Positions 1-64,000 of a stretch of DNA of 64,000 nt are shown piece after piece (the first letter of the stretch is position 1; each line of letters starts with the position of its first letter). The stretch lies in IMG/VR virus record IMGVR_UViG_3300034018_003010; one strand, 5' to 3'. The notes beneath the pieces were generated by a model. The model searched no databases, was not told the DNA's origin, and was given only the letters and a program-made list of their open reading frames with translations. Both the position numbers and the translations under genes were made by a program. Source of the stretch: a virus.

Positions 1-2
1 CT

Positions 3-266
3 TGGAGCCAAGGTTTGTTTCCAGAATGGATGAAGCCAAATAAATCTAAAGTGTTGGTATCGGTTCAAACATGGTCTAAAGGGCAATACTTACTAGCTAC
101 TGTTATAGACAAAGAATTTGATCAAAGAGCGATAGAAGAATTGACTAATTTTTCAGATCAAAATTCTGCTCCTCTTGTTCTCGTTGTTGGCAATAAGGTT
201 TCTATTAAAGGCGGCGAAGATTTCAAAGAAGAATATCAAAGTAAACGAAGGATACCCTTAGCATGA
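3..266 (+). CDS. hypothetical protein, 5'-truncated by window edge
   Basis: Frame is open from base 3 (WSQGLFPEWMKP...). Its stop overlaps the next start (ATGA at 263-266). Confidence 0.6.
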   Translation, partial: WSQGLFPEWMKPNKSKVLVSVQTWSKGQYLLATVIDKEFDQRAIEELTNFSDQNSAPLVLVVGNKVSIKGGEDFKEEYQSKRRIPLA

Positions 267-916
267 TTCCAAAAAAAGCACATGCAATTTGGCTTGGTGG
301 AAAAGAAATGCCTGAAAAGGAATCTTATTATATTGGCAAAAACCAAGCGGTTCTAAAAGATTACAAATTCAAAATTTGGAAAGATGATGAAGTGAAAGAA
401 CTTATATCATCTAGACCTAATTTGAAAACTTTTGCCAATTATGCTTTTGAAAACAAAATATATGCACAGTTAGCAGATTTAAGCAAGCTTCTTATTTTAG
501 AAAAGCATGGAGGATTGACTTTTGATACTGATAATGAGTTCGTAAAGTCTCCAGACGAACACTTGAATTACAATTGGGTTTCTGGATTTGAAAATTATGC
601 TGGAAGACTTATGCCCATAACCGCCGTCATGGCTGCAATTCCAGAACATGGATTTACCAAGTTCTTGATAGCTGCCTACGAACAAATGGACCCCAAATAT
701 ATTTGTCACATTCCAAATACAGAATGGATTTCAAATATGCTTTTTAAAATAGGTGTTCAAAACAATAATCAAAAGCAATATATTGAAAATTTAGATTTAA
801 CTATATTGCCACATAACATATTCTGTGCTACAAAATTTGAAGAAGAAACAGTATCGTTTCATCACTTTTCTGGATTATGGATCCCAAATAATGAAGAAGT
901 TAAGCGAAAATTTTAA
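263..916 (+). CDS. glycosyltransferase, GT32/Och1-like (DxD sugar-binding)
   Basis: N-terminal MIPKKAHAIWLGG, GGLTFDTD (DxD), C-terminal HHFSGLW are typical of this family. Confidence 0.85.
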   Translation: MIPKKAHAIWLGGKEMPEKESYYIGKNQAVLKDYKFKIWKDDEVKELISSRPNLKTFANYAFENKIYAQLADLSKLLILEKHGGLTFDTDNEFVKSPDEHLNYNWVSGFENYAGRLMPITAVMAAIPEHGFTKFLIAAYEQMDPKYICHIPNTEWISNMLFKIGVQNNNQKQYIENLDLTILPHNIFCATKFEEETVSFHHFSGLWIPNNEEVKRKF

Positions 917-1499
917 AGTAGAAAAATTTGGTTTCTTCTCAAATGAAGATCCAACCGATATGCTATTTCAGCATGAAATATGCTGGTCTAGAATATATGA
1001 ATACCCATTTGTATTAAATGAAATTAAAAATTCTGGTATAAAAGACCCTGTTATTCATAATTGTTCATGGGGATTTAGAGATATGCATGTTATATTCAAG
1101 ACGTGTTTGGACCTTGAATATAAAAAATCATATCATTCAGACATAACTCCTTCAACATTATACAATTGTTTTGTTTGGGATATAACAGAGACTCCTAGAG
1201 ATTCTTTGAAAAATCATTTTGATATTGTGTTAAACATTTCTACTTTGGAAGAAGTAAAGCACAACCATGTTGAAGTTTTAGAGAATCACTTGGAGCAAAT
1301 TGCTGATAACGGATTGTTTATCGGCACTTTTGATTATCCTGGGCTGCAATTAGATAAAATAGAAGATTATCTTGGTGTTAAAATAAAAGATTGTAAATCC
1401 AGACTGACTCCGAAGAACTCTAGGTTGCCAGACAAAGCTCTTAACCTTCCGCAAGACTTTTTTGTAGGATACTTGGTATTGAGAAAATGTTCACGCTAA
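891..1499 (+). CDS. SAM-dependent methyltransferase-like protein (degenerate motif I)
   Basis: WSRIYEYPFV, FDIVLNISTLEEV, NGLFIGTFD. ATG 891 preferred over GTG 825, which would overlap the upstream gene heavily. Confidence 0.55.
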   Translation: MKKLSENFKVEKFGFFSNEDPTDMLFQHEICWSRIYEYPFVLNEIKNSGIKDPVIHNCSWGFRDMHVIFKTCLDLEYKKSYHSDITPSTLYNCFVWDITETPRDSLKNHFDIVLNISTLEEVKHNHVEVLENHLEQIADNGLFIGTFDYPGLQLDKIEDYLGVKIKDCKSRLTPKNSRLPDKALNLPQDFFVGYLVLRKCSR

Positions 1500-2551
1500 T
1501 TGCTGGCACAAGACCCGAAATAATTAAACTCGCTCCTTTATATTTTGCTCTTCAAAAGCAAAATGTTAATGTGTGCTGGATTCATTCTGGTCAACACGAT
1601 GCAGATACATATGATTTCTTCGGAATTAGACCGGATGAAAAAATTAATTTAAATAGAAAATCCAATAGCTTATCTGAGCTAACAAGCTTGCTAGTAGAAA
1701 AACTTAGCAATTTGCATTTGTTTAAACTATCAAATAATATTGTTGTTCATGGAGATACAACTACTGCATTTTGTTCTTCTTTAGCATCATATTACACCAA
1801 GAAAAAAGTTTTTCATGTTGAATCTGGACTAAGAACTCATAAAGACGAGCCTTTTCCTGAAGAAAAGAACAGGGAAATGATTGCCAGATTATCTAATCTA
1901 AATTTTGCACCAACAAATGAAGCAAAACAAAATTTAATAAATGAAGGCATTAAAGAAGACAAAATTGTTGTGACTGGAAACACAATTGTGGACGCAACTT
2001 TATATGCCAAGTCCAAAATAAAAACTAATACACAGGATGAAGTCAAAACCATTTTAGTTACCGCCCACAGAAGAGAAAACTGGGGTCAAGGTATGCAAAA
2101 TATTTGCAAGGCTTTGAATATTATTGGGGAAAGTTATAAAGATATTAAAATTATTTTCCCAGTACACCCTAATCCAGAATTAAAAAAAATTATAAAGAAA
2201 GAAATCATCTCTGAAAAAATTGAGCTTTGCAATCCATTCGATTATGGAAACATGATTGAAAAACTATGCAAATCATGGTTGGTTATTACTGATTCAGGCG
2301 GAATTCAAGAAGAATGTGTTACTCTGCAGAAGCCAGTATTAGTATTAAGAAACACAACAGAAAGACAGGAAGTTATAGACATGAAAGCAGGAATACTTGT
2401 TGGAACTGATGTAAACAATATTTGTTCAAGCTTTAACAATCTATATCATGATAAAAATCTTTACGATTCTATGCTTTTACCTTTGGAAAAAAATCCATAT
2501 GGAGATGGAACTGCAAGCCAAAAGATAGCGGAAATATTGTCTAAAGTTTAG
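1487..2551 (+). CDS. wecB: UDP-N-acetylglucosamine 2-epimerase (non-hydrolysing)
   Basis: GTRPEIIK, SGQH, VHGDTTT, HVESGLR, PFPEE, TGNT, HRREN, TDSGGIQEE, NPYGDG motifs. Confidence 0.95.
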   Translation: MFTLIAGTRPEIIKLAPLYFALQKQNVNVCWIHSGQHDADTYDFFGIRPDEKINLNRKSNSLSELTSLLVEKLSNLHLFKLSNNIVVHGDTTTAFCSSLASYYTKKKVFHVESGLRTHKDEPFPEEKNREMIARLSNLNFAPTNEAKQNLINEGIKEDKIVVTGNTIVDATLYAKSKIKTNTQDEVKTILVTAHRRENWGQGMQNICKALNIIGESYKDIKIIFPVHPNPELKKIIKKEIISEKIELCNPFDYGNMIEKLCKSWLVITDSGGIQEECVTLQKPVLVLRNTTERQEVIDMKAGILVGTDVNNICSSFNNLYHDKNLYDSMLLPLEKNPYGDGTASQKIAEILSKV

Positions 2552-3246
2552 AATATCTTATCGCAAATTCTATTATCTTCTGTAGTCTTGTTTCTTGGAA
2601 TGATACTGGTTTCCATGTTTTTATCGAAAGCATAGATACCCATTTGAATTTGGGTAAAAATATCTGCCCTCATGTAGACATCAATGCTTTTGGTAATTCC
2701 AGTTTCTAATACGCTAGATAAAAGCTTTCTTGCCATGAAAGAGTCAATACTATAAGAATGCGCTCTGCAAAGTGTTCTTAATCCATAATATTGCAGATGT
2801 GGAGGTATAGGACCAAATTTAAAACCATTTTTAACTTGTTCTATACTTCCCAAATAATTAATGCAATTGAAAGCTGCATGTGTATCAAACTTTTGAAGCA
2901 TAACAGCATCGTGTTCCAATATGACTATTGGCTTATCAATTTCAACACATCTTGCCCAAAGAGAAACATGTGTCAGAAAATTAGAAATCTCAGCTTTGTC
3001 TAAAGTTGGATTTGGACACTTGATCCATTTGAGCCAGTTTTCATTCTCTAGATGCTTTGGTGCTTTTATGTAATCGCCAAGACCATCAAATGCTTCCCAC
3101 ATCTTGTATGGCATTCCAACTTCTTTGCAGCTTTCTGCACATTGATTTGCCAATTTAACAGATGTTTCATTGTTTGGAAGGTAATTGATGTAAGCTGATT
3201 CAACATCAATTTTATATTTAAATTTAATTGATTCGCTTACATTCAT
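2548..3246 (-). CDS. glycosyltransferase family 25-like
   Basis: EAFDG, THVSLW.RC, ILEHDA, AHSYSI. Start set at ATG 3246 (AAGGAG RBS, ATGA overlap with upstream gene). Confidence 0.75.
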   Translation of the reverse strand: MNVSESIKFKYKIDVESAYINYLPNNETSVKLANQCAESCKEVGMPYKMWEAFDGLGDYIKAPKHLENENWLKWIKCPNPTLDKAEISNFLTHVSLWARCVEIDKPIVILEHDAVMLQKFDTHAAFNCINYLGSIEQVKNGFKFGPIPPHLQYYGLRTLCRAHSYSIDSFMARKLLSSVLETGITKSIDVYMRADIFTQIQMGIYAFDKNMETSIIPRNKTTEDNRICDKIF

Positions 3247-3926
3247 TTTTTCTCCTTGCCAATTTCTGGAATAGTTGTTTCTCCAGCCTGATCGTATGCG
3301 TAGACTCCAAAGCAAAGCATGGCAAATTTATCAAATCTAATAAAACAGTCTGCAGAGGTGTGAATTCCTTTTTCGATCATATGAGTAACTAGATTTTTTG
3401 CCATAGCAGGGTCAATACTATAAGCATGTGTTCTTAACAAATGCCTATAATCTACATTAAGTTGTGCATGAGGTGGAATCATATTCCAATAATTTGAAGA
3501 ATATTGTTCTATGCATCCAAGATAAACGATTGCATTTATAGCACTATGATTTGTAAACTTTTGGACCATAATTGCATCATGTTCAAGGATTGCAATTGGT
3601 CTATCAAGTTCAATGCATTTGCACCACAAACTAAAATGGGAAAGTAGGCAGCATATTTCTGGCTTGGTCAACTTATGATTTATCAATCGAAGCCACTTAA
3701 GCCATGTTGCATTTTGAGAATGTTCAGGTACTTTTATGCCTTCTATTGTTTTGTCGGTTCCATCAAAAGCATCCCAAATTACAGCCTTTTGACCCACTTG
3801 CTTGCAAGATTGAAGACAGCGTTGTCCCATGCTTTCTGAAGCAGCATGACCTTTAATTGTAATAATGTAAGTATTTTCTACTTCTGTATTCCATTTAGAA
3901 TGAAGTGTTTCGTTTAAAATCTGCAT
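3243..3926 (-). CDS. glycosyltransferase family 25-like (paralog of 2548..3246)
   Basis: DAFDG, EICCLLSHFSLWCKC, ILEHDA, THAYSI. Confidence 0.8.
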   Translation of the reverse strand: MQILNETLHSKWNTEVENTYIITIKGHAASESMGQRCLQSCKQVGQKAVIWDAFDGTDKTIEGIKVPEHSQNATWLKWLRLINHKLTKPEICCLLSHFSLWCKCIELDRPIAILEHDAIMVQKFTNHSAINAIVYLGCIEQYSSNYWNMIPPHAQLNVDYRHLLRTHAYSIDPAMAKNLVTHMIEKGIHTSADCFIRFDKFAMLCFGVYAYDQAGETTIPEIGKEKK

Positions 3927-3927
3927 G

Positions 3928-4722
3928 TTAAACCTTTATATTAAATTCATCATACATTGATGCTAAATAAGGTCCAAGAACATCTTTTGGATTAGCACTT
4001 TCTTTTTTTAATGCAGGTCTGATTTTATGCAAATTATCCAGACCCCAAGCCGAATCTTTGTCTTCAGAGCATTTGTTTGCAATATTACCAAAATCATGAC
4101 CAGAATAATCTTCTATTTCTAAAAACTTATAAATATTTTTCAATACCTCTATAGGATTTTTTATTAATTCATCATATTCAACCAAAAACATATTGCTTTT
4201 GTTTTTTTCAAGTCCATGTTTTACACTTTGGTAAGGATCGGAAATATATGCTTTCCATAGCTTTTCCGCCCTGTTTGAAACATTTATCTTTTTATTTTCT
4301 TTTATAAGATCTGCATCTACAAAATTACTTTTACCTTGATTTTTTTCTATCAATGTAATATAAGATGTAATTATTTCAGATATTGGTCTTATTGTACAAA
4401 TTACTTTAGGTTCTTTTCCAGTAAACATTCTTAAAGGAAGTATGTTTCTTGGATGTCCTCTATGCTTATCAAGAACATACTTTGTTGCAACATGATTATA
4501 AAAATTTTCTACTATTGATTTGTAAACATTGTGTGATATAACATTTTTTTCATAAGTATATGTTACATCAAGTTTTGCAAATGCTTCATCTGTATAGCAA
4601 AGAAGATCAAGAAAAGGACTTGTTGGAGTAACTGTAAAATCTGGTCTTTGTCCTATTAAGGACCCCAATAATGTGCTTCCACTTCTTGGAAGACCAGATA
4701 AATAGAAAATTGTTTTATTCAT
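3928..4722 (-). CDS. sulfotransferase family protein
   Basis: PAPS-binding loop GLPRSGSTLL, R...EIITS, VEYDELIKNP...LKNIYKFL. Confidence 0.85.
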   Translation of the reverse strand: MNKTIFYLSGLPRSGSTLLGSLIGQRPDFTVTPTSPFLDLLCYTDEAFAKLDVTYTYEKNVISHNVYKSIVENFYNHVATKYVLDKHRGHPRNILPLRMFTGKEPKVICTIRPISEIITSYITLIEKNQGKSNFVDADLIKENKKINVSNRAEKLWKAYISDPYQSVKHGLEKNKSNMFLVEYDELIKNPIEVLKNIYKFLEIEDYSGHDFGNIANKCSEDKDSAWGLDNLHKIRPALKKESANPKDVLGPYLASMYDEFNIKV

Positions 4723-5080
4723 CTTTACTTTCTTGTTCTTTTGCCAACATGCTCAAATATTGCAATTCAGCGGTTGGTCCAATCTTCTTATTAACAGAAA
4801 TATAAATATCAGCTTTTTTAAATTCTTTAATGTTTAAATAAAGTCTAATTAAAAAAGTTCTAATATCGTATGATAGTTTTGTGTTGTTGGAAGAAGCCAA
4901 GGCTTTTTCTGCAAATTTAATGGCGATTGCATCAGCACAAACTTCTGAATAGGCATTTGCCAATTCAAAATATTGTTCAGTTCTATTTGATATATTTGCA
5001 AATTCATCTAAAATATCAAGAGCTAATTGATTCTTTTTAAGCTCTGTCAACCTTTTTGTAATTGCTACAATCTCACTCAT
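4715..5080 (-). CDS. small TPR-like helical protein
   Basis: Amphipathic helical repeats (YFELANAY...AIKFAEKAL); resembles the N-termini of the two upstream TPR-GTs. Confidence 0.6.
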   Translation of the reverse strand: MSEIVAITKRLTELKKNQLALDILDEFANISNRTEQYFELANAYSEVCADAIAIKFAEKALASSNNTKLSYDIRTFLIRLYLNIKEFKKADIYISVNKKIGPTAELQYLSMLAKEQESKDE

Positions 5081-6438
5081 AAGCCTAATTTCTCCTGTGC
5101 TAGAATTTTGACATCTTCCATAATATCACTCCAAATTCTTGGTGTCTTTTGTCTAACCAAATCCATGCTGTTTCCAAACCAAGGAGTTTTATTGGTTTTT
5201 GTATTAAAAATATAATAATCGGATATTTGAACAATTGTTATGCAGCTTTTGTCTAATGCACCTGCTGCAGGAGAAATAGATGTTGGGCATGTAATAATCA
5301 AATCCATGCTATTGATATATTCTGCTGTATCTACAAAGCTGTTCATTTGCTTGCTTAGGTCAATTATTTCTGGGAACTCCTTCAATTCATTCATTGAAGA
5401 ATCTTTTTGCAGACTATAAAAGTCAACATCCAAATCTTTTACAGCATTATAGAGATCTTTGAGTGGGAAGTTTCTATAGCGTGGATAGTCGTTTCCAGCC
5501 CATCTTATTCCAACCTTCTTCTTTGTGCCTGCCAACTGCTTTGTACCTGCAGTCATATATGGTCCTGTCCACAAGTCCTTTTCTTCTACTCCTAAAAGGA
5601 CTGGAAGATATTGTGAATAGGTCCAAGAATAATCTTTATAGACTTCCAAATCAAGATTTGTAATTACATCATATCCGCTGCTTCTAAACCATTCTGCGGC
5701 ACCTACTCTTCTATTCGCTGCTGCATTTTGATGCCAGTGTCCATACCACTTGACATCAATTCCTCTTTCTTTCAGGTTGTTTAAAAATCTAATATTAATT
5801 ATTTCATCTCCAAGACCAGCTTCGGCAAAAACAATCAGTTTTTTGCAATCACTTGTTCCTTGCCAAAATTCTAGCGGAAGTTCGCTTCTTGAATGATAAT
5901 AAACACCACCAGATTGTAAATTTCTTAATTTGTTACTTTCAAAAACAACTGATTTAATTCCATCAGAAAAGTTTCCTTCTCTCAGTTGATGAGCACCTAA
6001 ATAAGATCTCCTTTTCACAGAATCAATTTCACTTAGGTTTGAATCATCTACAGTATCAAGAAGTTCTTTTGCTTCATCTTTTTGATTATTTTCGTACATA
6101 CAGCCCGCTTTTTCAATTAGTATAGAATTAGATTTTGTTACCTCATAAACTTCATCAAGTAATTTAATTGCCTTTTCTGAGAAAGCAGTATTTCTATAAG
6201 CAGATGCAAGCATTATTTTTACTTGAAGTTTTAAATCGTCTGGAACTTCCATATCTAATAATTTTTGACCATAATAAACAGATTCATCATTTAATCCTCC
6301 TGAAATCAAAGTTTCAAACACATAGAAAATTTCTTGTGGCTCAGAAGAAGCATCTCCTATGGCTTTTAACATAGTTGATGCTAATTCGAATTTATTTAAA
6401 GAAAATAAAGTTCTAGCAATGTTTCTTACATCAGTCAT
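5077..6438 (-). CDS. TPR-domain glycosyltransferase (GT9/heptosyltransferase-like GT-B C-terminus)
   Basis: N-terminal TPR helices, then AEAGLGDEI..RF, VGIRWAG, FYSLQK, DTAEYINSMDLIIT, AGAL, TPWF...VRQ. Confidence 0.8.
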   Translation of the reverse strand: MTDVRNIARTLFSLNKFELASTMLKAIGDASSEPQEIFYVFETLISGGLNDESVYYGQKLLDMEVPDDLKLQVKIMLASAYRNTAFSEKAIKLLDEVYEVTKSNSILIEKAGCMYENNQKDEAKELLDTVDDSNLSEIDSVKRRSYLGAHQLREGNFSDGIKSVVFESNKLRNLQSGGVYYHSRSELPLEFWQGTSDCKKLIVFAEAGLGDEIINIRFLNNLKERGIDVKWYGHWHQNAAANRRVGAAEWFRSSGYDVITNLDLEVYKDYSWTYSQYLPVLLGVEEKDLWTGPYMTAGTKQLAGTKKKVGIRWAGNDYPRYRNFPLKDLYNAVKDLDVDFYSLQKDSSMNELKEFPEIIDLSKQMNSFVDTAEYINSMDLIITCPTSISPAAGALDKSCITIVQISDYYIFNTKTNKTPWFGNSMDLVRQKTPRIWSDIMEDVKILAQEKLGL

Positions 6439-7882
6439 TTAGATATCCCTCTTCCTTTAACTTCAATTTCAATTTGTTCATTGGCTCTGCCCAAGATCTA
6501 GGCTTTTCTTGTCTTAGCAAAGTTAGATTATCACCATACCAAGGAGATTTGTCTCCTGTATGACACCAAGGATAATAAGCGGAAATAGGAACCATCAAAT
6601 AAGCCTTCTTGCCTTGACTTCCCGCCATATGAAGAACGCTTGTACAAGATGTTATAATAAAATCTAAATTATTAATCAAAGCCATCGTATCTTCAAGCGT
6701 GTTTAGTTCGGAACTATGATCTATAATTCCTGGGAAGTCTTCTAACTCTTCTACTCCATCGCCTTTTTGCAAGCTGTGGAATTCTGCATCCATACCTCCT
6801 ACTGCTTCGTATAAAAGTTTTAATTTATAACTTCGATGTAGATCCTGCTCATAGTGAGGGGCTCCTCTCCATCGAACTCCTACTTTTAGCTTCTTGCCTT
6901 TCAATTCCCATTTCTTTACAAAATCTGGACATGCATTAAGATATGAGCCATACCACAAATCCTTGTATTCACAGTTTAAATATATTGGCAAGCGCATCGA
7001 GTATGTCCAATACTTGTCATCAAGATGCTCTACTTCCTTTAAATCTGTAATTACAGGAACATTATTTTTTACAAGAAGTTCTGTCAAGCCGGGTCTATCG
7101 TTTGTGCCCTTTTGACCTTCTTGGGTTGCTGTATACCAATAAGCATTTATTCCCATATCTTTTAAATGCTTCATAAACCTAACATTAATAATTTCGTCAC
7201 CAATGCCTGCTTCGGCATAGACAACCAAGTTTTTAATTCCTGGCTCTCCTTCCCAGAAATCAAGATTTAATTTTTTATTCCTTGAAAAAATACTTTCAAT
7301 TTTCCAGAAATTCATCTTTGCGCCTTCTAGCATAAAATGGCGCAAACCTTTTTGAAGCTTGTCTTGGTACAGATAATAAGTTCCCAAATTGAATTTTATT
7401 TTTACCTTTGTCTGCTCATCAAGTTCGGGAAAATCTACTAGAATCTTTTCTAGAATATCTTTTGCTTCCATCTTTCGATTTAAAAGATAATAGCAATATG
7501 CCTTCTCCATTTGAGTAGCAGCGTCATTTTTGGTTTTTTCTGCCATTAAAATGTATGGCAAAGCCTTTTCTGGGTAGTTATTTTGATTGTAAACATTGGT
7601 AAGGTTTTTTCTTATTATCGCCGCAAGTTCATTAGACTTGCAATCTGCCAAACATCTTTCAGACCAATGCATACATTTGTCAAATGACTTAACTCTGAAA
7701 TAACACTTGCTAAGATTTTCAAATTGGAAAAAATTAACAGCAGTTTTGGAGAAAGCGTCAAGACACTTTTCTGCCAATGCCTTTTCGCCAACCTTATCAA
7801 GAGCAACAATAAATGGCTCTAAATCTTGTATTCCAGGAGTATCATCTTCTGGCTTTTCAAATCCAACAAAATCTGTTTTCAT
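6431..7882 (-). CDS. TPR-domain glycosyltransferase (GT9-like), paralog
   Basis: TPR helices, then AEAGIGDEI..RF, VGVRWRG, HSLQK, DTMALINNLDFIITSCTSVLHMAG, SPWY...LRQ. Confidence 0.82.
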   Translation of the reverse strand: MKTDFVGFEKPEDDTPGIQDLEPFIVALDKVGEKALAEKCLDAFSKTAVNFFQFENLSKCYFRVKSFDKCMHWSERCLADCKSNELAAIIRKNLTNVYNQNNYPEKALPYILMAEKTKNDAATQMEKAYCYYLLNRKMEAKDILEKILVDFPELDEQTKVKIKFNLGTYYLYQDKLQKGLRHFMLEGAKMNFWKIESIFSRNKKLNLDFWEGEPGIKNLVVYAEAGIGDEIINVRFMKHLKDMGINAYWYTATQEGQKGTNDRPGLTELLVKNNVPVITDLKEVEHLDDKYWTYSMRLPIYLNCEYKDLWYGSYLNACPDFVKKWELKGKKLKVGVRWRGAPHYEQDLHRSYKLKLLYEAVGGMDAEFHSLQKGDGVEELEDFPGIIDHSSELNTLEDTMALINNLDFIITSCTSVLHMAGSQGKKAYLMVPISAYYPWCHTGDKSPWYGDNLTLLRQEKPRSWAEPMNKLKLKLKEEGYLND

Positions 7883-7883
7883 T

Positions 7884-8429
7884 TTACTTGATTACCAGCA
7901 CTTTCATATTTGTTTTTAGAAGAACATTATTAAATCTTTCAGCCAGCTTAAGAATTTGATCAAGATCGGGCTGCTTATCACTTTCAAGATATTCAGGATT
8001 TATATTGTATCCAAAATCAATTATTTCTAAATCAATTCCCAAAATATCAGCCAAAGGTTCTACAACAAAAGAATTCGAATTTACAAGATCACAATACTTT
8101 TTACTAAATTGTTTAAAATTATCAACAGTTATTGGTCTCTTATGAGTATTATCTGAATACCATGCATTACTTCTATGATGTGTAGATGTAATGTTTATTA
8201 TTGAACCCATTTTGCATATTCTATAGAGTTCTTTAATACAAGTGTAAAAACCATCTCCCAAGTATTCTAGAACATTATTAGCATAAACTTCATCGACAGA
8301 ATCAGTGTCTAATGGGTATGCTTCTTGTTCAAGGTTCCAAACAATATTTGGGTTTAAAAAACTATATCTATCAAGTGTTGTAACTCCATCTTCAACTTTT
8401 TCTTTGCCAAAACCAATGTTTAGTTTCAT
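7884..8429 (-). CDS. class I SAM-dependent methyltransferase (type 11-like)
   Basis: KLNIGFG, PLDTDSVDEVYANNVLE, ELYRICK.G; AGGAG RBS upstream. Confidence 0.7.
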   Translation of the reverse strand: MKLNIGFGKEKVEDGVTTLDRYSFLNPNIVWNLEQEAYPLDTDSVDEVYANNVLEYLGDGFYTCIKELYRICKMGSIINITSTHHRSNAWYSDNTHKRPITVDNFKQFSKKYCDLVNSNSFVVEPLADILGIDLEIIDFGYNINPEYLESDKQPDLDQILKLAERFNNVLLKTNMKVLVIK

Positions 8430-8475
8430 GTCATACTCCTCTAATATATTATAAGGTAAGAATAGGGGAAAAAAA

Positions 8476-9372
8476 ATGAAAATTTGTGTTACCGGGGCAA
8501 GCGGATTTATTGGGTCTAATCTTTGTTATTACCTGAAGAATTTAGGGCACGAAGTTTATCCAATATGCAGTCATACTTGCAAAATTAGTGATGATTTTGG
8601 AGAAAATACAAGATTTATAGGAATGTTTGGATTTGACACCAACATTTTAAAACATGTTGATGGCATAATGCATTTGTCTGCAAATAATGATACTTTATCA
8701 AACCAGTCTAGCGAAATGCTTAGAGCAAACTTTTATGATTCAAAGAATCTTTTAAAATATTCAGTAAAATATCGTCACAAATTTTTTATTTACGCTAGCT
8801 CTACTGCTGTATATGGAAAAACATCAAATGTTATAACAGAAGATATAAAACCAAAAGCAAACACTATTTACAGCAAATCAAAGCTTAAATTTGATAAATT
8901 TATAGTAAAAACAAATCCTAGATTACGCTGGACAGGATTGAGACTCTGCAACATTTATGGTCCTAATGAAATTCAAAAGACAAGAAGAAGTAGTTACTTA
9001 AACCAAATATTAGATAATATGATAGCAAATAAAGATGTGTATCTTTTTGAAGATGGAACACAACAAAGAGACTGGTGCTATGTTGAAGATGTATGTTCTG
9101 CGTTTTTAAATGCAATTAATAATTCAAAAAATGGAATTTACAATATAGCTTCTGGACAAGCTGTGTCATTCATAGATCTTTTTAACGAATGTGCAAAAGT
9201 TACTGGCTATAAAAAATCTCCAATATTTATAGAAAATAAGTATAAAAACCAATATCAAAACAAAGTTATAGTTGATATATTAAATGCAAACAAATATTTG
9301 AGTTATGTGCCAAAATACAATATTACCGAAGGAATTAAAACCCTTTATGAATTGAAAATTAACAATATTTAA
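8476..9372 (+). CDS. NAD-dependent nucleotide-sugar epimerase/dehydratase, HldD/RfaD (ADP-heptose 6-epimerase)-like
   Basis: GASGFIG, YASSTAVYG, YSKSK (YxxxK), GLRLCNIYGPNE, QRDWCYVEDV, GIYNIASG, late QYQ motif. Confidence 0.8.
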   Translation: MKICVTGASGFIGSNLCYYLKNLGHEVYPICSHTCKISDDFGENTRFIGMFGFDTNILKHVDGIMHLSANNDTLSNQSSEMLRANFYDSKNLLKYSVKYRHKFFIYASSTAVYGKTSNVITEDIKPKANTIYSKSKLKFDKFIVKTNPRLRWTGLRLCNIYGPNEIQKTRRSSYLNQILDNMIANKDVYLFEDGTQQRDWCYVEDVCSAFLNAINNSKNGIYNIASGQAVSFIDLFNECAKVTGYKKSPIFIENKYKNQYQNKVIVDILNANKYLSYVPKYNITEGIKTLYELKINNI

Positions 9373-9396
9373 AAAGAAAATATCGTATATATTTCT

Positions 9397-12126
9397 ATGA
9401 ACATACTGAAGCCTATAAGAATTATGTATCGCACATTAATAAGTGCAAAAAAATATATTTCACAAAATAGTTTGCTTTTTAGCTATGATCCATTAAGTAT
9501 AAAAGACAATTCAACATCTCTTATCAGTTTAGTAAATACTGGAAACAATGGAACTTTGCAAAGTTCTACTGTTGTTTCTGATTCCCCTCCTGTTTTTGAT
9601 CTTAATGGTTCAAGCAATTACATTTCCACAGCCACACAATATGTAAATCCACAAACCTACACAATAGCATTTTGGTTTAGAACAAATGTTGCTAGCGGAA
9701 ATAAAATAATTGGATTTGAAAACACACAAACTGGTACAGGCTCTACAAATTATGATAGACAACTTTATGTTGGTACTGATGGAAAATTATACTATGGTTT
9801 AGTAGATGCTGGAACTCCAAAATATATTACCACATCATTCAGAGTTACTGACAATAAATTCAGATATGTTGTATTAACAGCAACAAGCGGTTCACAAAGT
9901 TTATATATTGACGATGTGCTTATAGGAACTCAAACTGCAAGTGCGTCTGAAGTTTCTACAGGATATTGGAGAATAGGTTCTTATATTCTTACTGGTTGGA
10001 CAAATGGAGCAAATGGATATTTTGATGGTCAAATAGGAACTATTCAACTTTATAATAGAGTTTTATCAAGACCAGAAATAACTCAAAACTATCAGGCTGG
10101 CAAATCTACTTATGGAAACAATGTTTCTTTTAGTTATACAGGTTCTTTGCAAAGATGGGTAGTTCCAAATAATGTTTATTCAATTACAATAAATGCTATA
10201 GCTGCAAGAGGGGGTGACGGAGGAAGCAATGCAAATAGTGGCGGTTCTGGAAGCAATGCAATTTGTAATGCATCAGTTACGCCAGGTCAAACTTTGTTTA
10301 TAATTGTTGGAGGTTATCCCGGCACATCTGAAACTGCTCTATATGGTTTTGGTGGAAATGGTGGATTAAGTGGTGCCACAATAAGATATGGTGGGGCTGG
10401 AGGTGGTCTAAGCGGTGTTTTCACTGATGAAATATTAACTTCTAGCGACATTTTAATTGTTGCTGGTGGTGGCGGTGGCGGTGCTGGTTATAGTGGTAAC
10501 GATGGCGGAAACGGCGCACTTACTTCTACTGGGTCTGGTTCAGATGGAACTACACAAGTAGGATTTGGACATACTGGTGGATATGGTGGCACAACTTCAA
10601 ACAATGGGCTTAAAGGTGTTGCTTATGATACAAATAGCACCCAGCCTACAAATGGTTCAAATTATAACGGCGGGTTAGGTGGAACTGGCTCCAGAAGCAG
10701 CGATTACGGCGGGGGTGGAGGTGGTGCTGGTTATTTAGGTGGCGGAGGCGGTGCTGGTGGTGGTTCCGCAGCCGGTGGAGGAGGTGGCGGTTCTACATTT
10801 GCCCAATCATATACAATTTTTGGACAAGAAAACGATGTAGGACATGGCTCTGTTAACATATCTTATAATCAAACAAATGATGAATTTGATACGGGTCATC
10901 GATACTACAGATGGAGAATATCAGATACTAGAGATGCTGCTAATACAATAAGTTGTCAAGTATCCGAATTCGTATTCCAAAACCAATTTGGTAATGATCA
11001 AAGAATGTATGTTAAAAATATATCAAATCCAAACGGAGGCAGCAATCCAGGGGAAGATGTTTCGAAATTAATTGATGGAAATTTGTCAACTAAATGGCTT
11101 GACAATTCTTTTCAAAATAATAATGATCTCAGCATGATATTATTTGATTATGGAAGAGCGCAAAAGCGATATTTTAATGCATATAGATGGGCTACAGCAA
11201 ATGACGCTACGGGCAGAGACCCAAAATCATGGGTTATAGAAGCAAGTGATGATCAAGCATATTGGTGGATTACAGATTATGTTTACAACTACACAGCAAC
11301 AACTGAAAGACAGACATGGCAAACAGCTAGATCATTGATTAATTTAGGAGATCCAAGTCAATTAGTGAACTTTCTTTATACTGGTTCTGTATCCACATGG
11401 ACAGTTCCTGCCGGTGTATCTACTATTTATGTAAATTTAATTGGTGCCGAAGGTCAGGCTGGAAATGGCGGAATGGCAGGAGGTATGGGAGCCCAAATAT
11501 CAACAGATTTAACAGTCACTCCAAACAGTACATTATATATAGTAGTAGGTAGCACAGGAAGTGGTAAAACTGCAGCCTTTGGTTATGGAGGTGATGGTGG
11601 CGATAATACCGGAGCATCTGGACTAACAAGAGACGGAGGGTGCGGTGGCGGTTTAACTGGAATATTTACTGGCAACATACCATCAATAGCAAATGCCTTA
11701 GCTATTGCTGGCGGAGGCGGTGGTGGTGGCGGTGGTTCTGGCGTGAGTCAACCTTGCGACGGAGGTTCTGCTGGACTCAACAGAGATGGTTCTGGTCAAG
11801 ACGGCAACAGCAACACAAGTTACTTAGGTGTTAGAGGAAAAAAAGGTTTAAATAGTAATGCCGGTAATGCAGGCACTCCTTTTGATACAAACAGCGTTAA
11901 CCCTACTGCTGGTAACGGTTTGCAAGGAGGAAATGGCGGCTGGACAAGTAACTCTAGCTTCAACGGTGGCGGTGGTGGTGGCGGTGGTTATTATGCTGGT
12001 GGCGGCGGTGCCGCTGGTGGGAATGCCGTTGGTGGTGGCGGTAGTGGCGGAACATATAGTACCGGAAATATTATATGGAACTCTGGAAATAGCTCTGGGA
12101 ATGGTTGGATAACTATTTCTTACTAA
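9397..12126 (+). CDS. virion adhesin-like protein: LamG/ConA domain, Gly-rich domain, discoidin/F5-8-like domain, second Gly-rich domain
   Basis: LamG (YTIAFWF...LYIDD...YNRVLS), two YTGS..W.VP-initiated GGGGGG domains, central LIDGNLSTKW / ANDA.GRDPKSW. Start may be ATG 9424. Confidence 0.75.
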   Translation: MNILKPIRIMYRTLISAKKYISQNSLLFSYDPLSIKDNSTSLISLVNTGNNGTLQSSTVVSDSPPVFDLNGSSNYISTATQYVNPQTYTIAFWFRTNVASGNKIIGFENTQTGTGSTNYDRQLYVGTDGKLYYGLVDAGTPKYITTSFRVTDNKFRYVVLTATSGSQSLYIDDVLIGTQTASASEVSTGYWRIGSYILTGWTNGANGYFDGQIGTIQLYNRVLSRPEITQNYQAGKSTYGNNVSFSYTGSLQRWVVPNNVYSITINAIAARGGDGGSNANSGGSGSNAICNASVTPGQTLFIIVGGYPGTSETALYGFGGNGGLSGATIRYGGAGGGLSGVFTDEILTSSDILIVAGGGGGGAGYSGNDGGNGALTSTGSGSDGTTQVGFGHTGGYGGTTSNNGLKGVAYDTNSTQPTNGSNYNGGLGGTGSRSSDYGGGGGGAGYLGGGGGAGGGSAAGGGGGGSTFAQSYTIFGQENDVGHGSVNISYNQTNDEFDTGHRYYRWRISDTRDAANTISCQVSEFVFQNQFGNDQRMYVKNISNPNGGSNPGEDVSKLIDGNLSTKWLDNSFQNNNDLSMILFDYGRAQKRYFNAYRWATANDATGRDPKSWVIEASDDQAYWWITDYVYNYTATTERQTWQTARSLINLGDPSQLVNFLYTGSVSTWTVPAGVSTIYVNLIGAEGQAGNGGMAGGMGAQISTDLTVTPNSTLYIVVGSTGSGKTAAFGYGGDGGDNTGASGLTRDGGCGGGLTGIFTGNIPSIANALAIAGGGGGGGGGSGVSQPCDGGSAGLNRDGSGQDGNSNTSYLGVRGKKGLNSNAGNAGTPFDTNSVNPTAGNGLQGGNGGWTSNSSFNGGGGGGGGYYAGGGGAAGGNAVGGGGSGGTYSTGNIIWNSGNSSGNGWITISY

Positions 12127-12192
12127 TATTGGGAAAACTTTTGCACCAAATGTAAATACTTTAGTTAATTTTGCGTAATACAAGGAATCAAA

Positions 12193-15100
12193 ATGCCTCA
12201 GTACAATAATAAAGATTTTGTCATCAGAGATGACCTAAATGTTTTAAGTGGCAGTGTAATTTATGGATCAATGGCTTCGGGACAAATCCAATCTGGAATG
12301 ATTGGAGATAGCGCTGTTCTTAACAATAACATTGCATCTGGTTCTGTTGATGCATCAAAATTAGCATCTGGTCTTTCATTTAATTTAACATCTGGTCAAG
12401 TTGTAAGCGGTAATATAGGCAATAATGCAGTAAATTCTGGCAATATTAGTTCTGGAAGTATAGGGCAGTTTCACCTAGCTTCAGGTTTTTCTATAGGATT
12501 TTCAAGTGGACAAGTAACTAGCGGATATATTGGAGATAATGCTGTAAATAGTGGCAATATATCTTCTGGAAGCATCAGTTCCTTTCATTTAGCTTCTGGA
12601 CTTTCATTTAATTTAACATCAGGGCAAGTAGTAAGTGGCAATATTGGAGACAATGCTGTAAATAGTGGCAATATATCTTCTGGAAGCATAGGGACAAATC
12701 ATCTTTCAGCATATGCTGTAAACGGTGGTCAGATAAATTCAGGAGCAGTAAAATTTGGAACAATAGCTTCTGGAGCAATTGGAAGTGGGGCTTTATCCAA
12801 TGCTTCTGTTGTTAGTGGAACAATTGCATCTGGTGTAATTAGCAATGATGTCCTTGCTTCTGGTGCAGTATTTTCCGAGAGATATCTTGAGCAGTTAAAT
12901 ACTGGATTGCTTTATGGTGGCGTTATTTCAGTAAACTCTGGCAATACTACATTTAGTATTGCTTCAGGTACTGGTATGGTTGTTGTTCCAAGGGCTACAT
13001 CTTCTGGCGGTCCTCAACTCAATTATGTTCAATGGAATGCACTAACAAACAATACTCCATACTATAGTGGCGGAACAGTAACTTATGTTTCAATTAATTC
13101 TGGCGGATCTGTAGTTCTTCAAAATGATCCTTTTACATTAAATGAATTTTTACAAGAAATTGTTTTGGGATATGTTGTTCATACAAGTGGAAACATAATT
13201 AATCAAATACATCCTCATCCAAATGTTGGTTATGCTGGCATTTCTCAGACCGAAACTCTGATTAGAGTATTTGGTCAAATTAAAGTAGAAGGTCTTGATA
13301 TAGCAGCAAATGGAGCAAATCTAAATATTAATAGAGGTGCTGGATATGCTTTTGCTTTTGGTTCTAATTATACTGTAAACCCAAATAGCCCAAGTGTTAC
13401 AACAGAAAGTCCAAAGACAACTGCAAATATAATTTATGTTTACAGGTCTGCTACAGCAGGTAAATTTACATTTGTTCCAGCGACAACAACATTTAATCCA
13501 GCTAGTTATGATAATGGCACTGGTACATTAGCCACAGTAACATCCAACCAATGGACAATACAAAGAGTATTTTATGTTCCCGGTGATACCAATAATGTTT
13601 ACATTTATTATGGCAGAACAACCTATGGAACATCCAATCTTGCTTCTCAAAACATATTCCTAGAAGCGTTTAATGAAGACGGGTTCACACAAAATGCTGC
13701 TATTTCTCTTGGTTATATTATTTCAAGAGGTGGCGCTTCTGCTCTAAATGATGTAAATGATGGAATATTTATTCAAGGTGGTCAGTTTAGGAATACAGCC
13801 GGTGGTGGTGGTGGTGTAACAGGTCAAACCCTTAATGACTTAACTGATGTTTCAGTAAGTGCTGCAACAAATAATGAATTTTTAATGTATAACGGTGGAA
13901 CATGGCTAAGCAGTCTTGTTTTATCTCCAAGCATTGCATCTGGTGCGGTTCTTTCTGGAGCGATTGCTTCAGGACAAATTGGAACAAATCATATTGCTCA
14001 AGGGGCTATAACAAATGGAGCTATTGCATCTGGTGCAGTAGTTTCTGGCAAAATTGGAAATGCAGCAGTAGTTTCTGGAAGTATTGCTAGTGGTGCTGTT
14101 AGCCAATTTTCAATTGCTTCGGGAAGTATTACAGCAGAGCATATTGCTTCTGGTGCTGTAATCAATGCAGATGTTGCAGACAATGCAATTACATCTGGCA
14201 AAGTAGCTTCTGGAACTATCGGAAGCCTACACATTTCAACTGCTGGTGTTGATGGTGTTAATTTGGCAAGCAGTTCAGTAACAAGTGGAAAGATTGCTTC
14301 TGGTGCAATTGGATTCGTTCATCTTGCATCTGGAACAATTAGCACAGCAACACTTGGTTCAGGACAAGTAATTAGTGGAAACATTGCATCTGGTCAAATT
14401 GGAACATTCCATATTGCATCGGGTGTCTTGGCTGCTGCTCCAGCACCGGGTTTAAACAATCAATTAGTAGTAAATAGAAGCGGCTCTAATTCAACATATT
14501 CTGGATTAGCTGTAGTACAAGACTATCTTAACAGACCAGAATTGCAAGCTTTAACTTTCTACTCATGGCAAAGTGACGCTTTTGACGGCGGTGAATTAAG
14601 ATTAAACAAATCAAACGCTAGTGGAACAATAAATCTTGGTGCAACTTTTGATGTTTACAGAGATCAGATAAGAATATTTGAAACCGGCGGTGGTAGCAGA
14701 GGTCTTTATTTCGATGTAAATACTGGTTTATCTGGAACCATGTTTTCATTAGTTGGTAGCGGTAGTGTAAGAAGTGGGGAGCTTTCTCCAAATACAGTTT
14801 GGTCTGGGAATATACAACAAGGTCAAGTTGGAGATATTCATCTTGCAATTGCAAGCGTTGTTTCTGGTAAAATCGCAAGTGGAAGTATTGGAAAGAATGA
14901 ACTTTCCTCTGGTGTAATTTCTAGTGGATACTTAGCAGACAATTCAGTTTCAACAAACGCAATTGCTTCTGGTTCTGTTACTAATGCAAAAATTGCAAAT
15001 CCAACAGTAACAATTGCTGGAAGCAGTACTGCTTTAGGCGGTTCTTGGGCTGCAGCAGCTTTAACAACATCTTCTGGTTTATTAGCTGGAACATTCTATG

Positions 15101-18100
15101 TTAGCGGCGCATTAACTATTGGAATAGCATCTGGCGGATTAACTGCACAAATGCATGCTTCTGGTTCGGTATTAAGTGGCAGCATTGCTTCTGGTCAGAT
15201 TGGCGTTAATCATCTTGCGTCTGGAACTATTACTACTCTAACATTAGGCTCTGGTCAAGTAACATCTGGCAATATTGCTAGTGGCCAAATTGGTCATGCT
15301 CACTTATCATCTGGTTTGATTAATAGTGGCAAAATAGCCGACAATGCTGTTGTATCTGGCAGTATTGCTTCTGGTCAAATAGGAAATTTCCATATTTCAA
15401 ATGCAGGTGTATTGAGCGGAAATATTGGCTCAGGACAAATTAGCATGAGCCATTTAGCATCTGGAACTATTACTGGTCTTTCTCTAGGCTCTGGTCAGGT
15501 TACATCCGGCATAATATCTTCTGGACAAGTTGGGCAATTCCATTTATCATCTGGCGCAGTTTTAAGCGGAAGAATAGGAAATGCTGCTGTTGTATCAGGT
15601 AGTGTTGCTTCTGGTCAAATAGGATTTGTTCATTTAGCATCTGGTACAATTAGTACTGCCATTTTGGGTTCTGGGCAAGTTACTTCTGGTAATATTTCTT
15701 CTGGCAGTGTTGGTTCATTCCATCTTGCTGATGGAGCAGTACAAAGTGGCGATATCGCTTCTGGTACAGTGGGTATATTCCATGCTGCTTCCGGCACTCT
15801 ATTCTATGTCCAAAATGGAATTACAAATGGAATTCTGACCAGTGCTGCTTCTGGACAACCTTATGCTACAGCAAATTCTAATTTAACTTATGATGGTACA
15901 ACTTTAGAAATTACTTCAGCGGCAAGTGGCAGCACAGCCTTTATGATTGTAAACGGAGTTGAAACTATATTCGAAGTAATTGATTCTCAATTTAACAATA
16001 TTCTTGATGTTGGCGATATTTCTGGCTCGGCTATATTCTCTGTATATGCTAGTGGATTAATCACTTTAGCACCAACTATTGGTGAAGTACAAACCAATGT
16101 GTTGCATGTAAAGCCAACAGTTAGTGGGACGGTAACAATCCAGACATGGAAAAATGCTTCTGGAACTACTGTTGCAACTATGGATTCTGCTGGTGTATTT
16201 ACCGCAACATTAGCATCTGGAATTGTTGTTTCTGGAAGTATTGCTTCTGGGCAAATTGGACATGCCCACTTGTCTTCCGGGTTAATTAATAGTGGTAAAA
16301 TAGCCGACAATGCTGTTGTATCTGGAAGTATAGCTTCGGGACAGGTTGGTCAATTCCATATTTCATCTGGTTCAATTACTGCCAATCACATAGCATCTGG
16401 TGCAGTTATTACTGCTGACATTGCAGATAACGCAGTTGTAAGCGGAAAAGTGGCTTCTGGAGCTTTAGCATGGTTTAATTTAAGTAGCGGAACAGTAAAT
16501 TCAGGAAATGTGGCAAACAACGCCATAACATCTGGAAATATTGCATCTGGTCAGATTGGTGCATTGCATATTGCATCTGGTGTTTTAAGCACCTCTACTC
16601 TGGGTTCTGGACAAGTAACATCTGGAAATATTGCTTCTGGTTCTATTGGTCAATTTCATCATGCATCTGGAAGTGTTACATCAGGACACATAGGAAATAA
16701 TTCAGTAGTTAGTGGAAATATTGCTAGTGGCCAAATTGGTCATGCTCACTTATCATCTGGTTTAATTAATAGTGGCAAAATAGGAGATAATGCAGTAGTT
16801 AGCGGCAACATTGCTAGTGGACAAGTTGGTAACTTCCATATTGCTTCAGGAGCAATAACAAGTGGAGATATTGGCAACTTTGCAGTAGTAAACACAAGTA
16901 TTTCAAGTGGAACAATTGCAAATGATAAGCTTGCAAACAACACTATAACAATCGCAGGAAGCAGTACTGCTCTAGGTGGTTCTTGGTCACCGCAAGCTTT
17001 GACAACAGGAAGTGGACTGCTAGCTGGAACATTCTACCCAAGTGGTGCATTAACCATAGGAATTGCTTCTGGTGGAATTAGCCACCAGATGATTGCTGAT
17101 GGAGCAATTAATTCAGGAGAAATCGCTTCAGGTCAAATTGGTCAATTTCATCATGCATCTGGAAGTGTTACATCAGGACACATAGGAAACAATGCAGTAG
17201 TTAGCGGAAGCATTGCTAGCGGACAAATTGGTCATGCTCACCTGTCATCTGGCTTGATTAATAGTGGTAAAATAGGAGATAATGCAGTAGTTAGCGGCAA
17301 CATTGCTAGCGGACAAGTTGGAAATTTCCACATCGCTTCTGGAGCAATTACAAGCGGAGACATTGGTAATTTTGCAGTAGTAAACACAAGTATTTCAAGT
17401 GGAACAATTGCAAATGATAAGCTTGCAAACAACACTATAACAATCGCAGGAAGCAGTACTGCTCTAGGTGGTTCTTGGTCACCGCAAGCTTTGACAACAG
17501 GAAGTGGACTGTTAGCTGGAACATTCTACCCAAGCGGTGCTTTAACTATAGGTATTGCTTCTGGCGGAATCAGCCATCAGATGATTGCTGATGGAGCAAT
17601 TAATTCAGGAGAAATTGCTTCTGGTCAGGTCGGCATTAATCATTTAGCATCTGGTGTGCTAGCAAATGCTATTCCAGCAGGTTCTTCTGGTCAGATTCAA
17701 TTCAATAATGGAACAACATTAGGAGCTTCTTCAAGCTTAACATGGGATGGAACTAATTTATCTGCTCCGTATTTAAAAATTACAAACGCTTCTGGAGACG
17801 AAGGTGGTGAATTACTACTTGCTAAAGCCCTAACAAACACAACTTTGTCTGGAACAGGTGTTACAATTGATGTTTGGCAAAATAGGCTAAGATTCTTTGA
17901 ACAAGGTGGTCTTGCAAGAGGTTTTTACTTAGATATATCAACTGGAGCAAATAGTGTTGGCACAAATATTGGTGCGCTTTCGCTTTCTAGCGGAAGCGTT
18001 GTTAGCGGCAATATTGGAGTTGCTGTTGTTTCCAATATCAACATTATTAGTGGAACAGTTGCAAATGACAAACTTACGAACAGCACAGTAACAATTGCAG

Positions 18101-19887
18101 GAAGTTCAACTGCTCTTGGTGGAAGCTGGGCTGCTGCTGCTTTAACAACAGCATCTGGTTTATTAGCTGGAACATTTTATCCAAGTGGTGCATTAACCAT
18201 AGGTATTGCTTCTGGTGGAATCGTCGCTCAAATGATTGCTGACGGAACAATTACTAGTGGTAAAATTGCTTCTGGCGTATTAAGTGTTGCCGTTCTTACA
18301 TCTGGTCAAGTTGTTAGTGGAAACATCGCTTCAGGACAAGTTGGCACATTCCATCACGCTGCAGCAAGCATTCTTTCCGGTCAAATTGGTGCCAATGTTA
18401 TTGGAAGCCCTCACATTCTTTCTGGAAGTGTTGTAAATGCAAGCCTTGCAAACCCAACAGTAACAATTGCAGGAAGCAGTACTGCTCTTGGTGGAAGCTG
18501 GGCTGCTGCTGCATTAACAACAGCATCTGGCTTGTTAGCTGGAACATTCTACCCAAGTGGCGCATTAACTATCGGAATCGCTTCTGGCGGAATAGCATCC
18601 CAAATGGTTGCAGATAATGCAATTATTAGCGGTAAAATTGCATCTGGCAGCTTAACAACAAACGCATTTGCAAGCGGAACAACATTTGGAACAAGCATAA
18701 CTTCTGGATATATTACCAGTGGATATTTAGGCAATAATTCCGTTGTAAGTGGATCTGTTGCATCTGGGCAAATCGGCATAATCCATCTTGCTTCTGGAGT
18801 TTTAGCAAGCCCAGTGATTCTTTCTGGAAAAATAGTTTCTGGCAGTATTGGCAACAATGCAGTAAACAGCGGAAATATTGCCAGTGGACAAATTGGTCAT
18901 GCTCATCTTTCATCTGGATTAATCAATAGCGGAAAGATTGGGGATAATGCAGTAGTTAGTGGCAATATTGCTAGTGGCCAAATTGGAAATTTCCATATTG
19001 CTTCTGGAGCTATTACAAGTGGAGATATTGGTAACTTTGCAGTTGTAAACACAAACATTTCCAGTGGCACAGTTGCTAATGATAAGCTTGCCAATTCAAC
19101 AGTAACAATCGCTGGAAGCAGTACTGCTCTAGGCGGCTCTTGGGCTGCTCAGGCTTTGACAACAGCAAGTGGTTTGTTAGCTGGAACATTTTACCCAAGT
19201 GGTGCATTAACAATAGGAATTGCATCTGGTGGCTTAACTGCACAAATGCATGCTTCTGGTTCGGTATTGAGTGGAAGCATCGCATCTGGACAAATTGGTT
19301 TAAACCATCTTTCAAGTGGAGTTTTGGGTATAGCTGGAACTTCTGGCATGTTGCAATTCAACAACGGTGGAGCATTAGGTGCAACATCTGGCTTAATTTA
19401 CTCAATGACAAGCGGAAACAGTTTGGTACACATGCAATCGCAGACTGCATTTACAACAACACTATCCGTAAAAGCTTCTTCTGGTCAGGTTACAAATCTT
19501 CAAGCATGGACAAATACAAGTGGAAGCGCTTTAGCTTATATGGATACATCTGGTAATTTCTATGCTGTAAGCAAGAGCTTCTTGATCGATCATCCAAGTA
19601 AGCCCGGCAAAAAATTACGCCATGTTTCTTTGGAAGGTCCGTCTGCTGATGTTTATTACAGAGGAACTACTAAGGAATCACAATTTGAGTTACCATATTA
19701 TTGGAAAGATTTAGTTGATGAAAATTCTATAAACATTACATTGACACCAATAGGTTCACAGCAATTATTGTTTATTAAAAAAATAGAAAATTATATTGTA
19801 CATGTCGGGGGAACGGGATCTTTTAATTATAATTATTTTGTCATAGGAGAAAGAAAAGACATACCAAAAATTATAACAGAAGAATAA
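12193..19887 (+). CDS. long tail fibre-like protein with Ser-Gly repeats (2564 aa)
   Basis: Dense (V/I)xSGxIASG repeats. C-terminal SKSFLIDHPSKPGKKLRHVSLEGP...LPYYW...ERKD domain of a kind seen at phage fibre ends. AAGGA RBS. Confidence 0.8.
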   Translation: MPQYNNKDFVIRDDLNVLSGSVIYGSMASGQIQSGMIGDSAVLNNNIASGSVDASKLASGLSFNLTSGQVVSGNIGNNAVNSGNISSGSIGQFHLASGFSIGFSSGQVTSGYIGDNAVNSGNISSGSISSFHLASGLSFNLTSGQVVSGNIGDNAVNSGNISSGSIGTNHLSAYAVNGGQINSGAVKFGTIASGAIGSGALSNASVVSGTIASGVISNDVLASGAVFSERYLEQLNTGLLYGGVISVNSGNTTFSIASGTGMVVVPRATSSGGPQLNYVQWNALTNNTPYYSGGTVTYVSINSGGSVVLQNDPFTLNEFLQEIVLGYVVHTSGNIINQIHPHPNVGYAGISQTETLIRVFGQIKVEGLDIAANGANLNINRGAGYAFAFGSNYTVNPNSPSVTTESPKTTANIIYVYRSATAGKFTFVPATTTFNPASYDNGTGTLATVTSNQWTIQRVFYVPGDTNNVYIYYGRTTYGTSNLASQNIFLEAFNEDGFTQNAAISLGYIISRGGASALNDVNDGIFIQGGQFRNTAGGGGGVTGQTLNDLTDVSVSAATNNEFLMYNGGTWLSSLVLSPSIASGAVLSGAIASGQIGTNHIAQGAITNGAIASGAVVSGKIGNAAVVSGSIASGAVSQFSIASGSITAEHIASGAVINADVADNAITSGKVASGTIGSLHISTAGVDGVNLASSSVTSGKIASGAIGFVHLASGTISTATLGSGQVISGNIASGQIGTFHIASGVLAAAPAPGLNNQLVVNRSGSNSTYSGLAVVQDYLNRPELQALTFYSWQSDAFDGGELRLNKSNASGTINLGATFDVYRDQIRIFETGGGSRGLYFDVNTGLSGTMFSLVGSGSVRSGELSPNTVWSGNIQQGQVGDIHLAIASVVSGKIASGSIGKNELSSGVISSGYLADNSVSTNAIASGSVTNAKIANPTVTIAGSSTALGGSWAAAALTTSSGLLAGTFYVSGALTIGIASGGLTAQMHASGSVLSGSIASGQIGVNHLASGTITTLTLGSGQVTSGNIASGQIGHAHLSSGLINSGKIADNAVVSGSIASGQIGNFHISNAGVLSGNIGSGQISMSHLASGTITGLSLGSGQVTSGIISSGQVGQFHLSSGAVLSGRIGNAAVVSGSVASGQIGFVHLASGTISTAILGSGQVTSGNISSGSVGSFHLADGAVQSGDIASGTVGIFHAASGTLFYVQNGITNGILTSAASGQPYATANSNLTYDGTTLEITSAASGSTAFMIVNGVETIFEVIDSQFNNILDVGDISGSAIFSVYASGLITLAPTIGEVQTNVLHVKPTVSGTVTIQTWKNASGTTVATMDSAGVFTATLASGIVVSGSIASGQIGHAHLSSGLINSGKIADNAVVSGSIASGQVGQFHISSGSITANHIASGAVITADIADNAVVSGKVASGALAWFNLSSGTVNSGNVANNAITSGNIASGQIGALHIASGVLSTSTLGSGQVTSGNIASGSIGQFHHASGSVTSGHIGNNSVVSGNIASGQIGHAHLSSGLINSGKIGDNAVVSGNIASGQVGNFHIASGAITSGDIGNFAVVNTSISSGTIANDKLANNTITIAGSSTALGGSWSPQALTTGSGLLAGTFYPSGALTIGIASGGISHQMIADGAINSGEIASGQIGQFHHASGSVTSGHIGNNAVVSGSIASGQIGHAHLSSGLINSGKIGDNAVVSGNIASGQVGNFHIASGAITSGDIGNFAVVNTSISSGTIANDKLANNTITIAGSSTALGGSWSPQALTTGSGLLAGTFYPSGALTIGIASGGISHQMIADGAINSGEIASGQVGINHLASGVLANAIPAGSSGQIQFNNGTTLGASSSLTWDGTNLSAPYLKITNASGDEGGELLLAKALTNTTLSGTGVTIDVWQNRLRFFEQGGLARGFYLDISTGANSVGTNIGALSLSSGSVVSGNIGVAVVSNINIISGTVANDKLTNSTVTIAGSSTALGGSWAAAALTTASGLLAGTFYPSGALTIGIASGGIVAQMIADGTITSGKIASGVLSVAVLTSGQVVSGNIASGQVGTFHHAAASILSGQIGANVIGSPHILSGSVVNASLANPTVTIAGSSTALGGSWAAAALTTASGLLAGTFYPSGALTIGIASGGIASQMVADNAIISGKIASGSLTTNAFASGTTFGTSITSGYITSGYLGNNSVVSGSVASGQIGIIHLASGVLASPVILSGKIVSGSIGNNAVNSGNIASGQIGHAHLSSGLINSGKIGDNAVVSGNIASGQIGNFHIASGAITSGDIGNFAVVNTNISSGTVANDKLANSTVTIAGSSTALGGSWAAQALTTASGLLAGTFYPSGALTIGIASGGLTAQMHASGSVLSGSIASGQIGLNHLSSGVLGIAGTSGMLQFNNGGALGATSGLIYSMTSGNSLVHMQSQTAFTTTLSVKASSGQVTNLQAWTNTSGSALAYMDTSGNFYAVSKSFLIDHPSKPGKKLRHVSLEGPSADVYYRGTTKESQFELPYYWKDLVDENSINITLTPIGSQQLLFIKKIENYIVHVGGTGSFNYNYFVIGERKDIPKIITEE
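16645..17628 (+). repeat. 492-bp tandem duplication (2 x 164 aa) within the fibre gene
   Basis: ATTGGTCAATTTCATCATGCATCTGGAAGTGTTACATCAGGAC occurs at 16645 and 17137; shadow ORFs are offset by exactly 492. Confidence 0.9.
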
Positions 19888-19902
19888 TCTTTACTAAGAC
19901 TT

Positions 19903-19910
19903 TATAAATA
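19903..19910 (+). promoter_or_regulatory. T4-type late promoter TATAAATA
   Basis: Exact consensus in the intergenic gap, followed by an AGGA RBS and ATG 19928. Confidence 0.7.
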
Positions 19911-19927
19911 AGGCATAGGAAATTAAA

Positions 19928-22543
19928 ATGGACCAAGATGTATCAAAAACTTCAAATGCAAGTAGCTTAAATTCCAATACTGCTATTAAGTTTGTAGGAA
20001 TTTCTTCTGGTGCAAGCACTATAACATTAGGATTGAATGGTTTATCTGGAACAGCTACAGATACAATACTTTCTTATACAACTAACACAGATGAAACAAT
20101 TAGTATATCTAGTGGAATTGTCAGAACAACAAAACTTGTAGTTAAAACATCAGAAATAAATGCTCAAGAATGGCAAACATTATCTGGAAATATAGTAGCT
20201 TCAATTAATAACAGTGGATATTTTGCTGGATTTTTAGCATCTGGCGTTGTTAATTCAGAGTCGGTTTTATCTGGAAGCATAGGAACAAACCAACTTGCTT
20301 CGGGAGTTTTGCAATCAGTTCCTGCAAATATTCAATCTGGACAAATTACAAGTGGATATTTGGGGAATTCATCTGTTAATAACATAAACATAAATAGCGG
20401 AACAATTTCAAATGATAAACTTGCAAATAACACAATAACAATTGCTGGAAGTTCTACTGCTTTAGGCGGTTCTTGGGCTGCAGCGGCTCTAACAACGGCA
20501 AGCGGATTGCTAGCTGGAACATTCTACCCAAGCGGCGCATTGACTATCGGAATTGCTTCTGGCGGTGTAGCATCCCAAATGGTTGCAGATAATGCAATTA
20601 TTAGCGGTAAAGTTGCATCTGGTAGTTTAACAACAAATGCATTTGCAAGTGGAACAACATTTGGAACTAACATAACTTCTGGATACATTACTAGTGGATA
20701 TTTAGGTAATAATTCCGTTATAAGCGGATCTGTTGGCTCTGGACAAATTGGAATATATCATTTAGCATCTGGAACAATAAGTACAGCATTGCTTGGATCG
20801 GGACAAATAGTAAGCGGAAACATTGCCTCTGGTCAGATTGGTGCAAACCATCTCGCATCTGGTGTGATGTTCACACTAAACTCAGGTTCAGTAAACAGTG
20901 GAAATATCGCCAACGAAGCAGTAGTAAGTGGATCAATAGCAAGTGGCACAATATCCCAACAGCATACAAATACTTATTTCGAATTGCCTAAGAAGGGTGT
21001 AGGATCTAGCGGTTTCTTTTCTTATGCTTTAGGAGAAGGAACTTATGCTTCTGGCACAAGTTCCATTTGTATAGGAGCATTGGCTGGTGTCGGAGTCTAT
21101 AATATATCTTTTGGTAATAATTTTATTGGTTTTGGCGCAGGATACAGCAGTGGAAACGTCCAATATAAACAATTTAATGTAGGTGTAGGAAACTGGGCCG
21201 CAACCAATAATGGTTATAGCTGTACTGCCATTGGTAGTCAAGCACAATACAAATCCGGTAATTATTCAATAGCTATTGGTGCAGAAGTTAATCAGGCGAA
21301 TGAATCTTACTTTAGTGGTAGAACTACAGCTTTAACTCAAATCGGTCTAAATATATCAAATGCCAGAACATTGATTTATGGTTTGGCTAATTTTCCTCAT
21401 GGAATTAATGTTACCAATACATTAGGCGTTCTTAAAGCATACATGTCATCTGGCGGCGAGATATTCGGAACATTAGCGTCTGGATTAGTGGTATCAGGAA
21501 GCGTTGCCTCTGGCCAGATTGGTATTAACCACCTTGCTTCTGGTGTATTAGCAAGCCCAACAATTCTATCTGGAACAATTGTTTCAGGACTAATTGGAAA
21601 CAACGCTGTAAATTCAGGCAATGTTTCTTCGGGTTCTATTGATTCTATGCACATAGCTGATGGTGCTGTTGCATCTGGTGATATCGCTGCGAATTCAATT
21701 GGCAGTCCACACATACTTTCTGGAAGTATATTAAACAACAGTCTTGCAAATCCAACAGTAACAATTGCAGGAAGTTCTACTGCTCTTGGTGCTTCTTGGG
21801 CTGCTGCTGCATTAACAACATCTAGTGGTTTGCTAGCTGGAACATTCTACCCAAGTGGCGCATTAACAATAGGAATTGCTTCTGGTGGTTTGTTGCCACA
21901 AATGTTTGGATCTGGTTCAATATTGAGCGGAAGTGTTGCTTCTGGACAAATTGGTCCAGATCATTTATCAAGCGGTGCGTTAGGAATCGCTGGAACTTCT
22001 GGCATGTTGCAATTTAACAATGGTGGTGTGTTTGGTGCTACATCTGGCTTAAATTACTCGATGACAAGTGGAAACAACTTTGTTCATATGCAAGCGCAAA
22101 CCGCATTCAACACAACATTGGCAGTCAAAGCAGCATCTGGTCAAATAACAAACTTGCAATCATGGACAAACACAAGCGGCAGTGCATTAGCTTACATGGA
22201 TGCATCTGGAAATTTCTTTGCTGTTAGCAAAAGCTTTTTAATTAATCATCCAAATAAACCCGGCAAAAAATTACGCCATGTTTCTTTGGAAGGTCCGTCT
22301 GCTGATGTTTATTTCAGAGGAAAGAGTAGTTCAAATACATTTATTTTGCCAGATTATTGGAAAAATTTAGTTGATGAAAACAATATTGATATAATATTAA
22401 TACCAATAGGAAGCAAACAATCATTATATGTTGAAAAAATAGAAAATTTAATAGTGCATGTTGGTGGATGTGAAAAACCATATTATACATTTTTGGCTAT
22501 AGCAGAAAGAATTGATATGTCTAAAATTGTAGTGGAGGAATAA
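19928..22543 (+). CDS. tail fibre-like protein with Ser-Gly repeats (paralog, same C-terminal domain as 12193..19887)
   Basis: Same repeats, a short adhesin-head-like region (CTAIG/SIAIG) and the SKSFLINHP...EGP C-terminus. Confidence 0.8.
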   Translation: MDQDVSKTSNASSLNSNTAIKFVGISSGASTITLGLNGLSGTATDTILSYTTNTDETISISSGIVRTTKLVVKTSEINAQEWQTLSGNIVASINNSGYFAGFLASGVVNSESVLSGSIGTNQLASGVLQSVPANIQSGQITSGYLGNSSVNNININSGTISNDKLANNTITIAGSSTALGGSWAAAALTTASGLLAGTFYPSGALTIGIASGGVASQMVADNAIISGKVASGSLTTNAFASGTTFGTNITSGYITSGYLGNNSVISGSVGSGQIGIYHLASGTISTALLGSGQIVSGNIASGQIGANHLASGVMFTLNSGSVNSGNIANEAVVSGSIASGTISQQHTNTYFELPKKGVGSSGFFSYALGEGTYASGTSSICIGALAGVGVYNISFGNNFIGFGAGYSSGNVQYKQFNVGVGNWAATNNGYSCTAIGSQAQYKSGNYSIAIGAEVNQANESYFSGRTTALTQIGLNISNARTLIYGLANFPHGINVTNTLGVLKAYMSSGGEIFGTLASGLVVSGSVASGQIGINHLASGVLASPTILSGTIVSGLIGNNAVNSGNVSSGSIDSMHIADGAVASGDIAANSIGSPHILSGSILNNSLANPTVTIAGSSTALGASWAAAALTTSSGLLAGTFYPSGALTIGIASGGLLPQMFGSGSILSGSVASGQIGPDHLSSGALGIAGTSGMLQFNNGGVFGATSGLNYSMTSGNNFVHMQAQTAFNTTLAVKAASGQITNLQSWTNTSGSALAYMDASGNFFAVSKSFLINHPNKPGKKLRHVSLEGPSADVYFRGKSSSNTFILPDYWKNLVDENNIDIILIPIGSKQSLYVEKIENLIVHVGGCEKPYYTFLAIAERIDMSKIVVEE

Positions 22544-23229
22544 TGGGAATATATTATAATACATCAATTATAGTAAATGGCGTGGTTTTAGGCATAGACA
22601 TAGCTAATCCAAGATCATATCCTAGGTCTGGAAATACAATTGCAGACTTTTTGAACCCCTCGTCCACTTACACAATTGCTGGAACTGCTAATTTTAACGC
22701 TGGATCAGGTGGTAATATTATATTTGATGGATCTACAAATTATGTTAATTTTACTGCTCCAAATTTAGGAACAACTACAACTGTTGAAATGTGGATGGCT
22801 TTGGGTGCTGGATATAGTGGTAAAATGCCTTTTGGCTGGTTTAGATATTCTGTGTGGTGCGGATCTGGAGGAATGGGATTCAACACAGGCAACAGCGACA
22901 TGTACGGCATTAATTCAACCACCGTTTCTAATCTTGGATTAGTTGGCAATCCAAGACATTATGTTTTTGAGATGCGAAGCGATGTTTCTTACATTAATAA
23001 TAAAATGTATATCAATGGTGTTTCACAAAGTTTATCACAACAATTAGCTACAGAATTATCTGGACAGAGAAATTTCAATAGCGGAGTTGGAAGAATATCT
23101 GGCTGGACTGATACTGCAGGATATGACATGCCAATGAGTTTGTCAACATTTAAAATTTACAACAGAGCTTTAACTCAAGCAGAAATAAATACTAATTTTA
23201 ATGCATTGCGAGGAAGGTTTGGTGTTTGA
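22543..23229 (+). CDS. LamG/concanavalin A-like lectin domain protein
   Basis: IIVNGVVLGIDIANPRSYP.SG, FDGSTNYV, MYING, IYNRALTQAEI..NFNALRGRFG; TAATG overlap. Confidence 0.85.
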   Translation: MGIYYNTSIIVNGVVLGIDIANPRSYPRSGNTIADFLNPSSTYTIAGTANFNAGSGGNIIFDGSTNYVNFTAPNLGTTTTVEMWMALGAGYSGKMPFGWFRYSVWCGSGGMGFNTGNSDMYGINSTTVSNLGLVGNPRHYVFEMRSDVSYINNKMYINGVSQSLSQQLATELSGQRNFNSGVGRISGWTDTAGYDMPMSLSTFKIYNRALTQAEINTNFNALRGRFGV

Positions 23230-23888
23230 TGGGTTTGGCGCATTATCCTTCAATAGTATCAAATAGTTTGGCGCTTCTTGTAGACGCTGCCAACCGCAAA
23301 AGCTATTCTGGCTCTGGTACTAATTTATATGATATTAGTGGGAATAATAATACTGGAACGCTGGTAAATAGCGTAGGATTCAGTTCGGCAAATGGAGGAA
23401 TCCTAACATTCAATGGAAGCAATCAAAGAGTATCCACAACATTTAAGCCTAGCGGTGCAAGAAGTTATTTTATTTGGGTGAAATACAACTCTATAACAGG
23501 ATTACCGGCTGGATATAGCTTAACTGGAACACAGGAAGTAAATGCATATAATTATATTGGCATATCTGATGGTGGTTATTTTTATTATTACGCAGGCACA
23601 ACAGGGAATCAATTTAACAGTGTAGTTCTTAGCACAAATACTTGGTATCAACAAGGTTTTGTATTAAATTCTGATGGGTCGAGAACATTATATTTAAACG
23701 GCAGCGCTATCGCAACCGAAGCTGGAGGAATTGGAGTTACCTCTACATCTGAATTTTCAATTGGATGTATAAATCAAAGCCACTGGGTGAATGGGTCAAT
23801 TTCTGTTGTTACACAATACGGTCGTGCTTTAAGTTCAGCAGAAGTATTGCAAAACTTCAACGCATATAGAGGGAGGTTTGGCATATGA
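23226..23888 (+). CDS. LamG/concanavalin A-like lectin domain protein
   Basis: LLVDAANRKSYSGSG...LYLNG...YGRALS..EVLQNFNAYRGRFG. Start may be ATG 23229. Confidence 0.85.
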   Translation: MMGLAHYPSIVSNSLALLVDAANRKSYSGSGTNLYDISGNNNTGTLVNSVGFSSANGGILTFNGSNQRVSTTFKPSGARSYFIWVKYNSITGLPAGYSLTGTQEVNAYNYIGISDGGYFYYYAGTTGNQFNSVVLSTNTWYQQGFVLNSDGSRTLYLNGSAIATEAGGIGVTSTSEFSIGCINQSHWVNGSISVVTQYGRALSSAEVLQNFNAYRGRFGI

Positions 23889-24556
23889 CAGCAGCAGCAG
23901 GGCCAGATGTAGTAGAAGATGGATTAGTTTTAAGTTTAGATGCAGCAAATGGTAAAAGCTATCCGGGTAGCGGAACCACTTGGACTGACCTAAGCGGGAA
24001 TGGCAATACAGGCACTTTAACTAACGGACCTACATACAGTTCATCTAATAATGGATCTATCGTTTTTGATGGTGTAGACGATTACATAACTACATCGAAT
24101 AATCAAAATCTTTTACCTACTGCTGGTTTGTCCATTTGTGCTTGGATTAAAACTAGCGTTGCTGATAAGTGGTGTGTAGACAAAACTCCTTCCGTTGGTG
24201 GTCAGGGCTATATTTTTGCAGGTACTTCATTAAGCACTTGGGCTATGAATGTTAACAGCTCCTCAGTTCAATCTGTAAGCACATACACCTCAAACACTTG
24301 GAAGTTTATAGTTGGAACTTGGACTCCTTCTGCTAGTTTGAAGCTTTATTTTAATGGCGTTTTAGACGCTATAAACACAACCAGCATATCTGCAACTATA
24401 ACGGACCCATCCGTTGATTTATGGATAGCAAGAAGAAGAAGTGGCGGTGATTATTTTAACGGAAGTATATCTAATATTAGTATTTATTCTGTAGCCCTAA
24501 CAGACGCACAAGTTATCCAAAACTACAACGCATTAAGAGGAAGATTTGGATTATAA
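23885..24556 (+). CDS. LamG/concanavalin A-like lectin domain protein
   Basis: GLVLSLDAANGKSYPGSGTTWTDLSG, FDGVDDYI, LYFNG, QNYNALRGRFG; ATGA overlap. Confidence 0.88.
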   Translation: MTAAAGPDVVEDGLVLSLDAANGKSYPGSGTTWTDLSGNGNTGTLTNGPTYSSSNNGSIVFDGVDDYITTSNNQNLLPTAGLSICAWIKTSVADKWCVDKTPSVGGQGYIFAGTSLSTWAMNVNSSSVQSVSTYTSNTWKFIVGTWTPSASLKLYFNGVLDAINTTSISATITDPSVDLWIARRRSGGDYFNGSISNISIYSVALTDAQVIQNYNALRGRFGL

Positions 24557-24571
24557 GATAATTATTAGAAC

Positions 24572-24579
24572 CATAAATA
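24572..24579 (+). promoter_or_regulatory. late promoter-like CATAAATA
   Basis: TAAATA core in the gap before the AGAGG RBS and ATG 24596. Confidence 0.5.
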
Positions 24580-24595
24580 AATTAAAGAGGTTAAA

Positions 24596-27500
24596 ATGCC
24601 ACAAGATATTTTGATTACACCAAATAAGGGAAGCAATAATTCGGGCGGCAAAATTGAATTCACAGGTTTGAATTCAGGTGCCGGTACTATTACTTTAAGA
24701 GTTTTAAACGATTCCGCCTTGTCATTCGAAGGGTCTGCTGGTCAGTTATTTTCAATTAATAATGTTCTAAGTAGTGGTACAATATTTTCTGTTAATGATG
24801 TTTCTGGCATTCCAAGCCTTGATATAAATTCAAGTGGTTTAATTAGACTAGCTCCATTTACTGGTGTTGTTCAAACAAACACAATGATTGTTCAGGCTAA
24901 TCCACAATCTGGCACACAGAACATGATGGAATTTAGGAATGCAAGCGGAACTGCAGTAGCCTCGGTCAATACAAGTGGCATGTTTGCTGGTTCTTTATCA
25001 TCTGGAATTGTGCTTTCAGGAAACATTGCTTCGGGACAAATTGGGGTAAACCATTTCGCTTCTGGTGCTATAAATTCAGTTGGAATTGCATCAGGACAAG
25101 TAAATTCAGGCAACATCGCTTCGGGTTCTGTTAGTCAATTTAAGCTGTCTTCTGGCTCTGTAAACTCAGGTCAAATTAATAATAATGCAGTTGTTTCTGG
25201 AAGTATAGCTTCTGGACAAATTGGTCATGCTCATCTTTCATCTGGATTAATCAATAGTGGAAAAATAGGAGATAATGCTGTTGTATCTGGCAGCATTGCT
25301 TCTGGAAGCGTTGGAAATTTCCACATCGCTTCAGGAGCAATTACAAGCGGAGACATTGGTAACTTTGCAGTAGTCAACACAAGTATTTCTAGTGGAACAA
25401 TTGCAAATGATAAGCTTATAAACAGCGCTATAACAATCGCAGGAAGCAGCACTGCTCTAGGCGGTTCTTGGTCGCCGCAAGCTTTGACAACAGGAAGTGG
25501 ATTGTTAGCTGGAACATTCTACCCAAGTGGTGCTTTAACAATCGGTATCGCTTCTGGTGGTATTACGAGTCAGTTAATTGCTGATGGAGCAATTAATTCG
25601 GGAGAAATTGCTTCTGGTCAAATTGGGTTAAACCATTTGGCAAGTGGTGTTTTAGCAAATGCAATACTTGGTTCAGGACAAGTTGTATCTGGAAACATAG
25701 CTTCTGGTCAAATTGGAACATTCCATTTGGCTAATGGAGCAGTTTTGTCTGGAGATATTGGTGCAAATGTTATTGGTTCTCCACATATTTTGGCTGGTTC
25801 TATTGCTAACGCCAGTCTTGCAACAAGTACAATAACAATTGCTGGAAGTTCTACTGCTTTGGGTGCTTCTTGGGCTGCTCAGGCTTTAACAACAGCAAGT
25901 GGATTACTAGCCGGAACATTCTACCCAAGCGGTGCATTAACAATCGGTATTGCTTCTGGTGGTATTACAAGTCAGTTAATTGCTGATGGTGCTGTGGCAT
26001 CTGGCGAAATTGCTTCAGGTCAAATTGGACTAAACCATTTAGCAAGTGGTGTTTTGGCAAATGCAATACTTGGTTCAGGACAAGTTGTATCTGGAAACAT
26101 AGCTTCTGGTCAAATTGGAACATTCCATTTGGCTAATGGAGCCGTACTTTCTGGAGATATTGGTGCTAATGTTATTGGAAGTCCTCATATTCTTGCTGGT
26201 TCTATTGCTAATGCAAGTCTTGCAACAAGTACAATTACAATAGCTGGAAGCTCTACTGCTCTTGGCGCATCTTGGGCTGCAGCAGCTTTAACTACTGCTA
26301 GTGGTTTACTAGCCGGAACATTCTACCCAAGTGGTGCATTAACAATTGGTATTGCTTCTGGTGGTGTTGCTAACCAAATGATTGCTGATGGTGCAATTAC
26401 TAGTGGCAAAATTGCAAGTGGACAAATTGGGGCAAACCACTTGGCTTCTGGTGTAATTGGAACAGTAACTTTAACATCTGGGCAGGTTGTTAGCGGAAAC
26501 ATTGGCAACAATGCTGTAAATTCTGGAAATATCGCTTCTGGAGTTATTGGAACAGGACATCTTTCTAGCGGTGCAGTAATAGGAAAAGCAAATACCGTTC
26601 CTACCACTGGAACAAACAATGCAAGTGGAATGTTTCAAATTACATTCGCAAGTGGTAATGCTGGTAATTCTTCGATGTATGTTTGCTCTGGTTTCTTTTA
26701 CAATCCAGCTATGAGAATGTTATTTATCGGATGTCCCGATAACGGAGGTACTTTTAGTGGCGGCATACACCTTTGGACTGGTTATAATTCAGGATTTATA
26801 AACAACACTTTGATAGGTCTTGGTGCTGGATTTGGTTCCGTAGACCATGAAATGTCAACTTTAATAGGAGCTGGTGCTGGGGCGAGTGGCAAAACAAAGT
26901 GGTGCGTTGGTTTAGGCGATTCTGCGCTACTTATGTGCAGTGGAAACGCAGATGTAGCCATAGGAGTTTCTTCTATGGCACAATCTGTAATTACGACATC
27001 ACAAGGACAAAATACAGCAGTAGGATATTTTTCTCTTAAAAATAGTCCTAAAGCTAATTATAATGTCGCAATTGGTACTAATTCATTAAATAACACTAAT
27101 TCTGGCTATCATGCAACTACAGCAGTGGGATTGGGTACAAAATCTTTTGGCGTTGGAATAGTTTCTGGTTCTATTTTTATTGGCACTTGGGCGATGGGAA
27201 TAGGAACTAAAAACGAAATAGTATGTGGATATCTTTCTTCTGGACACGGAGATGACACCATAACAATAGGAAATACACTTCATATTTCTGGTACAATTTT
27301 TGGAAACATAAATTTCCCATATGGAATTAGATTTCCTAGCGGTGGAGTGACATCTGGAGGTGTTTTTACAGCTTCTATTGGCTCAGGACTAATTCGAAGC
27401 GGTGCCATAGCATCAGGGCAAATTGGTGCAAATCATTTTGGTGCGGGAGCAATAACATCTGGATACTTCCTAAGAGCAGATGGAACCGGCATTCTATCTT

Positions 27501-28582
27501 GGGGAACAACTTCGGCAGCATCACTTACATCTGGGCAGGTTGTATCTGGTCTCATTGGCAACAATGCTGTAAATTCAGGAAATATAGCTTCTGGACAAAT
27601 TGGTAATTTCCATCTTGCTTCTGGTGCAGTTACTAGTGGAGATATTGGACAATTTGCCGTTTTAAATATTAATATTGTAAGTGGAACAGTAGCAAACGAT
27701 AAACTTACCAACAGTGCAATAACAATCGCTGGAAGTTCAACTGCTTTGGGCGGTTCTTGGGCTGCTCAGGCTTTAACTACAGCAAGCGGCTTGTTGGCTG
27801 GAACATTCTACCCAAGTGGTGCCTTAACCATCGGTATTGCAACGGCAGGCGTAGTAAACGCTATGATTGCTTCTGGAGCAGTAACATCTGGAAATATCGC
27901 TTCTGGAAGCATTGGAACATTCCATCTTGCTAATGGTGCGGTAGTATCTGGAGATATTGGTGCTAATATTATCGGAAGTCCACATATTCTTGCAGGAAGT
28001 ATAGCAAATGCTAGCTTGACAAATAGCTCTATAACAATTGCAGGAAGCTCTACTGCTCTTGGTGGTTCATGGGCTGCAGCGGCTTTAACTACAGCTAGTG
28101 GTTTGTTAGCAGGAACTTATGTTCCATCTGGTGCCTTAACCATCGGTATTGCAACGGCAGGCGTAGTAAACGCCATGATTGCTTCTGGAGCAGTAACATC
28201 TGGAAATATAGCTTCAGGACAGGTTGGTAATAATGCACTAACAAGCACAATTGCCGACAAGACGATTGTTGGAGATGTTCAGGCAATAAATTATCAATCT
28301 GGCGCTTATACACTTGTTTCTGGGGATGCTGGAAAGCTAATTACAATAAATAGTGTAAGTACAGCTAATTTAACAATTCCAACAAATGCAAGCGTTCCAA
28401 TGACAATAGGAACACACATTGACTTTATTCAGTTGGGAGCAGGTCAAGTTACAATTAGTGGAAATATTGGTGTAACTATAAATTATACTCCTGGAAATAA
28501 ACTTAGAACTCAGTATGCCGGTGCATCGGTTATTAAAATTGGAACCGATACTTGGTGTTTGGTTGGAGATATTTCAGCTTAA
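24596..28582 (+). CDS. tail fibre-like protein with Ser-Gly repeats and a different C-terminal domain
   Basis: N-terminal ILITPN...LSFEGSAGQLFSI, the shared repeats, NTLIG/NTAVG/NVAIG head-like repeats, C-terminal YTLVSGDAGK...QLGAGQVTI...LRTQY...WCLVGD. Confidence 0.8.
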   Translation: MPQDILITPNKGSNNSGGKIEFTGLNSGAGTITLRVLNDSALSFEGSAGQLFSINNVLSSGTIFSVNDVSGIPSLDINSSGLIRLAPFTGVVQTNTMIVQANPQSGTQNMMEFRNASGTAVASVNTSGMFAGSLSSGIVLSGNIASGQIGVNHFASGAINSVGIASGQVNSGNIASGSVSQFKLSSGSVNSGQINNNAVVSGSIASGQIGHAHLSSGLINSGKIGDNAVVSGSIASGSVGNFHIASGAITSGDIGNFAVVNTSISSGTIANDKLINSAITIAGSSTALGGSWSPQALTTGSGLLAGTFYPSGALTIGIASGGITSQLIADGAINSGEIASGQIGLNHLASGVLANAILGSGQVVSGNIASGQIGTFHLANGAVLSGDIGANVIGSPHILAGSIANASLATSTITIAGSSTALGASWAAQALTTASGLLAGTFYPSGALTIGIASGGITSQLIADGAVASGEIASGQIGLNHLASGVLANAILGSGQVVSGNIASGQIGTFHLANGAVLSGDIGANVIGSPHILAGSIANASLATSTITIAGSSTALGASWAAAALTTASGLLAGTFYPSGALTIGIASGGVANQMIADGAITSGKIASGQIGANHLASGVIGTVTLTSGQVVSGNIGNNAVNSGNIASGVIGTGHLSSGAVIGKANTVPTTGTNNASGMFQITFASGNAGNSSMYVCSGFFYNPAMRMLFIGCPDNGGTFSGGIHLWTGYNSGFINNTLIGLGAGFGSVDHEMSTLIGAGAGASGKTKWCVGLGDSALLMCSGNADVAIGVSSMAQSVITTSQGQNTAVGYFSLKNSPKANYNVAIGTNSLNNTNSGYHATTAVGLGTKSFGVGIVSGSIFIGTWAMGIGTKNEIVCGYLSSGHGDDTITIGNTLHISGTIFGNINFPYGIRFPSGGVTSGGVFTASIGSGLIRSGAIASGQIGANHFGAGAITSGYFLRADGTGILSWGTTSAASLTSGQVVSGLIGNNAVNSGNIASGQIGNFHLASGAVTSGDIGQFAVLNINIVSGTVANDKLTNSAITIAGSSTALGGSWAAQALTTASGLLAGTFYPSGALTIGIATAGVVNAMIASGAVTSGNIASGSIGTFHLANGAVVSGDIGANIIGSPHILAGSIANASLTNSSITIAGSSTALGGSWAAAALTTASGLLAGTYVPSGALTIGIATAGVVNAMIASGAVTSGNIASGQVGNNALTSTIADKTIVGDVQAINYQSGAYTLVSGDAGKLITINSVSTANLTIPTNASVPMTIGTHIDFIQLGAGQVTISGNIGVTINYTPGNKLRTQYAGASVIKIGTDTWCLVGDISA
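25430..26390 (+). repeat. 402-bp internal tandem repeat (134 aa period, about 2.4 copies; ends approximate)
   Basis: GGTATTACRAGTCAGTTAATTGCTGATGG occurs at 25559 and 25961. Confidence 0.8.
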
Positions 28583-28613
28583 TACTAGTTTAAATTTGAG
28601 GAACTATTAAAAA

Positions 28614-29108
28614 ATGAGAAGAGCTTTAGCGTTTGAAAGACCAGTTATTACAACTACAACTAGTACTACGCCAGTTGTTACAACTACAACTAGTACTACG
28701 CCACCAACACCAACACCAACACCTTCCCCTTCCCCTTCCCCTTCCCCTTCACCTTCACCTTCACCTTCGCCTTCCCCTTCACCTTCGCCTTCCCCTTCAC
28801 CTTCGCCAAGTCCTTCACCTTCGCCAAGTCCTTCTCCTACTCCATGTTGGGTAGCTAGAGAAATTTATGGCGAAAACAACCCTGAATGGGTATTGTTCCG
28901 TGAATGGTTGTTTAATGATGGTCCTACTTGGTTGCAAAAGACATATACAAAATATGGAGAAAGTTTTGCGAAACTAATAAAAAGAAGAAGTGTTATTAAG
29001 GCAAGCATTAAATTCTTTATGGATATGGTTATTAAAAATTCAAATGTCAAAAATGAATATGCAGAAAATGAAGTTAAAAACTATATGTTTAAAAAAAACA
29101 ACAAATAG
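28614..29108 (+). CDS. small protein with Thr-rich and (Pro-Ser)n linker and C-terminal CWVAREIYG domain
   Basis: GAGG RBS; TTTTSTTP x2, about 20 PS dipeptides, CWVAREIYG...W..FREWL...YTKYGE. Confidence 0.75.
   Translation: MRRALAFERPVITTTTSTTPVVTTTTSTTPPTPTPTPSPSPSPSPSPSPSPSPSPSPSPSPSPSPSPSPSPSPSPTPCWVAREIYGENNPEWVLFREWLFNDGPTWLQKTYTKYGESFAKLIKRRSVIKASIKFFMDMVIKNSNVKNEYAENEVKNYMFKKNNK
28720..28840 (+). repeat. hexamer microsatellite-like repeat (CCTTCN)n encoding poly(Pro-Ser)
   Basis: Run of ccttcc/ccttca/ccttcg units. Confidence 0.9.
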
Positions 29109-29127
29109 AAAATCTAGAATATCTTGA

Positions 29128-29166
29128 AAAATAGTGTGTTTCAAAAATTTTGAAACACACTATTTT
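29128..29166. terminator. 39-bp perfect inverted repeat (terminator or operator)
   Basis: AAAATAGTGTGTTTCAAAA-A-TTTTGAAACACACTATTTT between the fibre block and the glycosyltransferase cluster. Confidence 0.6.
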
Positions 29167-29198
29167 ACTTTTACAAACAAATAAAACATGGAGCATAA

Positions 29199-29855
29199 AT
29201 GGCAGGATCATGGGAACTAATTAAGCTAAATAGAGTTTTATGTTGTATATTGACAAGAGAAAGTGTTACAACAACTTGGGCTTTAGGATTTAAAAATCTT
29301 CAAATTCCTGGCACTTTTTGCACACTTTCTGGAATGCCTTTCGACCATGCTAGAAACACAGGATGTCAAAAACTACTTGAATTAGACTGGGAATGGTTGT
29401 TTTTCTTAGACGATGATGTCATTTGTCCTCCAGATACAATTCATAGACTAATTAAGCATCAGCAACCTATTGTTAGCGGTGTTTATAATAGAAGAAACCC
29501 TCCATTGGTTCCAGTAATGTTACGCTGGAATAAAGATAAATTTGAATGGGTTTCAGAATATGAAAAGGATAAACTAATTGAAGTTGATTTGGTTGGAGCG
29601 GGATGCTTGTTAATTCATCGTTCTGTTGTTGAATCCATGCAACCTTTGAGCAATAGATGTCGTTGGTTTGAATGGAGATGCGACAGAACAGATCTTGAAG
29701 CGGTAGAAAAGACCAGTGAAGACTTTACATTTTGTACACATGCTAAAAAGCATGGTTTTAAAATCATGGTAGACACAAGCATACATTGCCGACATATTGG
29801 ATATGCCGAAAGCAGATGTGATGGAACATTTGTACCTTTGGAGCAAAAAGCATAA
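29199..29855 (+). CDS. glycosyltransferase family 2-like
   Basis: DHARN, WLFFLDDD, VGAGCLLIHR, SEDFTFC, VDTSIHCRH; GGAG RBS. Confidence 0.85.
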   Translation: MAGSWELIKLNRVLCCILTRESVTTTWALGFKNLQIPGTFCTLSGMPFDHARNTGCQKLLELDWEWLFFLDDDVICPPDTIHRLIKHQQPIVSGVYNRRNPPLVPVMLRWNKDKFEWVSEYEKDKLIEVDLVGAGCLLIHRSVVESMQPLSNRCRWFEWRCDRTDLEAVEKTSEDFTFCTHAKKHGFKIMVDTSIHCRHIGYAESRCDGTFVPLEQKA

Positions 29856-29857
29856 AA

Positions 29858-30889
29858 ATGAAAAATAAACTTAAAATTTGTGTTATTTCAACAACAGTAA
29901 TACCTTGTCCTCCTTCTGGATATGCTGGATTGGAAATGATTAGCTGGCAGTGTGCCAATGGTTTAAAAAATTTGGGACATGAAGTTCTTTTAATTGCCCC
30001 AAATGGATCTAAAACAGATACAGATTTGCATGAAACTACTCTAAGAGAAAGAGAAAGATATGCATATTATGGGTATAAAGACAGACTTAAAAACTATGAT
30101 GTAATTATTGATCATAGTTGGGAGAAGTGGTCTTATATTTCAAAGATGACAGAAGGCTTGAAGGTGCCTATTTTGGGTGTTCTTCATGCTCCTGTTCATA
30201 CTATGTACAACGAGTCTCCTCCTGTAGAAAAGCCGTGTTTTATTACAATTAGCAACGATCAAGGAGAAGGTTGTAAAGAACATTTAAAGTCAGAATTCAG
30301 AACAGTCTATAACGGTGTTGATGTTGATTTTTACACAAATAAAAACAAGAAAAGAAACGACAGATATCTTTTTCTAGCAAGAATTAGCACAATTAAAGGT
30401 CCTCATATTGCTTGCAATGTGGCGTTATCTGCAAAGGCTAAGCTAGATGTGGTTGGCGATGACACCCTAACAGGCGAACCATCTTTGGTTGAAGAAGTAA
30501 AGAGGGCTTGCAATCAATATCCTAATCTTAGGTATGTTGGTCCCCAAAGTAGGGAAGAGTGTGTTCAATGGTTTAATAAGAACAAGACTCTTCTACATCC
30601 AAACGAGCAGTTTAGAGAGCCTTTTGGATTGGCTCCAGTAGAGGCGCAACTTTGTGGAATGCCTGTTATTGCTTGGGATAATGGTGCAATGAGAGAAACT
30701 GTAAAGGTTGGCGAGACTGGTTTCTTAGTTAAAACACAACAAGAGATGTTAAGTCTTGTTAAAGAAGATGCAACGGCAAATTTAAAAGCCAGTCGATGCC
30801 GAGAATGGGCAAGTCAGTTCTCTTATCAAAACATGGTTAATCGCTATGAAGAAGTTTGTTTTGAAGCTATTGAAACAGGGGGTTGGTAA
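29858..30889 (+). CDS. glycosyltransferase family 4
   Basis: PPSGYAGLE, VYNGVD, ARISTIKG, EPFGLAPVEAQLCGMPVI. Confidence 0.92.
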   Translation: MKNKLKICVISTTVIPCPPSGYAGLEMISWQCANGLKNLGHEVLLIAPNGSKTDTDLHETTLRERERYAYYGYKDRLKNYDVIIDHSWEKWSYISKMTEGLKVPILGVLHAPVHTMYNESPPVEKPCFITISNDQGEGCKEHLKSEFRTVYNGVDVDFYTNKNKKRNDRYLFLARISTIKGPHIACNVALSAKAKLDVVGDDTLTGEPSLVEEVKRACNQYPNLRYVGPQSREECVQWFNKNKTLLHPNEQFREPFGLAPVEAQLCGMPVIAWDNGAMRETVKVGETGFLVKTQQEMLSLVKEDATANLKASRCREWASQFSYQNMVNRYEEVCFEAIETGGW

Positions 30890-31903
30890 GTGCAGGCATA
30901 TTTTACTTGTGATAGAATAGGCGCAGAAACAGGCGGTGGAATTGTTACATTCCACGAATATAATGCTTTGAAAGAAATGGGAGAATTAAAACTATTCAAC
31001 CCAAATCCAACTGCAAATCCTTTTGAATCTGATGAGCTAACTGCAAAAGAAGACTTTTCAAATATAAAGTTAGCGCATTTTTATTCGGGTACTTTTTCAG
31101 AAACTATAAAAAAATTAAAGGACCAAGGAACAAAAGTTGTTTATACAGCCGCTGCACATGATCCAGATTTAAGCAGGCAAGAATTTGAAGCTTTAGGAAT
31201 CCCCTATGATCTTCCACATATGACAGATAAAAATTTATTTAATAAGTATATAGAAGGATATCTTTTAGCAGACTTGGTTATATGCCCTTCAAATCATAGT
31301 AAATCCATAATGGAAAAGTTTGGATGCAAAAATGTAGCTGTTATTCCTCATGGAATACATTCACAGAAAAATAAAATAAAGCCAAAGCCAAAAACTTTTG
31401 TCGTCGGATATTTAGGACAAATAGGACCAGATAAAGGCTTGAGATATTTAATAGAAGCGTGGGCAAAGTTAAATTATAAAGACGCAGTGTTATATTTTGC
31501 TGGTGCTCAATCTCCTGATTTAATACATCTTATAAGATACTTTAAAAAAGGCAATTACAATATATTAGGATGGGTAAATAATATTGCAGATTTTTACAAC
31601 TCGATAAGTGTTTATGTTCAGCCAAGCGTAACAGAAGGATTTGGAATCGAAGTTTTGGAAGCCATGTCATATGGAAGACCAGTTATATGTTCAAATGGTG
31701 CTGGATCTTCTGATTGTGTAAATAAATGTGGAATTGTAGTTCCAAAAAGATCTTCTGATATGTTGGCTTATGCCATAGAAAAATATAAAAACAATGAAAT
31801 TCCTTCTGAAGATGATTGTATTTCAAATTCACAATTATATTCATGGGAAATAATTAGACAACAATATAAAAAGGCGTGGGATTCTTTGCTGGGGGTCCAA
31901 TAA
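30890..31903 (+). CDS. glycosyltransferase family 4
   Basis: ICPS, VIPHG, DKGL..LIEAW, PSVTEGFGIEVLEAMSYGRPVI; GTG start directly after the upstream stop. Confidence 0.92.
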   Translation: MQAYFTCDRIGAETGGGIVTFHEYNALKEMGELKLFNPNPTANPFESDELTAKEDFSNIKLAHFYSGTFSETIKKLKDQGTKVVYTAAAHDPDLSRQEFEALGIPYDLPHMTDKNLFNKYIEGYLLADLVICPSNHSKSIMEKFGCKNVAVIPHGIHSQKNKIKPKPKTFVVGYLGQIGPDKGLRYLIEAWAKLNYKDAVLYFAGAQSPDLIHLIRYFKKGNYNILGWVNNIADFYNSISVYVQPSVTEGFGIEVLEAMSYGRPVICSNGAGSSDCVNKCGIVVPKRSSDMLAYAIEKYKNNEIPSEDDCISNSQLYSWEIIRQQYKKAWDSLLGVQ

Positions 31904-31904
31904 T

Positions 31905-33542
31905 ATGAGTTATACCTTACCATTTGTAGGAAATGTTCTTGAGCTTGGCGGAGGAACACAACCTGTTTTTAGACCGAATCTTGATGTAAGAGCGGCAGAA
32001 AATGTAGATATTGTTGCAAATTTTGAAGAAACACTTCCTATTGAAGACAATTCGTATGAAAACATATTTAGCAAATTTTGCATAGAACATATTTCTTGGA
32101 GAAATGTTAAAAAATTTGTAAAGGAAGTTTACAGAATACTAAAAAACAACGGCAAGGTTGTTTTCATAACAGCAAATACAGAAAACCAAATGAAATGGGT
32201 TTTAGAACACGATGAATGGGATGATGATTGTTCCTGCATAATATTTGGAGATCAAGATTATGCTGACAATACCCACAGAAATAGTTTAAACCCAAAACAT
32301 GCGATTAAAATTTTGTCAGAAGTCGGATTTGAAAGCATAATTGTTTTACCTTTTGGAGAATTGAGAACAGACATGATCATAGAAGCAACAAAGCCTGAAA
32401 ATGCACCTACACAATCACAAGAAAGAAAATCTCTTTTTGATAAGCACTACTTTAATGGCGGTGGCAAGGTAGGCGGATATGCATACGAAGGATATTGGGA
32501 CTATCCAATACATTGGGTAACTTACGAAAAGATCATGGAATTAGAACCTAAGTCTGTTTTGGAAGTTGGATGTGCTAGGGGATACATTCTTAAAAAACTT
32601 GAAGCTGAAGGAATTCCATGCAAAGGTCTTGAAATTTCAAGGCATTGCTATTTAACAAGAGTTACAGATGCCGTAATGGAATGGGATATTTGTCAATTTC
32701 CTTGGCCATTTGAAGACAAGCAGTTTGATGTTTGCTATTCAATTGCTGTAATGGAGCATATTCCAGACGAATTTATTCCTAAAGTTTTAGCTGAAATTGA
32801 CCGTGTAAGCCATCGTGGAATTCATGGTGTAGATTATGGCGAAAATGATGATGGCTTTGACAAAACCCATTGCTCTTTACATACCGAAGAATGGTGGCTT
32901 GAAAAAACGCCTCCTACTCAAAAGCCTGTTGATAAAGAACTTATGGAACAAGGAAGTCTAGCTTTATCAATTCCATCTGGAGATGGCTCATTAAAGCTAA
33001 ATCTTGGAAGTTTTACAAATATGTACCACAATGGATGGATTAATATAGACATTGTTCCATTGCAACAATTTGCACAACAACATCAATATAAGTTTTTACA
33101 ACACGATTTTAAAAATCAATTACCATTTGGAGATGCTCAGGTTGACCTTATTTATAGCAGCCATATGCTTGAACATCTTACAAAAGAAGAGGGTATTTTG
33201 CTTTTGAGAGATTGTTATCGAGTTATGAAGAGCGGATCTGTAGCCAGATTCTTGGTTCCAGATGCTGAAAGACTTATAAATATGTACAAAAATAGCGAAC
33301 TTGGAATTTTTGATGAAATCAACGATGGTTGTGAGAAAACACCTTTCCAATCTGGCAAGCTTTGGGAACTTTTATTCTCTGGACATAAGATCGCTTATGA
33401 TTTTGAAGCATTGAAATTAATGGGCGAAGATGCTGGATTTAAAGTTGAAAAAAAGAACTTTAATGAAGGGCATGAGCAAATACTAAAAGAAACTATGGAT
33501 TGTCTACCAGAGATTAGTTTAATTGTCGAATTTAAAAAATAA
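31905..33542 (+). CDS. triple-domain SAM-dependent methyltransferase
   Basis: Three motif-I and post-II sets: VLELGGG..FCIEH, VLEVGCARG..VMEH, LNLGS..HMLEH. Confidence 0.85.
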   Translation: MSYTLPFVGNVLELGGGTQPVFRPNLDVRAAENVDIVANFEETLPIEDNSYENIFSKFCIEHISWRNVKKFVKEVYRILKNNGKVVFITANTENQMKWVLEHDEWDDDCSCIIFGDQDYADNTHRNSLNPKHAIKILSEVGFESIIVLPFGELRTDMIIEATKPENAPTQSQERKSLFDKHYFNGGGKVGGYAYEGYWDYPIHWVTYEKIMELEPKSVLEVGCARGYILKKLEAEGIPCKGLEISRHCYLTRVTDAVMEWDICQFPWPFEDKQFDVCYSIAVMEHIPDEFIPKVLAEIDRVSHRGIHGVDYGENDDGFDKTHCSLHTEEWWLEKTPPTQKPVDKELMEQGSLALSIPSGDGSLKLNLGSFTNMYHNGWINIDIVPLQQFAQQHQYKFLQHDFKNQLPFGDAQVDLIYSSHMLEHLTKEEGILLLRDCYRVMKSGSVARFLVPDAERLINMYKNSELGIFDEINDGCEKTPFQSGKLWELLFSGHKIAYDFEALKLMGEDAGFKVEKKNFNEGHEQILKETMDCLPEISLIVEFKK

Positions 33543-33567
33543 AATATATCAAAATTTGGTATTCGAT

Positions 33568-33575
33568 AATAAATA
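33568..33575 (+). promoter_or_regulatory. late promoter-like AATAAATA, 6 nt before ATG
   Basis: TAAATA at 33570-33575, then TTAATT-ATG; no SD. Confidence 0.6.
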
Positions 33576-33581
33576 TTAATT

Positions 33582-36500
33582 ATGCTAGGCGAATACCCAC
33601 AAATATCATTTAGAGTTCGACCCAAGTTTGATAATTTATATAATTATCCATTACCTGGAACTGATAGGGACCTTTTATGGTATCAACTATCAAAAGCCAC
33701 GGTTTGGGTAGATTATGTACCTTATGCAATGAAACAAGGAGATGAGTTTTCTCTTTATGGATGGCAAGCAATAGATGTTTACACAAGATATATTCTCGAA
33801 ACTCCTTACAAAGATAGAATATTAGAATGGACTTATTTTGGAAACCCTGTAGATTTACCAACAACAGCAAGAATAATATCAGATTTGCCAGCTCCATTTT
33901 GGCTTGTAAATACTAATTACGATTATCAAATACCGATTTCTGGGGGAGCAGCGCCTCTAACATGGTCTATTGCATCTGGATTTCTTCCATATGGAATGTA
34001 TTTAGACGAAATAACAGGAACTATTTATGGAACTCCAGCAATTGCAGACATATATGCATTTACAATAAAGGTAAAAGACAGTTCTCGTCCTCCAGCAATA
34101 GACAGCAGACCGTATTTAATTAGTATTGCTTCTGGCATAATAACGCCAACAGTTTATGAATTTCAAACATCAAACACCACTGCTTCAATATCTGGTGGAA
34201 TTTTAGCAAAATCTACCGCTGGAGATATTGTTTCTTTTTCTCCATTATATTCCACAACAACTCCGTCATCTACAACTATTAATGTTGGCGGAGTGCCTGT
34301 TTTTACAGCAACACATGATGCTTCTTACAATGGAACAACATTTACATTTATTCATAATGGCGTGTCTTATACTGCGACATGGGGATCGACAAATAATTTC
34401 GGAATTGTAACAATTTTAAATACTGGAGTTCCACAATCTATACCAGGTGGAATAACAGCAACAGGAATTGCTACAAATACATTGGCATACAGTCCGACAA
34501 GTGCTACAACAGGCGTTTCTTCGTCTACAGATATAACTATTAATGGAATTCCAGTATTAAACTTAGCTCACGATGCTATTTATAATGGTCAAACACTTAC
34601 ATTTGACTATTTTGGAGTGAAATATACTGCTACATTTGGAACAACAAATAATTTCGTAGGTCCAAATTTAACATACACAATAGGAGCAACAGGAGTTGCA
34701 GAATCTGCTCCTGGTGGAATAACAGCAACTGGCATCGCCACAAATTCAATAACATACACGCCGACAGCATTAACAACAGGAACTCCTTCCAGCACAATTG
34801 TTAATGTAGATGGCGTAAATGTTTTAACTTTAGCTCACGATGCTGTTTATAATGGCCAAACATTTACATTTGACTATTTTGGAGCCACCTACACAGCAAC
34901 TTACGGAATAACAAATAATCTACCAGCCGCTCCTGTAACATATGTAATTCCAACAACTGGAGTTGCAGGATCTGCTCCTGGAAATATTACAGCGACTGGA
35001 ATTGCTACAAATTCTATTTCTTATACTCCAACAAATACAACTACTGGAACTCCTTCTACAACAACAGTAACAATAGGCGGAGCAACTGTTTTAACTTTGG
35101 CTACCGATGCTATTTATAATGGACAAACATTTACATTTGATTATTTTGGAACAACTTATACTGGCACATTTGGAACAACAAATAGCTATCCAACACCTGC
35201 TACAACTACAACAACACCAGTTGCTGCAACTGCTACAATTTCTGCCACTGGCGTTCCGCAAACAATTCCAGGAAATATTACAGCAACTGGAATAATTGGC
35301 AATACCCTTACATATGCTCCAAACACTACAGTAACAGGCGTTACATCCAATACAACTGTTGTAATTGGAACAACAACAGTATTAAGTCTTGCACATGATG
35401 CTATTTATAATGGACAAACATTTACATTTGACTATTTTGGAACAACTTATACTCCAACATTTGGAACAATTAATACATATTCTGCAATACCGACAACTAC
35501 AACTACAACAAGCACAACGTATTCTCCGCCTACAACAACTACAGCAAGTCCTGCTACTACAACAAGTACAACGACAGTTTCTCCAATAACAACAACTACA
35601 ACTACTACAATAGTTCCAACAACAACTACAACTACTACGATAGTTCCAACAACAACTACAACTACTACGATAGTTCCAACAACAACTACAACTACTACAA
35701 TAGTTCCAACAACAACTACAACTACTACAATAGTTCCAACAACAACAACTACAACTACTACAATAATTCCAACAACTACAACTACATCTACTACATCTAC
35801 TACATCTGCTCCTACAACAAGTACTACTACTACAAGCACTACATCTACTACTACATCTACTACCACAAGCACAACTACAAGTACCACAACTACAACAACA
35901 ACTACTACAACTACCACACCAATTCCTTTGTGTTTATCAGATACAGAATCAGTAGTAGTTCTTAATTTGTTTGGACAAAAAGTATACACATTCGGAGGAT
36001 TGCTTGGATTCTTTGGTGTAAACACTGGTGTATATGTATTTACAGATGTTCCATCAACAGAACCACTTGCCTTCTTAAATGCTTCTGTAGCAAATGCTTC
36101 CTACACAGGAACAGTATTGGAATCTGTTGCTGCAGGCCCTGATGGAAACGTTTACAACTTCTACTCTGGCACAGTTACTTTGACTGTCACAGGAACATTC
36201 AATAGATTAAGCTATGCATCTCTTTATGATGGATACATGGGCGGACAAGACAATATTACATTCACAACATATTGTGTTTCTCCAACCACCACAACCACAA
36301 CTACAACTACAACAACCACCACAACAACTACCACCACAACCACAACTACAACAACTACACCGGCTCCAACTACAACAACTACAAGTACAACAACCACTAC
36401 TTCTGCTCCAACTACAAGTACAACAACTACTACTTCTGCTCCAACTACAAGCACAACAACCACTAGTACAACTAGCACTACAAGCACAACAACAACAACT

Positions 36501-39500
36501 GAACCTCCGTTCTATATGTTTGCAACTGGTTTCAATGGTTATGGAACGCTTGCTCAAAGCAATACAACAAATTCAAATGCTCTTCTTTATATTCCATCAA
36601 ATGGAACAGGATGGGCAGATATTTCTCGTTCTCCAGTAGCAAAACACGCTGCTGGAATAGCAGTAGACGGATCTTTGTTTGTGTGGGGCGCTAATGCTTA
36701 TGGAAACATAGGAGATGGTTCTAAAACAGATGCTAGTTCTCCAGTTCAAACATTGGCTGCTGGAACCAACTGGTCTTCTGTTTCAACTGGACTTTGGTTA
36801 ACAGCAGCTATTAATTCTTCTGGAAACCTATGGGTTTGGGGCGCAAATGCTTATGGTCAACTTGGAAATTCATCAACAACAGATCTAAGTTCTCCAATAC
36901 AGCTTGGAACAGATACTACATGGGCAAATATATCTTGTGGATATCAGTTTATGTCTGCTGTAAAAACAGACGGCACACTATGGTCATGGGGTAGAAATCA
37001 ATATGGTCAGCTTGCAACAAATAGCATAACAGATGCTACCTCGCCAGTACAATCAGTCTCTGCATCTACTGACTGGTATGAAACATATGCTTCTAAAGAA
37101 TTCATAATTGGACTAAAGAAAGACGGAACACTTTGGGGTTGGGGAAGAAACTCATATGGACAGCTAGGAACTGGAAACAAACTACCAGTATCTTCGCCAG
37201 TTCAAATAGCAGCAGGATCGACATGGAGTTCGGTATCTGTTGAGTCTGCATCTGTTATAGCAGTAAGAAGCGATAACACATTATGGTCATGGGGAGATAA
37301 CTCTAGTGGTCAATTTGGTAATGGAAATAGAGTAAATGTAAGCTCTCCAATACAAATTGGAGTAGATACAAATTGGTATAGAGTTGGAACTTCTCAAAGC
37401 GCAGTATTTGCTGTAAAGAAGGATGGAACACTATGGTCTTGGGGCGGCAATGCTTCTGGCGAATTGGGCGATAAGACAAATATAAATAGAAGCAGTCCTG
37501 TTCAAATATGTGTATACAATATAGCAACAGAACTAGATTGGGCAAAAATTGGTTCTGCTCAATCCACAATGTATTTGTTGAAGGAAACGATGCCTGTTCC
37601 AACAACAACTACTACTACAACAACTACAACCACAACAACTACTACAACAACTACAACAACTCCTGCTCCGACAACTACCACAACTACTACCACAACAACC
37701 ACTACAACAACCACAACAACGAGCACTACAACAACCACAACTACAAGCACAACCACAACTACATCAACTACAACTCCTGCGCCTATGAATGGCGGAGCAT
37801 TGTGGACATGGGGTTCTGCTCAAAACGGATCTATGGGAGATGGAACAACAGTTCACAGAAGCTCTCCTGTTCAAATTGATGCAAATAAAGTATGGACATC
37901 TGTAATTCCAAGTTCCTCCAACTATAACCTAGGTGTAATAAAGAACAACTACACTCTATGGGTGTGGGGTAGAAACAGCTACGGACAACTAGGATTAAAT
38001 TCAATTGCTGACGCAACAACACCAACAGAAGTTGGCGGATTGTGGTCACAAGCAATGTTTGGATTTAACTTCATGTTAGGAATTAAACTAGATAGCACAT
38101 TGTGGGCATGGGGAGATAATCAATATGGAACAACTTGCACAAATGTTCCAACAAGCACCCCAATTCAAATAGGAACAGAAGCTGCATGGTCTAGCGTATC
38201 TGCTGGAGGAAGCCATGCTTGCGGAATTAAGTCCGATGGAACACTTTGGTCATGGGGCTTGAATGCATGGGGTCAATTAGGACTTGGAGTATTGGGAAGC
38301 AAGCAAAGCCCTGTCCAAGTTGGATCGAATACAACATGGTCTACAATTGCATGTAATCTAAACAACACATTTGCAATTAAGACAGATGGAACATTGTGGG
38401 CTTGGGGATGGAACCTAAATGGTGAATTAGGCTTAGGAGATGTAAAAGGAAAATCTTCGCCAACCCAAGTTGGAACAAATACCACATGGTCAAGCGTAAG
38501 AGCAGGAATATCTAACTCATTGCTAGCAGTAAAGAGCGATGGCACACTATGGGGCGCTGGCAGACTTTATACTAACAATTCTGTTATAAACAGAAGCAGT
38601 CCAGTTCAATTTGGAACAGATACAAATTGGTCTAAGGCAGTTTCTCTTGGAGATAACACAATAGGTGCTATTAAGAGTGATGCCACAATGTGGACATGGG
38701 GCGTAAATGATGATGGAGCAGTACTAGGAACAAACAATGTATTTGATACATCTTCTCCAGTTCAAACAGCCGCAACAAATTACACATGGCTTGATATAGA
38801 TGGATATCTATCTGTTGCTGCTATTTCTGATCTAGAAATAACCACAACAACTACAACAAGTACTACTACTACAAGTACTACAAGCACAACCTCTACAACC
38901 TCTACAACTTCTACAACCTCTACAACTTCTACCACACCTGTTCCTGCATACTTGTATACTACTGGCAATTTTGGAGGATCAGCTTTCCAAAATGATATAG
39001 TTCTTAGAAGCAGTCTAACACAAGTAACATTAGGATCAAATACATGGATTGCAACAGGAACAGGATATATTCAGGGGTGCATGTTCGCAATAGACACACT
39101 TAATAATTTATGGGCTGCTGGCTATAACACTGGATTTGGCAATGCAGGAAAACTTGGAGATGGAACAACCATTAATAGAAGCAGCCCTGTTCAAATTGCT
39201 GGTTCTTGGAACCAAGTATCTGCTAGTCAGAATTCTGCAAGTGCAATTAAAACAGATGGAACACTTTGGGTTTGGGGACAAAACTCTTATGGAACAATAG
39301 GAGATGGAACAAATGTTAATAGAAGCAGTCCTGTTCAAGTATACGGTGGCGGAACATGGACATCTGTGGCAACTGGCTATACAACAACATGGGCTATTAA
39401 GAATGATGGAACACTATGGGGATGGGGAGACAACGATAGCGGAACTCTTTTAAATAAGCCCAGCACACTTAGCCCTGTTCAGCTTGATACAGGATCGTGG

Positions 39501-42500
39501 AAATATATTTACGCAGGAAGAAAATTCCACTTTGGAATAAAACAAGACGGAACATTGTGGGGTGCAGGCTCAAACAGCAACGGACAACTAGGTATTAATA
39601 ATTCGTTCAACACAAGCACTTTGACACAAATCTCAACTGGCGGAACATGGGTAAAAGTTTTTGGAAACTATGATAGTTCAATAGGCTTAAAAACAGATGG
39701 AACAATATGGGCTTGGGGATATAACCGAGTCGGAGTATTTGGAAATAATACGGAAGGACAAAGTGTAAGCAGTCCAGTTCAATCTATTGGAAGTGGCTAT
39801 GTTGATATGAATGGAAATTATGGTGGTGTTGCAGCAATCAAGAGTGATGGAACACTTTGGGCATGGGGATGGAACTCAGAAGGACCATTAGCAGATAAAA
39901 CAAAGGTTCATAGAAGCAGCCCTGTTCAAGTATACAAATTTGGAACAAGTGAAAACAGTTGGGTTAGACTTGGTTCTAGTATAAATGGAGTAACAGCATT
40001 TTCTTCTATAGTTCTTGCTCCTACAACTACAACTACAACTACAACTTCTACAACTACAAGTACAACCACTACAAGCACAACGAGTACAAGCACAACAAGC
40101 ACAACAAGTACAACACCTATTCCTGGCGAATTGTGGCTATGGGGTTCAAATGCAAATGGTGCAACATTACAGAACACAACAGCTGGCAATTCAACTTCGC
40201 CAAAACAAGAATTTACAGCTGATATTACATGGAAAACACCAACTGTAAATAGTGTTCTCACTCTTCCAATCGGAGCATGTATAAAGCAAGATGGAACACT
40301 TTGGACATGGGGTAGAAATGACTTCTATCAACTAGGTACAGGAAATACAATAAATAGAAGCAGTCCAGTTCAAACAGCAATAGGAGGAACAAATTGGGCA
40401 TCAATAGAATTCGGAAGCTCTGCAGCCTTTGCACTAAAAACTGATGGAACTCTATGGGGCTGGGGTAGTAATGGTTATTCTACTTTACTACAACCAAGCA
40501 CATTAACGAATCTATCAACCCCAGTTCAAATATTATCAGGAACAACATGGTCACAAATTGCATGCGGTTTAAATTTTGTTCTTGGTATAAAACCTGGAAA
40601 TACTTTATGGGGATGGGGTCAAAATTTCTATGGTCAGGTTGGAGATGGAACAGAAATAGACAGAAGTTCTCCAGTACAAATAGCAGGATCTTGGAGTTAT
40701 GTAAGCTGCGACTCTGACTCGTCTCTTGGTATCAGAACAGATGGAACACTATGGGGATGGGGTAAAAACAATCCTGGAAAACTCGGGAATATGTCAGAAG
40801 TAAATGCAAGTTCTCCAGTTCAAGTCATTACTGGTGGAACATGGAAAAAAGCTATAGTTATAAGTGAAGTAGCTGCGGGAATAAAAACTGATGGCACTTT
40901 ATGGCTATGGGGGCAAAATTTCGCTGGAGCACTTGGACAAAACGACAAAATTCACAGAAGTTCTCCAGTTCAAGTTATTACTGGAGGAACATGGAGTGAT
41001 ATTGGAATGGGTGTATCTGGTTCCATATGTGGCATAAAAACAGATGGAACATTGTGGGCTTGGGGATGGAACTCATACGGACAAATTGGCGATGGAACCA
41101 CAGTACATAGATCTTCACCAGTTCAAACATTGACAAAAGATAAACTTTGGATGAGACTGCTAAATCAAACATCCACATACGCTGGAGCTATTAGGCAATA
41201 CACTCCTTATGCTCTAAATTATGATGTAAGCACAGCAAGTGTCTCCAATACAACAATTGCAGATATTTCTGGATTAGAAAATAATGGCACAATGACATCT
41301 AGCGCAATGTTTAATCTCGGATGTCCAAATACACTTGGCTTCGATAGCACAAGAGAAATAACAACAACAATTTCTCAAAATAATCCGCAAGTTTACACAT
41401 TGTCTGCTTGGTTTAAAACAACCAGCGCAAGCGGCAAAAAGATTATTGGACACGAAAATGTTCAAACAGGTACTGGAGCCACAAGCTACAGTAGACATCT
41501 TTATATTGGAACAAATGGGCAGCTTTACTTTGCCACATCTGCAAATGGAGCAGGTTATACCATAACATCTTCAACCATAGTTTGTGATGGCGCTTGGCAC
41601 CATGCTGTAATATCTGCAAAATCAGGCGCACAAAGATTGTTTATTGATGGTGTGCTTGTTGGAAGCGATACAAAATCTACCGCAAACCCAGTAGGAGATA
41701 ACAATCCAACTGGCTGGTGGAGAATAGGTGGCTACAAAATAACTGGATGGGCAAACGCTTCGGATGGATACTTCACAGGCGATATAGGAAGAGCCGTAGT
41801 TTACAAGAATGCTTTGACAGATTTAGAAATAACAAGCCTATACGCTGCAGAATTGCCACTATTCAATGTAGCCAAATTTAGCTACACGGGAAGCTTGCAA
41901 ACATGGACAGTTCCAAGTGGAGTTTACAACATCGACGCAACCATAATAGGTGCTAAGGGTGGAGATAACACCACAGGAGGATCTGTTGGTGGTGGTGGCG
42001 CAATCATGTATACAAATATAGATGTAACGCCTGGTCAAACTCTATACTTGGTAGTCGGCGGATATCCTGGCACTAGCGAAACACCTGCTTATGGATTTGG
42101 TGGTGCTGGACAAGCCCCATCTTCAGGACTTCAAAGAACTGGCGCTGCTGGCGGTGGCTTATCTGGCATATTTACAAGTGATTCGTTCATTCCAAGCACA
42201 GTCATAGCTATAGCTGCTGGCGGTGGTGGTGCAAACGGCAGATCATCTGCTACTGGTGGTGGAAACGGTGGCAATCCAACCGGCAGCAACGGTGGAGAAT
42301 ACAATGGCAGCTTTGGAGCAAATGCTGGTTGGGGCGCAAATCAATCACAACCCGGAAACGCCGGTTCGCAATTTGACGGATATGTAACACTCCCACAACA
42401 AGGAGCATATTTGTATGGCGGTGCAGGATCGAAGTTTGAAGGCACCGGCGGAGGAAACCAAGGTGCAGGTGGCGGCGCAGGCTACTACGGTGGCGGTGGT

Positions 42501-42767
42501 GGTGCTTCCGGCGGCGATGCTACTGGCGGTGCTGGCGGTGGCTCAAGCTATTCTGTTGGAAGTGTCACATATGGTCCAGTAGCCAACACATTAGGAAACG
42601 GCAGCATAGTTATTACATACGGCTGCTCATACGCAGTCGGTCAAAATTTGTTGTGGGCATGGGGCGATAACTCTGGCGGAAATCTTGGAGCCGGAAGTGT
42701 ATCAAGCAAATCTTTGCCAATACCCGTTAAATACAACACAACTTGGTCAAATATAGGTGGTGCTTAA
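33582..42767 (+). CDS. giant virion-surface protein (3061 aa): YPQI module, Ig (He_PIG-like), beta-rich repeats, poly-Thr tracts, cupredoxin-like domain, 4 RCC1/BLIP-II propellers, LamG, Gly-rich domain
   Basis: GxLPxG putative Ig motif; IKTDGTLWxWGxNxxGQLG...RSSPVQ repeats in four clusters; LamG and Gly-rich cassette like that of 9397..12126. Confidence 0.85.
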   Translation: MLGEYPQISFRVRPKFDNLYNYPLPGTDRDLLWYQLSKATVWVDYVPYAMKQGDEFSLYGWQAIDVYTRYILETPYKDRILEWTYFGNPVDLPTTARIISDLPAPFWLVNTNYDYQIPISGGAAPLTWSIASGFLPYGMYLDEITGTIYGTPAIADIYAFTIKVKDSSRPPAIDSRPYLISIASGIITPTVYEFQTSNTTASISGGILAKSTAGDIVSFSPLYSTTTPSSTTINVGGVPVFTATHDASYNGTTFTFIHNGVSYTATWGSTNNFGIVTILNTGVPQSIPGGITATGIATNTLAYSPTSATTGVSSSTDITINGIPVLNLAHDAIYNGQTLTFDYFGVKYTATFGTTNNFVGPNLTYTIGATGVAESAPGGITATGIATNSITYTPTALTTGTPSSTIVNVDGVNVLTLAHDAVYNGQTFTFDYFGATYTATYGITNNLPAAPVTYVIPTTGVAGSAPGNITATGIATNSISYTPTNTTTGTPSTTTVTIGGATVLTLATDAIYNGQTFTFDYFGTTYTGTFGTTNSYPTPATTTTTPVAATATISATGVPQTIPGNITATGIIGNTLTYAPNTTVTGVTSNTTVVIGTTTVLSLAHDAIYNGQTFTFDYFGTTYTPTFGTINTYSAIPTTTTTTSTTYSPPTTTTASPATTTSTTTVSPITTTTTTTIVPTTTTTTTIVPTTTTTTTIVPTTTTTTTIVPTTTTTTTIVPTTTTTTTTIIPTTTTTSTTSTTSAPTTSTTTTSTTSTTTSTTTSTTTSTTTTTTTTTTTTPIPLCLSDTESVVVLNLFGQKVYTFGGLLGFFGVNTGVYVFTDVPSTEPLAFLNASVANASYTGTVLESVAAGPDGNVYNFYSGTVTLTVTGTFNRLSYASLYDGYMGGQDNITFTTYCVSPTTTTTTTTTTTTTTTTTTTTTTTTTPAPTTTTTSTTTTTSAPTTSTTTTTSAPTTSTTTTSTTSTTSTTTTTEPPFYMFATGFNGYGTLAQSNTTNSNALLYIPSNGTGWADISRSPVAKHAAGIAVDGSLFVWGANAYGNIGDGSKTDASSPVQTLAAGTNWSSVSTGLWLTAAINSSGNLWVWGANAYGQLGNSSTTDLSSPIQLGTDTTWANISCGYQFMSAVKTDGTLWSWGRNQYGQLATNSITDATSPVQSVSASTDWYETYASKEFIIGLKKDGTLWGWGRNSYGQLGTGNKLPVSSPVQIAAGSTWSSVSVESASVIAVRSDNTLWSWGDNSSGQFGNGNRVNVSSPIQIGVDTNWYRVGTSQSAVFAVKKDGTLWSWGGNASGELGDKTNINRSSPVQICVYNIATELDWAKIGSAQSTMYLLKETMPVPTTTTTTTTTTTTTTTTTTTTPAPTTTTTTTTTTTTTTTTTSTTTTTTTSTTTTTSTTTPAPMNGGALWTWGSAQNGSMGDGTTVHRSSPVQIDANKVWTSVIPSSSNYNLGVIKNNYTLWVWGRNSYGQLGLNSIADATTPTEVGGLWSQAMFGFNFMLGIKLDSTLWAWGDNQYGTTCTNVPTSTPIQIGTEAAWSSVSAGGSHACGIKSDGTLWSWGLNAWGQLGLGVLGSKQSPVQVGSNTTWSTIACNLNNTFAIKTDGTLWAWGWNLNGELGLGDVKGKSSPTQVGTNTTWSSVRAGISNSLLAVKSDGTLWGAGRLYTNNSVINRSSPVQFGTDTNWSKAVSLGDNTIGAIKSDATMWTWGVNDDGAVLGTNNVFDTSSPVQTAATNYTWLDIDGYLSVAAISDLEITTTTTTSTTTTSTTSTTSTTSTTSTTSTTSTTPVPAYLYTTGNFGGSAFQNDIVLRSSLTQVTLGSNTWIATGTGYIQGCMFAIDTLNNLWAAGYNTGFGNAGKLGDGTTINRSSPVQIAGSWNQVSASQNSASAIKTDGTLWVWGQNSYGTIGDGTNVNRSSPVQVYGGGTWTSVATGYTTTWAIKNDGTLWGWGDNDSGTLLNKPSTLSPVQLDTGSWKYIYAGRKFHFGIKQDGTLWGAGSNSNGQLGINNSFNTSTLTQISTGGTWVKVFGNYDSSIGLKTDGTIWAWGYNRVGVFGNNTEGQSVSSPVQSIGSGYVDMNGNYGGVAAIKSDGTLWAWGWNSEGPLADKTKVHRSSPVQVYKFGTSENSWVRLGSSINGVTAFSSIVLAPTTTTTTTTSTTTSTTTTSTTSTSTTSTTSTTPIPGELWLWGSNANGATLQNTTAGNSTSPKQEFTADITWKTPTVNSVLTLPIGACIKQDGTLWTWGRNDFYQLGTGNTINRSSPVQTAIGGTNWASIEFGSSAAFALKTDGTLWGWGSNGYSTLLQPSTLTNLSTPVQILSGTTWSQIACGLNFVLGIKPGNTLWGWGQNFYGQVGDGTEIDRSSPVQIAGSWSYVSCDSDSSLGIRTDGTLWGWGKNNPGKLGNMSEVNASSPVQVITGGTWKKAIVISEVAAGIKTDGTLWLWGQNFAGALGQNDKIHRSSPVQVITGGTWSDIGMGVSGSICGIKTDGTLWAWGWNSYGQIGDGTTVHRSSPVQTLTKDKLWMRLLNQTSTYAGAIRQYTPYALNYDVSTASVSNTTIADISGLENNGTMTSSAMFNLGCPNTLGFDSTREITTTISQNNPQVYTLSAWFKTTSASGKKIIGHENVQTGTGATSYSRHLYIGTNGQLYFATSANGAGYTITSSTIVCDGAWHHAVISAKSGAQRLFIDGVLVGSDTKSTANPVGDNNPTGWWRIGGYKITGWANASDGYFTGDIGRAVVYKNALTDLEITSLYAAELPLFNVAKFSYTGSLQTWTVPSGVYNIDATIIGAKGGDNTTGGSVGGGGAIMYTNIDVTPGQTLYLVVGGYPGTSETPAYGFGGAGQAPSSGLQRTGAAGGGLSGIFTSDSFIPSTVIAIAAGGGGANGRSSATGGGNGGNPTGSNGGEYNGSFGANAGWGANQSQPGNAGSQFDGYVTLPQQGAYLYGGAGSKFEGTGGGNQGAGGGAGYYGGGGGASGGDATGGAGGGSSYSVGSVTYGPVANTLGNGSIVITYGCSYAVGQNLLWAWGDNSGGNLGAGSVSSKSLPIPVKYNTTWSNIGGA
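35490..35920 (+). repeat. poly-Thr tract including 30-bp tandem repeat (IVPTTTTTTT, about 5 copies)
   Basis: ATAGTTCCAACAACAACTACAACTACTACR units from about 35610. Confidence 0.9.
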
Positions 42768-42768
42768 T

Positions 42769-45700
42769 ATGTCAACACAGGCTTGTTCTTACGGAATAGA
42801 TTCTTCTGGTAATTTATTTTCATGGGGACCAAATGGCTACGGAACTATAGGCAATCAATCTGTTGTTACAAAAGCTATACCAACACCCACTTTAGGTACT
42901 GACTATTCATCTATTCTAACTTCATCTTTATCTGTATTTGCTCAAAAAACAGATGGAACAATTTGGTGTTGGGGCAAAAACACAAATGGACAGCTTGGAT
43001 TATCTAATGTTATACATAGGAGTAGCCCTGTATTTTTTTCTGCTTCTGGAGTATGGTCTAAAATAGAAAATGGATATAGTAATTCTCTTGGTATAAAAAC
43101 AGATGGAAGTCTTTGGGCATGGGGCAGAAATGATGCTGGGCAATTAGGAACAAATAATACAATCCACAGAAGCAGTCCTGTTCTAGTTTCAAATACAGGA
43201 ACATGGGTAGATGTGTCGTGTGACTATTACTCTTCATATGGAGTAAAAAGCGATGGAACACTTTGGGCATGGGGTACTGGATACAACTTTGCATGGGGAA
43301 ATGGGACAAATGTTGCCACAATAGTCCCCGGCAGAAGCTCAATGGTACAAATAGGAACCGCAACAGATTGGAGTAATGTTTCCACCGTATATGGGCTTGG
43401 TGGCATAGCTTTAAAGAAAGACGGAACTTTATGGAGTTGGGGTCAGGGTAGCGCAGGAAAAAATGGAAATAATTCTATGATGACAGCCAGCTCTCCAACC
43501 CAAGTTATTGGAAGTGGATATGCTTATGTAAAATCTTCTTGGTATACAGTATTAGCTAAAAAATCAGACAATACATATTGGATATGGGGACAAACATGGG
43601 ATGGCAGTTCTTCCACTTCAGTAAATAGAAGCAGCCCAGTACAAGTTGCAGGATCTAATTTCAGAAATTTAAGTTTTTCCAAACTTAATGTAGTTGGAAA
43701 TGGATGGCCAGCTTTTTATGGAATAGCTCCAGTTCCACCAATTGTAACAACAACATCTACAACAACAACATCTACAACAAGCACTACACCCGCAGCAGAA
43801 CAAGGCTTCTTAGTTTGGGGAAATAACACCGATGGTGTTTTGGGCATTGGAGATACAGTTCATAGAAGCAGAGGTGTTCAATTAGGAACAGATTCTCAAT
43901 GGAATTCTGGAAGAGTATTAAATTATTCAACATCTGGTAGCAACCATACATTAATTACTAAATGGGATGGAAGTCTTTGGGGTTGTGGAAATAATACATA
44001 TGGTCAAATTGGAGATGGAACTCTTGTTCATAGAAGCAGTCCTGTCCAAATTACTGGCGCATGGGCAAATGCTGTTTCAGGCGCTTTTTATACTGTTGGA
44101 GTCAAAACAGATGGAAGTATTTGGGCATGGGGAAGATCTATAGATGGATCTCTTGGAACTAATTTTGGGGCTGGAGATCAATACTATCCTTATAGAATTG
44201 GATTAGACTACACATGGTCAGGAAATCCTGCTCATTTAGATGCTTCAAGACATGTTGCAGCTATCAAAACTAATGGGACCCTATGGGCTTGGGGGTATAA
44301 CGGACTAGGACAATTAGGAAATGGAACAATAGCACACAGAAGTTCTCCAACGCAAATAGGAACAGAAACAACATGGGCTCAAGTTTCTGTTGGTGGGGCA
44401 GTAACTTCGCCATATCAATCTCATACTATTGCTGTTAAATCAGATGGAACTGCTTGGGCATGGGGTGCCAATTCAAGTGGTCAGCTAGGAAACAATTCTA
44501 TTATACATAGAAGTTCCCCTGTGCAAGTTTTAGGAACTGGCTACAAGTATGTAAAAGCAGGTTTTGGATTTTCTTTAGCTGTTAAAACAAATGGAAGTCT
44601 ATGGGGATGGGGGGACTACAACTATAGTGGAACCAATTATACGCCATTAAACTATGCAAATAGAAGTTCTCCGGTTCAATTGCTTGGAACTACTTCTTGG
44701 TCAACAAATCTCAGCGGATTTGATACTAAGTATATTTCAAGTGTTGGATTAAATAGCACCGGACCTCAAAACTTATGGAACTGGGGAAGTGGCACAGATG
44801 GTGCCCTTTATCAAATTTCTAATGTTGCCAACATATTTTCTCCTTTAGATTCTACATCATATCCATCTGGACTAAACCGGACTTGGAGTTCAGCCTATCA
44901 GGGCTATCAAAGAGGCGCAGCCGGGGCACTAGTATCTCTTAGTGCTTTTGGATTAATTGCTGATTGGGATCCAAGAAATTATGTTAGCGGAACCACTTGG
45001 ACAGATGCTTCTGGAACTGGAAATAATGCTACCATTTCTAATACAGACCTTCAAAATGGATTTGTTTTCAGGAATGAATATTCAGGATATTTTGCTGAAA
45101 CATCTACAGCCGGTTATTTATCAAACTCATTTCTTTATTACTATGGCACATATGGAGAGCCAATATACATAACCGGGACAAAGGCGTATTATTATAGCGA
45201 TGATGTAAGAGATCAATCTTTTGAAATTTGGGCAAGATTAAAGCCTTCAAATACTACCGAATCTATTGCTACCGTAGGACCATTTACGCTAAGACTAAAT
45301 TATGACCAACTAGTAGTTACATTAAATGGAACAACTATTATTACTCCAGCAAGTAAATATACCGACTGGATGTTCCATCAATTCACAGTCACAAATACTG
45401 GAACAACTACTAAACTTTATGTAGATGGATCTTTAGTTAGCACTGCTACAAATTCTGGCTTATATACTAGTGGAGGATATCTATCACTAGGAACAACTTC
45501 ATGCCATTTGGCGAAATTCAGAGCATGGTATGGAGTTGTAAGAACAGATGCCGAAATATTAGCTGATTATAATTCGTGGAAAGCAATAGCAAACTATCCT
45601 GTTTTAACCACAAGAAATACTTATAGCTATACTGGATCAGATCAAACATGGACATGCCCTGCTGGAGTAACAAGTATTTATGCTACTGCTATTGGAGCTA

Positions 45701-46524
45701 CGGGAGGAAGTCTAACTACTAGCCTTGGTACTAGTAGAGCTGGAAATGGAGGTTCAATAACAGGAAAACTAACAGTTACACCGGGTGTGACATATAGAAT
45801 TGTTGTTGGCAAATCAGGAGACTGGTCTTCTGGTTCGACTGCGCCATACGGATATGCCGGAAGTTTTTCTAATGCGGTAAATACAGGCATAACAGGATCT
45901 GTCGGAGCTTTTGGCGGAGGATTAGCAGGAATATTTGCAACTAGCGTTAGTCGAGCAAACGCTTTGTTAGTAGCTGGTGGTGGTGGTGGTGGACAAAGAC
46001 TGAATATTTATAACTGTTCAAGCCCTCTTGTTACTCAAAATTTCCAGGAAACAGGATGGGGGGCTGTAGGAAGTGGACCTGGAGGGTCTGGAAGAGCAGT
46101 AAATAATTATACTTCATGCGTAAACACAAGCACAAGAAATGGCGGAACTTTAACAGCTAACGGTGTAGGAACAGCTGGTATTATAGCTGGTGGTAGTGCT
46201 AGTGCTAGTGGATTGACAGGAGGAACAGGAATTGGATATTCCTCATATACTGATGGTTTGTCAGGAACTAATGTGCTATGGATGACGGGAGGAAGTGGTG
46301 GTGCTGGATATTATGGTGGAGCAGGTTCTACTTTAGTTTGTGCTAGTTATTATGATCCAGGTGGTTGTGGAGCCCCTCCTCCTTCCCGATGGGTTAGTGG
46401 CAGCGGCATCATTCCTTCTGGAGGAGGCTCAAGCTATTCCGCTGACGCTAATAGCGGACATGCATTCAGTAACAATGGCACCGCTCCTTGGGGATTTAAT
46501 GGATATGTTGTAATTTGTTACTAA
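42769..46524 (+). CDS. RCC1-repeat, LamG and Gly-rich protein; continuation of the upstream gene in the +1 frame
   Basis: Begins mid RCC1 repeat. ATG 42769 lies 1 nt after the upstream TAA, with AGGTGG 8 nt upstream (ORF track start is GTG 42757). Confidence 0.8.
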   Translation: MSTQACSYGIDSSGNLFSWGPNGYGTIGNQSVVTKAIPTPTLGTDYSSILTSSLSVFAQKTDGTIWCWGKNTNGQLGLSNVIHRSSPVFFSASGVWSKIENGYSNSLGIKTDGSLWAWGRNDAGQLGTNNTIHRSSPVLVSNTGTWVDVSCDYYSSYGVKSDGTLWAWGTGYNFAWGNGTNVATIVPGRSSMVQIGTATDWSNVSTVYGLGGIALKKDGTLWSWGQGSAGKNGNNSMMTASSPTQVIGSGYAYVKSSWYTVLAKKSDNTYWIWGQTWDGSSSTSVNRSSPVQVAGSNFRNLSFSKLNVVGNGWPAFYGIAPVPPIVTTTSTTTTSTTSTTPAAEQGFLVWGNNTDGVLGIGDTVHRSRGVQLGTDSQWNSGRVLNYSTSGSNHTLITKWDGSLWGCGNNTYGQIGDGTLVHRSSPVQITGAWANAVSGAFYTVGVKTDGSIWAWGRSIDGSLGTNFGAGDQYYPYRIGLDYTWSGNPAHLDASRHVAAIKTNGTLWAWGYNGLGQLGNGTIAHRSSPTQIGTETTWAQVSVGGAVTSPYQSHTIAVKSDGTAWAWGANSSGQLGNNSIIHRSSPVQVLGTGYKYVKAGFGFSLAVKTNGSLWGWGDYNYSGTNYTPLNYANRSSPVQLLGTTSWSTNLSGFDTKYISSVGLNSTGPQNLWNWGSGTDGALYQISNVANIFSPLDSTSYPSGLNRTWSSAYQGYQRGAAGALVSLSAFGLIADWDPRNYVSGTTWTDASGTGNNATISNTDLQNGFVFRNEYSGYFAETSTAGYLSNSFLYYYGTYGEPIYITGTKAYYYSDDVRDQSFEIWARLKPSNTTESIATVGPFTLRLNYDQLVVTLNGTTIITPASKYTDWMFHQFTVTNTGTTTKLYVDGSLVSTATNSGLYTSGGYLSLGTTSCHLAKFRAWYGVVRTDAEILADYNSWKAIANYPVLTTRNTYSYTGSDQTWTCPAGVTSIYATAIGATGGSLTTSLGTSRAGNGGSITGKLTVTPGVTYRIVVGKSGDWSSGSTAPYGYAGSFSNAVNTGITGSVGAFGGGLAGIFATSVSRANALLVAGGGGGGQRLNIYNCSSPLVTQNFQETGWGAVGSGPGGSGRAVNNYTSCVNTSTRNGGTLTANGVGTAGIIAGGSASASGLTGGTGIGYSSYTDGLSGTNVLWMTGGSGGAGYYGGAGSTLVCASYYDPGGCGAPPPSRWVSGSGIIPSGGGSSYSADANSGHAFSNNGTAPWGFNGYVVICY

Positions 46525-46550
46525 AAAATTAAAAATATTAATATTAATTT

Positions 46551-46580
46551 AATTCCCAGCCTAGGCTGGGAATTTTTTTT
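46551..46580 (+). terminator. rho-independent terminator
   Basis: Palindrome AATTCCCAGCCT-AGGCTGGGAATT running into a T tract. Confidence 0.85.
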
Positions 46581-46588
46581 AAATGGCG

Positions 46589-46596
46589 AATAAATA
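46589..46596 (+). promoter_or_regulatory. late promoter-like AATAAATA, 6 nt before ATG
   Basis: TAAATA at 46591-46596, then CTTATT-ATG, directly after a terminator; no SD. Confidence 0.65.
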
Positions 46597-46602
46597 CTTA
46601 TT

Positions 46603-49600
46603 ATGACAGGCGAATACCCACAAATCACATTCCGTGTAAAACCAGTTTTTACAAACCTTTATAACTATCCACTACCAGGGACTGATAGAGTTCAGACTTG
46701 GTATCAATTAGAAGATGGGGCAATTTGGGTTGATTATGTGCCTTATAGATTAAGAAGTGGAAATTCTTTTAATTTATATGGAGCACAAGCTTTAGATGTT
46801 TATACAAGATATATTTTAAAAACTATACCAGGCGATAGAATATTAGAATTTGATTATTTTGGAAAAGTAATAGATAATTCTTCAAATTTAGTAATTTTAA
46901 ATGATGTTTTGCCAACTGGAGCTGCATTTGTTCCATATAGTAAAATACTTCAAACACAAAATACAAGCCAACCTTTAGAATGGAAAATAACATCTGGAAA
47001 ACTTCCATTAGGAATGTATTTAGATTCTTCTACTGGAGAACTTTATGGAACCCCATTAGTATCTGGAATGTATCCATTTACAATAAGTCTGACAGATAGT
47101 TCTATTCCGCCAATTTATGATAGCAGGCCATATTTATTAAGAATTGCTTCAAGTTCAACAACAACAGTTCCTACACAAATACAGCAAAATGGAGTTCAAA
47201 CAGCACTTCCCGGCGGAGTTGTTGCTGTTGGATCTGCGGGAGATGTTTTAACCTATACAACAAATTATACTGTTGGAAACACGACTACAACAACAGTTAC
47301 TATTCTAGGAAATTTAGCATTAACTTTAACTCATTCTGATTCTTATAACGGACAAACATTTACATATGTTCACCAAGGAATAACATATATTGGTACATTT
47401 GGAGCCGCAAACGTATTTGGTGTTGTAACAACAACAACAACTCCTGCCCCAACAGTTTTTGTAATTACTTCTACTGGAACTCCTTTGAGTGCTCCAGGAA
47501 ATTTAACGGTTACAGGAATTGCAACAAATACTTTAACATATACAGCTATTAACACAACAACTGGATCTACATGCACAACAACAGCTTCAATTAGTGGAAT
47601 AAATGTTTTAACTATTTCTAATGATGTAATTTATAGCGGACAGCAGTTCTCATTTAACTATTTTGGAACAATTTATACTGGAACTTTTTGCATAAATAAT
47701 ACATTTTTACCAACTACAACAACTAGCACAACAACTCCAAATCCTTTATTTACAACAACCACCACAACAACTACTACAACTACTAGCACAACAACCACTA
47801 CTACTACAACCACAACTACTACTACTGCATCTCCAGCAACAACCACTAGCACAACCACTGCATCTCCAGTAACCACCACCACTACTACAACTATTGTTCC
47901 AGTAACTACAACTACAACTACTACAATAGTTCCAGTAACAACTACTACAACTACTACAACTATTGTTCCAGTAACTACAACAACAACCACCACAATAGTT
48001 CCAGTAACTACAACAACTAGCACAACTAGTGCTCCAACAACCAGTACAACTAGTGCTCCAACAACTACTACAACTATTGCCCCAACAACTACTACAACTA
48101 GTGCCCCAACAACCAGCACTACAACTAGCGCTCCAACAACCAGCACTACAACTAGCGCTCCAACAACAACCAGTAGCACAACTAGCACAACAACAACGCC
48201 AATTCCTTCATGCTTATCAAGTACTCAATCAGTAATAGTAATAAACTGGTCTGGACAAAACACATATGTATTTGGTGGCACAATTGGATTCTTTGGCGTA
48301 AATACTGGTGTTTATCAATTTACAAGCGTACCTTCTACACATCCAATAGCATTCTTAAACAACTCCATAGGAAATGTTTCTTACACAGGAACTGTTCTTG
48401 CAGGATCTGGAATAGCCCCAGATGGAAACACTTATAACTTCTACTCTGGAACTGTAACTTTAACTGTAACAGGTTCTTTTGGCAGATTAAGCTATGCTTG
48501 CTTGAATCACGGCTACATGGGTGGCCAAGACAATATAACATTCACAACATATTGTGTGTCTCCAACCACAACTACTACAACCACACCAGTTCCAACTACA
48601 ACCACTACTACAACTACGCCCTCACCTACTACCACAACAACCACCACAACAACCACAACAACCACCACAACAACACCCGCACCTACTACAACAACCACTA
48701 CAACCACAACTACTTCAACCACAACTACTTCAACCACCACCACGCCAGCACCTACCACAACAACCACTTCAACCACAACAACCACAACTACTACAACAAC
48801 ACCAGCTCCTACAACTACTAGTACAACCACTTCTACCACTACAACATCAGCACCTACTACCACAACCACAACTACAACCACTTCAACCACAACTACAACA
48901 ACCACTACAACAACACCAGCACCTACTACCACAACAACAACTACAACCACAACTACTACAACAACACCAGCACCTACTACCACAACAACTACTACAACAA
49001 CCACTACAACAACACCAGCACCTACTACCACAACTACTACTACAACTACCACGTCAACATCTACTACAACAACTACAACCGATGTACCTTCTGGATCTTT
49101 ATATTTAATGGGATTGAATGGAAGCGGTCAGATAGGAGATGGAACTGCTATAAGCAGAAGCATTCCGACTCAAGTGTTGGGTTCAGGAGCATGGAAAATA
49201 TTAGGAGATAATGGATATTCAACATCAGTATTTAATGCAGGCATTAAAAATGATAACACTTTGTGGTTATGGGGAAATGGCAATTACATAGCACAGAATT
49301 CAAATGTAGGCAATAAATCTTCTCCAGTTCAAATATATGGCGGAGGCACATGGACTGATGTCGCCCAAACATACCGTACCGGAGCGGCTGTAAAATCAGA
49401 TGGCACTTTATGGACATGGGGAGATAACTATTGGGGAGCTATAGGTCGCTATGGGCTAGCTTACAACAGCTTTATTTATTCGCCTGTACAAACAACTCTA
49501 GGCGGAAGCACATGGAGCAAAGTTGCTGGTGGATATGGTCAAGTATTTGCAATAAAAACTGATGGAACACTATGGGCTTGGGGCGCAAATGGAGGCGGAA

Positions 49601-52446
49601 CTCTTGGACTTGGATTTGTTGGCGGACAAGGATATGGAGGCATGTTTTCCCCAGTTCAAGTAGGAACAGATACAACATGGAAAATGGTTGGATCACTTTA
49701 TGCTGGTGGAATTGCAATCAAACAAGACAATACATTATGGATATGGGGAAATAATAACAATGGTCAGTTAGGACAAGGAAATATCATAAACAGAAGCTCG
49801 CCTGTTCAAGTTGGAACAGGAACAGATTGGGCTTTTGTCCCAAAAACAGCATCGGGAATAACTAGCTCTGCTTTTGCAATTAAAAATGATGGTTCTCTTT
49901 GGGGTTGGGGCGGAAACAACAGTGGGCAATTAGCTCAAAATAACACAGCAGATATAAGCTCTCCTGTTCAAATTACTGGTACATGGAGCAAAGTAACCTA
50001 CAACCGTTCTGTTATAGGACTAAAAACAGATGGAAGCTTATGGGCTTGGGGACATAACTCATATGGCACCATAGGAGATAACACAAAGATACATAGAAGC
50101 TCTCCAGTGCAAACAACTCTTGCAGATACAAACTGGATAAATGTTGTTGGATTTGGTGGAATTAGAGCTACAACCACATCTACTACAACTACATCTACTA
50201 CAAGTACATCTACAACATCCACTACATCAACAACACAGGCTCCTGGTGCGCTATATACATGGGGCTATAGACATCTTGGATCTTCAGGGGATAATAATAA
50301 CACTGTAATATATCAGTCTCCAACACAAATAATTGATGCAAGTCAATACCAAGATTTGCCACCTAACACGAGTGGATACGGATCATGTTTTGCCATAAAA
50401 CCAGATGGAACATTATGGGCTTGGGGATTGAACTCTTATTATGGAGCACTTGGAGATGGAACATTAGAAAATAGATCTTCACCTATTCAAATCACCTCAA
50501 ATACATGGAATATGGTATCTTCAAGTTCGCTTGCAACTCTTGCTATAAAATCTGATAATACATTGTGGGGATGGGGAGGCGGAGCATTCCTGCCCAACAA
50601 TTCTAATACTAGCTATAGCTCTCCCATACAAATTGGAACAGATACATGGAGATATGTTAATACTGGAGGACAAACCGGGGCAGGAATAAAAACAGATGGT
50701 ACTTTGTGGCTTTGGGGAGGCAATCAGAATGGACAACTTGGCAATAATCAGGTATCATATAATACGCAAAGTTCTCCAACACAAACAGTTGCTGGAGGAA
50801 ATAATTGGATTTTTGTTAATGTTAGTGGCGATGGGGTTGTTCATGCCATAAAATCTGATACAAATTTATGGGCTTGGGGGAATAATTCTTGGGGGCAAAT
50901 TGGAAACAATACTAGTTATGTAAGTTATTCAAGTCCTATACAAATAGGAGCATCTGGTTGGGCTTATGTAAGCTCAACCAAATATCATGTACTTGCTGTA
51001 AAAACCAATGGCACATTATGGGCATGGGGTTATAATGCCTATGGAATTTTAGGTTTAAATACAGATACTCCTTATTCAGGGGTTAGCTCTCCTATCCAAG
51101 TAGGAACAGACACAAATTGGAAAAAGTCTACTGCTCTAGACTATTCATCCGCAGCAACAAAAACGGATGGCACATTATGGGCATGGGGTTCAAATTATTA
51201 TAACCAAACTGGAAACCCATATGCAGGATACGCACTTTCATCTCCAATACAAACATTAGCAAATGATAATTTATGGATTGATATATCTGGTAATAGTTAT
51301 GGAGTTTATGCAACTAGAAGTGCTGGATATGTAGCTACTACACCTTCGCCTACGACTAGCACTACTACAACGACTCCACAACCAGGAAGTTTATTAGGAA
51401 TGGGAGTTAATTCTTATGGTCAAATTGGGAATAACACAACAAATTCACAATCTTTCCCAACACAAGAAATTACAAATTCATCATGGTCAAAATTACCAAG
51501 TGGCAGCTATCTTTATTCCGCTTATGTAGGCATGGGCGGAATAAAAACAGATGGCACTCTTTGGACATGGGGATATATTTGGGATTCTGGTTCTATTGTT
51601 CACAGGTCTTCTCCTGTACAAATAAGTACAGGTGGAACATGGACAGATTTTTCAATATCTGGTTATTCAGTTAATGCTGTTAAGTCTAATGGAACATTGT
51701 GGGCGTGGGGACAATTACCAGGAAACAGTAATAACTCTAGCCCAACACAAATTGGAACAGACACAGACTGGAAATATGTGTTTAGAAATTCATATGTTTC
51801 TGCTGCAATTAAAAATGATGATACTGCATATTTATGGGGATCCGATATATCTTATGGATTATTTGGTGACAATACAGCAACTAATTCATCTAAATTAATA
51901 CCGACACAAACAATAACTGGTTCTTGGAAGATGATTGTTGGTGGCAATGCTATGTTTGGAATAAAAACAGATGGAACATTATGGTCTTGGGGATACAATG
52001 CCTATGGACGACTTGGATTAAATGATACAATAAACAGAAGTTCTCCAACACAAATAAGCGGGTCTTATACATATGTTTCATCAGATGGATATAGTGTATA
52101 TATGGCTGTAAAATCTGATGGAACATTATGGGGATGGGGCAACGGACAATCTATAATAAATGCTATAGCTTTCAATGGTGGTTTCTATCAATATCAAGGT
52201 TATAGTTCTCCAATTCAACTATTTTCATCAACAGGATGGACCAAAGTACTTGGTTTTAATGATAGTTCAATTGCTTTGAAATCAGATGGAACAGCATGGA
52301 CATGGGGATATAATAGGTATGGACTGGCTGGAAATGGCAAGATAGTTCCATTCTACGCATCTACATATAGTCCTGTGCAGGTAAACTATACCGGCTGGTC
52401 AGATATTTACTCCAATAGAGATACAAACTTTGGATTGTTTAATTGA
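46603..52446 (+). CDS. giant virion-surface protein (1947 aa), paralog of 33582..42767: YPQI module, Ig, poly-Thr, cupredoxin-like domain, 3 RCC1 propellers
   Basis: Collinear N-terminal similarity (GEYPQI.FRV.P.F.NLYNYPLPGTDR); HPIAF...YACLNHGYMGG; RCC1 repeats. Confidence 0.85.
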   Translation: MTGEYPQITFRVKPVFTNLYNYPLPGTDRVQTWYQLEDGAIWVDYVPYRLRSGNSFNLYGAQALDVYTRYILKTIPGDRILEFDYFGKVIDNSSNLVILNDVLPTGAAFVPYSKILQTQNTSQPLEWKITSGKLPLGMYLDSSTGELYGTPLVSGMYPFTISLTDSSIPPIYDSRPYLLRIASSSTTTVPTQIQQNGVQTALPGGVVAVGSAGDVLTYTTNYTVGNTTTTTVTILGNLALTLTHSDSYNGQTFTYVHQGITYIGTFGAANVFGVVTTTTTPAPTVFVITSTGTPLSAPGNLTVTGIATNTLTYTAINTTTGSTCTTTASISGINVLTISNDVIYSGQQFSFNYFGTIYTGTFCINNTFLPTTTTSTTTPNPLFTTTTTTTTTTTSTTTTTTTTTTTTTASPATTTSTTTASPVTTTTTTTIVPVTTTTTTTIVPVTTTTTTTTIVPVTTTTTTTIVPVTTTTSTTSAPTTSTTSAPTTTTTIAPTTTTTSAPTTSTTTSAPTTSTTTSAPTTTSSTTSTTTTPIPSCLSSTQSVIVINWSGQNTYVFGGTIGFFGVNTGVYQFTSVPSTHPIAFLNNSIGNVSYTGTVLAGSGIAPDGNTYNFYSGTVTLTVTGSFGRLSYACLNHGYMGGQDNITFTTYCVSPTTTTTTTPVPTTTTTTTTPSPTTTTTTTTTTTTTTTTPAPTTTTTTTTTTSTTTTSTTTTPAPTTTTTSTTTTTTTTTTPAPTTTSTTTSTTTTSAPTTTTTTTTTSTTTTTTTTTTPAPTTTTTTTTTTTTTTPAPTTTTTTTTTTTTTPAPTTTTTTTTTTSTSTTTTTTDVPSGSLYLMGLNGSGQIGDGTAISRSIPTQVLGSGAWKILGDNGYSTSVFNAGIKNDNTLWLWGNGNYIAQNSNVGNKSSPVQIYGGGTWTDVAQTYRTGAAVKSDGTLWTWGDNYWGAIGRYGLAYNSFIYSPVQTTLGGSTWSKVAGGYGQVFAIKTDGTLWAWGANGGGTLGLGFVGGQGYGGMFSPVQVGTDTTWKMVGSLYAGGIAIKQDNTLWIWGNNNNGQLGQGNIINRSSPVQVGTGTDWAFVPKTASGITSSAFAIKNDGSLWGWGGNNSGQLAQNNTADISSPVQITGTWSKVTYNRSVIGLKTDGSLWAWGHNSYGTIGDNTKIHRSSPVQTTLADTNWINVVGFGGIRATTTSTTTTSTTSTSTTSTTSTTQAPGALYTWGYRHLGSSGDNNNTVIYQSPTQIIDASQYQDLPPNTSGYGSCFAIKPDGTLWAWGLNSYYGALGDGTLENRSSPIQITSNTWNMVSSSSLATLAIKSDNTLWGWGGGAFLPNNSNTSYSSPIQIGTDTWRYVNTGGQTGAGIKTDGTLWLWGGNQNGQLGNNQVSYNTQSSPTQTVAGGNNWIFVNVSGDGVVHAIKSDTNLWAWGNNSWGQIGNNTSYVSYSSPIQIGASGWAYVSSTKYHVLAVKTNGTLWAWGYNAYGILGLNTDTPYSGVSSPIQVGTDTNWKKSTALDYSSAATKTDGTLWAWGSNYYNQTGNPYAGYALSSPIQTLANDNLWIDISGNSYGVYATRSAGYVATTPSPTTSTTTTTPQPGSLLGMGVNSYGQIGNNTTNSQSFPTQEITNSSWSKLPSGSYLYSAYVGMGGIKTDGTLWTWGYIWDSGSIVHRSSPVQISTGGTWTDFSISGYSVNAVKSNGTLWAWGQLPGNSNNSSPTQIGTDTDWKYVFRNSYVSAAIKNDDTAYLWGSDISYGLFGDNTATNSSKLIPTQTITGSWKMIVGGNAMFGIKTDGTLWSWGYNAYGRLGLNDTINRSSPTQISGSYTYVSSDGYSVYMAVKSDGTLWGWGNGQSIINAIAFNGGFYQYQGYSSPIQLFSSTGWTKVLGFNDSSIALKSDGTAWTWGYNRYGLAGNGKIVPFYASTYSPVQVNYTGWSDIYSNRDTNFGLFN
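47710..49080 (+). repeat. two long ACN-codon (poly-Thr/Pro) low-complexity tracts flanking the cupredoxin-like domain
   Basis: ACA/ACT/ACC runs at about 47710-48200 and 48563-49080. Confidence 0.9.
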
Positions 52447-52498
52447 TATTAAACTAAAACTGAAGTCCGTTGTTTTCTTGGCTCAAGGATCAAAATCT

Positions 52499-52533
52499 AA
52501 AAACCTCTAGAGATAGTTCTCTGGGGGTTTTTT
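52499..52533 (+). terminator. rho-independent terminator
   Basis: AAAAACCTCTAGAGA-TAGT-TCTCTGGGGGTTTTTT stem with G-U pairs and a T tail. Confidence 0.7.
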
Positions 52534-52553
52534 GCTTAAAGCATATATATTTT

Positions 52554-52826
52554 ATGTCAAATTCATATCCACAAATTACATTTTTAGTAGACCCAGATAT
52601 TTCTGAAATTGATTCTTATTCAATGCCAGATGTGAATAGAGAAAATCTTGTTTATCAATTAAATTCAAAGATATATTGGATTGAAAATTTTTCTTATAGT
52701 GTAAAAAAAGGAGATTCTTTTACATTGTATGGAGAAGAAGCACTAAGAGTTTATAAAAATTATATACAAAACAATACAAATGGAAATATTTTAAAAGTAA
52801 CATATTATGGTGTTCCAGAAATTTAA
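52554..52826 (+). CDS. stand-alone YPQI module protein (90 aa)
   Basis: MSNSYPQITF...YQL....WI....Y..K.GD.FTLYG.EAL.VY..YI......L...YYG aligns to the N-termini of three giant neighbours. ATG 52554 preferred because TTG 52470 lies upstream of the terminator. Confidence 0.8.
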   Translation: MSNSYPQITFLVDPDISEIDSYSMPDVNRENLVYQLNSKIYWIENFSYSVKKGDSFTLYGEEALRVYKNYIQNNTNGNILKVTYYGVPEI

Positions 52827-52880
52827 AGTTCTAATCAGCTATTAATTAACTCAATCTTGTTAAAAATTTTACTTCTTGTC

Positions 52881-52888
52881 GATAAATA
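52881..52888 (+). promoter_or_regulatory. late promoter-like GATAAATA, 5 nt before ATG
   Basis: TAAATA at 52883-52888, then AAATT-ATG; no SD. Confidence 0.6.
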
Positions 52889-52893
52889 AAATT

Positions 52894-55800
52894 ATGGCAC
52901 AAGATTATCCACAAATAACATTCGTTGTAAACAATGTAAATATGCAGGAAATTTTAAAATATCCTCCTGTAGATCAAAATTATGACAATGTCATAAATCT
53001 ATTAAAACAAACTACATTTTGGATTTTATATGTTCCATATGAATTAAGACATGAAGATTGCTTTACACTTTATGGAAAAGAAGCTTTAGAAGTTCAAAAA
53101 ATTTATATAACAGACGTACAAGAAAACCTAAGAAAACTTGAAATAGGTTACTATGGCATACCAACAACTGATTGCACATGCAAATGCTTAATACAAACAG
53201 ATCCAGCAAGCATAAATATTCAGCAGGTTGGCACCTCTTTATCGGTAGCAATGTCAGCTACTGGTGGCAAATCTCCTTATACATATTCTCTTGATTCTGG
53301 AGTTTTTCCTCCTGGTGTAACCATTTCTTCAACTGGAGTTATAAGTGGAACACCGACTGCTTCAGGGTCTTACGAATTTTCTATTTTAGTAAGTGATGGA
53401 ATTAACAGCGCAATAAAAACTTATAGAATAAAAGTAAAACCTCTAATCGCATTTGCACCCGCATCATTGCCAGCAACAACTCAATCTATTGCTTATAATC
53501 AAACAGTTACAGCATCTGGCGGACTTGCTCCATATGCATACAGTATTATTTCAGGATCATTGCCAACTGGATTGAGTCTAAATTCAGCAACTGGAGCCAT
53601 TACTGGAACTCCTACAACTCCAGGAACTTATAATTTCACTATAGAAGCAACCGATGGAAACAGTGATATAGGTAGCAAAGCATATACAGTAACAATAAAT
53701 AATCCTGTATTAATATCTACAGCAACACTGCCAGACACAACGGAAGGGGAAGTATATAGCCAAACTGTTTCTTCAACAGGAGGAACAGGAGCTGTAACAT
53801 TCTCCGTTTCTTCTGGTTCTTTGCCAACAGGACTAAGCCTAAATGCTGCAACAGGAGTAATAAGCGGAACTGTTACTGTAGCCGGAACTTATAATTTCAC
53901 AATAACAGGAACTGATACAGTAGGAGCAACAGGAAACAAAGCCTACTCTGTTGTTATAAATCCACCAGTAGCGGTTACTCCCTCAACTTTACCAGACACA
54001 ACAATAACAATACCATATTCACAAACAGTAACTGCGACTGGCGGCACAGGCACAAAGACATATGCAGTAACATTTGGATCTTTACCAACAGGACTAAGCT
54101 TAAATACCGCTACCGGACTAGTAAGCGGAACTCCAATTACTGCAGGTCTTTACAATTTTGCCATAACAGCAACCGACACAGTAGGAGCAACGGGAAATAC
54201 TATTTATAATGTAAATATTAATCCTGCCATAACATTAGCTCCAGCAACTCTACCAGCAACAACAGAAAATGTAGCTTATAGCCAAACTGTCACAGCATCT
54301 AACGGAACTGGAACAAAGACATATACATTATCTTCTGGTTCTTTGCCAACAGGACTAAGCTTAAACGCCGCAACAGGTGTTATAAGTGGCACACCTACTG
54401 CTGCTGGAAGCTATACTTTTGATATAACAGCAACAGATACTGTGGGGGCAACAGGAACAATAACTTACACAACAACAATAAATGCAGCCATGACTATGGC
54501 TCCAGCTTCTTTGCCAACAACAACACAAGGAGTTGCTTATAACCAAACTGTTACAGCATCTAATGGCACAGGAGCAAAGACATATACTGTAACCTCTGGA
54601 AGCTTACCAACAGGACTAAGCCTAAATGCTTCAAGCGGTGCAATAACAGGAACTGCAACTGCTGCTGCTACTTACAACTTTACAATTACAGCCACAGATA
54701 CTGTAGGCGCAACTGTAAGTCAGCCATACACAGTATTAGTAAATGTTCCACTTTCAATATCTCCTGCAACTCTACCAGATACAACAATAAATGTTGCTTA
54801 CAGCCAAACAATAACAGGAACAGGTGGAACTGCTCCTCTTGCTTATTCAGTATCTGCTGGTTCTTTGCCAGCAGGATTAAGTATAAATGCCACAACGGGG
54901 GCAATAACTGGAACTCCAACTGCAACAGGCGCTTCGAGTTTCACAATTACTGTAACAGACGCAAATGGTGCGACAGCAAGCCAAGCATATACAGTAACAA
55001 TTAATGCTGCAGTTACAGTATCTCCAGCAACTCTACCAGATACAACAATAAATGTTGCATACAGTCAAACAGTATCCGCTTCTAATGGAACAGGAGCTAA
55101 GACATTCTCAGTAACTTCTGGTTCTCTACCAACAGGATTAAGCTTAAACGGTGCATCTGGTGTTATAAGTGGAACACCAACGGCTACAGGAACATCTAAT
55201 TTCACAATTACAGCTACAGATACAGTAGGAGCAACAGGAAGTCAAGCTTATACCGTTGTTATAAACCCAGCAGTTTCAATTACAACTGCAACTCTACCAG
55301 ATACAACAATAAATGTTGCTTACAACCAAACCGTTGCTGCAACAGGTGGTACAGGAGCAAAGACATTCTCAGTAACTTCTGGAAGCTTACCAACAGGATT
55401 AACCTTAACAGGCGCCTCTGGTGTTATAAGCGGAACTTCTACTGCTGCAGCAACATACAACTTCACAGTCACAGCTACCGATACAGTAGGAGCAACAGGA
55501 AGCCAAGCCTATAGCGTTGTTGTAAGCGGAGCTCTTTCAATATCTCCTGCAACATTACCAGACACAACAATAAATACTGCTTACAGTCAGACAATAACAG
55601 CATCAGGTGGAACAGCTCCTATTACTTATTCTGTTTCTGCTGGTTCATTGCCAACTGGCTTAAGCCTAGATGCCAATACTGGTGTAATAAGCGGAACTCC
55701 AACAAGTGCTGCGACATCAAACTTTACAATTACAGCTACAGATGCTTCTTTGGCAACAGCAAGCCAAGCTTACTCAGTCACAATAAACCCAGCTATTTCT

Positions 55801-57468
55801 GTATCGCCAGCAACACTACCAGACACAACAATAAATGTTGCCTACTCACAGACAGTAACAGCCTCCAATGGTACTGGAGCCAAGACATACTCTGTAACAT
55901 CTGGTTCTCTACCAACAGGATTAAGCCTAACAGGAGCTTCTGGTGTTATAAGCGGAACTCCAACTGCTACAGGAACATCAAACTTCACAATCACAGCTAC
56001 CGATACCGTTGGAGCAACAGGAAGCCAAGCTTACTCAGTCACTATTAATAGTGCTGTTTCAATTACAACAGCTACTTTGCCAGACACAACAATAAACACG
56101 GCTTATTCTCAAACTGTTTCTGCAACAGGAGGAACTGGAGCCAAGACATTCTCCGTAACTTCTGGTTCTCTACCAACAGGATTAAGCCTAACAGGAGCTT
56201 CTGGCGTTATAAGTGGCACACCAACAAGTGCTGCAACATACAACTTCACAATAACAGCTACCGATACCGTTGGAGCAACAGCAAACCAAGCTTACACAGT
56301 TGTTATAAATTCAGCAGTTTCAATTACAACAGCAACACTTCCAAATCCCGTTGTTGGAACTGCCTATAACGAAACTGTTGCTGCAACAGGAGGAACTGGG
56401 GCTAAGACATTCTCTGTTACTGTTGGATCTTTGCCAGCAGGATTAAGCCTAGCAGGAGCATCTGGTGTTATAAGTGGAACTCCTACAACTACAGGAGCCG
56501 TTTCTTTCACAATTACAGCTACCGATACCGTTGGAGCTACAGGCAGCCAAGCTTACACAGTAACAGTACAAGCAGCAGCAACAACAACTACCACACCCGC
56601 ACCTACTACCACAACTACTACCACAACTACTACTACAACCACGCCTACACCCACAACAACTACTACCACAACCACACCTGTTCCAACCACAACAACTACC
56701 ACACCCGCACCTACAACCACAACAACTACCACACCCGCACCTACAACCACAACAACTACCACACCCGCACCTACAACCACAACAACTACCACACCCGCAC
56801 CTACAACAACTACAACCACACCAGTTCCAACTACCACAACAACAACTCCCGCACCTACAACAACTACAACCACACCAGTTCCAACTACCACAACAACTAC
56901 AACAACCACGACAACTACACCTGCTCCTAGCTGCATAGTTGTAGACACAGGTAACACAAGCGATATGACTCACGCACAGCTTGCAAGCCCTGCAGATGGT
57001 ATCTCTTACAGCAATAACTCTGTTGCAGGAACAACCACTACAACAACACCCGTTCCAACAACTACAACAACAACTACACCGGCTGGTGGGGCAACACCAA
57101 TAAGTGGTGGAGCAGGTTGCTTGACAGCGACAGATATGAATTCAATTGGTATAGCAAATAAATATTTAATATCTATAGATGATACAAATCAATACTGGTA
57201 TAATATTAATGTATCCAAAGCTGTTTGGTCTGTTAAAAAAATATACATAAATACAACAGATACAATAAATCTAGGATGGATCGGCAACGACAGTTGTACA
57301 GATCAAAATGACTATTATGGTACAAATACTTGGTCTAGCGGAGTAGAAATTGCAACTATGCCTTGGACAATTGATGATCCATTGTCTAACAATGGAACAT
57401 TTAAAATTTGGATAATGTTACCATCAGGTGCTAGCGCAGCTTCTTATGAACTTTGGATAGACGATTAA
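52894..57468 (+). CDS. virion-surface protein: YPQI module, 13 putative Ig (He_PIG-like) repeats, Thr/Pro tract, C-terminal domain
   Basis: 87-aa repeats LPDTT..AYSQT..A.GG....SV.SGSLPTGLSL...G.ISGTPT....FTITATD. Start ATG 52894 by paralog alignment. Confidence 0.88.
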   Translation: MAQDYPQITFVVNNVNMQEILKYPPVDQNYDNVINLLKQTTFWILYVPYELRHEDCFTLYGKEALEVQKIYITDVQENLRKLEIGYYGIPTTDCTCKCLIQTDPASINIQQVGTSLSVAMSATGGKSPYTYSLDSGVFPPGVTISSTGVISGTPTASGSYEFSILVSDGINSAIKTYRIKVKPLIAFAPASLPATTQSIAYNQTVTASGGLAPYAYSIISGSLPTGLSLNSATGAITGTPTTPGTYNFTIEATDGNSDIGSKAYTVTINNPVLISTATLPDTTEGEVYSQTVSSTGGTGAVTFSVSSGSLPTGLSLNAATGVISGTVTVAGTYNFTITGTDTVGATGNKAYSVVINPPVAVTPSTLPDTTITIPYSQTVTATGGTGTKTYAVTFGSLPTGLSLNTATGLVSGTPITAGLYNFAITATDTVGATGNTIYNVNINPAITLAPATLPATTENVAYSQTVTASNGTGTKTYTLSSGSLPTGLSLNAATGVISGTPTAAGSYTFDITATDTVGATGTITYTTTINAAMTMAPASLPTTTQGVAYNQTVTASNGTGAKTYTVTSGSLPTGLSLNASSGAITGTATAAATYNFTITATDTVGATVSQPYTVLVNVPLSISPATLPDTTINVAYSQTITGTGGTAPLAYSVSAGSLPAGLSINATTGAITGTPTATGASSFTITVTDANGATASQAYTVTINAAVTVSPATLPDTTINVAYSQTVSASNGTGAKTFSVTSGSLPTGLSLNGASGVISGTPTATGTSNFTITATDTVGATGSQAYTVVINPAVSITTATLPDTTINVAYNQTVAATGGTGAKTFSVTSGSLPTGLTLTGASGVISGTSTAAATYNFTVTATDTVGATGSQAYSVVVSGALSISPATLPDTTINTAYSQTITASGGTAPITYSVSAGSLPTGLSLDANTGVISGTPTSAATSNFTITATDASLATASQAYSVTINPAISVSPATLPDTTINVAYSQTVTASNGTGAKTYSVTSGSLPTGLSLTGASGVISGTPTATGTSNFTITATDTVGATGSQAYSVTINSAVSITTATLPDTTINTAYSQTVSATGGTGAKTFSVTSGSLPTGLSLTGASGVISGTPTSAATYNFTITATDTVGATANQAYTVVINSAVSITTATLPNPVVGTAYNETVAATGGTGAKTFSVTVGSLPAGLSLAGASGVISGTPTTTGAVSFTITATDTVGATGSQAYTVTVQAAATTTTTPAPTTTTTTTTTTTTTPTPTTTTTTTTPVPTTTTTTPAPTTTTTTTPAPTTTTTTTPAPTTTTTTTPAPTTTTTTPVPTTTTTTPAPTTTTTTPVPTTTTTTTTTTTTPAPSCIVVDTGNTSDMTHAQLASPADGISYSNNSVAGTTTTTTPVPTTTTTTTPAGGATPISGGAGCLTATDMNSIGIANKYLISIDDTNQYWYNINVSKAVWSVKKIYINTTDTINLGWIGNDSCTDQNDYYGTNTWSSGVEIATMPWTIDDPLSNNGTFKIWIMLPSGASAASYELWIDD
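56580..56925 (+). repeat. Thr/Pro tract with 30-bp tandem repeat (PAPTTTTTTT)
   Basis: ACACCCGCACCTACAACCACAACAACTACC units at 56701, 56731, 56761 and a partial copy at 56791. Confidence 0.9.
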
Positions 57469-57479
57469 AGGAAAAAATT

Positions 57480-58163
57480 ATGGCACAACCAACAATTTAT
57501 GCTAATATAGACTGTGATGGACAAGTAGAAGTCAAAGTAAATAATGACACCGGCTATCCTTGCACCATTATAACAAATACAGGCGTAAATGAATCTATTC
57601 CAAGCACCGGAACTGATGTTTATAGAAATTATAATTTAACAAGCTCAGATTGGGTAAAAGTTGTTGCTGCTCAAGACGCAACTATTGCTGCTAATAAATT
57701 AACTGGAACAATTAAATATATTACTTCTGTAACTACCACTCCTGCTCCGACTACAACCACAACAACTACAACACCGCCTGCAGGAAATGCATTGCCAGCA
57801 GGCGGAGCAGATTGCGACAATAATACAAATTGGCCATCCTCAGATAATACAAAATACCAAGTAACATTCCCAGATACGACTACCGAGTGGACTTATTACT
57901 ATGCTGGTGTAGATACTAAAAAACTATATATGTCGGTTGTAGGAGATCCAACTACTCCAATTTCCACTGGCACAGACAGTGTAAAAGTATGTAGATGTTC
58001 CGATGGAACCTTCCCATGCTTTTTTGATGCTTGCAGTTCGCCAAATGGACCTAGTCTTTTGAGCGGATTCGATATGAGTGCAGCAACTTCAGGAAAATTC
58101 TCAATTCAAGCTAATAATGCCGCACTTACTGGAATAGCATTTGATATTTGGATTGACAATTAA
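57480..58163 (+). CDS. hypothetical virion protein resembling the C-terminus of the upstream Ig protein
   Basis: AAGGA RBS before ATG 57480; TTTTPPAG..LPAGGADC...FDIWIDN versus TTTTPAGG..ISGGAGC...YELWIDD. Confidence 0.7.
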   Translation: MAQPTIYANIDCDGQVEVKVNNDTGYPCTIITNTGVNESIPSTGTDVYRNYNLTSSDWVKVVAAQDATIAANKLTGTIKYITSVTTTPAPTTTTTTTTPPAGNALPAGGADCDNNTNWPSSDNTKYQVTFPDTTTEWTYYYAGVDTKKLYMSVVGDPTTPISTGTDSVKVCRCSDGTFPCFFDACSSPNGPSLLSGFDMSAATSGKFSIQANNAALTGIAFDIWIDN

Positions 58164-58205
58164 ACAAAAAAAGCCCCGTTTAATAACGGGGCTTTTTTTG
58201 TTTAA
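58160..58205. terminator. bidirectional rho-independent terminator
   Basis: TTAAACAAAAAAAGCCCCGTT-TAAT-AACGGGGCTTTTTTTGTTTAA between convergent genes. Confidence 0.92.
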
Positions 58206-58216
58206 ACTTTTAAACT

Positions 58217-59095
58217 CTATTTGGCTTCATCTGGAACATCGGTCAAATCCTTATACTTTTCAAAAGCATCTGGATGGACTTCCAACACTCTTACCTTAGC
58301 TCTTTCAACAAAATCCTTTGGTTGGTTCTTCAAGAACCAATTAGCTACAGTCTCTGGATTCTTTCCAGTCTCAAAGTAAGCAATCATATAATTGTAAATC
58401 TTATCAATGATATCCAAACGATATGTGATAGGCTTGCTTCTCAAGAATCTGTGAATCCAACCCAAAGCCGTATGAAGCTTTACCTTGCCACCATTCTTGC
58501 GAACAAGTTCGTGGACATAACCTTCTTCTCCAGCAAAGCCAGAGAAGTTAGGACTAAATCCTGGCCAATGCTCCTTCTTCATCAAAAACATTGCAGTTCC
58601 ATGCATTGGAATCTCAGAAACAGGAGGCAATGGATTCTTTGTGTTCCAAATTCCAAAGAAATCACCACGCCACTTTGGGTCCATATGGGTGGCAATAACA
58701 TCCTTGTTTTCATTCAACAAAGGACCACACCACATGTCCTTGCCAATAAAATCACCATTGATTCCATTCATAATGTAATCAATTGCACCAGCCTGCAAAA
58801 TAACATGGCTGTCTAGCAATAATACATATTCGCCATCAGCATGTTCAAAAACGCTGTTCTTGGCATGTGCTGGTCCCTTTTCCTTTGGAGCATGGACATA
58901 CTTGGCTCCACTCAAAGCACAAAGATTTTCCAAAGACTCTGTCTTCTTTGGAAGATCATCAATCATCAAAAGCTGAATATCTGGACAAGTTCTCGAATTA
59001 CCAGTATGATACATTCTCAAGCAAGATGCTGTCCAAAAAGCACCCTCAATATCATCATGGCAAGCCCAACCAATAGTTAATTTATATTGCGACAT
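58217..59095 (-). CDS. glycosyltransferase family 2-like
   Basis: LLMIDD, GPAHAKN, EYVLLLDSH, PGF...FSGFAGEEGY, WIHRF; AAGGAG RBS before ATG 59095. Confidence 0.82.
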   Translation of the reverse strand: MSQYKLTIGWACHDDIEGAFWTASCLRMYHTGNSRTCPDIQLLMIDDLPKKTESLENLCALSGAKYVHAPKEKGPAHAKNSVFEHADGEYVLLLDSHVILQAGAIDYIMNGINGDFIGKDMWCGPLLNENKDVIATHMDPKWRGDFFGIWNTKNPLPPVSEIPMHGTAMFLMKKEHWPGFSPNFSGFAGEEGYVHELVRKNGGKVKLHTALGWIHRFLRSKPITYRLDIIDKIYNYMIAYFETGKNPETVANWFLKNQPKDFVERAKVRVLEVHPDAFEKYKDLTDVPDEAK

Positions 59096-59109
59096 TTTTT
59101 GCTCCTTTA

Positions 59110-59124
59110 CTATAATCATTATAG
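59110..59124. promoter_or_regulatory. palindromic back-to-back TATAAT elements in a divergent intergenic region
   Basis: CTATAAT-C-ATTATAG. Confidence 0.4.
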
Positions 59125-59153
59125 CAACAAAAATATATTTTAAGGAAATAATT

Positions 59154-59885
59154 ATGTCAAAGCCTGGTATTTCTTGTTATTGCAGCACTTTTGGAAGACC
59201 AGTAGGTTTAGTAGAAAACTCAATTCAATGCTTTTTAGATCAAGATTATGACGGACCAAAAGAATTAGTTATATTAAATGACCTAAATGTTCAAGAACTT
59301 GTTTTTGATCATCCAGAAGTAAGAATAATAAATCATCCAGAAAGAATAAAACCACTAGGCAAAAAATTTAATGATAATATATTACTTTGCAAGTATGATA
59401 TATTAGCTTGCTGGGAAGATGATGATGTTTTTCTCAAAAATAGGCTTTCTTACAGCTTCGAACATATGAAAAATGGCATTTTTCATACCCCACAAGCTTT
59501 TTTTGAACGTGGCATAAAAGACATCATATTATCTCAAAACATTTTTCATTCCACCCACATGTTCACAAGAGAGTTGTTTGATAAAGTTGGTCGATATACA
59601 GAAGCCGATCAATGTAGCATCGATGTTTCTATTATGGAAAAATTCAGAAAAGAACTTGGACACTATCAACAAGACATGGATGTAAAAGATAGATGGTATA
59701 TTTATGTTTGGGGAGGAGCTGGATCATACCACGGCTCAGGATGGGGACCTTCAAATGAAAACATTTCAGATTCAGCAGCACAAATAGTAGAAATGCAAAT
59801 TGAACAAGGCCATGTAAAAACTGGAAAAATTGTACTTGAGCCAAAATTAAGATACAATTTTTATGAGTATCTTCCAAAAGAATAA
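59154..59885 (+). CDS. glycosyltransferase family 2-like
   Basis: ISCYCSTFGR, FLDQDY.GPKELVILND, LGKKFN, ACWEDDD. Confidence 0.85.
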   Translation: MSKPGISCYCSTFGRPVGLVENSIQCFLDQDYDGPKELVILNDLNVQELVFDHPEVRIINHPERIKPLGKKFNDNILLCKYDILACWEDDDVFLKNRLSYSFEHMKNGIFHTPQAFFERGIKDIILSQNIFHSTHMFTRELFDKVGRYTEADQCSIDVSIMEKFRKELGHYQQDMDVKDRWYIYVWGGAGSYHGSGWGPSNENISDSAAQIVEMQIEQGHVKTGKIVLEPKLRYNFYEYLPKE

Positions 59886-59918
59886 CTATATTATTTTCAT
59901 CCAAAGAAAGGTAAAAAA

Positions 59919-60770
59919 ATGTTACTATCAGAAAAATATTTGGCAGAATCAGTTAACGCTAAAGGAGATCTATCAGAACACCTTTATACAATTAAGAAGT
60001 ATGCGGAAAAATGCGAACACATTACAGAACTAGGTGTTCGCTGGGTCATAAGTACTTGGGCACTGCTTGCCGGAAAGCCAAAAACACTAAATTCTTTTGA
60101 CGTAATTCATTATATTTATCACGGAGTTCCACCCAATAAAATTATTGATGCCGCAAAAGAACAAGGAACTGATTTTAATTTCTTTGAAGAAAATGTACTT
60201 TGTACTGATAAGATTGTTCCAACAGATTTGTTATTTATAGACACTTTACATAGCTACAAGCAATTAAAACTAGAACTTTACCTACATGGAAATAAAGCAA
60301 GAAAATATATAATTATTACAAATACTGTTACTTATGGAAATAGAAATGAAGGACCAGTTTTGTCAGAAAAGTTAGATGGAGAAGCCCTGCATGTATTTAA
60401 TAATCTACAAGACAAGCAAGGTGTAATGACTGCCATTAAAGAATTCGTTGAAGAAAACTCAGAATGGCGAGTCAAGGAATTCTTCAAGAACTGCAATGGT
60501 TTGTGCGTCCTAGAAAGAATCCCCGTCTCTCCAAGCGGATTGGCAGTAACAGGAACATCAATGAGCACCACTTTTACAGGAGTTGCTAACAATGCCCCCG
60601 TTGTTAATAATACCCATGTTGAACAACCCGCTCCTGTACCAGTATTTGTTACGCAACAACCAAACAATCAAAATTCTACAAACAAGCTAATAATAGCAGG
60701 ACTTGTGGGGTTTTGCTTCACCGTAACAGCAGCAGCGGTAGTAACAGCAGTTTACTTCGCAACTCGTTAA
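59919..60770 (+). CDS. methyltransferase (Methyltransf_24-like) with C-terminal linker and hydrophobic tail
   Basis: DLSEHL, ELGVR..STWA, DLLFIDTLHSY.QL..EL; ends LIIAGLVGFCFTVTAAAVVTAVYFATR. Confidence 0.75.
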   Translation: MLLSEKYLAESVNAKGDLSEHLYTIKKYAEKCEHITELGVRWVISTWALLAGKPKTLNSFDVIHYIYHGVPPNKIIDAAKEQGTDFNFFEENVLCTDKIVPTDLLFIDTLHSYKQLKLELYLHGNKARKYIIITNTVTYGNRNEGPVLSEKLDGEALHVFNNLQDKQGVMTAIKEFVEENSEWRVKEFFKNCNGLCVLERIPVSPSGLAVTGTSMSTTFTGVANNAPVVNNTHVEQPAPVPVFVTQQPNNQNSTNKLIIAGLVGFCFTVTAAAVVTAVYFATR

Positions 60771-60790
60771 TTTTAAATTAAATGCTATTT

Positions 60791-60822
60791 TAGGGGCGAG
60801 AAAATCTCGTCCCTATTTTTTT
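60791..60822 (+). terminator. rho-independent terminator
   Basis: TAGGGGCGAGA-AAA-TCTCGTCCCTA followed by a T tract, between convergent genes. Confidence 0.75.
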
Positions 60823-61498
60823 AAAATATTTTTAAAGCAGGATTTTGCTGCCTCATAACCCAAAAATTAGATTGAGTAGAATTGTAAGTCTTATTATATC
60901 TACGACAAAAATCATTCACAGCGTCTCTAACACCCGTCCAATCAATATCATGCCCAAAGAATACTCCATTCTCATTTAAAAGAGGATAATAAGATTCTAA
61001 ATCAGACATTACACTTTTGTAAGTGTGATCTCCATCAATATAAATCATATCAAATTTAACATTATGAAAAGAAAGAACGTCCGCCGCTAATGTAGAAGGC
61101 AAAGGAATAGGCGTTATATAATTTTCTAATTTTGAATGACAAACATTTGCCAAAAAATTATAATAAAATGAAGGATACCCGTTTACCGTGTTAAACTGCC
61201 TGTCCGGACTGGGATAAGTATAAAACTCAACCGAACCAAGCCATGTGTCTATACAAAAAATATGACCGTCTATATTGTATTTTTTTAAAGCATTAGCCAT
61301 ATTAATTGCAGATTGTCCCTTATATGTTCCAACTTCCGCAATTAAACTTGGCCTATTTGTTTTTATTAAATTTTCAAATACAATATCGTTTCCACCCCAC
61401 CCAAAAACTTCATATGGATAAGATGAAAAATTAAAGCCGCTGTATGTGTCTTCACGCAGCAGCTTTTTTCTTATACTTTGAATAAATTCACTTGCCAA
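60821..61498 (-). CDS. class I SAM methyltransferase (Methyltransf_24-like)
   Basis: EVGTYKGQSA, CIDTW.GS, FDMIYIDGDHTY..V..D, GVFFGHD, GVRDAV. Confidence 0.88.
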   Translation of the reverse strand: MASEFIQSIRKKLLREDTYSGFNFSSYPYEVFGWGGNDIVFENLIKTNRPSLIAEVGTYKGQSAINMANALKKYNIDGHIFCIDTWLGSVEFYTYPSPDRQFNTVNGYPSFYYNFLANVCHSKLENYITPIPLPSTLAADVLSFHNVKFDMIYIDGDHTYKSVMSDLESYYPLLNENGVFFGHDIDWTGVRDAVNDFCRRYNKTYNSTQSNFWVMRQQNPALKIF

Positions 61499-61537
61499 GA
61501 ATTAGTCTTCTTTCTTTTTATGTGGCTACTCAGGTAT

Positions 61538-63295
61538 TTACAAATTAAATATCCATTTCTTTTTGCCACAATCCCATATTCTTGCAAATCCTTTTTCCAA
61601 ACAGATTTCTCTTTCTGTATTGGCATCAGGTTCTTGTTTTTTTTGCGATTGCTTACTTAGTCTAATATTTTTTTTATTTAAATCTACATAGGAATAATCT
61701 GGTCCGCTTTCTCTTAATAATCTAAACCCGAGTTTTTCATACACGCCACCGCTGCTCCATCTATTATCACTCCATGAGCTTACTTGAGCAAAGCCTTGAG
61801 ATTTTGCCCATATACAACATCGTTTGAAAAGTCTAGATGATCCTCCTATTATTGAAATATTATCTTTAAAACATAAACGATCTAAAATTAACTCATCTAC
61901 ATTTCTGTGATGATTTCCAAAAGACATTCCTCCTATAAGTTTATTATCATAAAATAAACCATAAGAAATTATGGACAAATTATTAGATCCTTGTATGTGA
62001 TATTCATCACAAAAATATTTAAAATCAACTTTAGTAATTTCTTTAATTTCGCAATTTCTAGCAAATATCTTTAAGTCATTTTTATTCAAAATTGACTTAA
62101 TAAAATTTCTGCATTGTGTGTTTCTGTTTATCCACTCATCTTCAAAAATTGTAATAAGTCTAATCCCTTTATTTTTGCAAATTTTATATTTATCATGATG
62201 ATATCTTCTTAATCTTGGTTCTGGGGATATTTCATTATGCCAATATAAACCGCAGTATTCAAAAGCAATTTTTTTATTTTCATCATATAAATCAAGTTCT
62301 TTTCCATTGAGAATTTCATGATCAACATGAAAATTAAATCCAAATGAATTAACCCAATTTTCTATTTCGGCTTGAGTTTTGCCATAATTTTTATTTTCTT
62401 CAAGCATGCAAGCTGCTGGAACGCCATACTTTTGAATATTAGTTTTAATCATTTTGCTAATTGTTTGTTGGTTTTGGCTTGCTCTAGGATATCCATATCT
62501 TTCAATATTTGTTTTTTCTATTTTTTCAATAACATTTTGATTTGCAAATGGACACTCGTACCCATATCTTTCTAAATTTGTTTGTTTTCTTTTATTATTA
62601 ATTTCTTCATTTTGCAACGGATTAGTAACGCCATATTTTTCAATATTTGTTTGTACAATTTTTTGTTTCACATCTTCTCTCATACCAGAATATGGAACAC
62701 CATGATTTTCTAAATTTGATTCAATTATTTTTTGCTTAACTTCTTCTGATTGAGAAGCATGTTCACAACCAAATCTTTCCAGATTTGTTTGTTTCCTTTT
62801 TTCTTGTACTAATTCTGATTGCATGGCAAATTCAACGCCATGTTTCTCTAAATTGGTTTTTTTAGTTTTTTCTTTGACTTCTTCATTTTGCAATGAGCAT
62901 TCTGTTCCATATTTTTCAATACATGTTTCTTTCATTTTTTGTTGAACAGAATCTGCTTGAGATGCAAATTCGCTTCCATATCTTTCCAGATTTGTTTTTT
63001 TCATTTTTTCCAAAGTTTGTGGCATCTTTTCTTTTATTTTTACTATTTTTTTAGCAATGACATCTGGTATTTGTGAAACATGGCTAACACCATATTTTGA
63101 CATGCAACCATCTTCTTTTTTCTTTGCTTTACATTCTTTAGAACCACAACTATGTGTTGGGCTGTTTTTGCAGGCACGATTAATTACTTTTATTTCTCTT
63201 TCAAATTCTTTTCCACAATAATCACATTTCCACCAGACTTTGTGGGAAATGGGAATTTTCTCAAAAGGAATTGAAAGTCTTTCACTAATTAACAT
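61538..63295 (-). CDS. free-standing homing-endonuclease-like protein (Zn ribbon, TNLERYG repeats, PD-(D/E)XK nuclease, GNAT-like C-terminus)
   Basis: VWWKCDYCGKEF; about 9 T(N/C)(L/I)E(K/R)YG-type repeats; KELDLY...AFEYCGLYWH...IRLITIFEDEW; HIQG...GGSSRL...VYEKLGF...RIWDCG; GAGG RBS. Confidence 0.78.
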   Translation of the reverse strand: MLISERLSIPFEKIPISHKVWWKCDYCGKEFEREIKVINRACKNSPTHSCGSKECKAKKKEDGCMSKYGVSHVSQIPDVIAKKIVKIKEKMPQTLEKMKKTNLERYGSEFASQADSVQQKMKETCIEKYGTECSLQNEEVKEKTKKTNLEKHGVEFAMQSELVQEKRKQTNLERFGCEHASQSEEVKQKIIESNLENHGVPYSGMREDVKQKIVQTNIEKYGVTNPLQNEEINNKRKQTNLERYGYECPFANQNVIEKIEKTNIERYGYPRASQNQQTISKMIKTNIQKYGVPAACMLEENKNYGKTQAEIENWVNSFGFNFHVDHEILNGKELDLYDENKKIAFEYCGLYWHNEISPEPRLRRYHHDKYKICKNKGIRLITIFEDEWINRNTQCRNFIKSILNKNDLKIFARNCEIKEITKVDFKYFCDEYHIQGSNNLSIISYGLFYDNKLIGGMSFGNHHRNVDELILDRLCFKDNISIIGGSSRLFKRCCIWAKSQGFAQVSSWSDNRWSSGGVYEKLGFRLLRESGPDYSYVDLNKKNIRLSKQSQKKQEPDANTEREICLEKGFARIWDCGKKKWIFNL

Positions 63296-63379
63296 TTGTT
63301 ATGGCCTCACAAAATAAATAAAAATTATTTTAACATTTTGTTTATTTTTTTCAAGGATAAATGGAAAAATTAAAAATTT

Positions 63380-64000
63380 TTAATCGAGACTTGGACCGAA
63401 AACATCACCAAATCTGTTAACTAAATCTTCTAGCCATTTGGCTCTATCTTCTCTTCCTTCTTGTAAAAGAGTATCTCCGTCAAGCTGAACCCCTCCATTA
63501 GGACCCGGAGGATTTTTAATTTTACTTCTAATTCTACCAAGCATTATTTTGGCATGCGCCAATGCTCCATCTTGCATAACTTGTTGAACTCTTCCCCAAT
63601 CATAATTCTTTTGCAAATAGTGTACAACTACTCTATGTGCTCTATAAGGTATAGGATAAATTTTTACATTTTGGTATCCTCCATAAAACTCCCACCCGCC
63701 TATATTACTAGCCATGCGTGAATAAGTTTGTTCATATCCTTTATATAATTGCCACTCACCAGCTCTTCCCCATATTGGTTGCACAGGATCAATTAAACCG
63801 CCTTGAATAGATGCATATGCCCCGCCGGGATAAAAGTATTCTGTTGGTATTGCACCACCTAAATCACTAGATTGAAATGAGAATGTTCCTGTTTCTTTAT
63901 AATAAACATTTCTAATATATCCAATATCAGGAGGCATTGTATAAATTGATTGTCCTGGTATTGTATTAAACACATAGTATTGAAAATATTCTCTTGGAGC
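63380..64000 (-). CDS. neck / head-completion protein, T4 gp13-like (5' end outside window)
   Basis: C-terminal ALAHAKIMLGRIRSK....PGPNGGVQLDGDTLLQEG. Frame is open to base 64000 (APREYFQYYVFNT...). Confidence 0.75.
   Translation of the reverse strand, partial: APREYFQYYVFNTIPGQSIYTMPPDIGYIRNVYYKETGTFSFQSSDLGGAIPTEYFYPGGAYASIQGGLIDPVQPIWGRAGEWQLYKGYEQTYSRMASNIGGWEFYGGYQNVKIYPIPYRAHRVVVHYLQKNYDWGRVQQVMQDGALAHAKIMLGRIRSKIKNPPGPNGGVQLDGDTLLQEGREDRAKWLEDLVNRFGDVFGPSLD

Follow-up and report, generated by a model that had tools for sequence, protein, structure and literature searches.

Cytoplasmic protein O-glycosyltransferases such as OGT, SPY and FlmG combine a TPR domain with a GT-B catalytic domain (PMC7591256). 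Among phages, RCC1 proteins assigned to phrog_4219 have been detected by mass spectrometry in virions of W70 (PMC11370258), and the GAP32 virion contains an RCC1-domain protein (PMC5259590). Glycosyltransferase clusters of cyanomyoviruses have been read as host cell-wall remodelling (PMC12801897), and DNA is a frequent substrate of the glycosyltransferases of phages (cited in PMC12619734, PMC12801897). Here we describe a stretch of 64,000 nucleotides of viral DNA (the window), in which about 20 soluble sugar-, methyl- and sulfate-adding enzymes are interleaved with genes for tail-fibre and propeller proteins. The TPR enzymes have their TPR and GT-B layout in common with OGT, SPY and FlmG. The RCC1 domain of the window is phrog_4219, the same PHROG as the W70 virion proteins.

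The fibre region and its enzymes

The DNA is that of an uncultured T4-like jumbo phage of fresh water (a lake), and the window represents its fibre region, the part concerned with host recognition. Its phage origin is borne out by tail-fibre PHROG matches, by a jumbo-phage Hef-type endonuclease encoded in the window, by Kyanoviridae as the closest cultured relatives and by T4 gp23 in the complete relatives. The enzymes fall into three clusters, at 0.3-9.4, 29.2-33.5 and 58.2-61.5 kb, with genes for fibre-like and giant RCC1/Ig-like proteins between them, as an earlier sequence-only reading had placed them. Enzyme families were called with Pfam, NCBIfam and PHROGs. Eight of the about ten glycosyltransferases proposed in that reading are firm and the other two only probable; WecB, the HldD-like epimerase and the sulfotransferase each have a family match, and the proposed seven or so methyltransferase domains come down to five or six (three in 31905-33542, one each in 7884-8429 and 60821-61498, and a doubtful one in 825-1499).

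The first cluster begins with a GT32-like glycosyltransferase with a DXD sugar-binding region (263..916, +; Pfam PF04488, 5.4e-8, 33.9 bits, cut-off 23) and a 202-224 aa protein of no clear family (825..1499, +), whose sole match is to Methyltransf_12 (E 0.11); they have 88% and 93% identity, respectively, to their counterparts in the close relative G009:C5. WecB, a non-hydrolysing UDP-GlcNAc 2-epimerase (1487..2551, +; Pfam 2e-91; TIGR00236 351 bits, cut-off 210), is followed by two GT25 glycosyltransferases (2548-3315 and 3243-3926, -; Pfam PF01755, 7.5e-9 and 5.4e-16). A small stand-alone TPR-like protein (4715..5080, -; weak DUF7017 and TPR matches) has homologues at five related loci. The HldD-like NAD-dependent nucleotide-sugar epimerase (8476..9372, +; Pfam Epimerase, 4e-41) has TIGR02197 heptose_epim (ADP-heptose 6-epimerase) as its best NCBIfam model, at 164 bits below the cut-off of 274.6, with GalE at 82; GmhA was not found in the records of five relatives.

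The second cluster, module B, consists of a GT2-like protein (29199-29855, +; E 8e-4, below cut-off; PHROG glycosyltransferase 4.6e-6), two GT4 enzymes (29858-30889 and 30890-31903, +) and a triple methyltransferase (31905-33542, +), the last three called with Pfam and PHROGs. The third holds a GT2 (58217-59119, -; Pfam, above cut-off), a GT2-like protein (59154-59885, +; Pfam E 3e-3, below cut-off), a protein of no assigned family with a C-terminal membrane anchor by hydropathy (59919-60770, +) and a sugar-O-methyltransferase-like MT24 (60821-61498, -; Pfam). Homologues of the GT2 adjoin a 459-aa RCC1 gene at two related loci (L184 and L185).

A LamG_3 and glycine-rich fibre-associated protein (9397..12126, +; Pfam Laminin_G_3 7e-19, ALK_LTK_GRD 6.5e-12) has just 44% identity to its G009:C5 counterpart, against 75-96% for neighbouring enzymes. 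It is followed by two Ser-Gly-repeat tail-fibre-like proteins (12193-19887 and 19928-22543, +; phrog_892 tail fibre 6.6e-82, phrog_13518, phrog_32822), three small LamG_3 proteins (22543..24556, +; Pfam Laminin_G_3, 1e-6 to 1e-22) and a third Ser-Gly-repeat protein (24596..28582, +; phrog_13518 2e-45, phrog_892 4e-28). At a related locus (L022) a fibre gene also precedes an array of LamG_3 homologues. The sequence TATAAATA lies 18 nt upstream of the start at 19928. The three fibre proteins contain 201, 59 and 95 SG dipeptides (59, 18 and 30 expected), and the repeat has a 5-residue period. A 164-aa protein (28614..29108, +) reads directly as a Thr tract followed by (Pro-Thr)n and (Pro-Ser)n; its C-terminal 89 aa have one homologue, in L156.

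The giant RCC1-repeat protein with poly-Thr linkers spans two ORFs (33582-42767 and 42757-46524, +; Pfam WD40_RLD 8e-194, RCC1 1e-142; phrog_4219), with a break that is also present in G009:C5, and has five Thr/Ser/Pro tracts of 63-177 aa. A second giant (46603..52446, +; Pfam WD40_RLD 1e-115) is 23% Thr, with Thr tracts of 194 and 203 aa, and shares an N-terminal 'YPQITF' domain with a He_PIG Ig-like protein of 13 repeats (52876..57468, +; Pfam PF05345, 8.5e-168), which has a 146-aa Thr/Pro tract at residues 1221-1366. Between them is a stand-alone copy of this N-terminal domain of roughly 90 aa (52470..52826, +; 39% identity to the N-terminus of 33582). A 236-aa Thr-rich protein (57453..58163, +; 16% Thr by composition) has no family match in Pfam, PHROGs and further profile searches.

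Hypermodification of the phage's DNA by some of the transferases is exceedingly improbable. The frequency of DNA glycosylation among phage glycosyltransferases (see above) and a Mom-like domain at 61538-63295 speak for it, but that domain is part of the mobile Hef-type endonuclease gene, genes for a hydroxymethylase or for nucleotide metabolism are absent from the window, and neither the enzyme families nor their fibre linkage match such a role.

Linkage of the enzyme sets to fibre gene families

Module A consists of a TPR and GT9-like glycosyltransferase, a small SAM methyltransferase, a TPST-like sulfotransferase, an HldD-like epimerase and, often, GT25 enzymes. The sequence-only reading had raised the co-occurrence of the window's glycosyltransferases with RCC1 and Thr-rich genes across related phages. 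We found 80 viral loci through the TPR-glycosyltransferase and grouped them into 28 lineages at <=70% identity. An RCC1 gene lies within one to six genes of module A in 23 of the 28 lineages (same strand in 21 of the 23), which makes co-occurrence with RCC1 genes positive for the set of TPR-GT9-like enzyme, methyltransferase and sulfotransferase; the upstream flank is absent from three of the five lineages without a nearby RCC1 gene. The compact class-I SAM methyltransferase 'SM181' (7884..8429, -; phrog_6636 methyltransferase 5.7e-9; weak Methyltransf_11) stands directly before the TPR-glycosyltransferase in 21 lineages, and GT25 is present in eight. The adjacency of module A and RCC1 genes persists at protein identities of 26-50%, and in complete genomes of 363 and 372 kb, both with T4 gp23, every RCC1 repeat is within a few kb of a TPR-glycosyltransferase. 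In the cultured cyanophages S-SRM01 and BUCT-ZZ01 the module A and RCC1 arrangement follows a tail-fibre gene, and a single BUCT-ZZ01 polypeptide comprises both the GT9-like enzyme and the small methyltransferase. The linkage is also found in Bdellovibrio chromosomes and Bdellovibrionaceae DNA (L190, L192, L194 and L195), which argues against a phage-specific role in host remodelling. We found no paper describing module A in the literature, and its linkage to RCC1 genes, as read from these gene neighbourhoods, appears to be new.

Module B adjoins the Ser-Gly fibre genes and lies two to four genes from a fibre gene in nine of nine informative lineages, a linkage that also appears to be new. These lineages are close relatives (64-76% identity), and the linkage may be inherited synteny. 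Between the window and G009:C5, the enzymes, module B included, have 74-97% identity, the fibre proteins 44-72% and the small stand-alone TPR protein 63%.

The neighbourhoods bear on two other readings. The enzymes could alter the LPS core, O-antigen, exopolysaccharide or surface proteins of the infected cell, which might block superinfection or keep progeny off debris; their place in the fibre region would then reflect no more than its nature as the hypervariable accessory island. We regard this as rather unlikely. GT9, GT25, GT4, GT2, WecB and HldD-like enzymes are typical of LPS or enterobacterial common antigen, the classic LPS-core GT9, GT25, GT4 and GT2 enzymes are soluble too, the published cyanomyovirus reading agrees, and TATAAT-like rather than T4-late-like motifs in the intergenic regions of the enzyme clusters are a weak point in its favour. 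However, remodelling leaves unexplained why module A adjoins RCC1 genes at such low identity, within complete genomes and on Bdellovibrio chromosomes, as well as the TPR docking domain and the TPST-like sulfotransferase. Moreover, the window lacks a flippase, a polymerase, a ligase and an initiating phosphoglycosyltransferase, and contains no genes for the membrane steps or the export of a lipid-linked glycan. All the enzymes are soluble, which together with these absences is in keeping with a modification that takes place in the cytoplasm, the site of virion assembly. Alternatively, the RCC1 proteins and module A might form an intracellular or host-directed system outside the virion, for example with the propeller binding a host protein that the enzymes modify. 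The TPR domain could dock on a host protein, but this is very unlikely: the RCC1 domains of the window occur in 2,000-4,300-aa fusions with Ig-like, LamG and linker modules and a common N-terminal domain, RCC1 genes come after tail-fibre genes in S-SRM01, BUCT-ZZ01 and the close relative G006, and RCC1 proteins assigned to the same PHROG have been detected in virions (PMC11370258).

The TPR-glycosyltransferases and the sulfotransferase

The window encodes two TPR and GT9-like glycosyltransferases with 33% identity to each other, a clade-specific paralogue (5077..6438, -) and a widely conserved orthologue (6431..7882, -). The latter matches better than the paralogue at each of the 80 viral loci and is found in S-SRM01 and BUCT-ZZ01. 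Neither has a Pfam glycosyltransferase match. In the AlphaFold (AF2) model of 5077-6438 (pLDDT 94.6), the GT-B domain (residues 196-453) is closest to the GT9 heptosyltransferases WaaF (Z 17.2), WaaC (16.1) and TibC (15.2), with other GT-B enzymes at about 12; TibC is an adhesin heptosyltransferase. Foldseek with the whole chain gave the TPR-glycosyltransferases OGT and SPY as top matches. The GT9 kinship is visible only by fold and via remote homologues with PF01075; direct Pfam or PDB sequence searches did not recover it.

The PAPS-type sulfotransferase (3928..4722, -; Pfam Sulfotransfer_3 and Sulfotransfer_1, about 4e-13) most resembles protein-tyrosine sulfotransferases, by predicted fold and by sequence profile. 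Its model (pLDDT 88.9) has TPST1, TPST2 and tick TPST as top fold matches (Z 19.4, 19.1 and 18.8), the next at 14.9 and carbohydrate sulfotransferases at about 13. The profile found TPST1 (2e-12) and TPST2 (2e-9) in the PDB, as against >0.02 for heparan sulfotransferases, and the 5'-phosphosulfate loop reads GLPRSGST compared to GVPRSGTT in TPST1. Since its nearest enzymes act on protein tyrosine, the sulfate capping of a glycan proposed earlier has no advantage over sulfation of the protein itself. That the enzyme sulfates a residue of the RCC1 or fibre proteins directly (tyrosine, like TPST and RaxST) is nevertheless unlikely in our judgement. The glutamate-rich GEETR stretch of TPST1, where the catalytic base lies, falls on unconserved positions of the phage profile, a conserved Tyr with acidic neighbours was not found in the RCC1 propellers, and a glycosyltransferase always accompanies the sulfotransferase, so that a sugar acceptor fits equally well.

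Acceptors and the proposed decoration of fibres

Thr/Pro linkers are classic O-glycan acceptors. The Thr/Pro, (Pro-Ser)n and Ser-Gly tracts described earlier are present by our count: poly-Thr runs reach 25, and four proteins contain about 1,560 Thr (601 in 3061 aa, 449 in 1947, 369 in 1530 and 142 in 1255). In the full version of the sequence-only reading, the ten transferases form one mucin-type pathway that builds a dense glycocalyx on these tracts as its main acceptors. The very large tracts favour this, as does the collinearity of the enzyme clusters with the giant genes in G006 and G009:C5, but we consider it quite unlikely. The tracts are limited to the clade of the window, and most RCC1 partners of module A are of roughly 375-425 aa, a single-propeller size, without them. 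Conversely, L118 has a Thr-rich RCC1 giant and no homologous enzymes within 10 kb, and G006 retains the Thr-rich giants while GT32, WecB, the epimerase and cluster 3 are not seen in its 91 kb. Donor synthesis is partial (only two donor-modifying epimerases), and nothing joins the clusters into one pathway or shows that ten transferases build one glycan. Since the tracts do not travel with the enzymes either, the complete glycocalyx pathway is unsupported. The poly-Thr/Pro tracts are lineage-specific linkers that may be glycosylated too, but the conservation of the enzymes does not follow them.

The part of that reading that we retain as most likely is a decoration of the virion. Linkage, solubility and folds point to soluble enzymes that would act in the cytoplasm of the infected cell on fibre proteins of the phage itself, either ahead of assembly or in its course, a proposal to which we give an even chance. 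In module A, the TPR domain would dock on the beta-propellers of RCC1 proteins and the GT9-like domain would next add a sugar; either this sugar or the protein would in turn be a substrate of the methyltransferase and the sulfotransferase. A GT9 fold together with an HldD-like epimerase makes a heptose-like donor possible. In the same way, the module B enzymes would act on the tail-fibre proteins with Ser-Gly repeats. Gene linkage of this kind argues for a shared function, and the identity of the acceptor lies beyond linkage; we infer the fibres as acceptors, the sugar used and the role of the modification. Since each of two enzyme sets keeps its place next to certain families of fibre genes across related phages, decoration of the particle is their probable function, and if the fibres are decorated, shielding, solubility and receptor binding are plausible roles.

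Gene content and relatives of the window

The gene map put forward in the sequence-only reading agreed with ORF calling and family searches. The first group of enzyme genes, cluster 1 (263-9372), encodes a GT32-like enzyme, an unknown ORF, a WecB above the curated cut-off (1487-2551), two GT25 enzymes, a sulfotransferase (3928-4722, minus strand), a small TPR protein, two TPR proteins with a C-terminal domain of no assigned family (5077-6438 and 6431-7882, both minus strand), a compact SAM methyltransferase and a divergently transcribed epimerase (8476-9372). Cluster 2 (29199-33542) encodes a GT2-like enzyme, two GT4 enzymes and a triple methyltransferase, and cluster 3 (58217-61498) a GT2, a GT2-like ORF, an unknown membrane-anchored protein and a sugar-O-methyltransferase-like enzyme. 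Eight of the approximately 10 glycosyltransferases claimed earlier are firm and two are probable; methyltransferases are present as claimed, with five to six domains counted rather than about seven.

The region 9397-28582 encodes a LamG/glycine-rich protein, three proteins of tail-fibre PHROGs and three small LamG proteins. A Ser-Gly repeat with a 5-residue period makes up the fibre proteins, in which SG dipeptides are 3-4 times as frequent as expected. A Thr tract followed by (Pro-Thr)n and (Pro-Ser)n is found in a 164-aa ORF. A hairpin (29123-29162) separates this Pro-Ser ORF from cluster 2; its 13-bp arms (gtgtgtttcaaaa/ttttgaaacacac) precede a T-rich run, and it looks like an intrinsic terminator between the fibre operon and the enzyme operon. 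The region 33582-57468 encodes two giant RCC1-repeat proteins, the first of which is made up of two ORFs, and a protein with 13 He_PIG Ig-like repeats; 1,561 Thr were summed over four ORFs of this region, the longest run being 25. An N-terminal ‘YPQITF’ domain of ~90 aa is common to three giants and a stand-alone 118-aa ORF (starts at 33582, 46603, 52470 and 52876), the copies being 34-56% identical to the first. No family match was found for this domain, which could serve as a shared docking module on the virion. The T4 late-promoter motif TATAAATA occurs 13 times in the window against 7.5 expected, a count reached in 5 of 100 shuffles, with only one copy before a gene (19928). ATAAATA is found upstream of 24596, 33582 and 46603, and TATAAT-like motifs in the divergent promoters of the enzyme clusters; we set these promoter motifs aside as too weak to serve as evidence.

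The fibres of the window match phage tail-fibre families (PHROGs), and a gene at 61538-63295 (minus strand), between cluster 3 and the ORF at 63380-64000, encodes DUF7487 and a Mom-like ‘Hef’ homing-endonuclease-type protein as in jumbo and T4-like phages. The 64-kb window contains no capsid or terminase gene, and megablast of 12 kb of it against phages gave no match; IMG/VR likewise did not contain an exact 53-nt pattern used to look up the window. The window sequence was present in lake-water and freshwater metagenomes of at least 10 studies, with no RNA dataset among those listed. Module A, as named below, consists of a TPR + GT9-like glycosyltransferase (TPR-GT), a small SAM methyltransferase and a TPST-like sulfotransferase near RCC1 propeller genes. 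T4 gp23 is encoded in two complete relatives with module A (363 and 372 kb). Among cultured viruses, the TPR enzyme occurs only in two freshwater Kyanoviridae, S-SRM01 and BUCT-ZZ01, and in one marine virus; the closest cultured carriers of the module are Kyanoviridae.

Two related contigs were compared with the window. The first, G009:C5 (CAYVOK010000005.1; L187), spans 135.6 kb and was assigned to an ‘uncultured Acidimicrobiaceae’ MAG; the GC content of the fetched stretch is 34%. This contig is probably mis-binned phage DNA that provides no evidence of a host. It is collinear with the window, including the fibre region, with enzymes 74-97% and fibre proteins 44-72% identical; cluster 2 has 79% nucleotide identity. 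In the window, the 3061-aa RCC1 ORF stops 11 nt past the GTG start of the next RCC1 ORF (42757-42767), inside a propeller. G009:C5 has the identical break and 11-nt overlap (ORFs 119012-129238 and 129228-133004, the downstream ORF being 72% identical), so the break is conserved and not an assembly error; either a split gene or a programmed frameshift could account for it. The second contig, G006 (IMGVR_UViG_3300008108_007099), carries the same parts in a rearranged order, and its 91 kb were rated 15% complete by CheckV, which points to a clade genome of several hundred kb. The G006 homologue of ORF 63380-64000 adjoins the small methyltransferase of cluster 1, indicating that the region was rearranged around the mobile gene. 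We also observed that the Pro-Ser ORF (at 28614-28650 of the window) and a 744-aa RCC1 protein of G006 (at 42959-43000) both start with MRR-x5-RP followed by a Thr/Ser/Pro tract; the shared start may be a common N-terminal signal or a recombination module.

Linkage of the enzymes to propeller and fibre genes

A TPR-GT profile recovered 80 viral loci, which we grouped into 28 lineages at ≤70% identity. The sequence-only reading had asked for a co-occurrence check with RCC1 genes, and for module A the result was positive: RCC1 genes lie 1-6 genes from the TPR-GT in 23 of the 28 lineages, on the same strand in 21 of these 23. In three of the five lineages with no RCC1 neighbour, the upstream flank was cut off. 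Usually one to six RCC1 genes come first, then the sulfotransferase, the small methyltransferase and the TPR-GT; the partner enzymes found among the 28 lineages were the methyltransferase (21), sulfotransferase (20), GT25 (8) and epimerase (6). In the two complete genomes, all RCC1 repeats adjoin the TPR-GT (one gene in the 363-kb genome; 50 of 50 repeat matches in the 372-kb genome). The reverse search from the RCC1 propeller found a TPR-GT within 10 kb in ~9 of 25 distinct loci, many of the others being cut by contig ends.

In S-SRM01 the order is tail fibre, RCC1, a 214-aa ORF, RCC1 and TPR-GT, with a further RCC1 gene and the sulfotransferase beyond. BUCT-ZZ01 (L186, ON615601.1, 6131-9996) has a tail fibre, a 166-aa ORF, a 700-aa RCC1-repeat protein annotated as ‘BNR repeat domain protein’ and large enough for two propellers, and a ‘hypothetical protein’ that combines the GT9-like domain and the small methyltransferase in one polypeptide. 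A TPR-less GT9-like gene was recovered from two complete Bdellovibrio chromosomes and several Bdellovibrionaceae MAG contigs; in four such loci (L190, L192, L194 and L195) it adjoins RCC1 genes of 770-1,091 aa, and in two of the four a methyltransferase as well. The retention of the module A-RCC1 linkage at 26-50% protein identity and across lifestyles shows that it is functional and not just inherited. Conserved ORFs of ~210-230 aa and ~165 aa alternate with ~400-aa RCC1 genes in L056, L058, L112, L116 and other loci, and an ORF of ~165-167 aa lies between the fibre gene and module B, the genes of cluster 2, in many loci. Neither ORF type from the relatives matched any protein of the window, and both may encode assembly factors.

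For module B, a GT4 query returned 27 loci in 11 lineages at 90% identity. A Ser-Gly fibre gene was located 2-4 genes before the GT2-like gene in all nine lineages with an intact flank, evidence that is weaker than that for module A because the loci are close relatives (64-76% identity). The GT2 of cluster 3 had three related loci only, too few for a linkage test.

The Thr/Pro tracts had been expected to travel with the enzymes, and they do not. In most lineages the RCC1 partners measure roughly 375-425 aa, which corresponds to one propeller, and lack any Thr/Ser/Pro tract; Thr-rich giants are confined to the clade of the window. One locus (L118) has a Thr-rich giant with no window enzyme nearby, and G006 has kept its giants while GT32, WecB, the epimerase and cluster 3 are not in its 91 kb. 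From this comparison the tracts look like lineage-specific linkers; it is possible that they are glycosylated, an idea to which the comparison lends no support.

Enzyme assignments and the supply of donor sugars

The AlphaFold model of the TPR-GT at 5077-6438 (34 homologues, pLDDT 94.6) has N-terminal helical TPR repeats at residues 1-176 and a C-terminal GT-B domain at 196-453. Whole-chain Foldseek placed the TPR-glycosyltransferases XcOGT, SPY and OGT first. Exhaustive alignment of the catalytic domain gave WaaF (Z 17.2), a Veillonella GT9 enzyme (16.8), WaaC (16.1) and TibC (15.2; rmsd 3.1, 239 residues aligned), the GT9 matches covering 227-239 residues and the next-best named GT-B enzymes reaching Z ≤12.4, in keeping with the CAZy GT9 fold. 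Neither TPR-GT matched PF01075 (Glyco_transf_9) at E 0.01 or better; PF01075 was carried only by the remote homologues P0070, P0073, P0075 and P0076. PDB sequence searches with either protein gave no match, and a profile of alignment A5 returned TPR proteins only. The name ‘TPR-GT9-like’ therefore holds for fold and architecture and not for sequence membership of PF01075. The TPR domain would bind a protein acceptor, as the RCC1 linkage suggests. Complex prediction for TPR-GT (A5) with an RCC1 propeller (alignment A4) scored 0.00, a prediction without a verdict that counts neither way.

The model of the sulfotransferase (23 homologues, pLDDT 88.9) had tyrosylprotein sulfotransferases as its best fold matches (Z 19.4, 19.1 and 18.8), followed by a match at 14.9 and heparan-type enzymes at ~13. 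The family profile agreed (TPST1 2e-12, TPST2 2e-9, carbohydrate sulfotransferases >0.02), and its GLPRSGST aligned with the PAPS loop of TPST1. The glutamate-rich GEETR stretch of TPST1, which we take to hold the catalytic base, aligned to unconserved positions of the phage profile, and 20 RCC1 propellers had no conserved acidic-Tyr motif. The acceptor could be either a sugar or a protein. The phage enzyme shares the GxPRSG(T/S)T loop with animal TPST1/2 (PDB 5wri, 3ap3, 8w5z) but is only 13% identical and has not kept GEETR; TPST1/2 are Golgi membrane proteins, whereas the phage sulfotransferase is predicted to be cytoplasmic and soluble.

A complete pathway from donor to capping had been proposed, and this could not be upheld. 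Donor supply is partial, with two epimerases only in the window and no GmhA-type SIS_2 match in the records of five relatives. The epimerase beside the TPR-GT was matched best among NCBIfam models by the ADP-heptose 6-epimerase TIGR02197, at 164 bits against a cut-off of 274.6 (GalE 82), and we therefore regard it as HldD-like and not as a confirmed HldD. Its place next to the TPR-GT, and its occurrence in 6 of the 28 lineages, hint only indirectly at ADP-heptose as a putative donor. Short APS-kinase-like ORFs are present in both complete genomes, one of them ~4 kb from the TPR-GT; they span only part of the model and were not relied on.

The main rival explanation is that the enzymes remodel the host envelope, the textbook reading of cyanophage glycosyltransferase clusters (PMC12801897). 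The cyanomyoviruses P-SSM2, S-SCSM1 and S-SCSM2R are, as the source of the window probably is too, T4-like aquatic phages with many GT2, GT4 and GT25 enzymes and nucleotide-sugar epimerases; S-SCSM2R has 13 glycosyltransferases, perhaps the highest number in a marine phage, and these ‘cell-wall synthesis and modification’ clusters are read as modifying the host surface or DNA (PMC12801897). Envelope remodelling is possible for GT32, WecB, GT25 and cluster 3. No fibre-gene link is reported for the cyanomyovirus clusters (PMC12801897), whereas the window has ~10 glycosyltransferases in 61 kb, interleaved with fibre genes, and adds the TPR-GT9-like and TPST-like enzymes. Multiple membrane segments are absent from all 35 ORFs of the window, and the enzymes are without a membrane span except for a single C-terminal anchor in 59919-60770. 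By Pfam and hydropathy, the window encodes no flippase or ABC exporter, polymerase, ligase or initiating phosphoglycosyltransferase, that is, no lipid-linked polysaccharide pathway of the O-antigen or capsule type within the 64 kb. The giant proteins have no hydrophobic N-terminus.

Candidate decoration of attachment fibres

Cytoplasmic post-translational decoration of fibre proteins is the best-supported mechanism: the module A enzymes would act on RCC1 propellers, and those of module B on Ser-Gly fibres, both in the cytoplasm. The RCC1 domain of the window is phrog_4219, a family to which three ~40-kDa proteins, detected in phage W70 virions by mass spectrometry, are assigned (PMC11370258), and an RCC1-domain protein of GAP32 was confirmed as structural by mass spectrometry (PMC5259590). 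We tentatively suggest, as a possibility that may well prove wrong, that T4-like aquatic jumbo phages, and predators of the Bdellovibrio type, possess a specialised cytoplasmic kit (the TPR-GT9-like glycosyltransferase, methyltransferase and TPST-like sulfotransferase) that installs a methylated, sulfated sugar, or a sugar and sulfotyrosine, on the RCC1 propeller heads of attachment fibres.

The closest analogues appear to be the TibC/Aah adhesin heptosyltransferases and the TPR-bearing flagellin O-glycosyltransferase FlmG of Caulobacter crescentus (PMC7591256). As in TibC/TibA and Aah/AIDA-I (PDB 4rap), the gene for a soluble cytoplasmic GT9-type enzyme lies beside one for a large repetitive surface protein, and the window has an HldD-like epimerase. 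TibC and Aah modify their neighbour, whereas the donor sugar and acceptor of module A are putative; its enzyme, in a phage setting, has an N-terminal TPR domain, its partner is an RCC1 propeller instead of a beta-helix autotransporter, and it is accompanied by a methyltransferase and a sulfotransferase. FlmG, OGT and SPY share with the TPR-GT an N-terminal substrate-binding TPR domain and a C-terminal GT-B domain. FlmG, likened here by architecture and not by sequence, transfers pseudaminic acid in the cytoplasm to a protein later assembled outside the cell (PMC7591256). The TPR-GT differs in that its catalytic domain is nearer GT9 than GT41.

To our knowledge, virion glycosylation has been proven in few phages only. 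In the literature we searched it was cited only for mycobacteriophages, whose own glycosyltransferases decorate virion proteins (Freeman et al. 2023, as cited in PMC12619734 and PMC12801897). As far as these accounts go, the glycans are on the C-termini of capsid and tail-tube proteins, with no TPR-GT9, sulfotransferase or RCC1 partner reported; the virion decoration proposed for the window is, in contrast, a prediction. The literature search found no description of module A, no report of virion sulfation and nothing relevant on a sulfotransferase or heptosyltransferase with phage tail fibres. A match to ‘RCC1’ with ‘cyanophage’ was discarded, RCC1 there denoting Roscoff Culture Collection strain numbers and not the protein domain. 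Added here are the TPST-like assignment of the module-A sulfotransferase, the linkage of module B to fibre genes and the glycosyltransferase-methyltransferase fusion in a cultured phage, BUCT-ZZ01, of a genetically tractable host.

The window is an extreme case of module A: its transferases number ~10, the TPR-GT is present twice and the RCC1 domains are part of fused, Thr-rich giants. Since S-SRM01 and BUCT-ZZ01 (the latter on Synechococcus elongatus PCC 7942) are cultured phages with the module, the question of fibre decoration is directly testable. If the proposed kit does act on propellers, this would be the first case of sulfation on a virion protein and would define a novel type of adhesin modification. 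Decoration of receptor-binding fibres by module A could change host range, particle stability or recognition by hosts and grazers; it would concern lake and marine phages of a widespread group, and would change the reading of many ‘LPS-type’ glycosyltransferases in cyanophage genomes.

Follow-up and report, generated by a model that had tools for sequence, protein, structure and literature searches.

In a huge, uncultivated T4-like phage, four neighbouring genes begin with the same short, unfamiliar sequence and continue into different cargo, which raises the question of what this common N-terminal part does. The genes lie in a stretch of 64,000 nucleotides (IMG/VR record IMGVR_UViG_3300034018_003010), hereafter the window. 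A sequence-only reading had suggested a virion docking tag that plugs alternative giant appendages into equivalent sites.

The shared module and its genes

Translations, BLAST (E 1e-16 to 1e-62 between copies) and an HMM confirmed that one module of ~88 aa, described earlier as ~90 aa, opens the genes at 33582, 46603, 52554 and 52894. The four copies are 33–66% identical pairwise, with 22 of 90 alignment columns invariant, including Y5, P6, Q7, I8, F10, V12, Y22, L36, W42, Y48, F56, L58, Y59, G60, A63, V66, Y70, I71, L81, Y85 and G87. The four-copy HMM, applied to all six frames of the window, found no fifth copy (next match, E 0.15). The cargo is likewise as first described, namely RCC1/LamG, RCC1, none and 13 He_PIG Ig repeats. 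The arrays of gene 33582-42767 are RCC1/RLD, and its LamG domain (near aa 2524-2722) is 38.6% identical to that of gene 9397. The three long genes share a wider N-terminal unit, composed of the module and one He_PIG Ig domain (~166 aa aligned by BLAST). Genes 33582 and 46603 are paralogous further, over their first ~195 aa by BLAST; in their truncated relatives P0005 and P0006 the paralogy reaches ~300 aa by eye.

Compared with the orthologs of a close relative, G008 (in MAG CAYVOK01; 73–83% identical), the modules gave omega values of 0.07 to 0.25 (Table 1), which are rough because dS is ~0.8–1.2. All four modules are under purifying selection. Since the module also occurs as a 90-aa stand-alone gene, and since Pro/Thr linkers start directly past residue ~89 in many homologs, it is an autonomous domain, previously undescribed.

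The RCC1-array gene without a module is likely co-translated with the 33582 gene because of the position of its ATG, and the hairpin behind it is predicted to close the transcription unit of the two. The second hairpin, between gene 46603 and the stand-alone gene, was missed by a simple terminator scan. Upstream of the module genes, the window carries fibre-like giant genes (phrog_892, phrog_32822).

Table 1. Module copies, module genes and neighbouring elements in the window.
Feature	Position	Strand	Remarks
ATAAATA box, T4 late-promoter-like	33569..33575	+	6 nt 5' of ATG; read from sequence
Module copy 1	33582..33848	+	aa 1-89 of 3061-aa gene; HMM E 3.9e-50; omega 0.07 vs G008 ortholog
Giant gene, module + He_PIG Ig + RCC1-like propeller arrays + LamG	33582..42767	+	
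RCC1-array gene without module	42769..46524	+	ATG 1 nt past stop of 33582 gene
Intrinsic terminator hairpin, then T-run	46551..46574	+	-15.8 kcal/mol
ATAAATA box	46590-46596	+	6 nt 5' of ATG of gene 46603
Module copy 2	46603..46869	+	aa 1-89 of 1947-aa gene; omega 0.21
Gene, module + He_PIG Ig + RCC1-like propeller arrays	46603..52446	+	
Strong hairpin + U-run, terminator-like	52499..52532	+	-20.4 kcal/mol, z -5.9
ATATATA	52543-52549	+	4 nt 5' of ATG of stand-alone gene 52554
Stand-alone module gene, 90 aa	52554..52826	+	module alone; derived truncation; omega 0.25
ATAAATA box	52882-52888	+	5 nt 5' of ATG of gene 52894
Module copy 4	52894..53163	+	aa 1-90 of 1524-aa gene; omega 0.15
Gene, module + 13 He_PIG Ig-like repeats	52894..57468	+	
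GT-A-like gene, conserved, ~290 aa	58217..59119	-	identity inferred; best PDB match E 0.38

Family, fold and stand-alone copies

The module defines a rare, phage-restricted family, with 80 clusters out of 1.8 billion representatives. In IMG/VR the four-copy alignment gave no match; the loci there were recovered with a 10-sequence alignment. Genomic context was drawn from three sources, namely IMG/VR, metagenome contigs of JGI and a single mis-binned MAG. Every located copy lies on a viral or metagenome contig of an uncultivated phage, mostly on huge-phage fragments. Five IMG/VR contigs were checked and are 18–39% complete at 80–168 kb, which points to huge phages. The module is absent from prokaryotic species genomes, save the one MAG carrying mis-binned phage contigs. 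Searching 50,697 isolate phage records by tblastn with three family members gave no match, and hence no cultured phage with the module; DNA of the window region gave no match to phage records either.

Position varies across the 119 unique modules: 54 lie at the N-terminus, 36 stand alone, 15 lie at the C-terminus and 14 are internal, so that the notion of an N-terminal tag as such does not hold. Partner domains comprise RCC1, He_PIG, LamG_3, PKD, cadherin, the DUF5122 propeller, GH43/BNR and lectins. Multi-copy clusters recur (the window, L010-13, L017/18, L019/20/27, L028-30, L031-34 and G004), often with an adjoining stand-alone copy, and some long contig fragments bear a single copy (G001, 145 kb; G003, 109 kb). 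Paralogous modules of the same lineage group together in the tree, as expected if modules track one lineage-specific partner. The existence of the domain, its boundaries, modular architectures, multi-copy clustering, purifying selection and phage restriction are established.

The cargo-less copy had been regarded as a filler of spare sites. In G008, the ortholog of the 52554 gene is intact at 329 aa, consisting of the module, He_PIG, a poly-Thr tract and a C-terminal domain, and P0008 is a 90-aa homolog of the stand-alone gene with 85% identity. By this comparison the 90-aa gene of the window is a recent, derived truncation, still under purifying selection. Because of this recent origin, filling spare sites is possible but would not be a designed feature of the set. 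We also considered a single ancient clade of stand-alone copies and rejected it, as well-supported branches of the tree force at least seven state changes.

The sequence-only reading did not recognise the domain, and our searches bear this out. Scanning the four modules against Pfam and PHROG gave no credible match and none at E < 0.007 (the sole weak match, at E 0.007, is an unrelated anti-repressor family), and a profile search of PDB sequences returned no match at E up to 10. The AF2 model (pLDDT 75, from a 35-sequence alignment) contains 5–6 strands and 3 helices in the predicted alpha/beta order b1-a-a1-b2-b3-b4-a2-b5. Compared by VIA-align with 48,161 chains, this pLDDT 75 model best matched the pro-domain of procarboxypeptidase, at Z 4.3 (rmsd 4.3 A, 67 residues; Z 4.2 on re-checking). 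Foldseek detected nothing at E 0.001 or better in PDB and BFVD, and ESM Atlas scores (<=0.84) were uninformative. The model suggests that the module adopts a generic ferredoxin-like sandwich.

Genomic context and possible roles

At one locus, L004, a portal-like gene, a head protease gene, a gene in the scaffold position, a gp23-like MCP gene and a module-LamG gene follow one another on one strand. L004 is the single case in which a module-LamG gene directly follows the MCP gene, and its MCP (L004:3605-5032) is 81% identical to that of the window's close relative (G008:C5:31781-32992). Neither this module-LamG protein nor the 383-aa gene located after the MCP gene in G008 has a PDB sequence match. 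In the window's lineage, the MCP gene lies ~87 kb, and a weak gp19-like tail-tube match ~25 kb, from the module genes. A search of the ±10 kb flanks of the other module loci did not find the L004 head genes. Most other phages have non-structural genes beside the module (sigma factor, DNA polymerase, methyltransferases, glycosyltransferases). These mostly non-structural neighbours, the lone MCP adjacency and the lack of a sequence or fold match to known anchors speak against a virion anchor.

The most economical reading is that the module would be a modular adaptor with interchangeable adhesin-type cargo. A virion-anchor role would fit best because of the variable adhesin cargo, the several paralogs per genome, the late-promoter-like boxes and the MCP-adjacent gene of L004. 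From these boxes and the fibre-like neighbour genes, we infer that the module proteins are virion components; the module would be their attachment end, with a putative binding site on the particle. We tentatively propose, while stopping short of calling it probable, that the module tethers variable adhesin cargo non-covalently to a repeated virion site in huge T4-like phages. On this reading, the ~88 aa would fold independently as an alpha/beta adaptor, and the tethered RCC1 propellers, He_PIG, PKD and cadherin Ig-type repeats, and LamG and lectin domains would bind glycans or surfaces. Paralogs of the same genome would compete for or share one site class, resulting in a mixed appendage coat, and cargo-less copies, generated repeatedly by truncation, would fill sites yet contribute no fibre. 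For the site itself, the gp23-type capsid hexamer, as for Hoc, is our leading guess, with the neck or baseplate as the alternative. If hundreds of capsid sites each carried a cargo of 3061 aa, the cost to the phage would be very high, which counts against a capsid anchor. A more elaborate version seems doubtful to us: an either-end display anchor unrelated to Hoc, for which paralogous giant adhesins and truncated blank anchors would compete to form a tunable, fast-evolving mosaic coat.

Branched receptor-binding-protein complexes occur in Klebsiella phages and in CBA120, and the module could instead be an oligomerisation or branching domain whose copies, cargo-less ones included, bind each other to form one branched, multi-headed appendage, rather than docking on the virion one by one. 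Fused and stand-alone copies share tight gene clusters in many lineages, same-lineage paralogs are the closest relatives of one another, and the predicted ferredoxin-like alpha/beta sandwich belongs to a fold class that often pairs via its sheet; there is also precedent for branched systems assembled from conserved N-terminal parts (PMC6872550). We consider branching unlikely, given the single copies on the long fragments G001 and G003 and the absence of a coiled-coil or trimerisation signature. Less likely still, the module would be a handle or acceptor for phage glycosyl- and methyltransferases decorating the Pro/Thr linkers or cargo, marking substrates rather than docking. Among 148 neighbouring ORFs at 14 loci, the most frequent families are GT2 (9 ORFs), further GT families and methyltransferases (6 or more), and two glycosyltransferase genes and one methyltransferase gene lie directly upstream of 33582, but such enzymes are abundant throughout these genomes. 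In three other phage lineages the GT-A-like gene lies convergent to a module gene, and in the window it lies 750 nt downstream of one. It keeps ~70% identity between lineages, against only ~35–40% for their modules; this conservation may nevertheless reflect synteny only, and the GT assignment is provisional (Table 1). Similarly, Pro/Thr tracts often directly follow the module, whereas a linker that could be modified is absent from stand-alone modules and from cargo made up of He_PIG only.

Comparably improbable is a function away from the particle, with the module proteins acting as binding or regulatory factors in or on the infected cell, for instance in envelope remodelling or superinfection exclusion. 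Such a function would suit the non-structural neighbourhoods of L002, L010 and other loci, but not the cargo domains, which are of the kind usual in extracellular adhesins and phage fibres, nor the position of the window copies in a fibre-like gene block with late-promoter-like boxes. On reading the translated N-termini of the four module proteins we saw neither signal peptides nor membrane segments, which also argues against it. The least probable reading by far makes the module an N-terminal capsid-targeting propeptide cut by a T4-type prohead protease at (I/L)xE near its end. A gp21-like protease is present in the lineage, and the last strand of many copies contains ILE or LE; we rejected this idea because the Glu is not conserved, with ILK in the stand-alone copy and its ortholog and KLV in the He_PIG ortholog of G008. 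The 29 of 119 unique modules that are C-terminal or internal, and cargo much larger and more adhesin-like than internal head proteins would allow, argue in the same direction.

What emerges is a new domain, clearly bounded and of plausible function, and the ~80 clusters of its family are all now annotated 'hypothetical'. If it is a virion anchor, it would open a way to study how huge, uncultivated phages carry very large and diverse appendages, and would supply a compact tag for the display of big cargo on phage particles, a use to which Hoc and pb10 are already put. Should it instead join proteins or mark them for glycosylation, it would still be the common organiser of a fast-evolving adhesin gene set.

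Comparison with known anchor systems

The likeness to Hoc drawn in the sequence-only reading stands by analogy, as the proposed arrangement would follow the same published logic as Hoc and pb10, but it does not extend to homology. The Hoc capsid-binding domain is a ~90-aa alpha/beta domain that occurs at either terminus and in paralogs with other cargo, such as a GDSL lipase; its four-stranded sheet lies under a three-helix bundle, in the order b1-b2, helices, then b3-b4 (PMC10385173). Both domains are ~90 residues long, vary in terminus and have paralogs, Hoc being joined to a string of Ig-like domains and the module to Ig or other cargo. The T4 hoc gene lies just downstream of head genes, like the module-LamG gene of L004. 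Hoc binds at the centre of gp23-type hexamers, and an MCP of the gp23 type is present in the module's lineage. The module differs in its predicted order b-a-a-b-b-b-a-b and in cargo of up to 3000 aa that includes RCC1 propellers. Homology was rejected because hhalign, run on the 35-sequence alignment and T4 Hoc, gave a probability of 0.1% (E 0.55). A single query of G008 with the T4 Hoc protein found nothing, and no Hoc chain is among the fold-search matches listed for this medium-confidence model.

The N-terminal anchor of T5 pb10 is a five-helix bundle that bears the motif F-G-x2-L-P and leads into a linker and then an Ig domain, and related vibriophages have cargo-less, single-domain anchors (PMC5292684). 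The module resembles it as a small autonomous domain followed by linker and Ig, with cargo-less versions, but is predicted to be alpha/beta rather than all-alpha; the pb10 anchor has no sequence match to the module, and its motif is absent from the module alignment. In Klebsiella phages with multiple receptor-binding proteins and T4gp10-like domains, a conserved proximal part fixes different distal proteins to the tail or to each other (PMC6872550). As a rule such anchors sit at the N-terminus, and their families are known, whereas the module has no Pfam or PHROG match, is C-terminal or internal in 29 of 119 cases and stands alone in others. Common to both is that several distal parts within one phage are joined to the same conserved proximal part.

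The YPQI(T/S)F module and its cargo

The sequence-only reading proposed that four window genes open with one module, and this is borne out. Each of the four translations starts with x-x-x-YPQI(T/S)F and can be aligned over about 88 residues, 22 columns being invariant; the other copies share 66, 39 and 36% identity with the first, and BLAST between copies gives E 1e-16 to 1e-62. An HMM built from the four copies, as that reading had suggested, found only these four in the six frames of the window (E 4e-50 to 4e-44; next E 0.15). The cargo is also as first described: domain scanning assigned RCC1/RLD arrays to gene 33582, RCC1 arrays to gene 46603, none to the stand-alone gene and 13 He_PIG stretches (Ig repeats) to gene 52894. 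The LamG domain in gene 33582 is 38.6% identical to the LamG_3 domain encoded by gene 9397, which confirms it.

According to BLAST, about 166 aa are common to the three long genes, made up of the module and one He_PIG Ig domain. In gene 33582, residues 113–182 match major tail proteins of actinophages at their Ig ends. The paralogy of genes 33582 and 46603 extends further, their first ~195 aa aligning, and P0005 and P0006, truncated relatives of these two genes, can be aligned by eye over about 300 aa. The RCC1 gene 42769, which lacks the module, starts 1 nt past the TAA of gene 33582 (42765–42771); translational coupling of this pair is probable, and their products may be partner subunits.

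The module is a real, autonomous, undescribed domain. Consistent with the initial failure to recognise it, Pfam-A and PHROGs returned nothing credible for any of the four copies, and its profile matched no PDB sequence at E up to 10. AlphaFold2 predicted an α/β domain with medium confidence (pLDDT 73.7 from 4 sequences, 75 from 35), comprising, with the 35-sequence alignment, strands 7–12, 40–42, 49–51, 55–59 and 80–86 and helices 17–20, 26–37 and 60–72. Foldseek matched this model to no characterised domain (none at E 0.001 or better in PDB and BFVD), nor did VIA-align yield a significant match among 48,161 representative chains. The best alignment, to a procarboxypeptidase pro-domain (Z 4.3, rmsd 4.3 Å, 67 residues; Z 4.2 on re-check), stood just above tied HMA, ACT and ribosomal α/β sandwiches, and we take the predicted fold to be a generic ferredoxin-like sandwich without an informative relative.

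Distribution and architectures of the family

When 1.84 billion representative proteins were searched with the profile, 80 clusters reached E 1e-3 or better and 33 of these 1e-10 or better, which extends the observation from four window genes to a new domain family that is rare and confined to phages. The 90%-identity clusters contributed 59 short members, all "hypothetical", some on contigs up to 229 kb, and tblastn with three family members gave no match among 50,697 isolate phage records. In all, 16 IMG/VR and 23 JGI metagenome loci were retrieved; five IMG/VR contigs that were checked measure 80–168 kb at a CheckV completeness of only 18–39%, implying genomes of roughly 400–500 kb. When 185,579 prokaryotic species genomes were scanned for the pattern, the module turned up in one MAG only, labelled Acidimicrobiaceae. 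Two contigs of this MAG, C5 (135.6 kb) and C1 (271 kb), match the window collinearly at 73–83% nucleotide identity and thus come from a close relative of the window phage (G008), whose DNA is probably mis-binned there. At least 406 kb of contigs in this "uncultured Acidimicrobiaceae bacterium" are collinear with the window phage, and a second T4-like phage is represented in the MAG as well (C57).

The N-terminal placement first described does not hold across the family: among 119 unique modules, 54 are N-terminal, 36 stand alone (proteins of 135 aa or less), 15 are C-terminal and 14 internal. The Pfam fusion partners comprise He_PIG, RCC1/RLD, Laminin_G_3, PKD, cadherin, a DUF5122 propeller, GH43/BNR and legume-lectin, and Pro/Thr-rich linkers often begin directly past module residue ~89. 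These varied architectures and linkers indicate a well-defined boundary and a module that is not specifically an N-terminal tag. In seven members (P0036, P0037, P0040, P0029, P0054, P0060 and P0073), two further unrecognised domains surround the module, one N-terminal ("...FTNQYPGLFVMGADKI...") and one C-terminal ("...IYIF.N..YVDYV..PG...").

Features of the module loci
Feature	Location	Strand	Details
Module gene 33582	33582–42767	+	3061 aa; ORF listing
RCC1 gene 42769	42769–46524		no module
Module gene 46603	46603–52446	+	1947 aa; ORF listing
Stand-alone module gene	conserved ATG at 52554	+	90 aa; short ORF
Module gene 52894	52876/52894–57468	+	1524 aa counted from ATG
ATAAATA box	33569–33575		5–6 nt before ATG of gene 33582
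ATAAATA box	46590–46596		5–6 nt before ATG of gene 46603
ATATATA box	52543–52549		4 nt before ATG of stand-alone gene
ATAAATA box	52882–52888		5–6 nt before ATG of gene 52894
Hairpin terminator	46551–46574		3' of gene 42769
Hairpin terminator	52499–52532		3' of gene 46603
GT-A-like gene, window	58217–59119	-	window copy of the ~290-aa gene; enzyme identity inferred
GT-A-like gene, elsewhere	L029:10627–11502; L031:11368–12246; L032:1777–2655; L025:1982–2671		
Shared N-terminal unit	19928–20440; 24596–25190		aa 1–170 vs 1–199
L004 operon	292–6058	one strand	portal-sized gene, gp21-like head maturation protease, scaffold-position gene, gp23-like MCP, 297-aa module+LamG
L010 RCC1 protein	module at residues 364–441		442 aa
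L010 second protein	module at residues 259–335		336 aa
L010 stand-alone copy			84 aa
L002 protein	module at residues 201–284		499 aa; then LamG-type domain
Mis-binned relative, L041/L042/L043, L046–L050	CAYVOK010000005.1, CAYVOK010000001.1		GenBank

Copy number, neighbourhood and expression signals

Module genes repeatedly occur in groups of two or three, often beside a stand-alone copy (the window, L009–13, L017/18, L019/20/27, L028–30, L031–34 and twice in G004). In a maximum-likelihood module tree, weakly resolved with its 90 columns, the four window copies and their relatives form one 11-row clade in which each copy pairs with its own near-ortholog (P0005–P0008); the stand-alone state changed at least 7 times on well-supported branches. 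G008 has exactly four copies. Its ortholog of the window 90-aa gene encodes 329 aa (module, He_PIG, poly-Thr and a ~100-aa C-terminal domain), about 730 nt are missing from the window at this point, and the C-terminal domain has no window counterpart. This makes the cargo-less gene a derived truncation rather than the designed blank once envisaged. It is retained nevertheless: P0008, a 90-aa homolog, has the same end and 85% identity, and Nei-Gojobori omega against G008 is 0.25, against 0.07, 0.21 and 0.15 in the three remaining modules (rough figures, dS about 0.8–1.2).

One capsid hint comes from L004, a 7.2-kb IMG/VR contig on which a module gene follows a head-morphogenesis operon whose MCP is 81% identical to that of G008. 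In G008 itself, by contrast, about 87 kb separate the MCP gene from the module cluster, and a weak gp19-like match is found about 25 kb away on the other side. The slot after the MCP, module+LamG in L004, holds an unrelated 383-aa gene in G008.

Upstream of the module genes, the window encodes glycosyltransferases, one methyltransferase and small LamG proteins, together with giant proteins of fibre-like type (phrog_892 "tail fiber", phrog_32822 and phrog_8510 "virion structural protein"). Genes 19928 and 24596 have a different N-terminal unit in common (34% identity, E about 1e-18 to 1e-22) before Ser-Gly repeat bodies, possibly a second attachment module for a second fibre set.

None of the four module genes is preceded by a Shine-Dalgarno sequence; several small neighbouring genes do carry GGAGG-type sites. 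The T4 late promoter is TATAAATA, and the resemblance of the boxes before the module genes suggests late, near-leaderless transcripts. Boxes like ATAAATA also precede genes 9397, 19928 and 24596.

In other phages the neighbours are mostly non-structural (sigma factor, DNA polymerase, carbamoyltransferases, methyltransferases), GT2 (9 ORFs) and SAM methyltransferases (at least 6) being the commonest Pfam families among 148 neighbouring ORFs. A GT-A-like gene of ~290 aa, with about 70% identity between lineages, is convergent to a module gene in three other phage lineages (L028/29, L031/33/34 and L023/25/32), lying tail-to-tail with a 3-nt gap; this reflects either a conserved locus or an enzyme functionally linked to module proteins.

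Proposed role and known parallels

The most economical reading is that the module is an adaptor fixing variable binding cargo to a common partner. That partner may be a repeated virion site, which we place somewhat short of an even chance. By analogy with multi-RBP phages (PMC6872550), the modules could instead associate mutually into a branched appendage, although this seems unlikely. The many glycosyl- and methyl-transferases among the neighbours would fit a handle or acceptor for these enzymes, which we consider more doubtful still, on a par with a non-virion role for the module proteins. A targeting propeptide removed by a protease is highly improbable, because both the Glu in the "LE" motif and the position of the module vary.

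For the adaptor, the modular logic of the earlier display proposal holds, whereas its analogy to Hoc does not extend to homology; the comparisons made found none to Hoc or to the pb10 anchor. The closest parallel is nevertheless the published behaviour of the Hoc capsid-binding domain, a ~90-aa α/β unit placed at either terminus, with paralogs bearing other cargo in one genome (PMC10385173). The anchor of T5 pb10, which has cargo-less versions (PMC5292684), provides a second. We regard the family as a candidate addition to this known kind, the modular appendage anchors, with putative virion binding.
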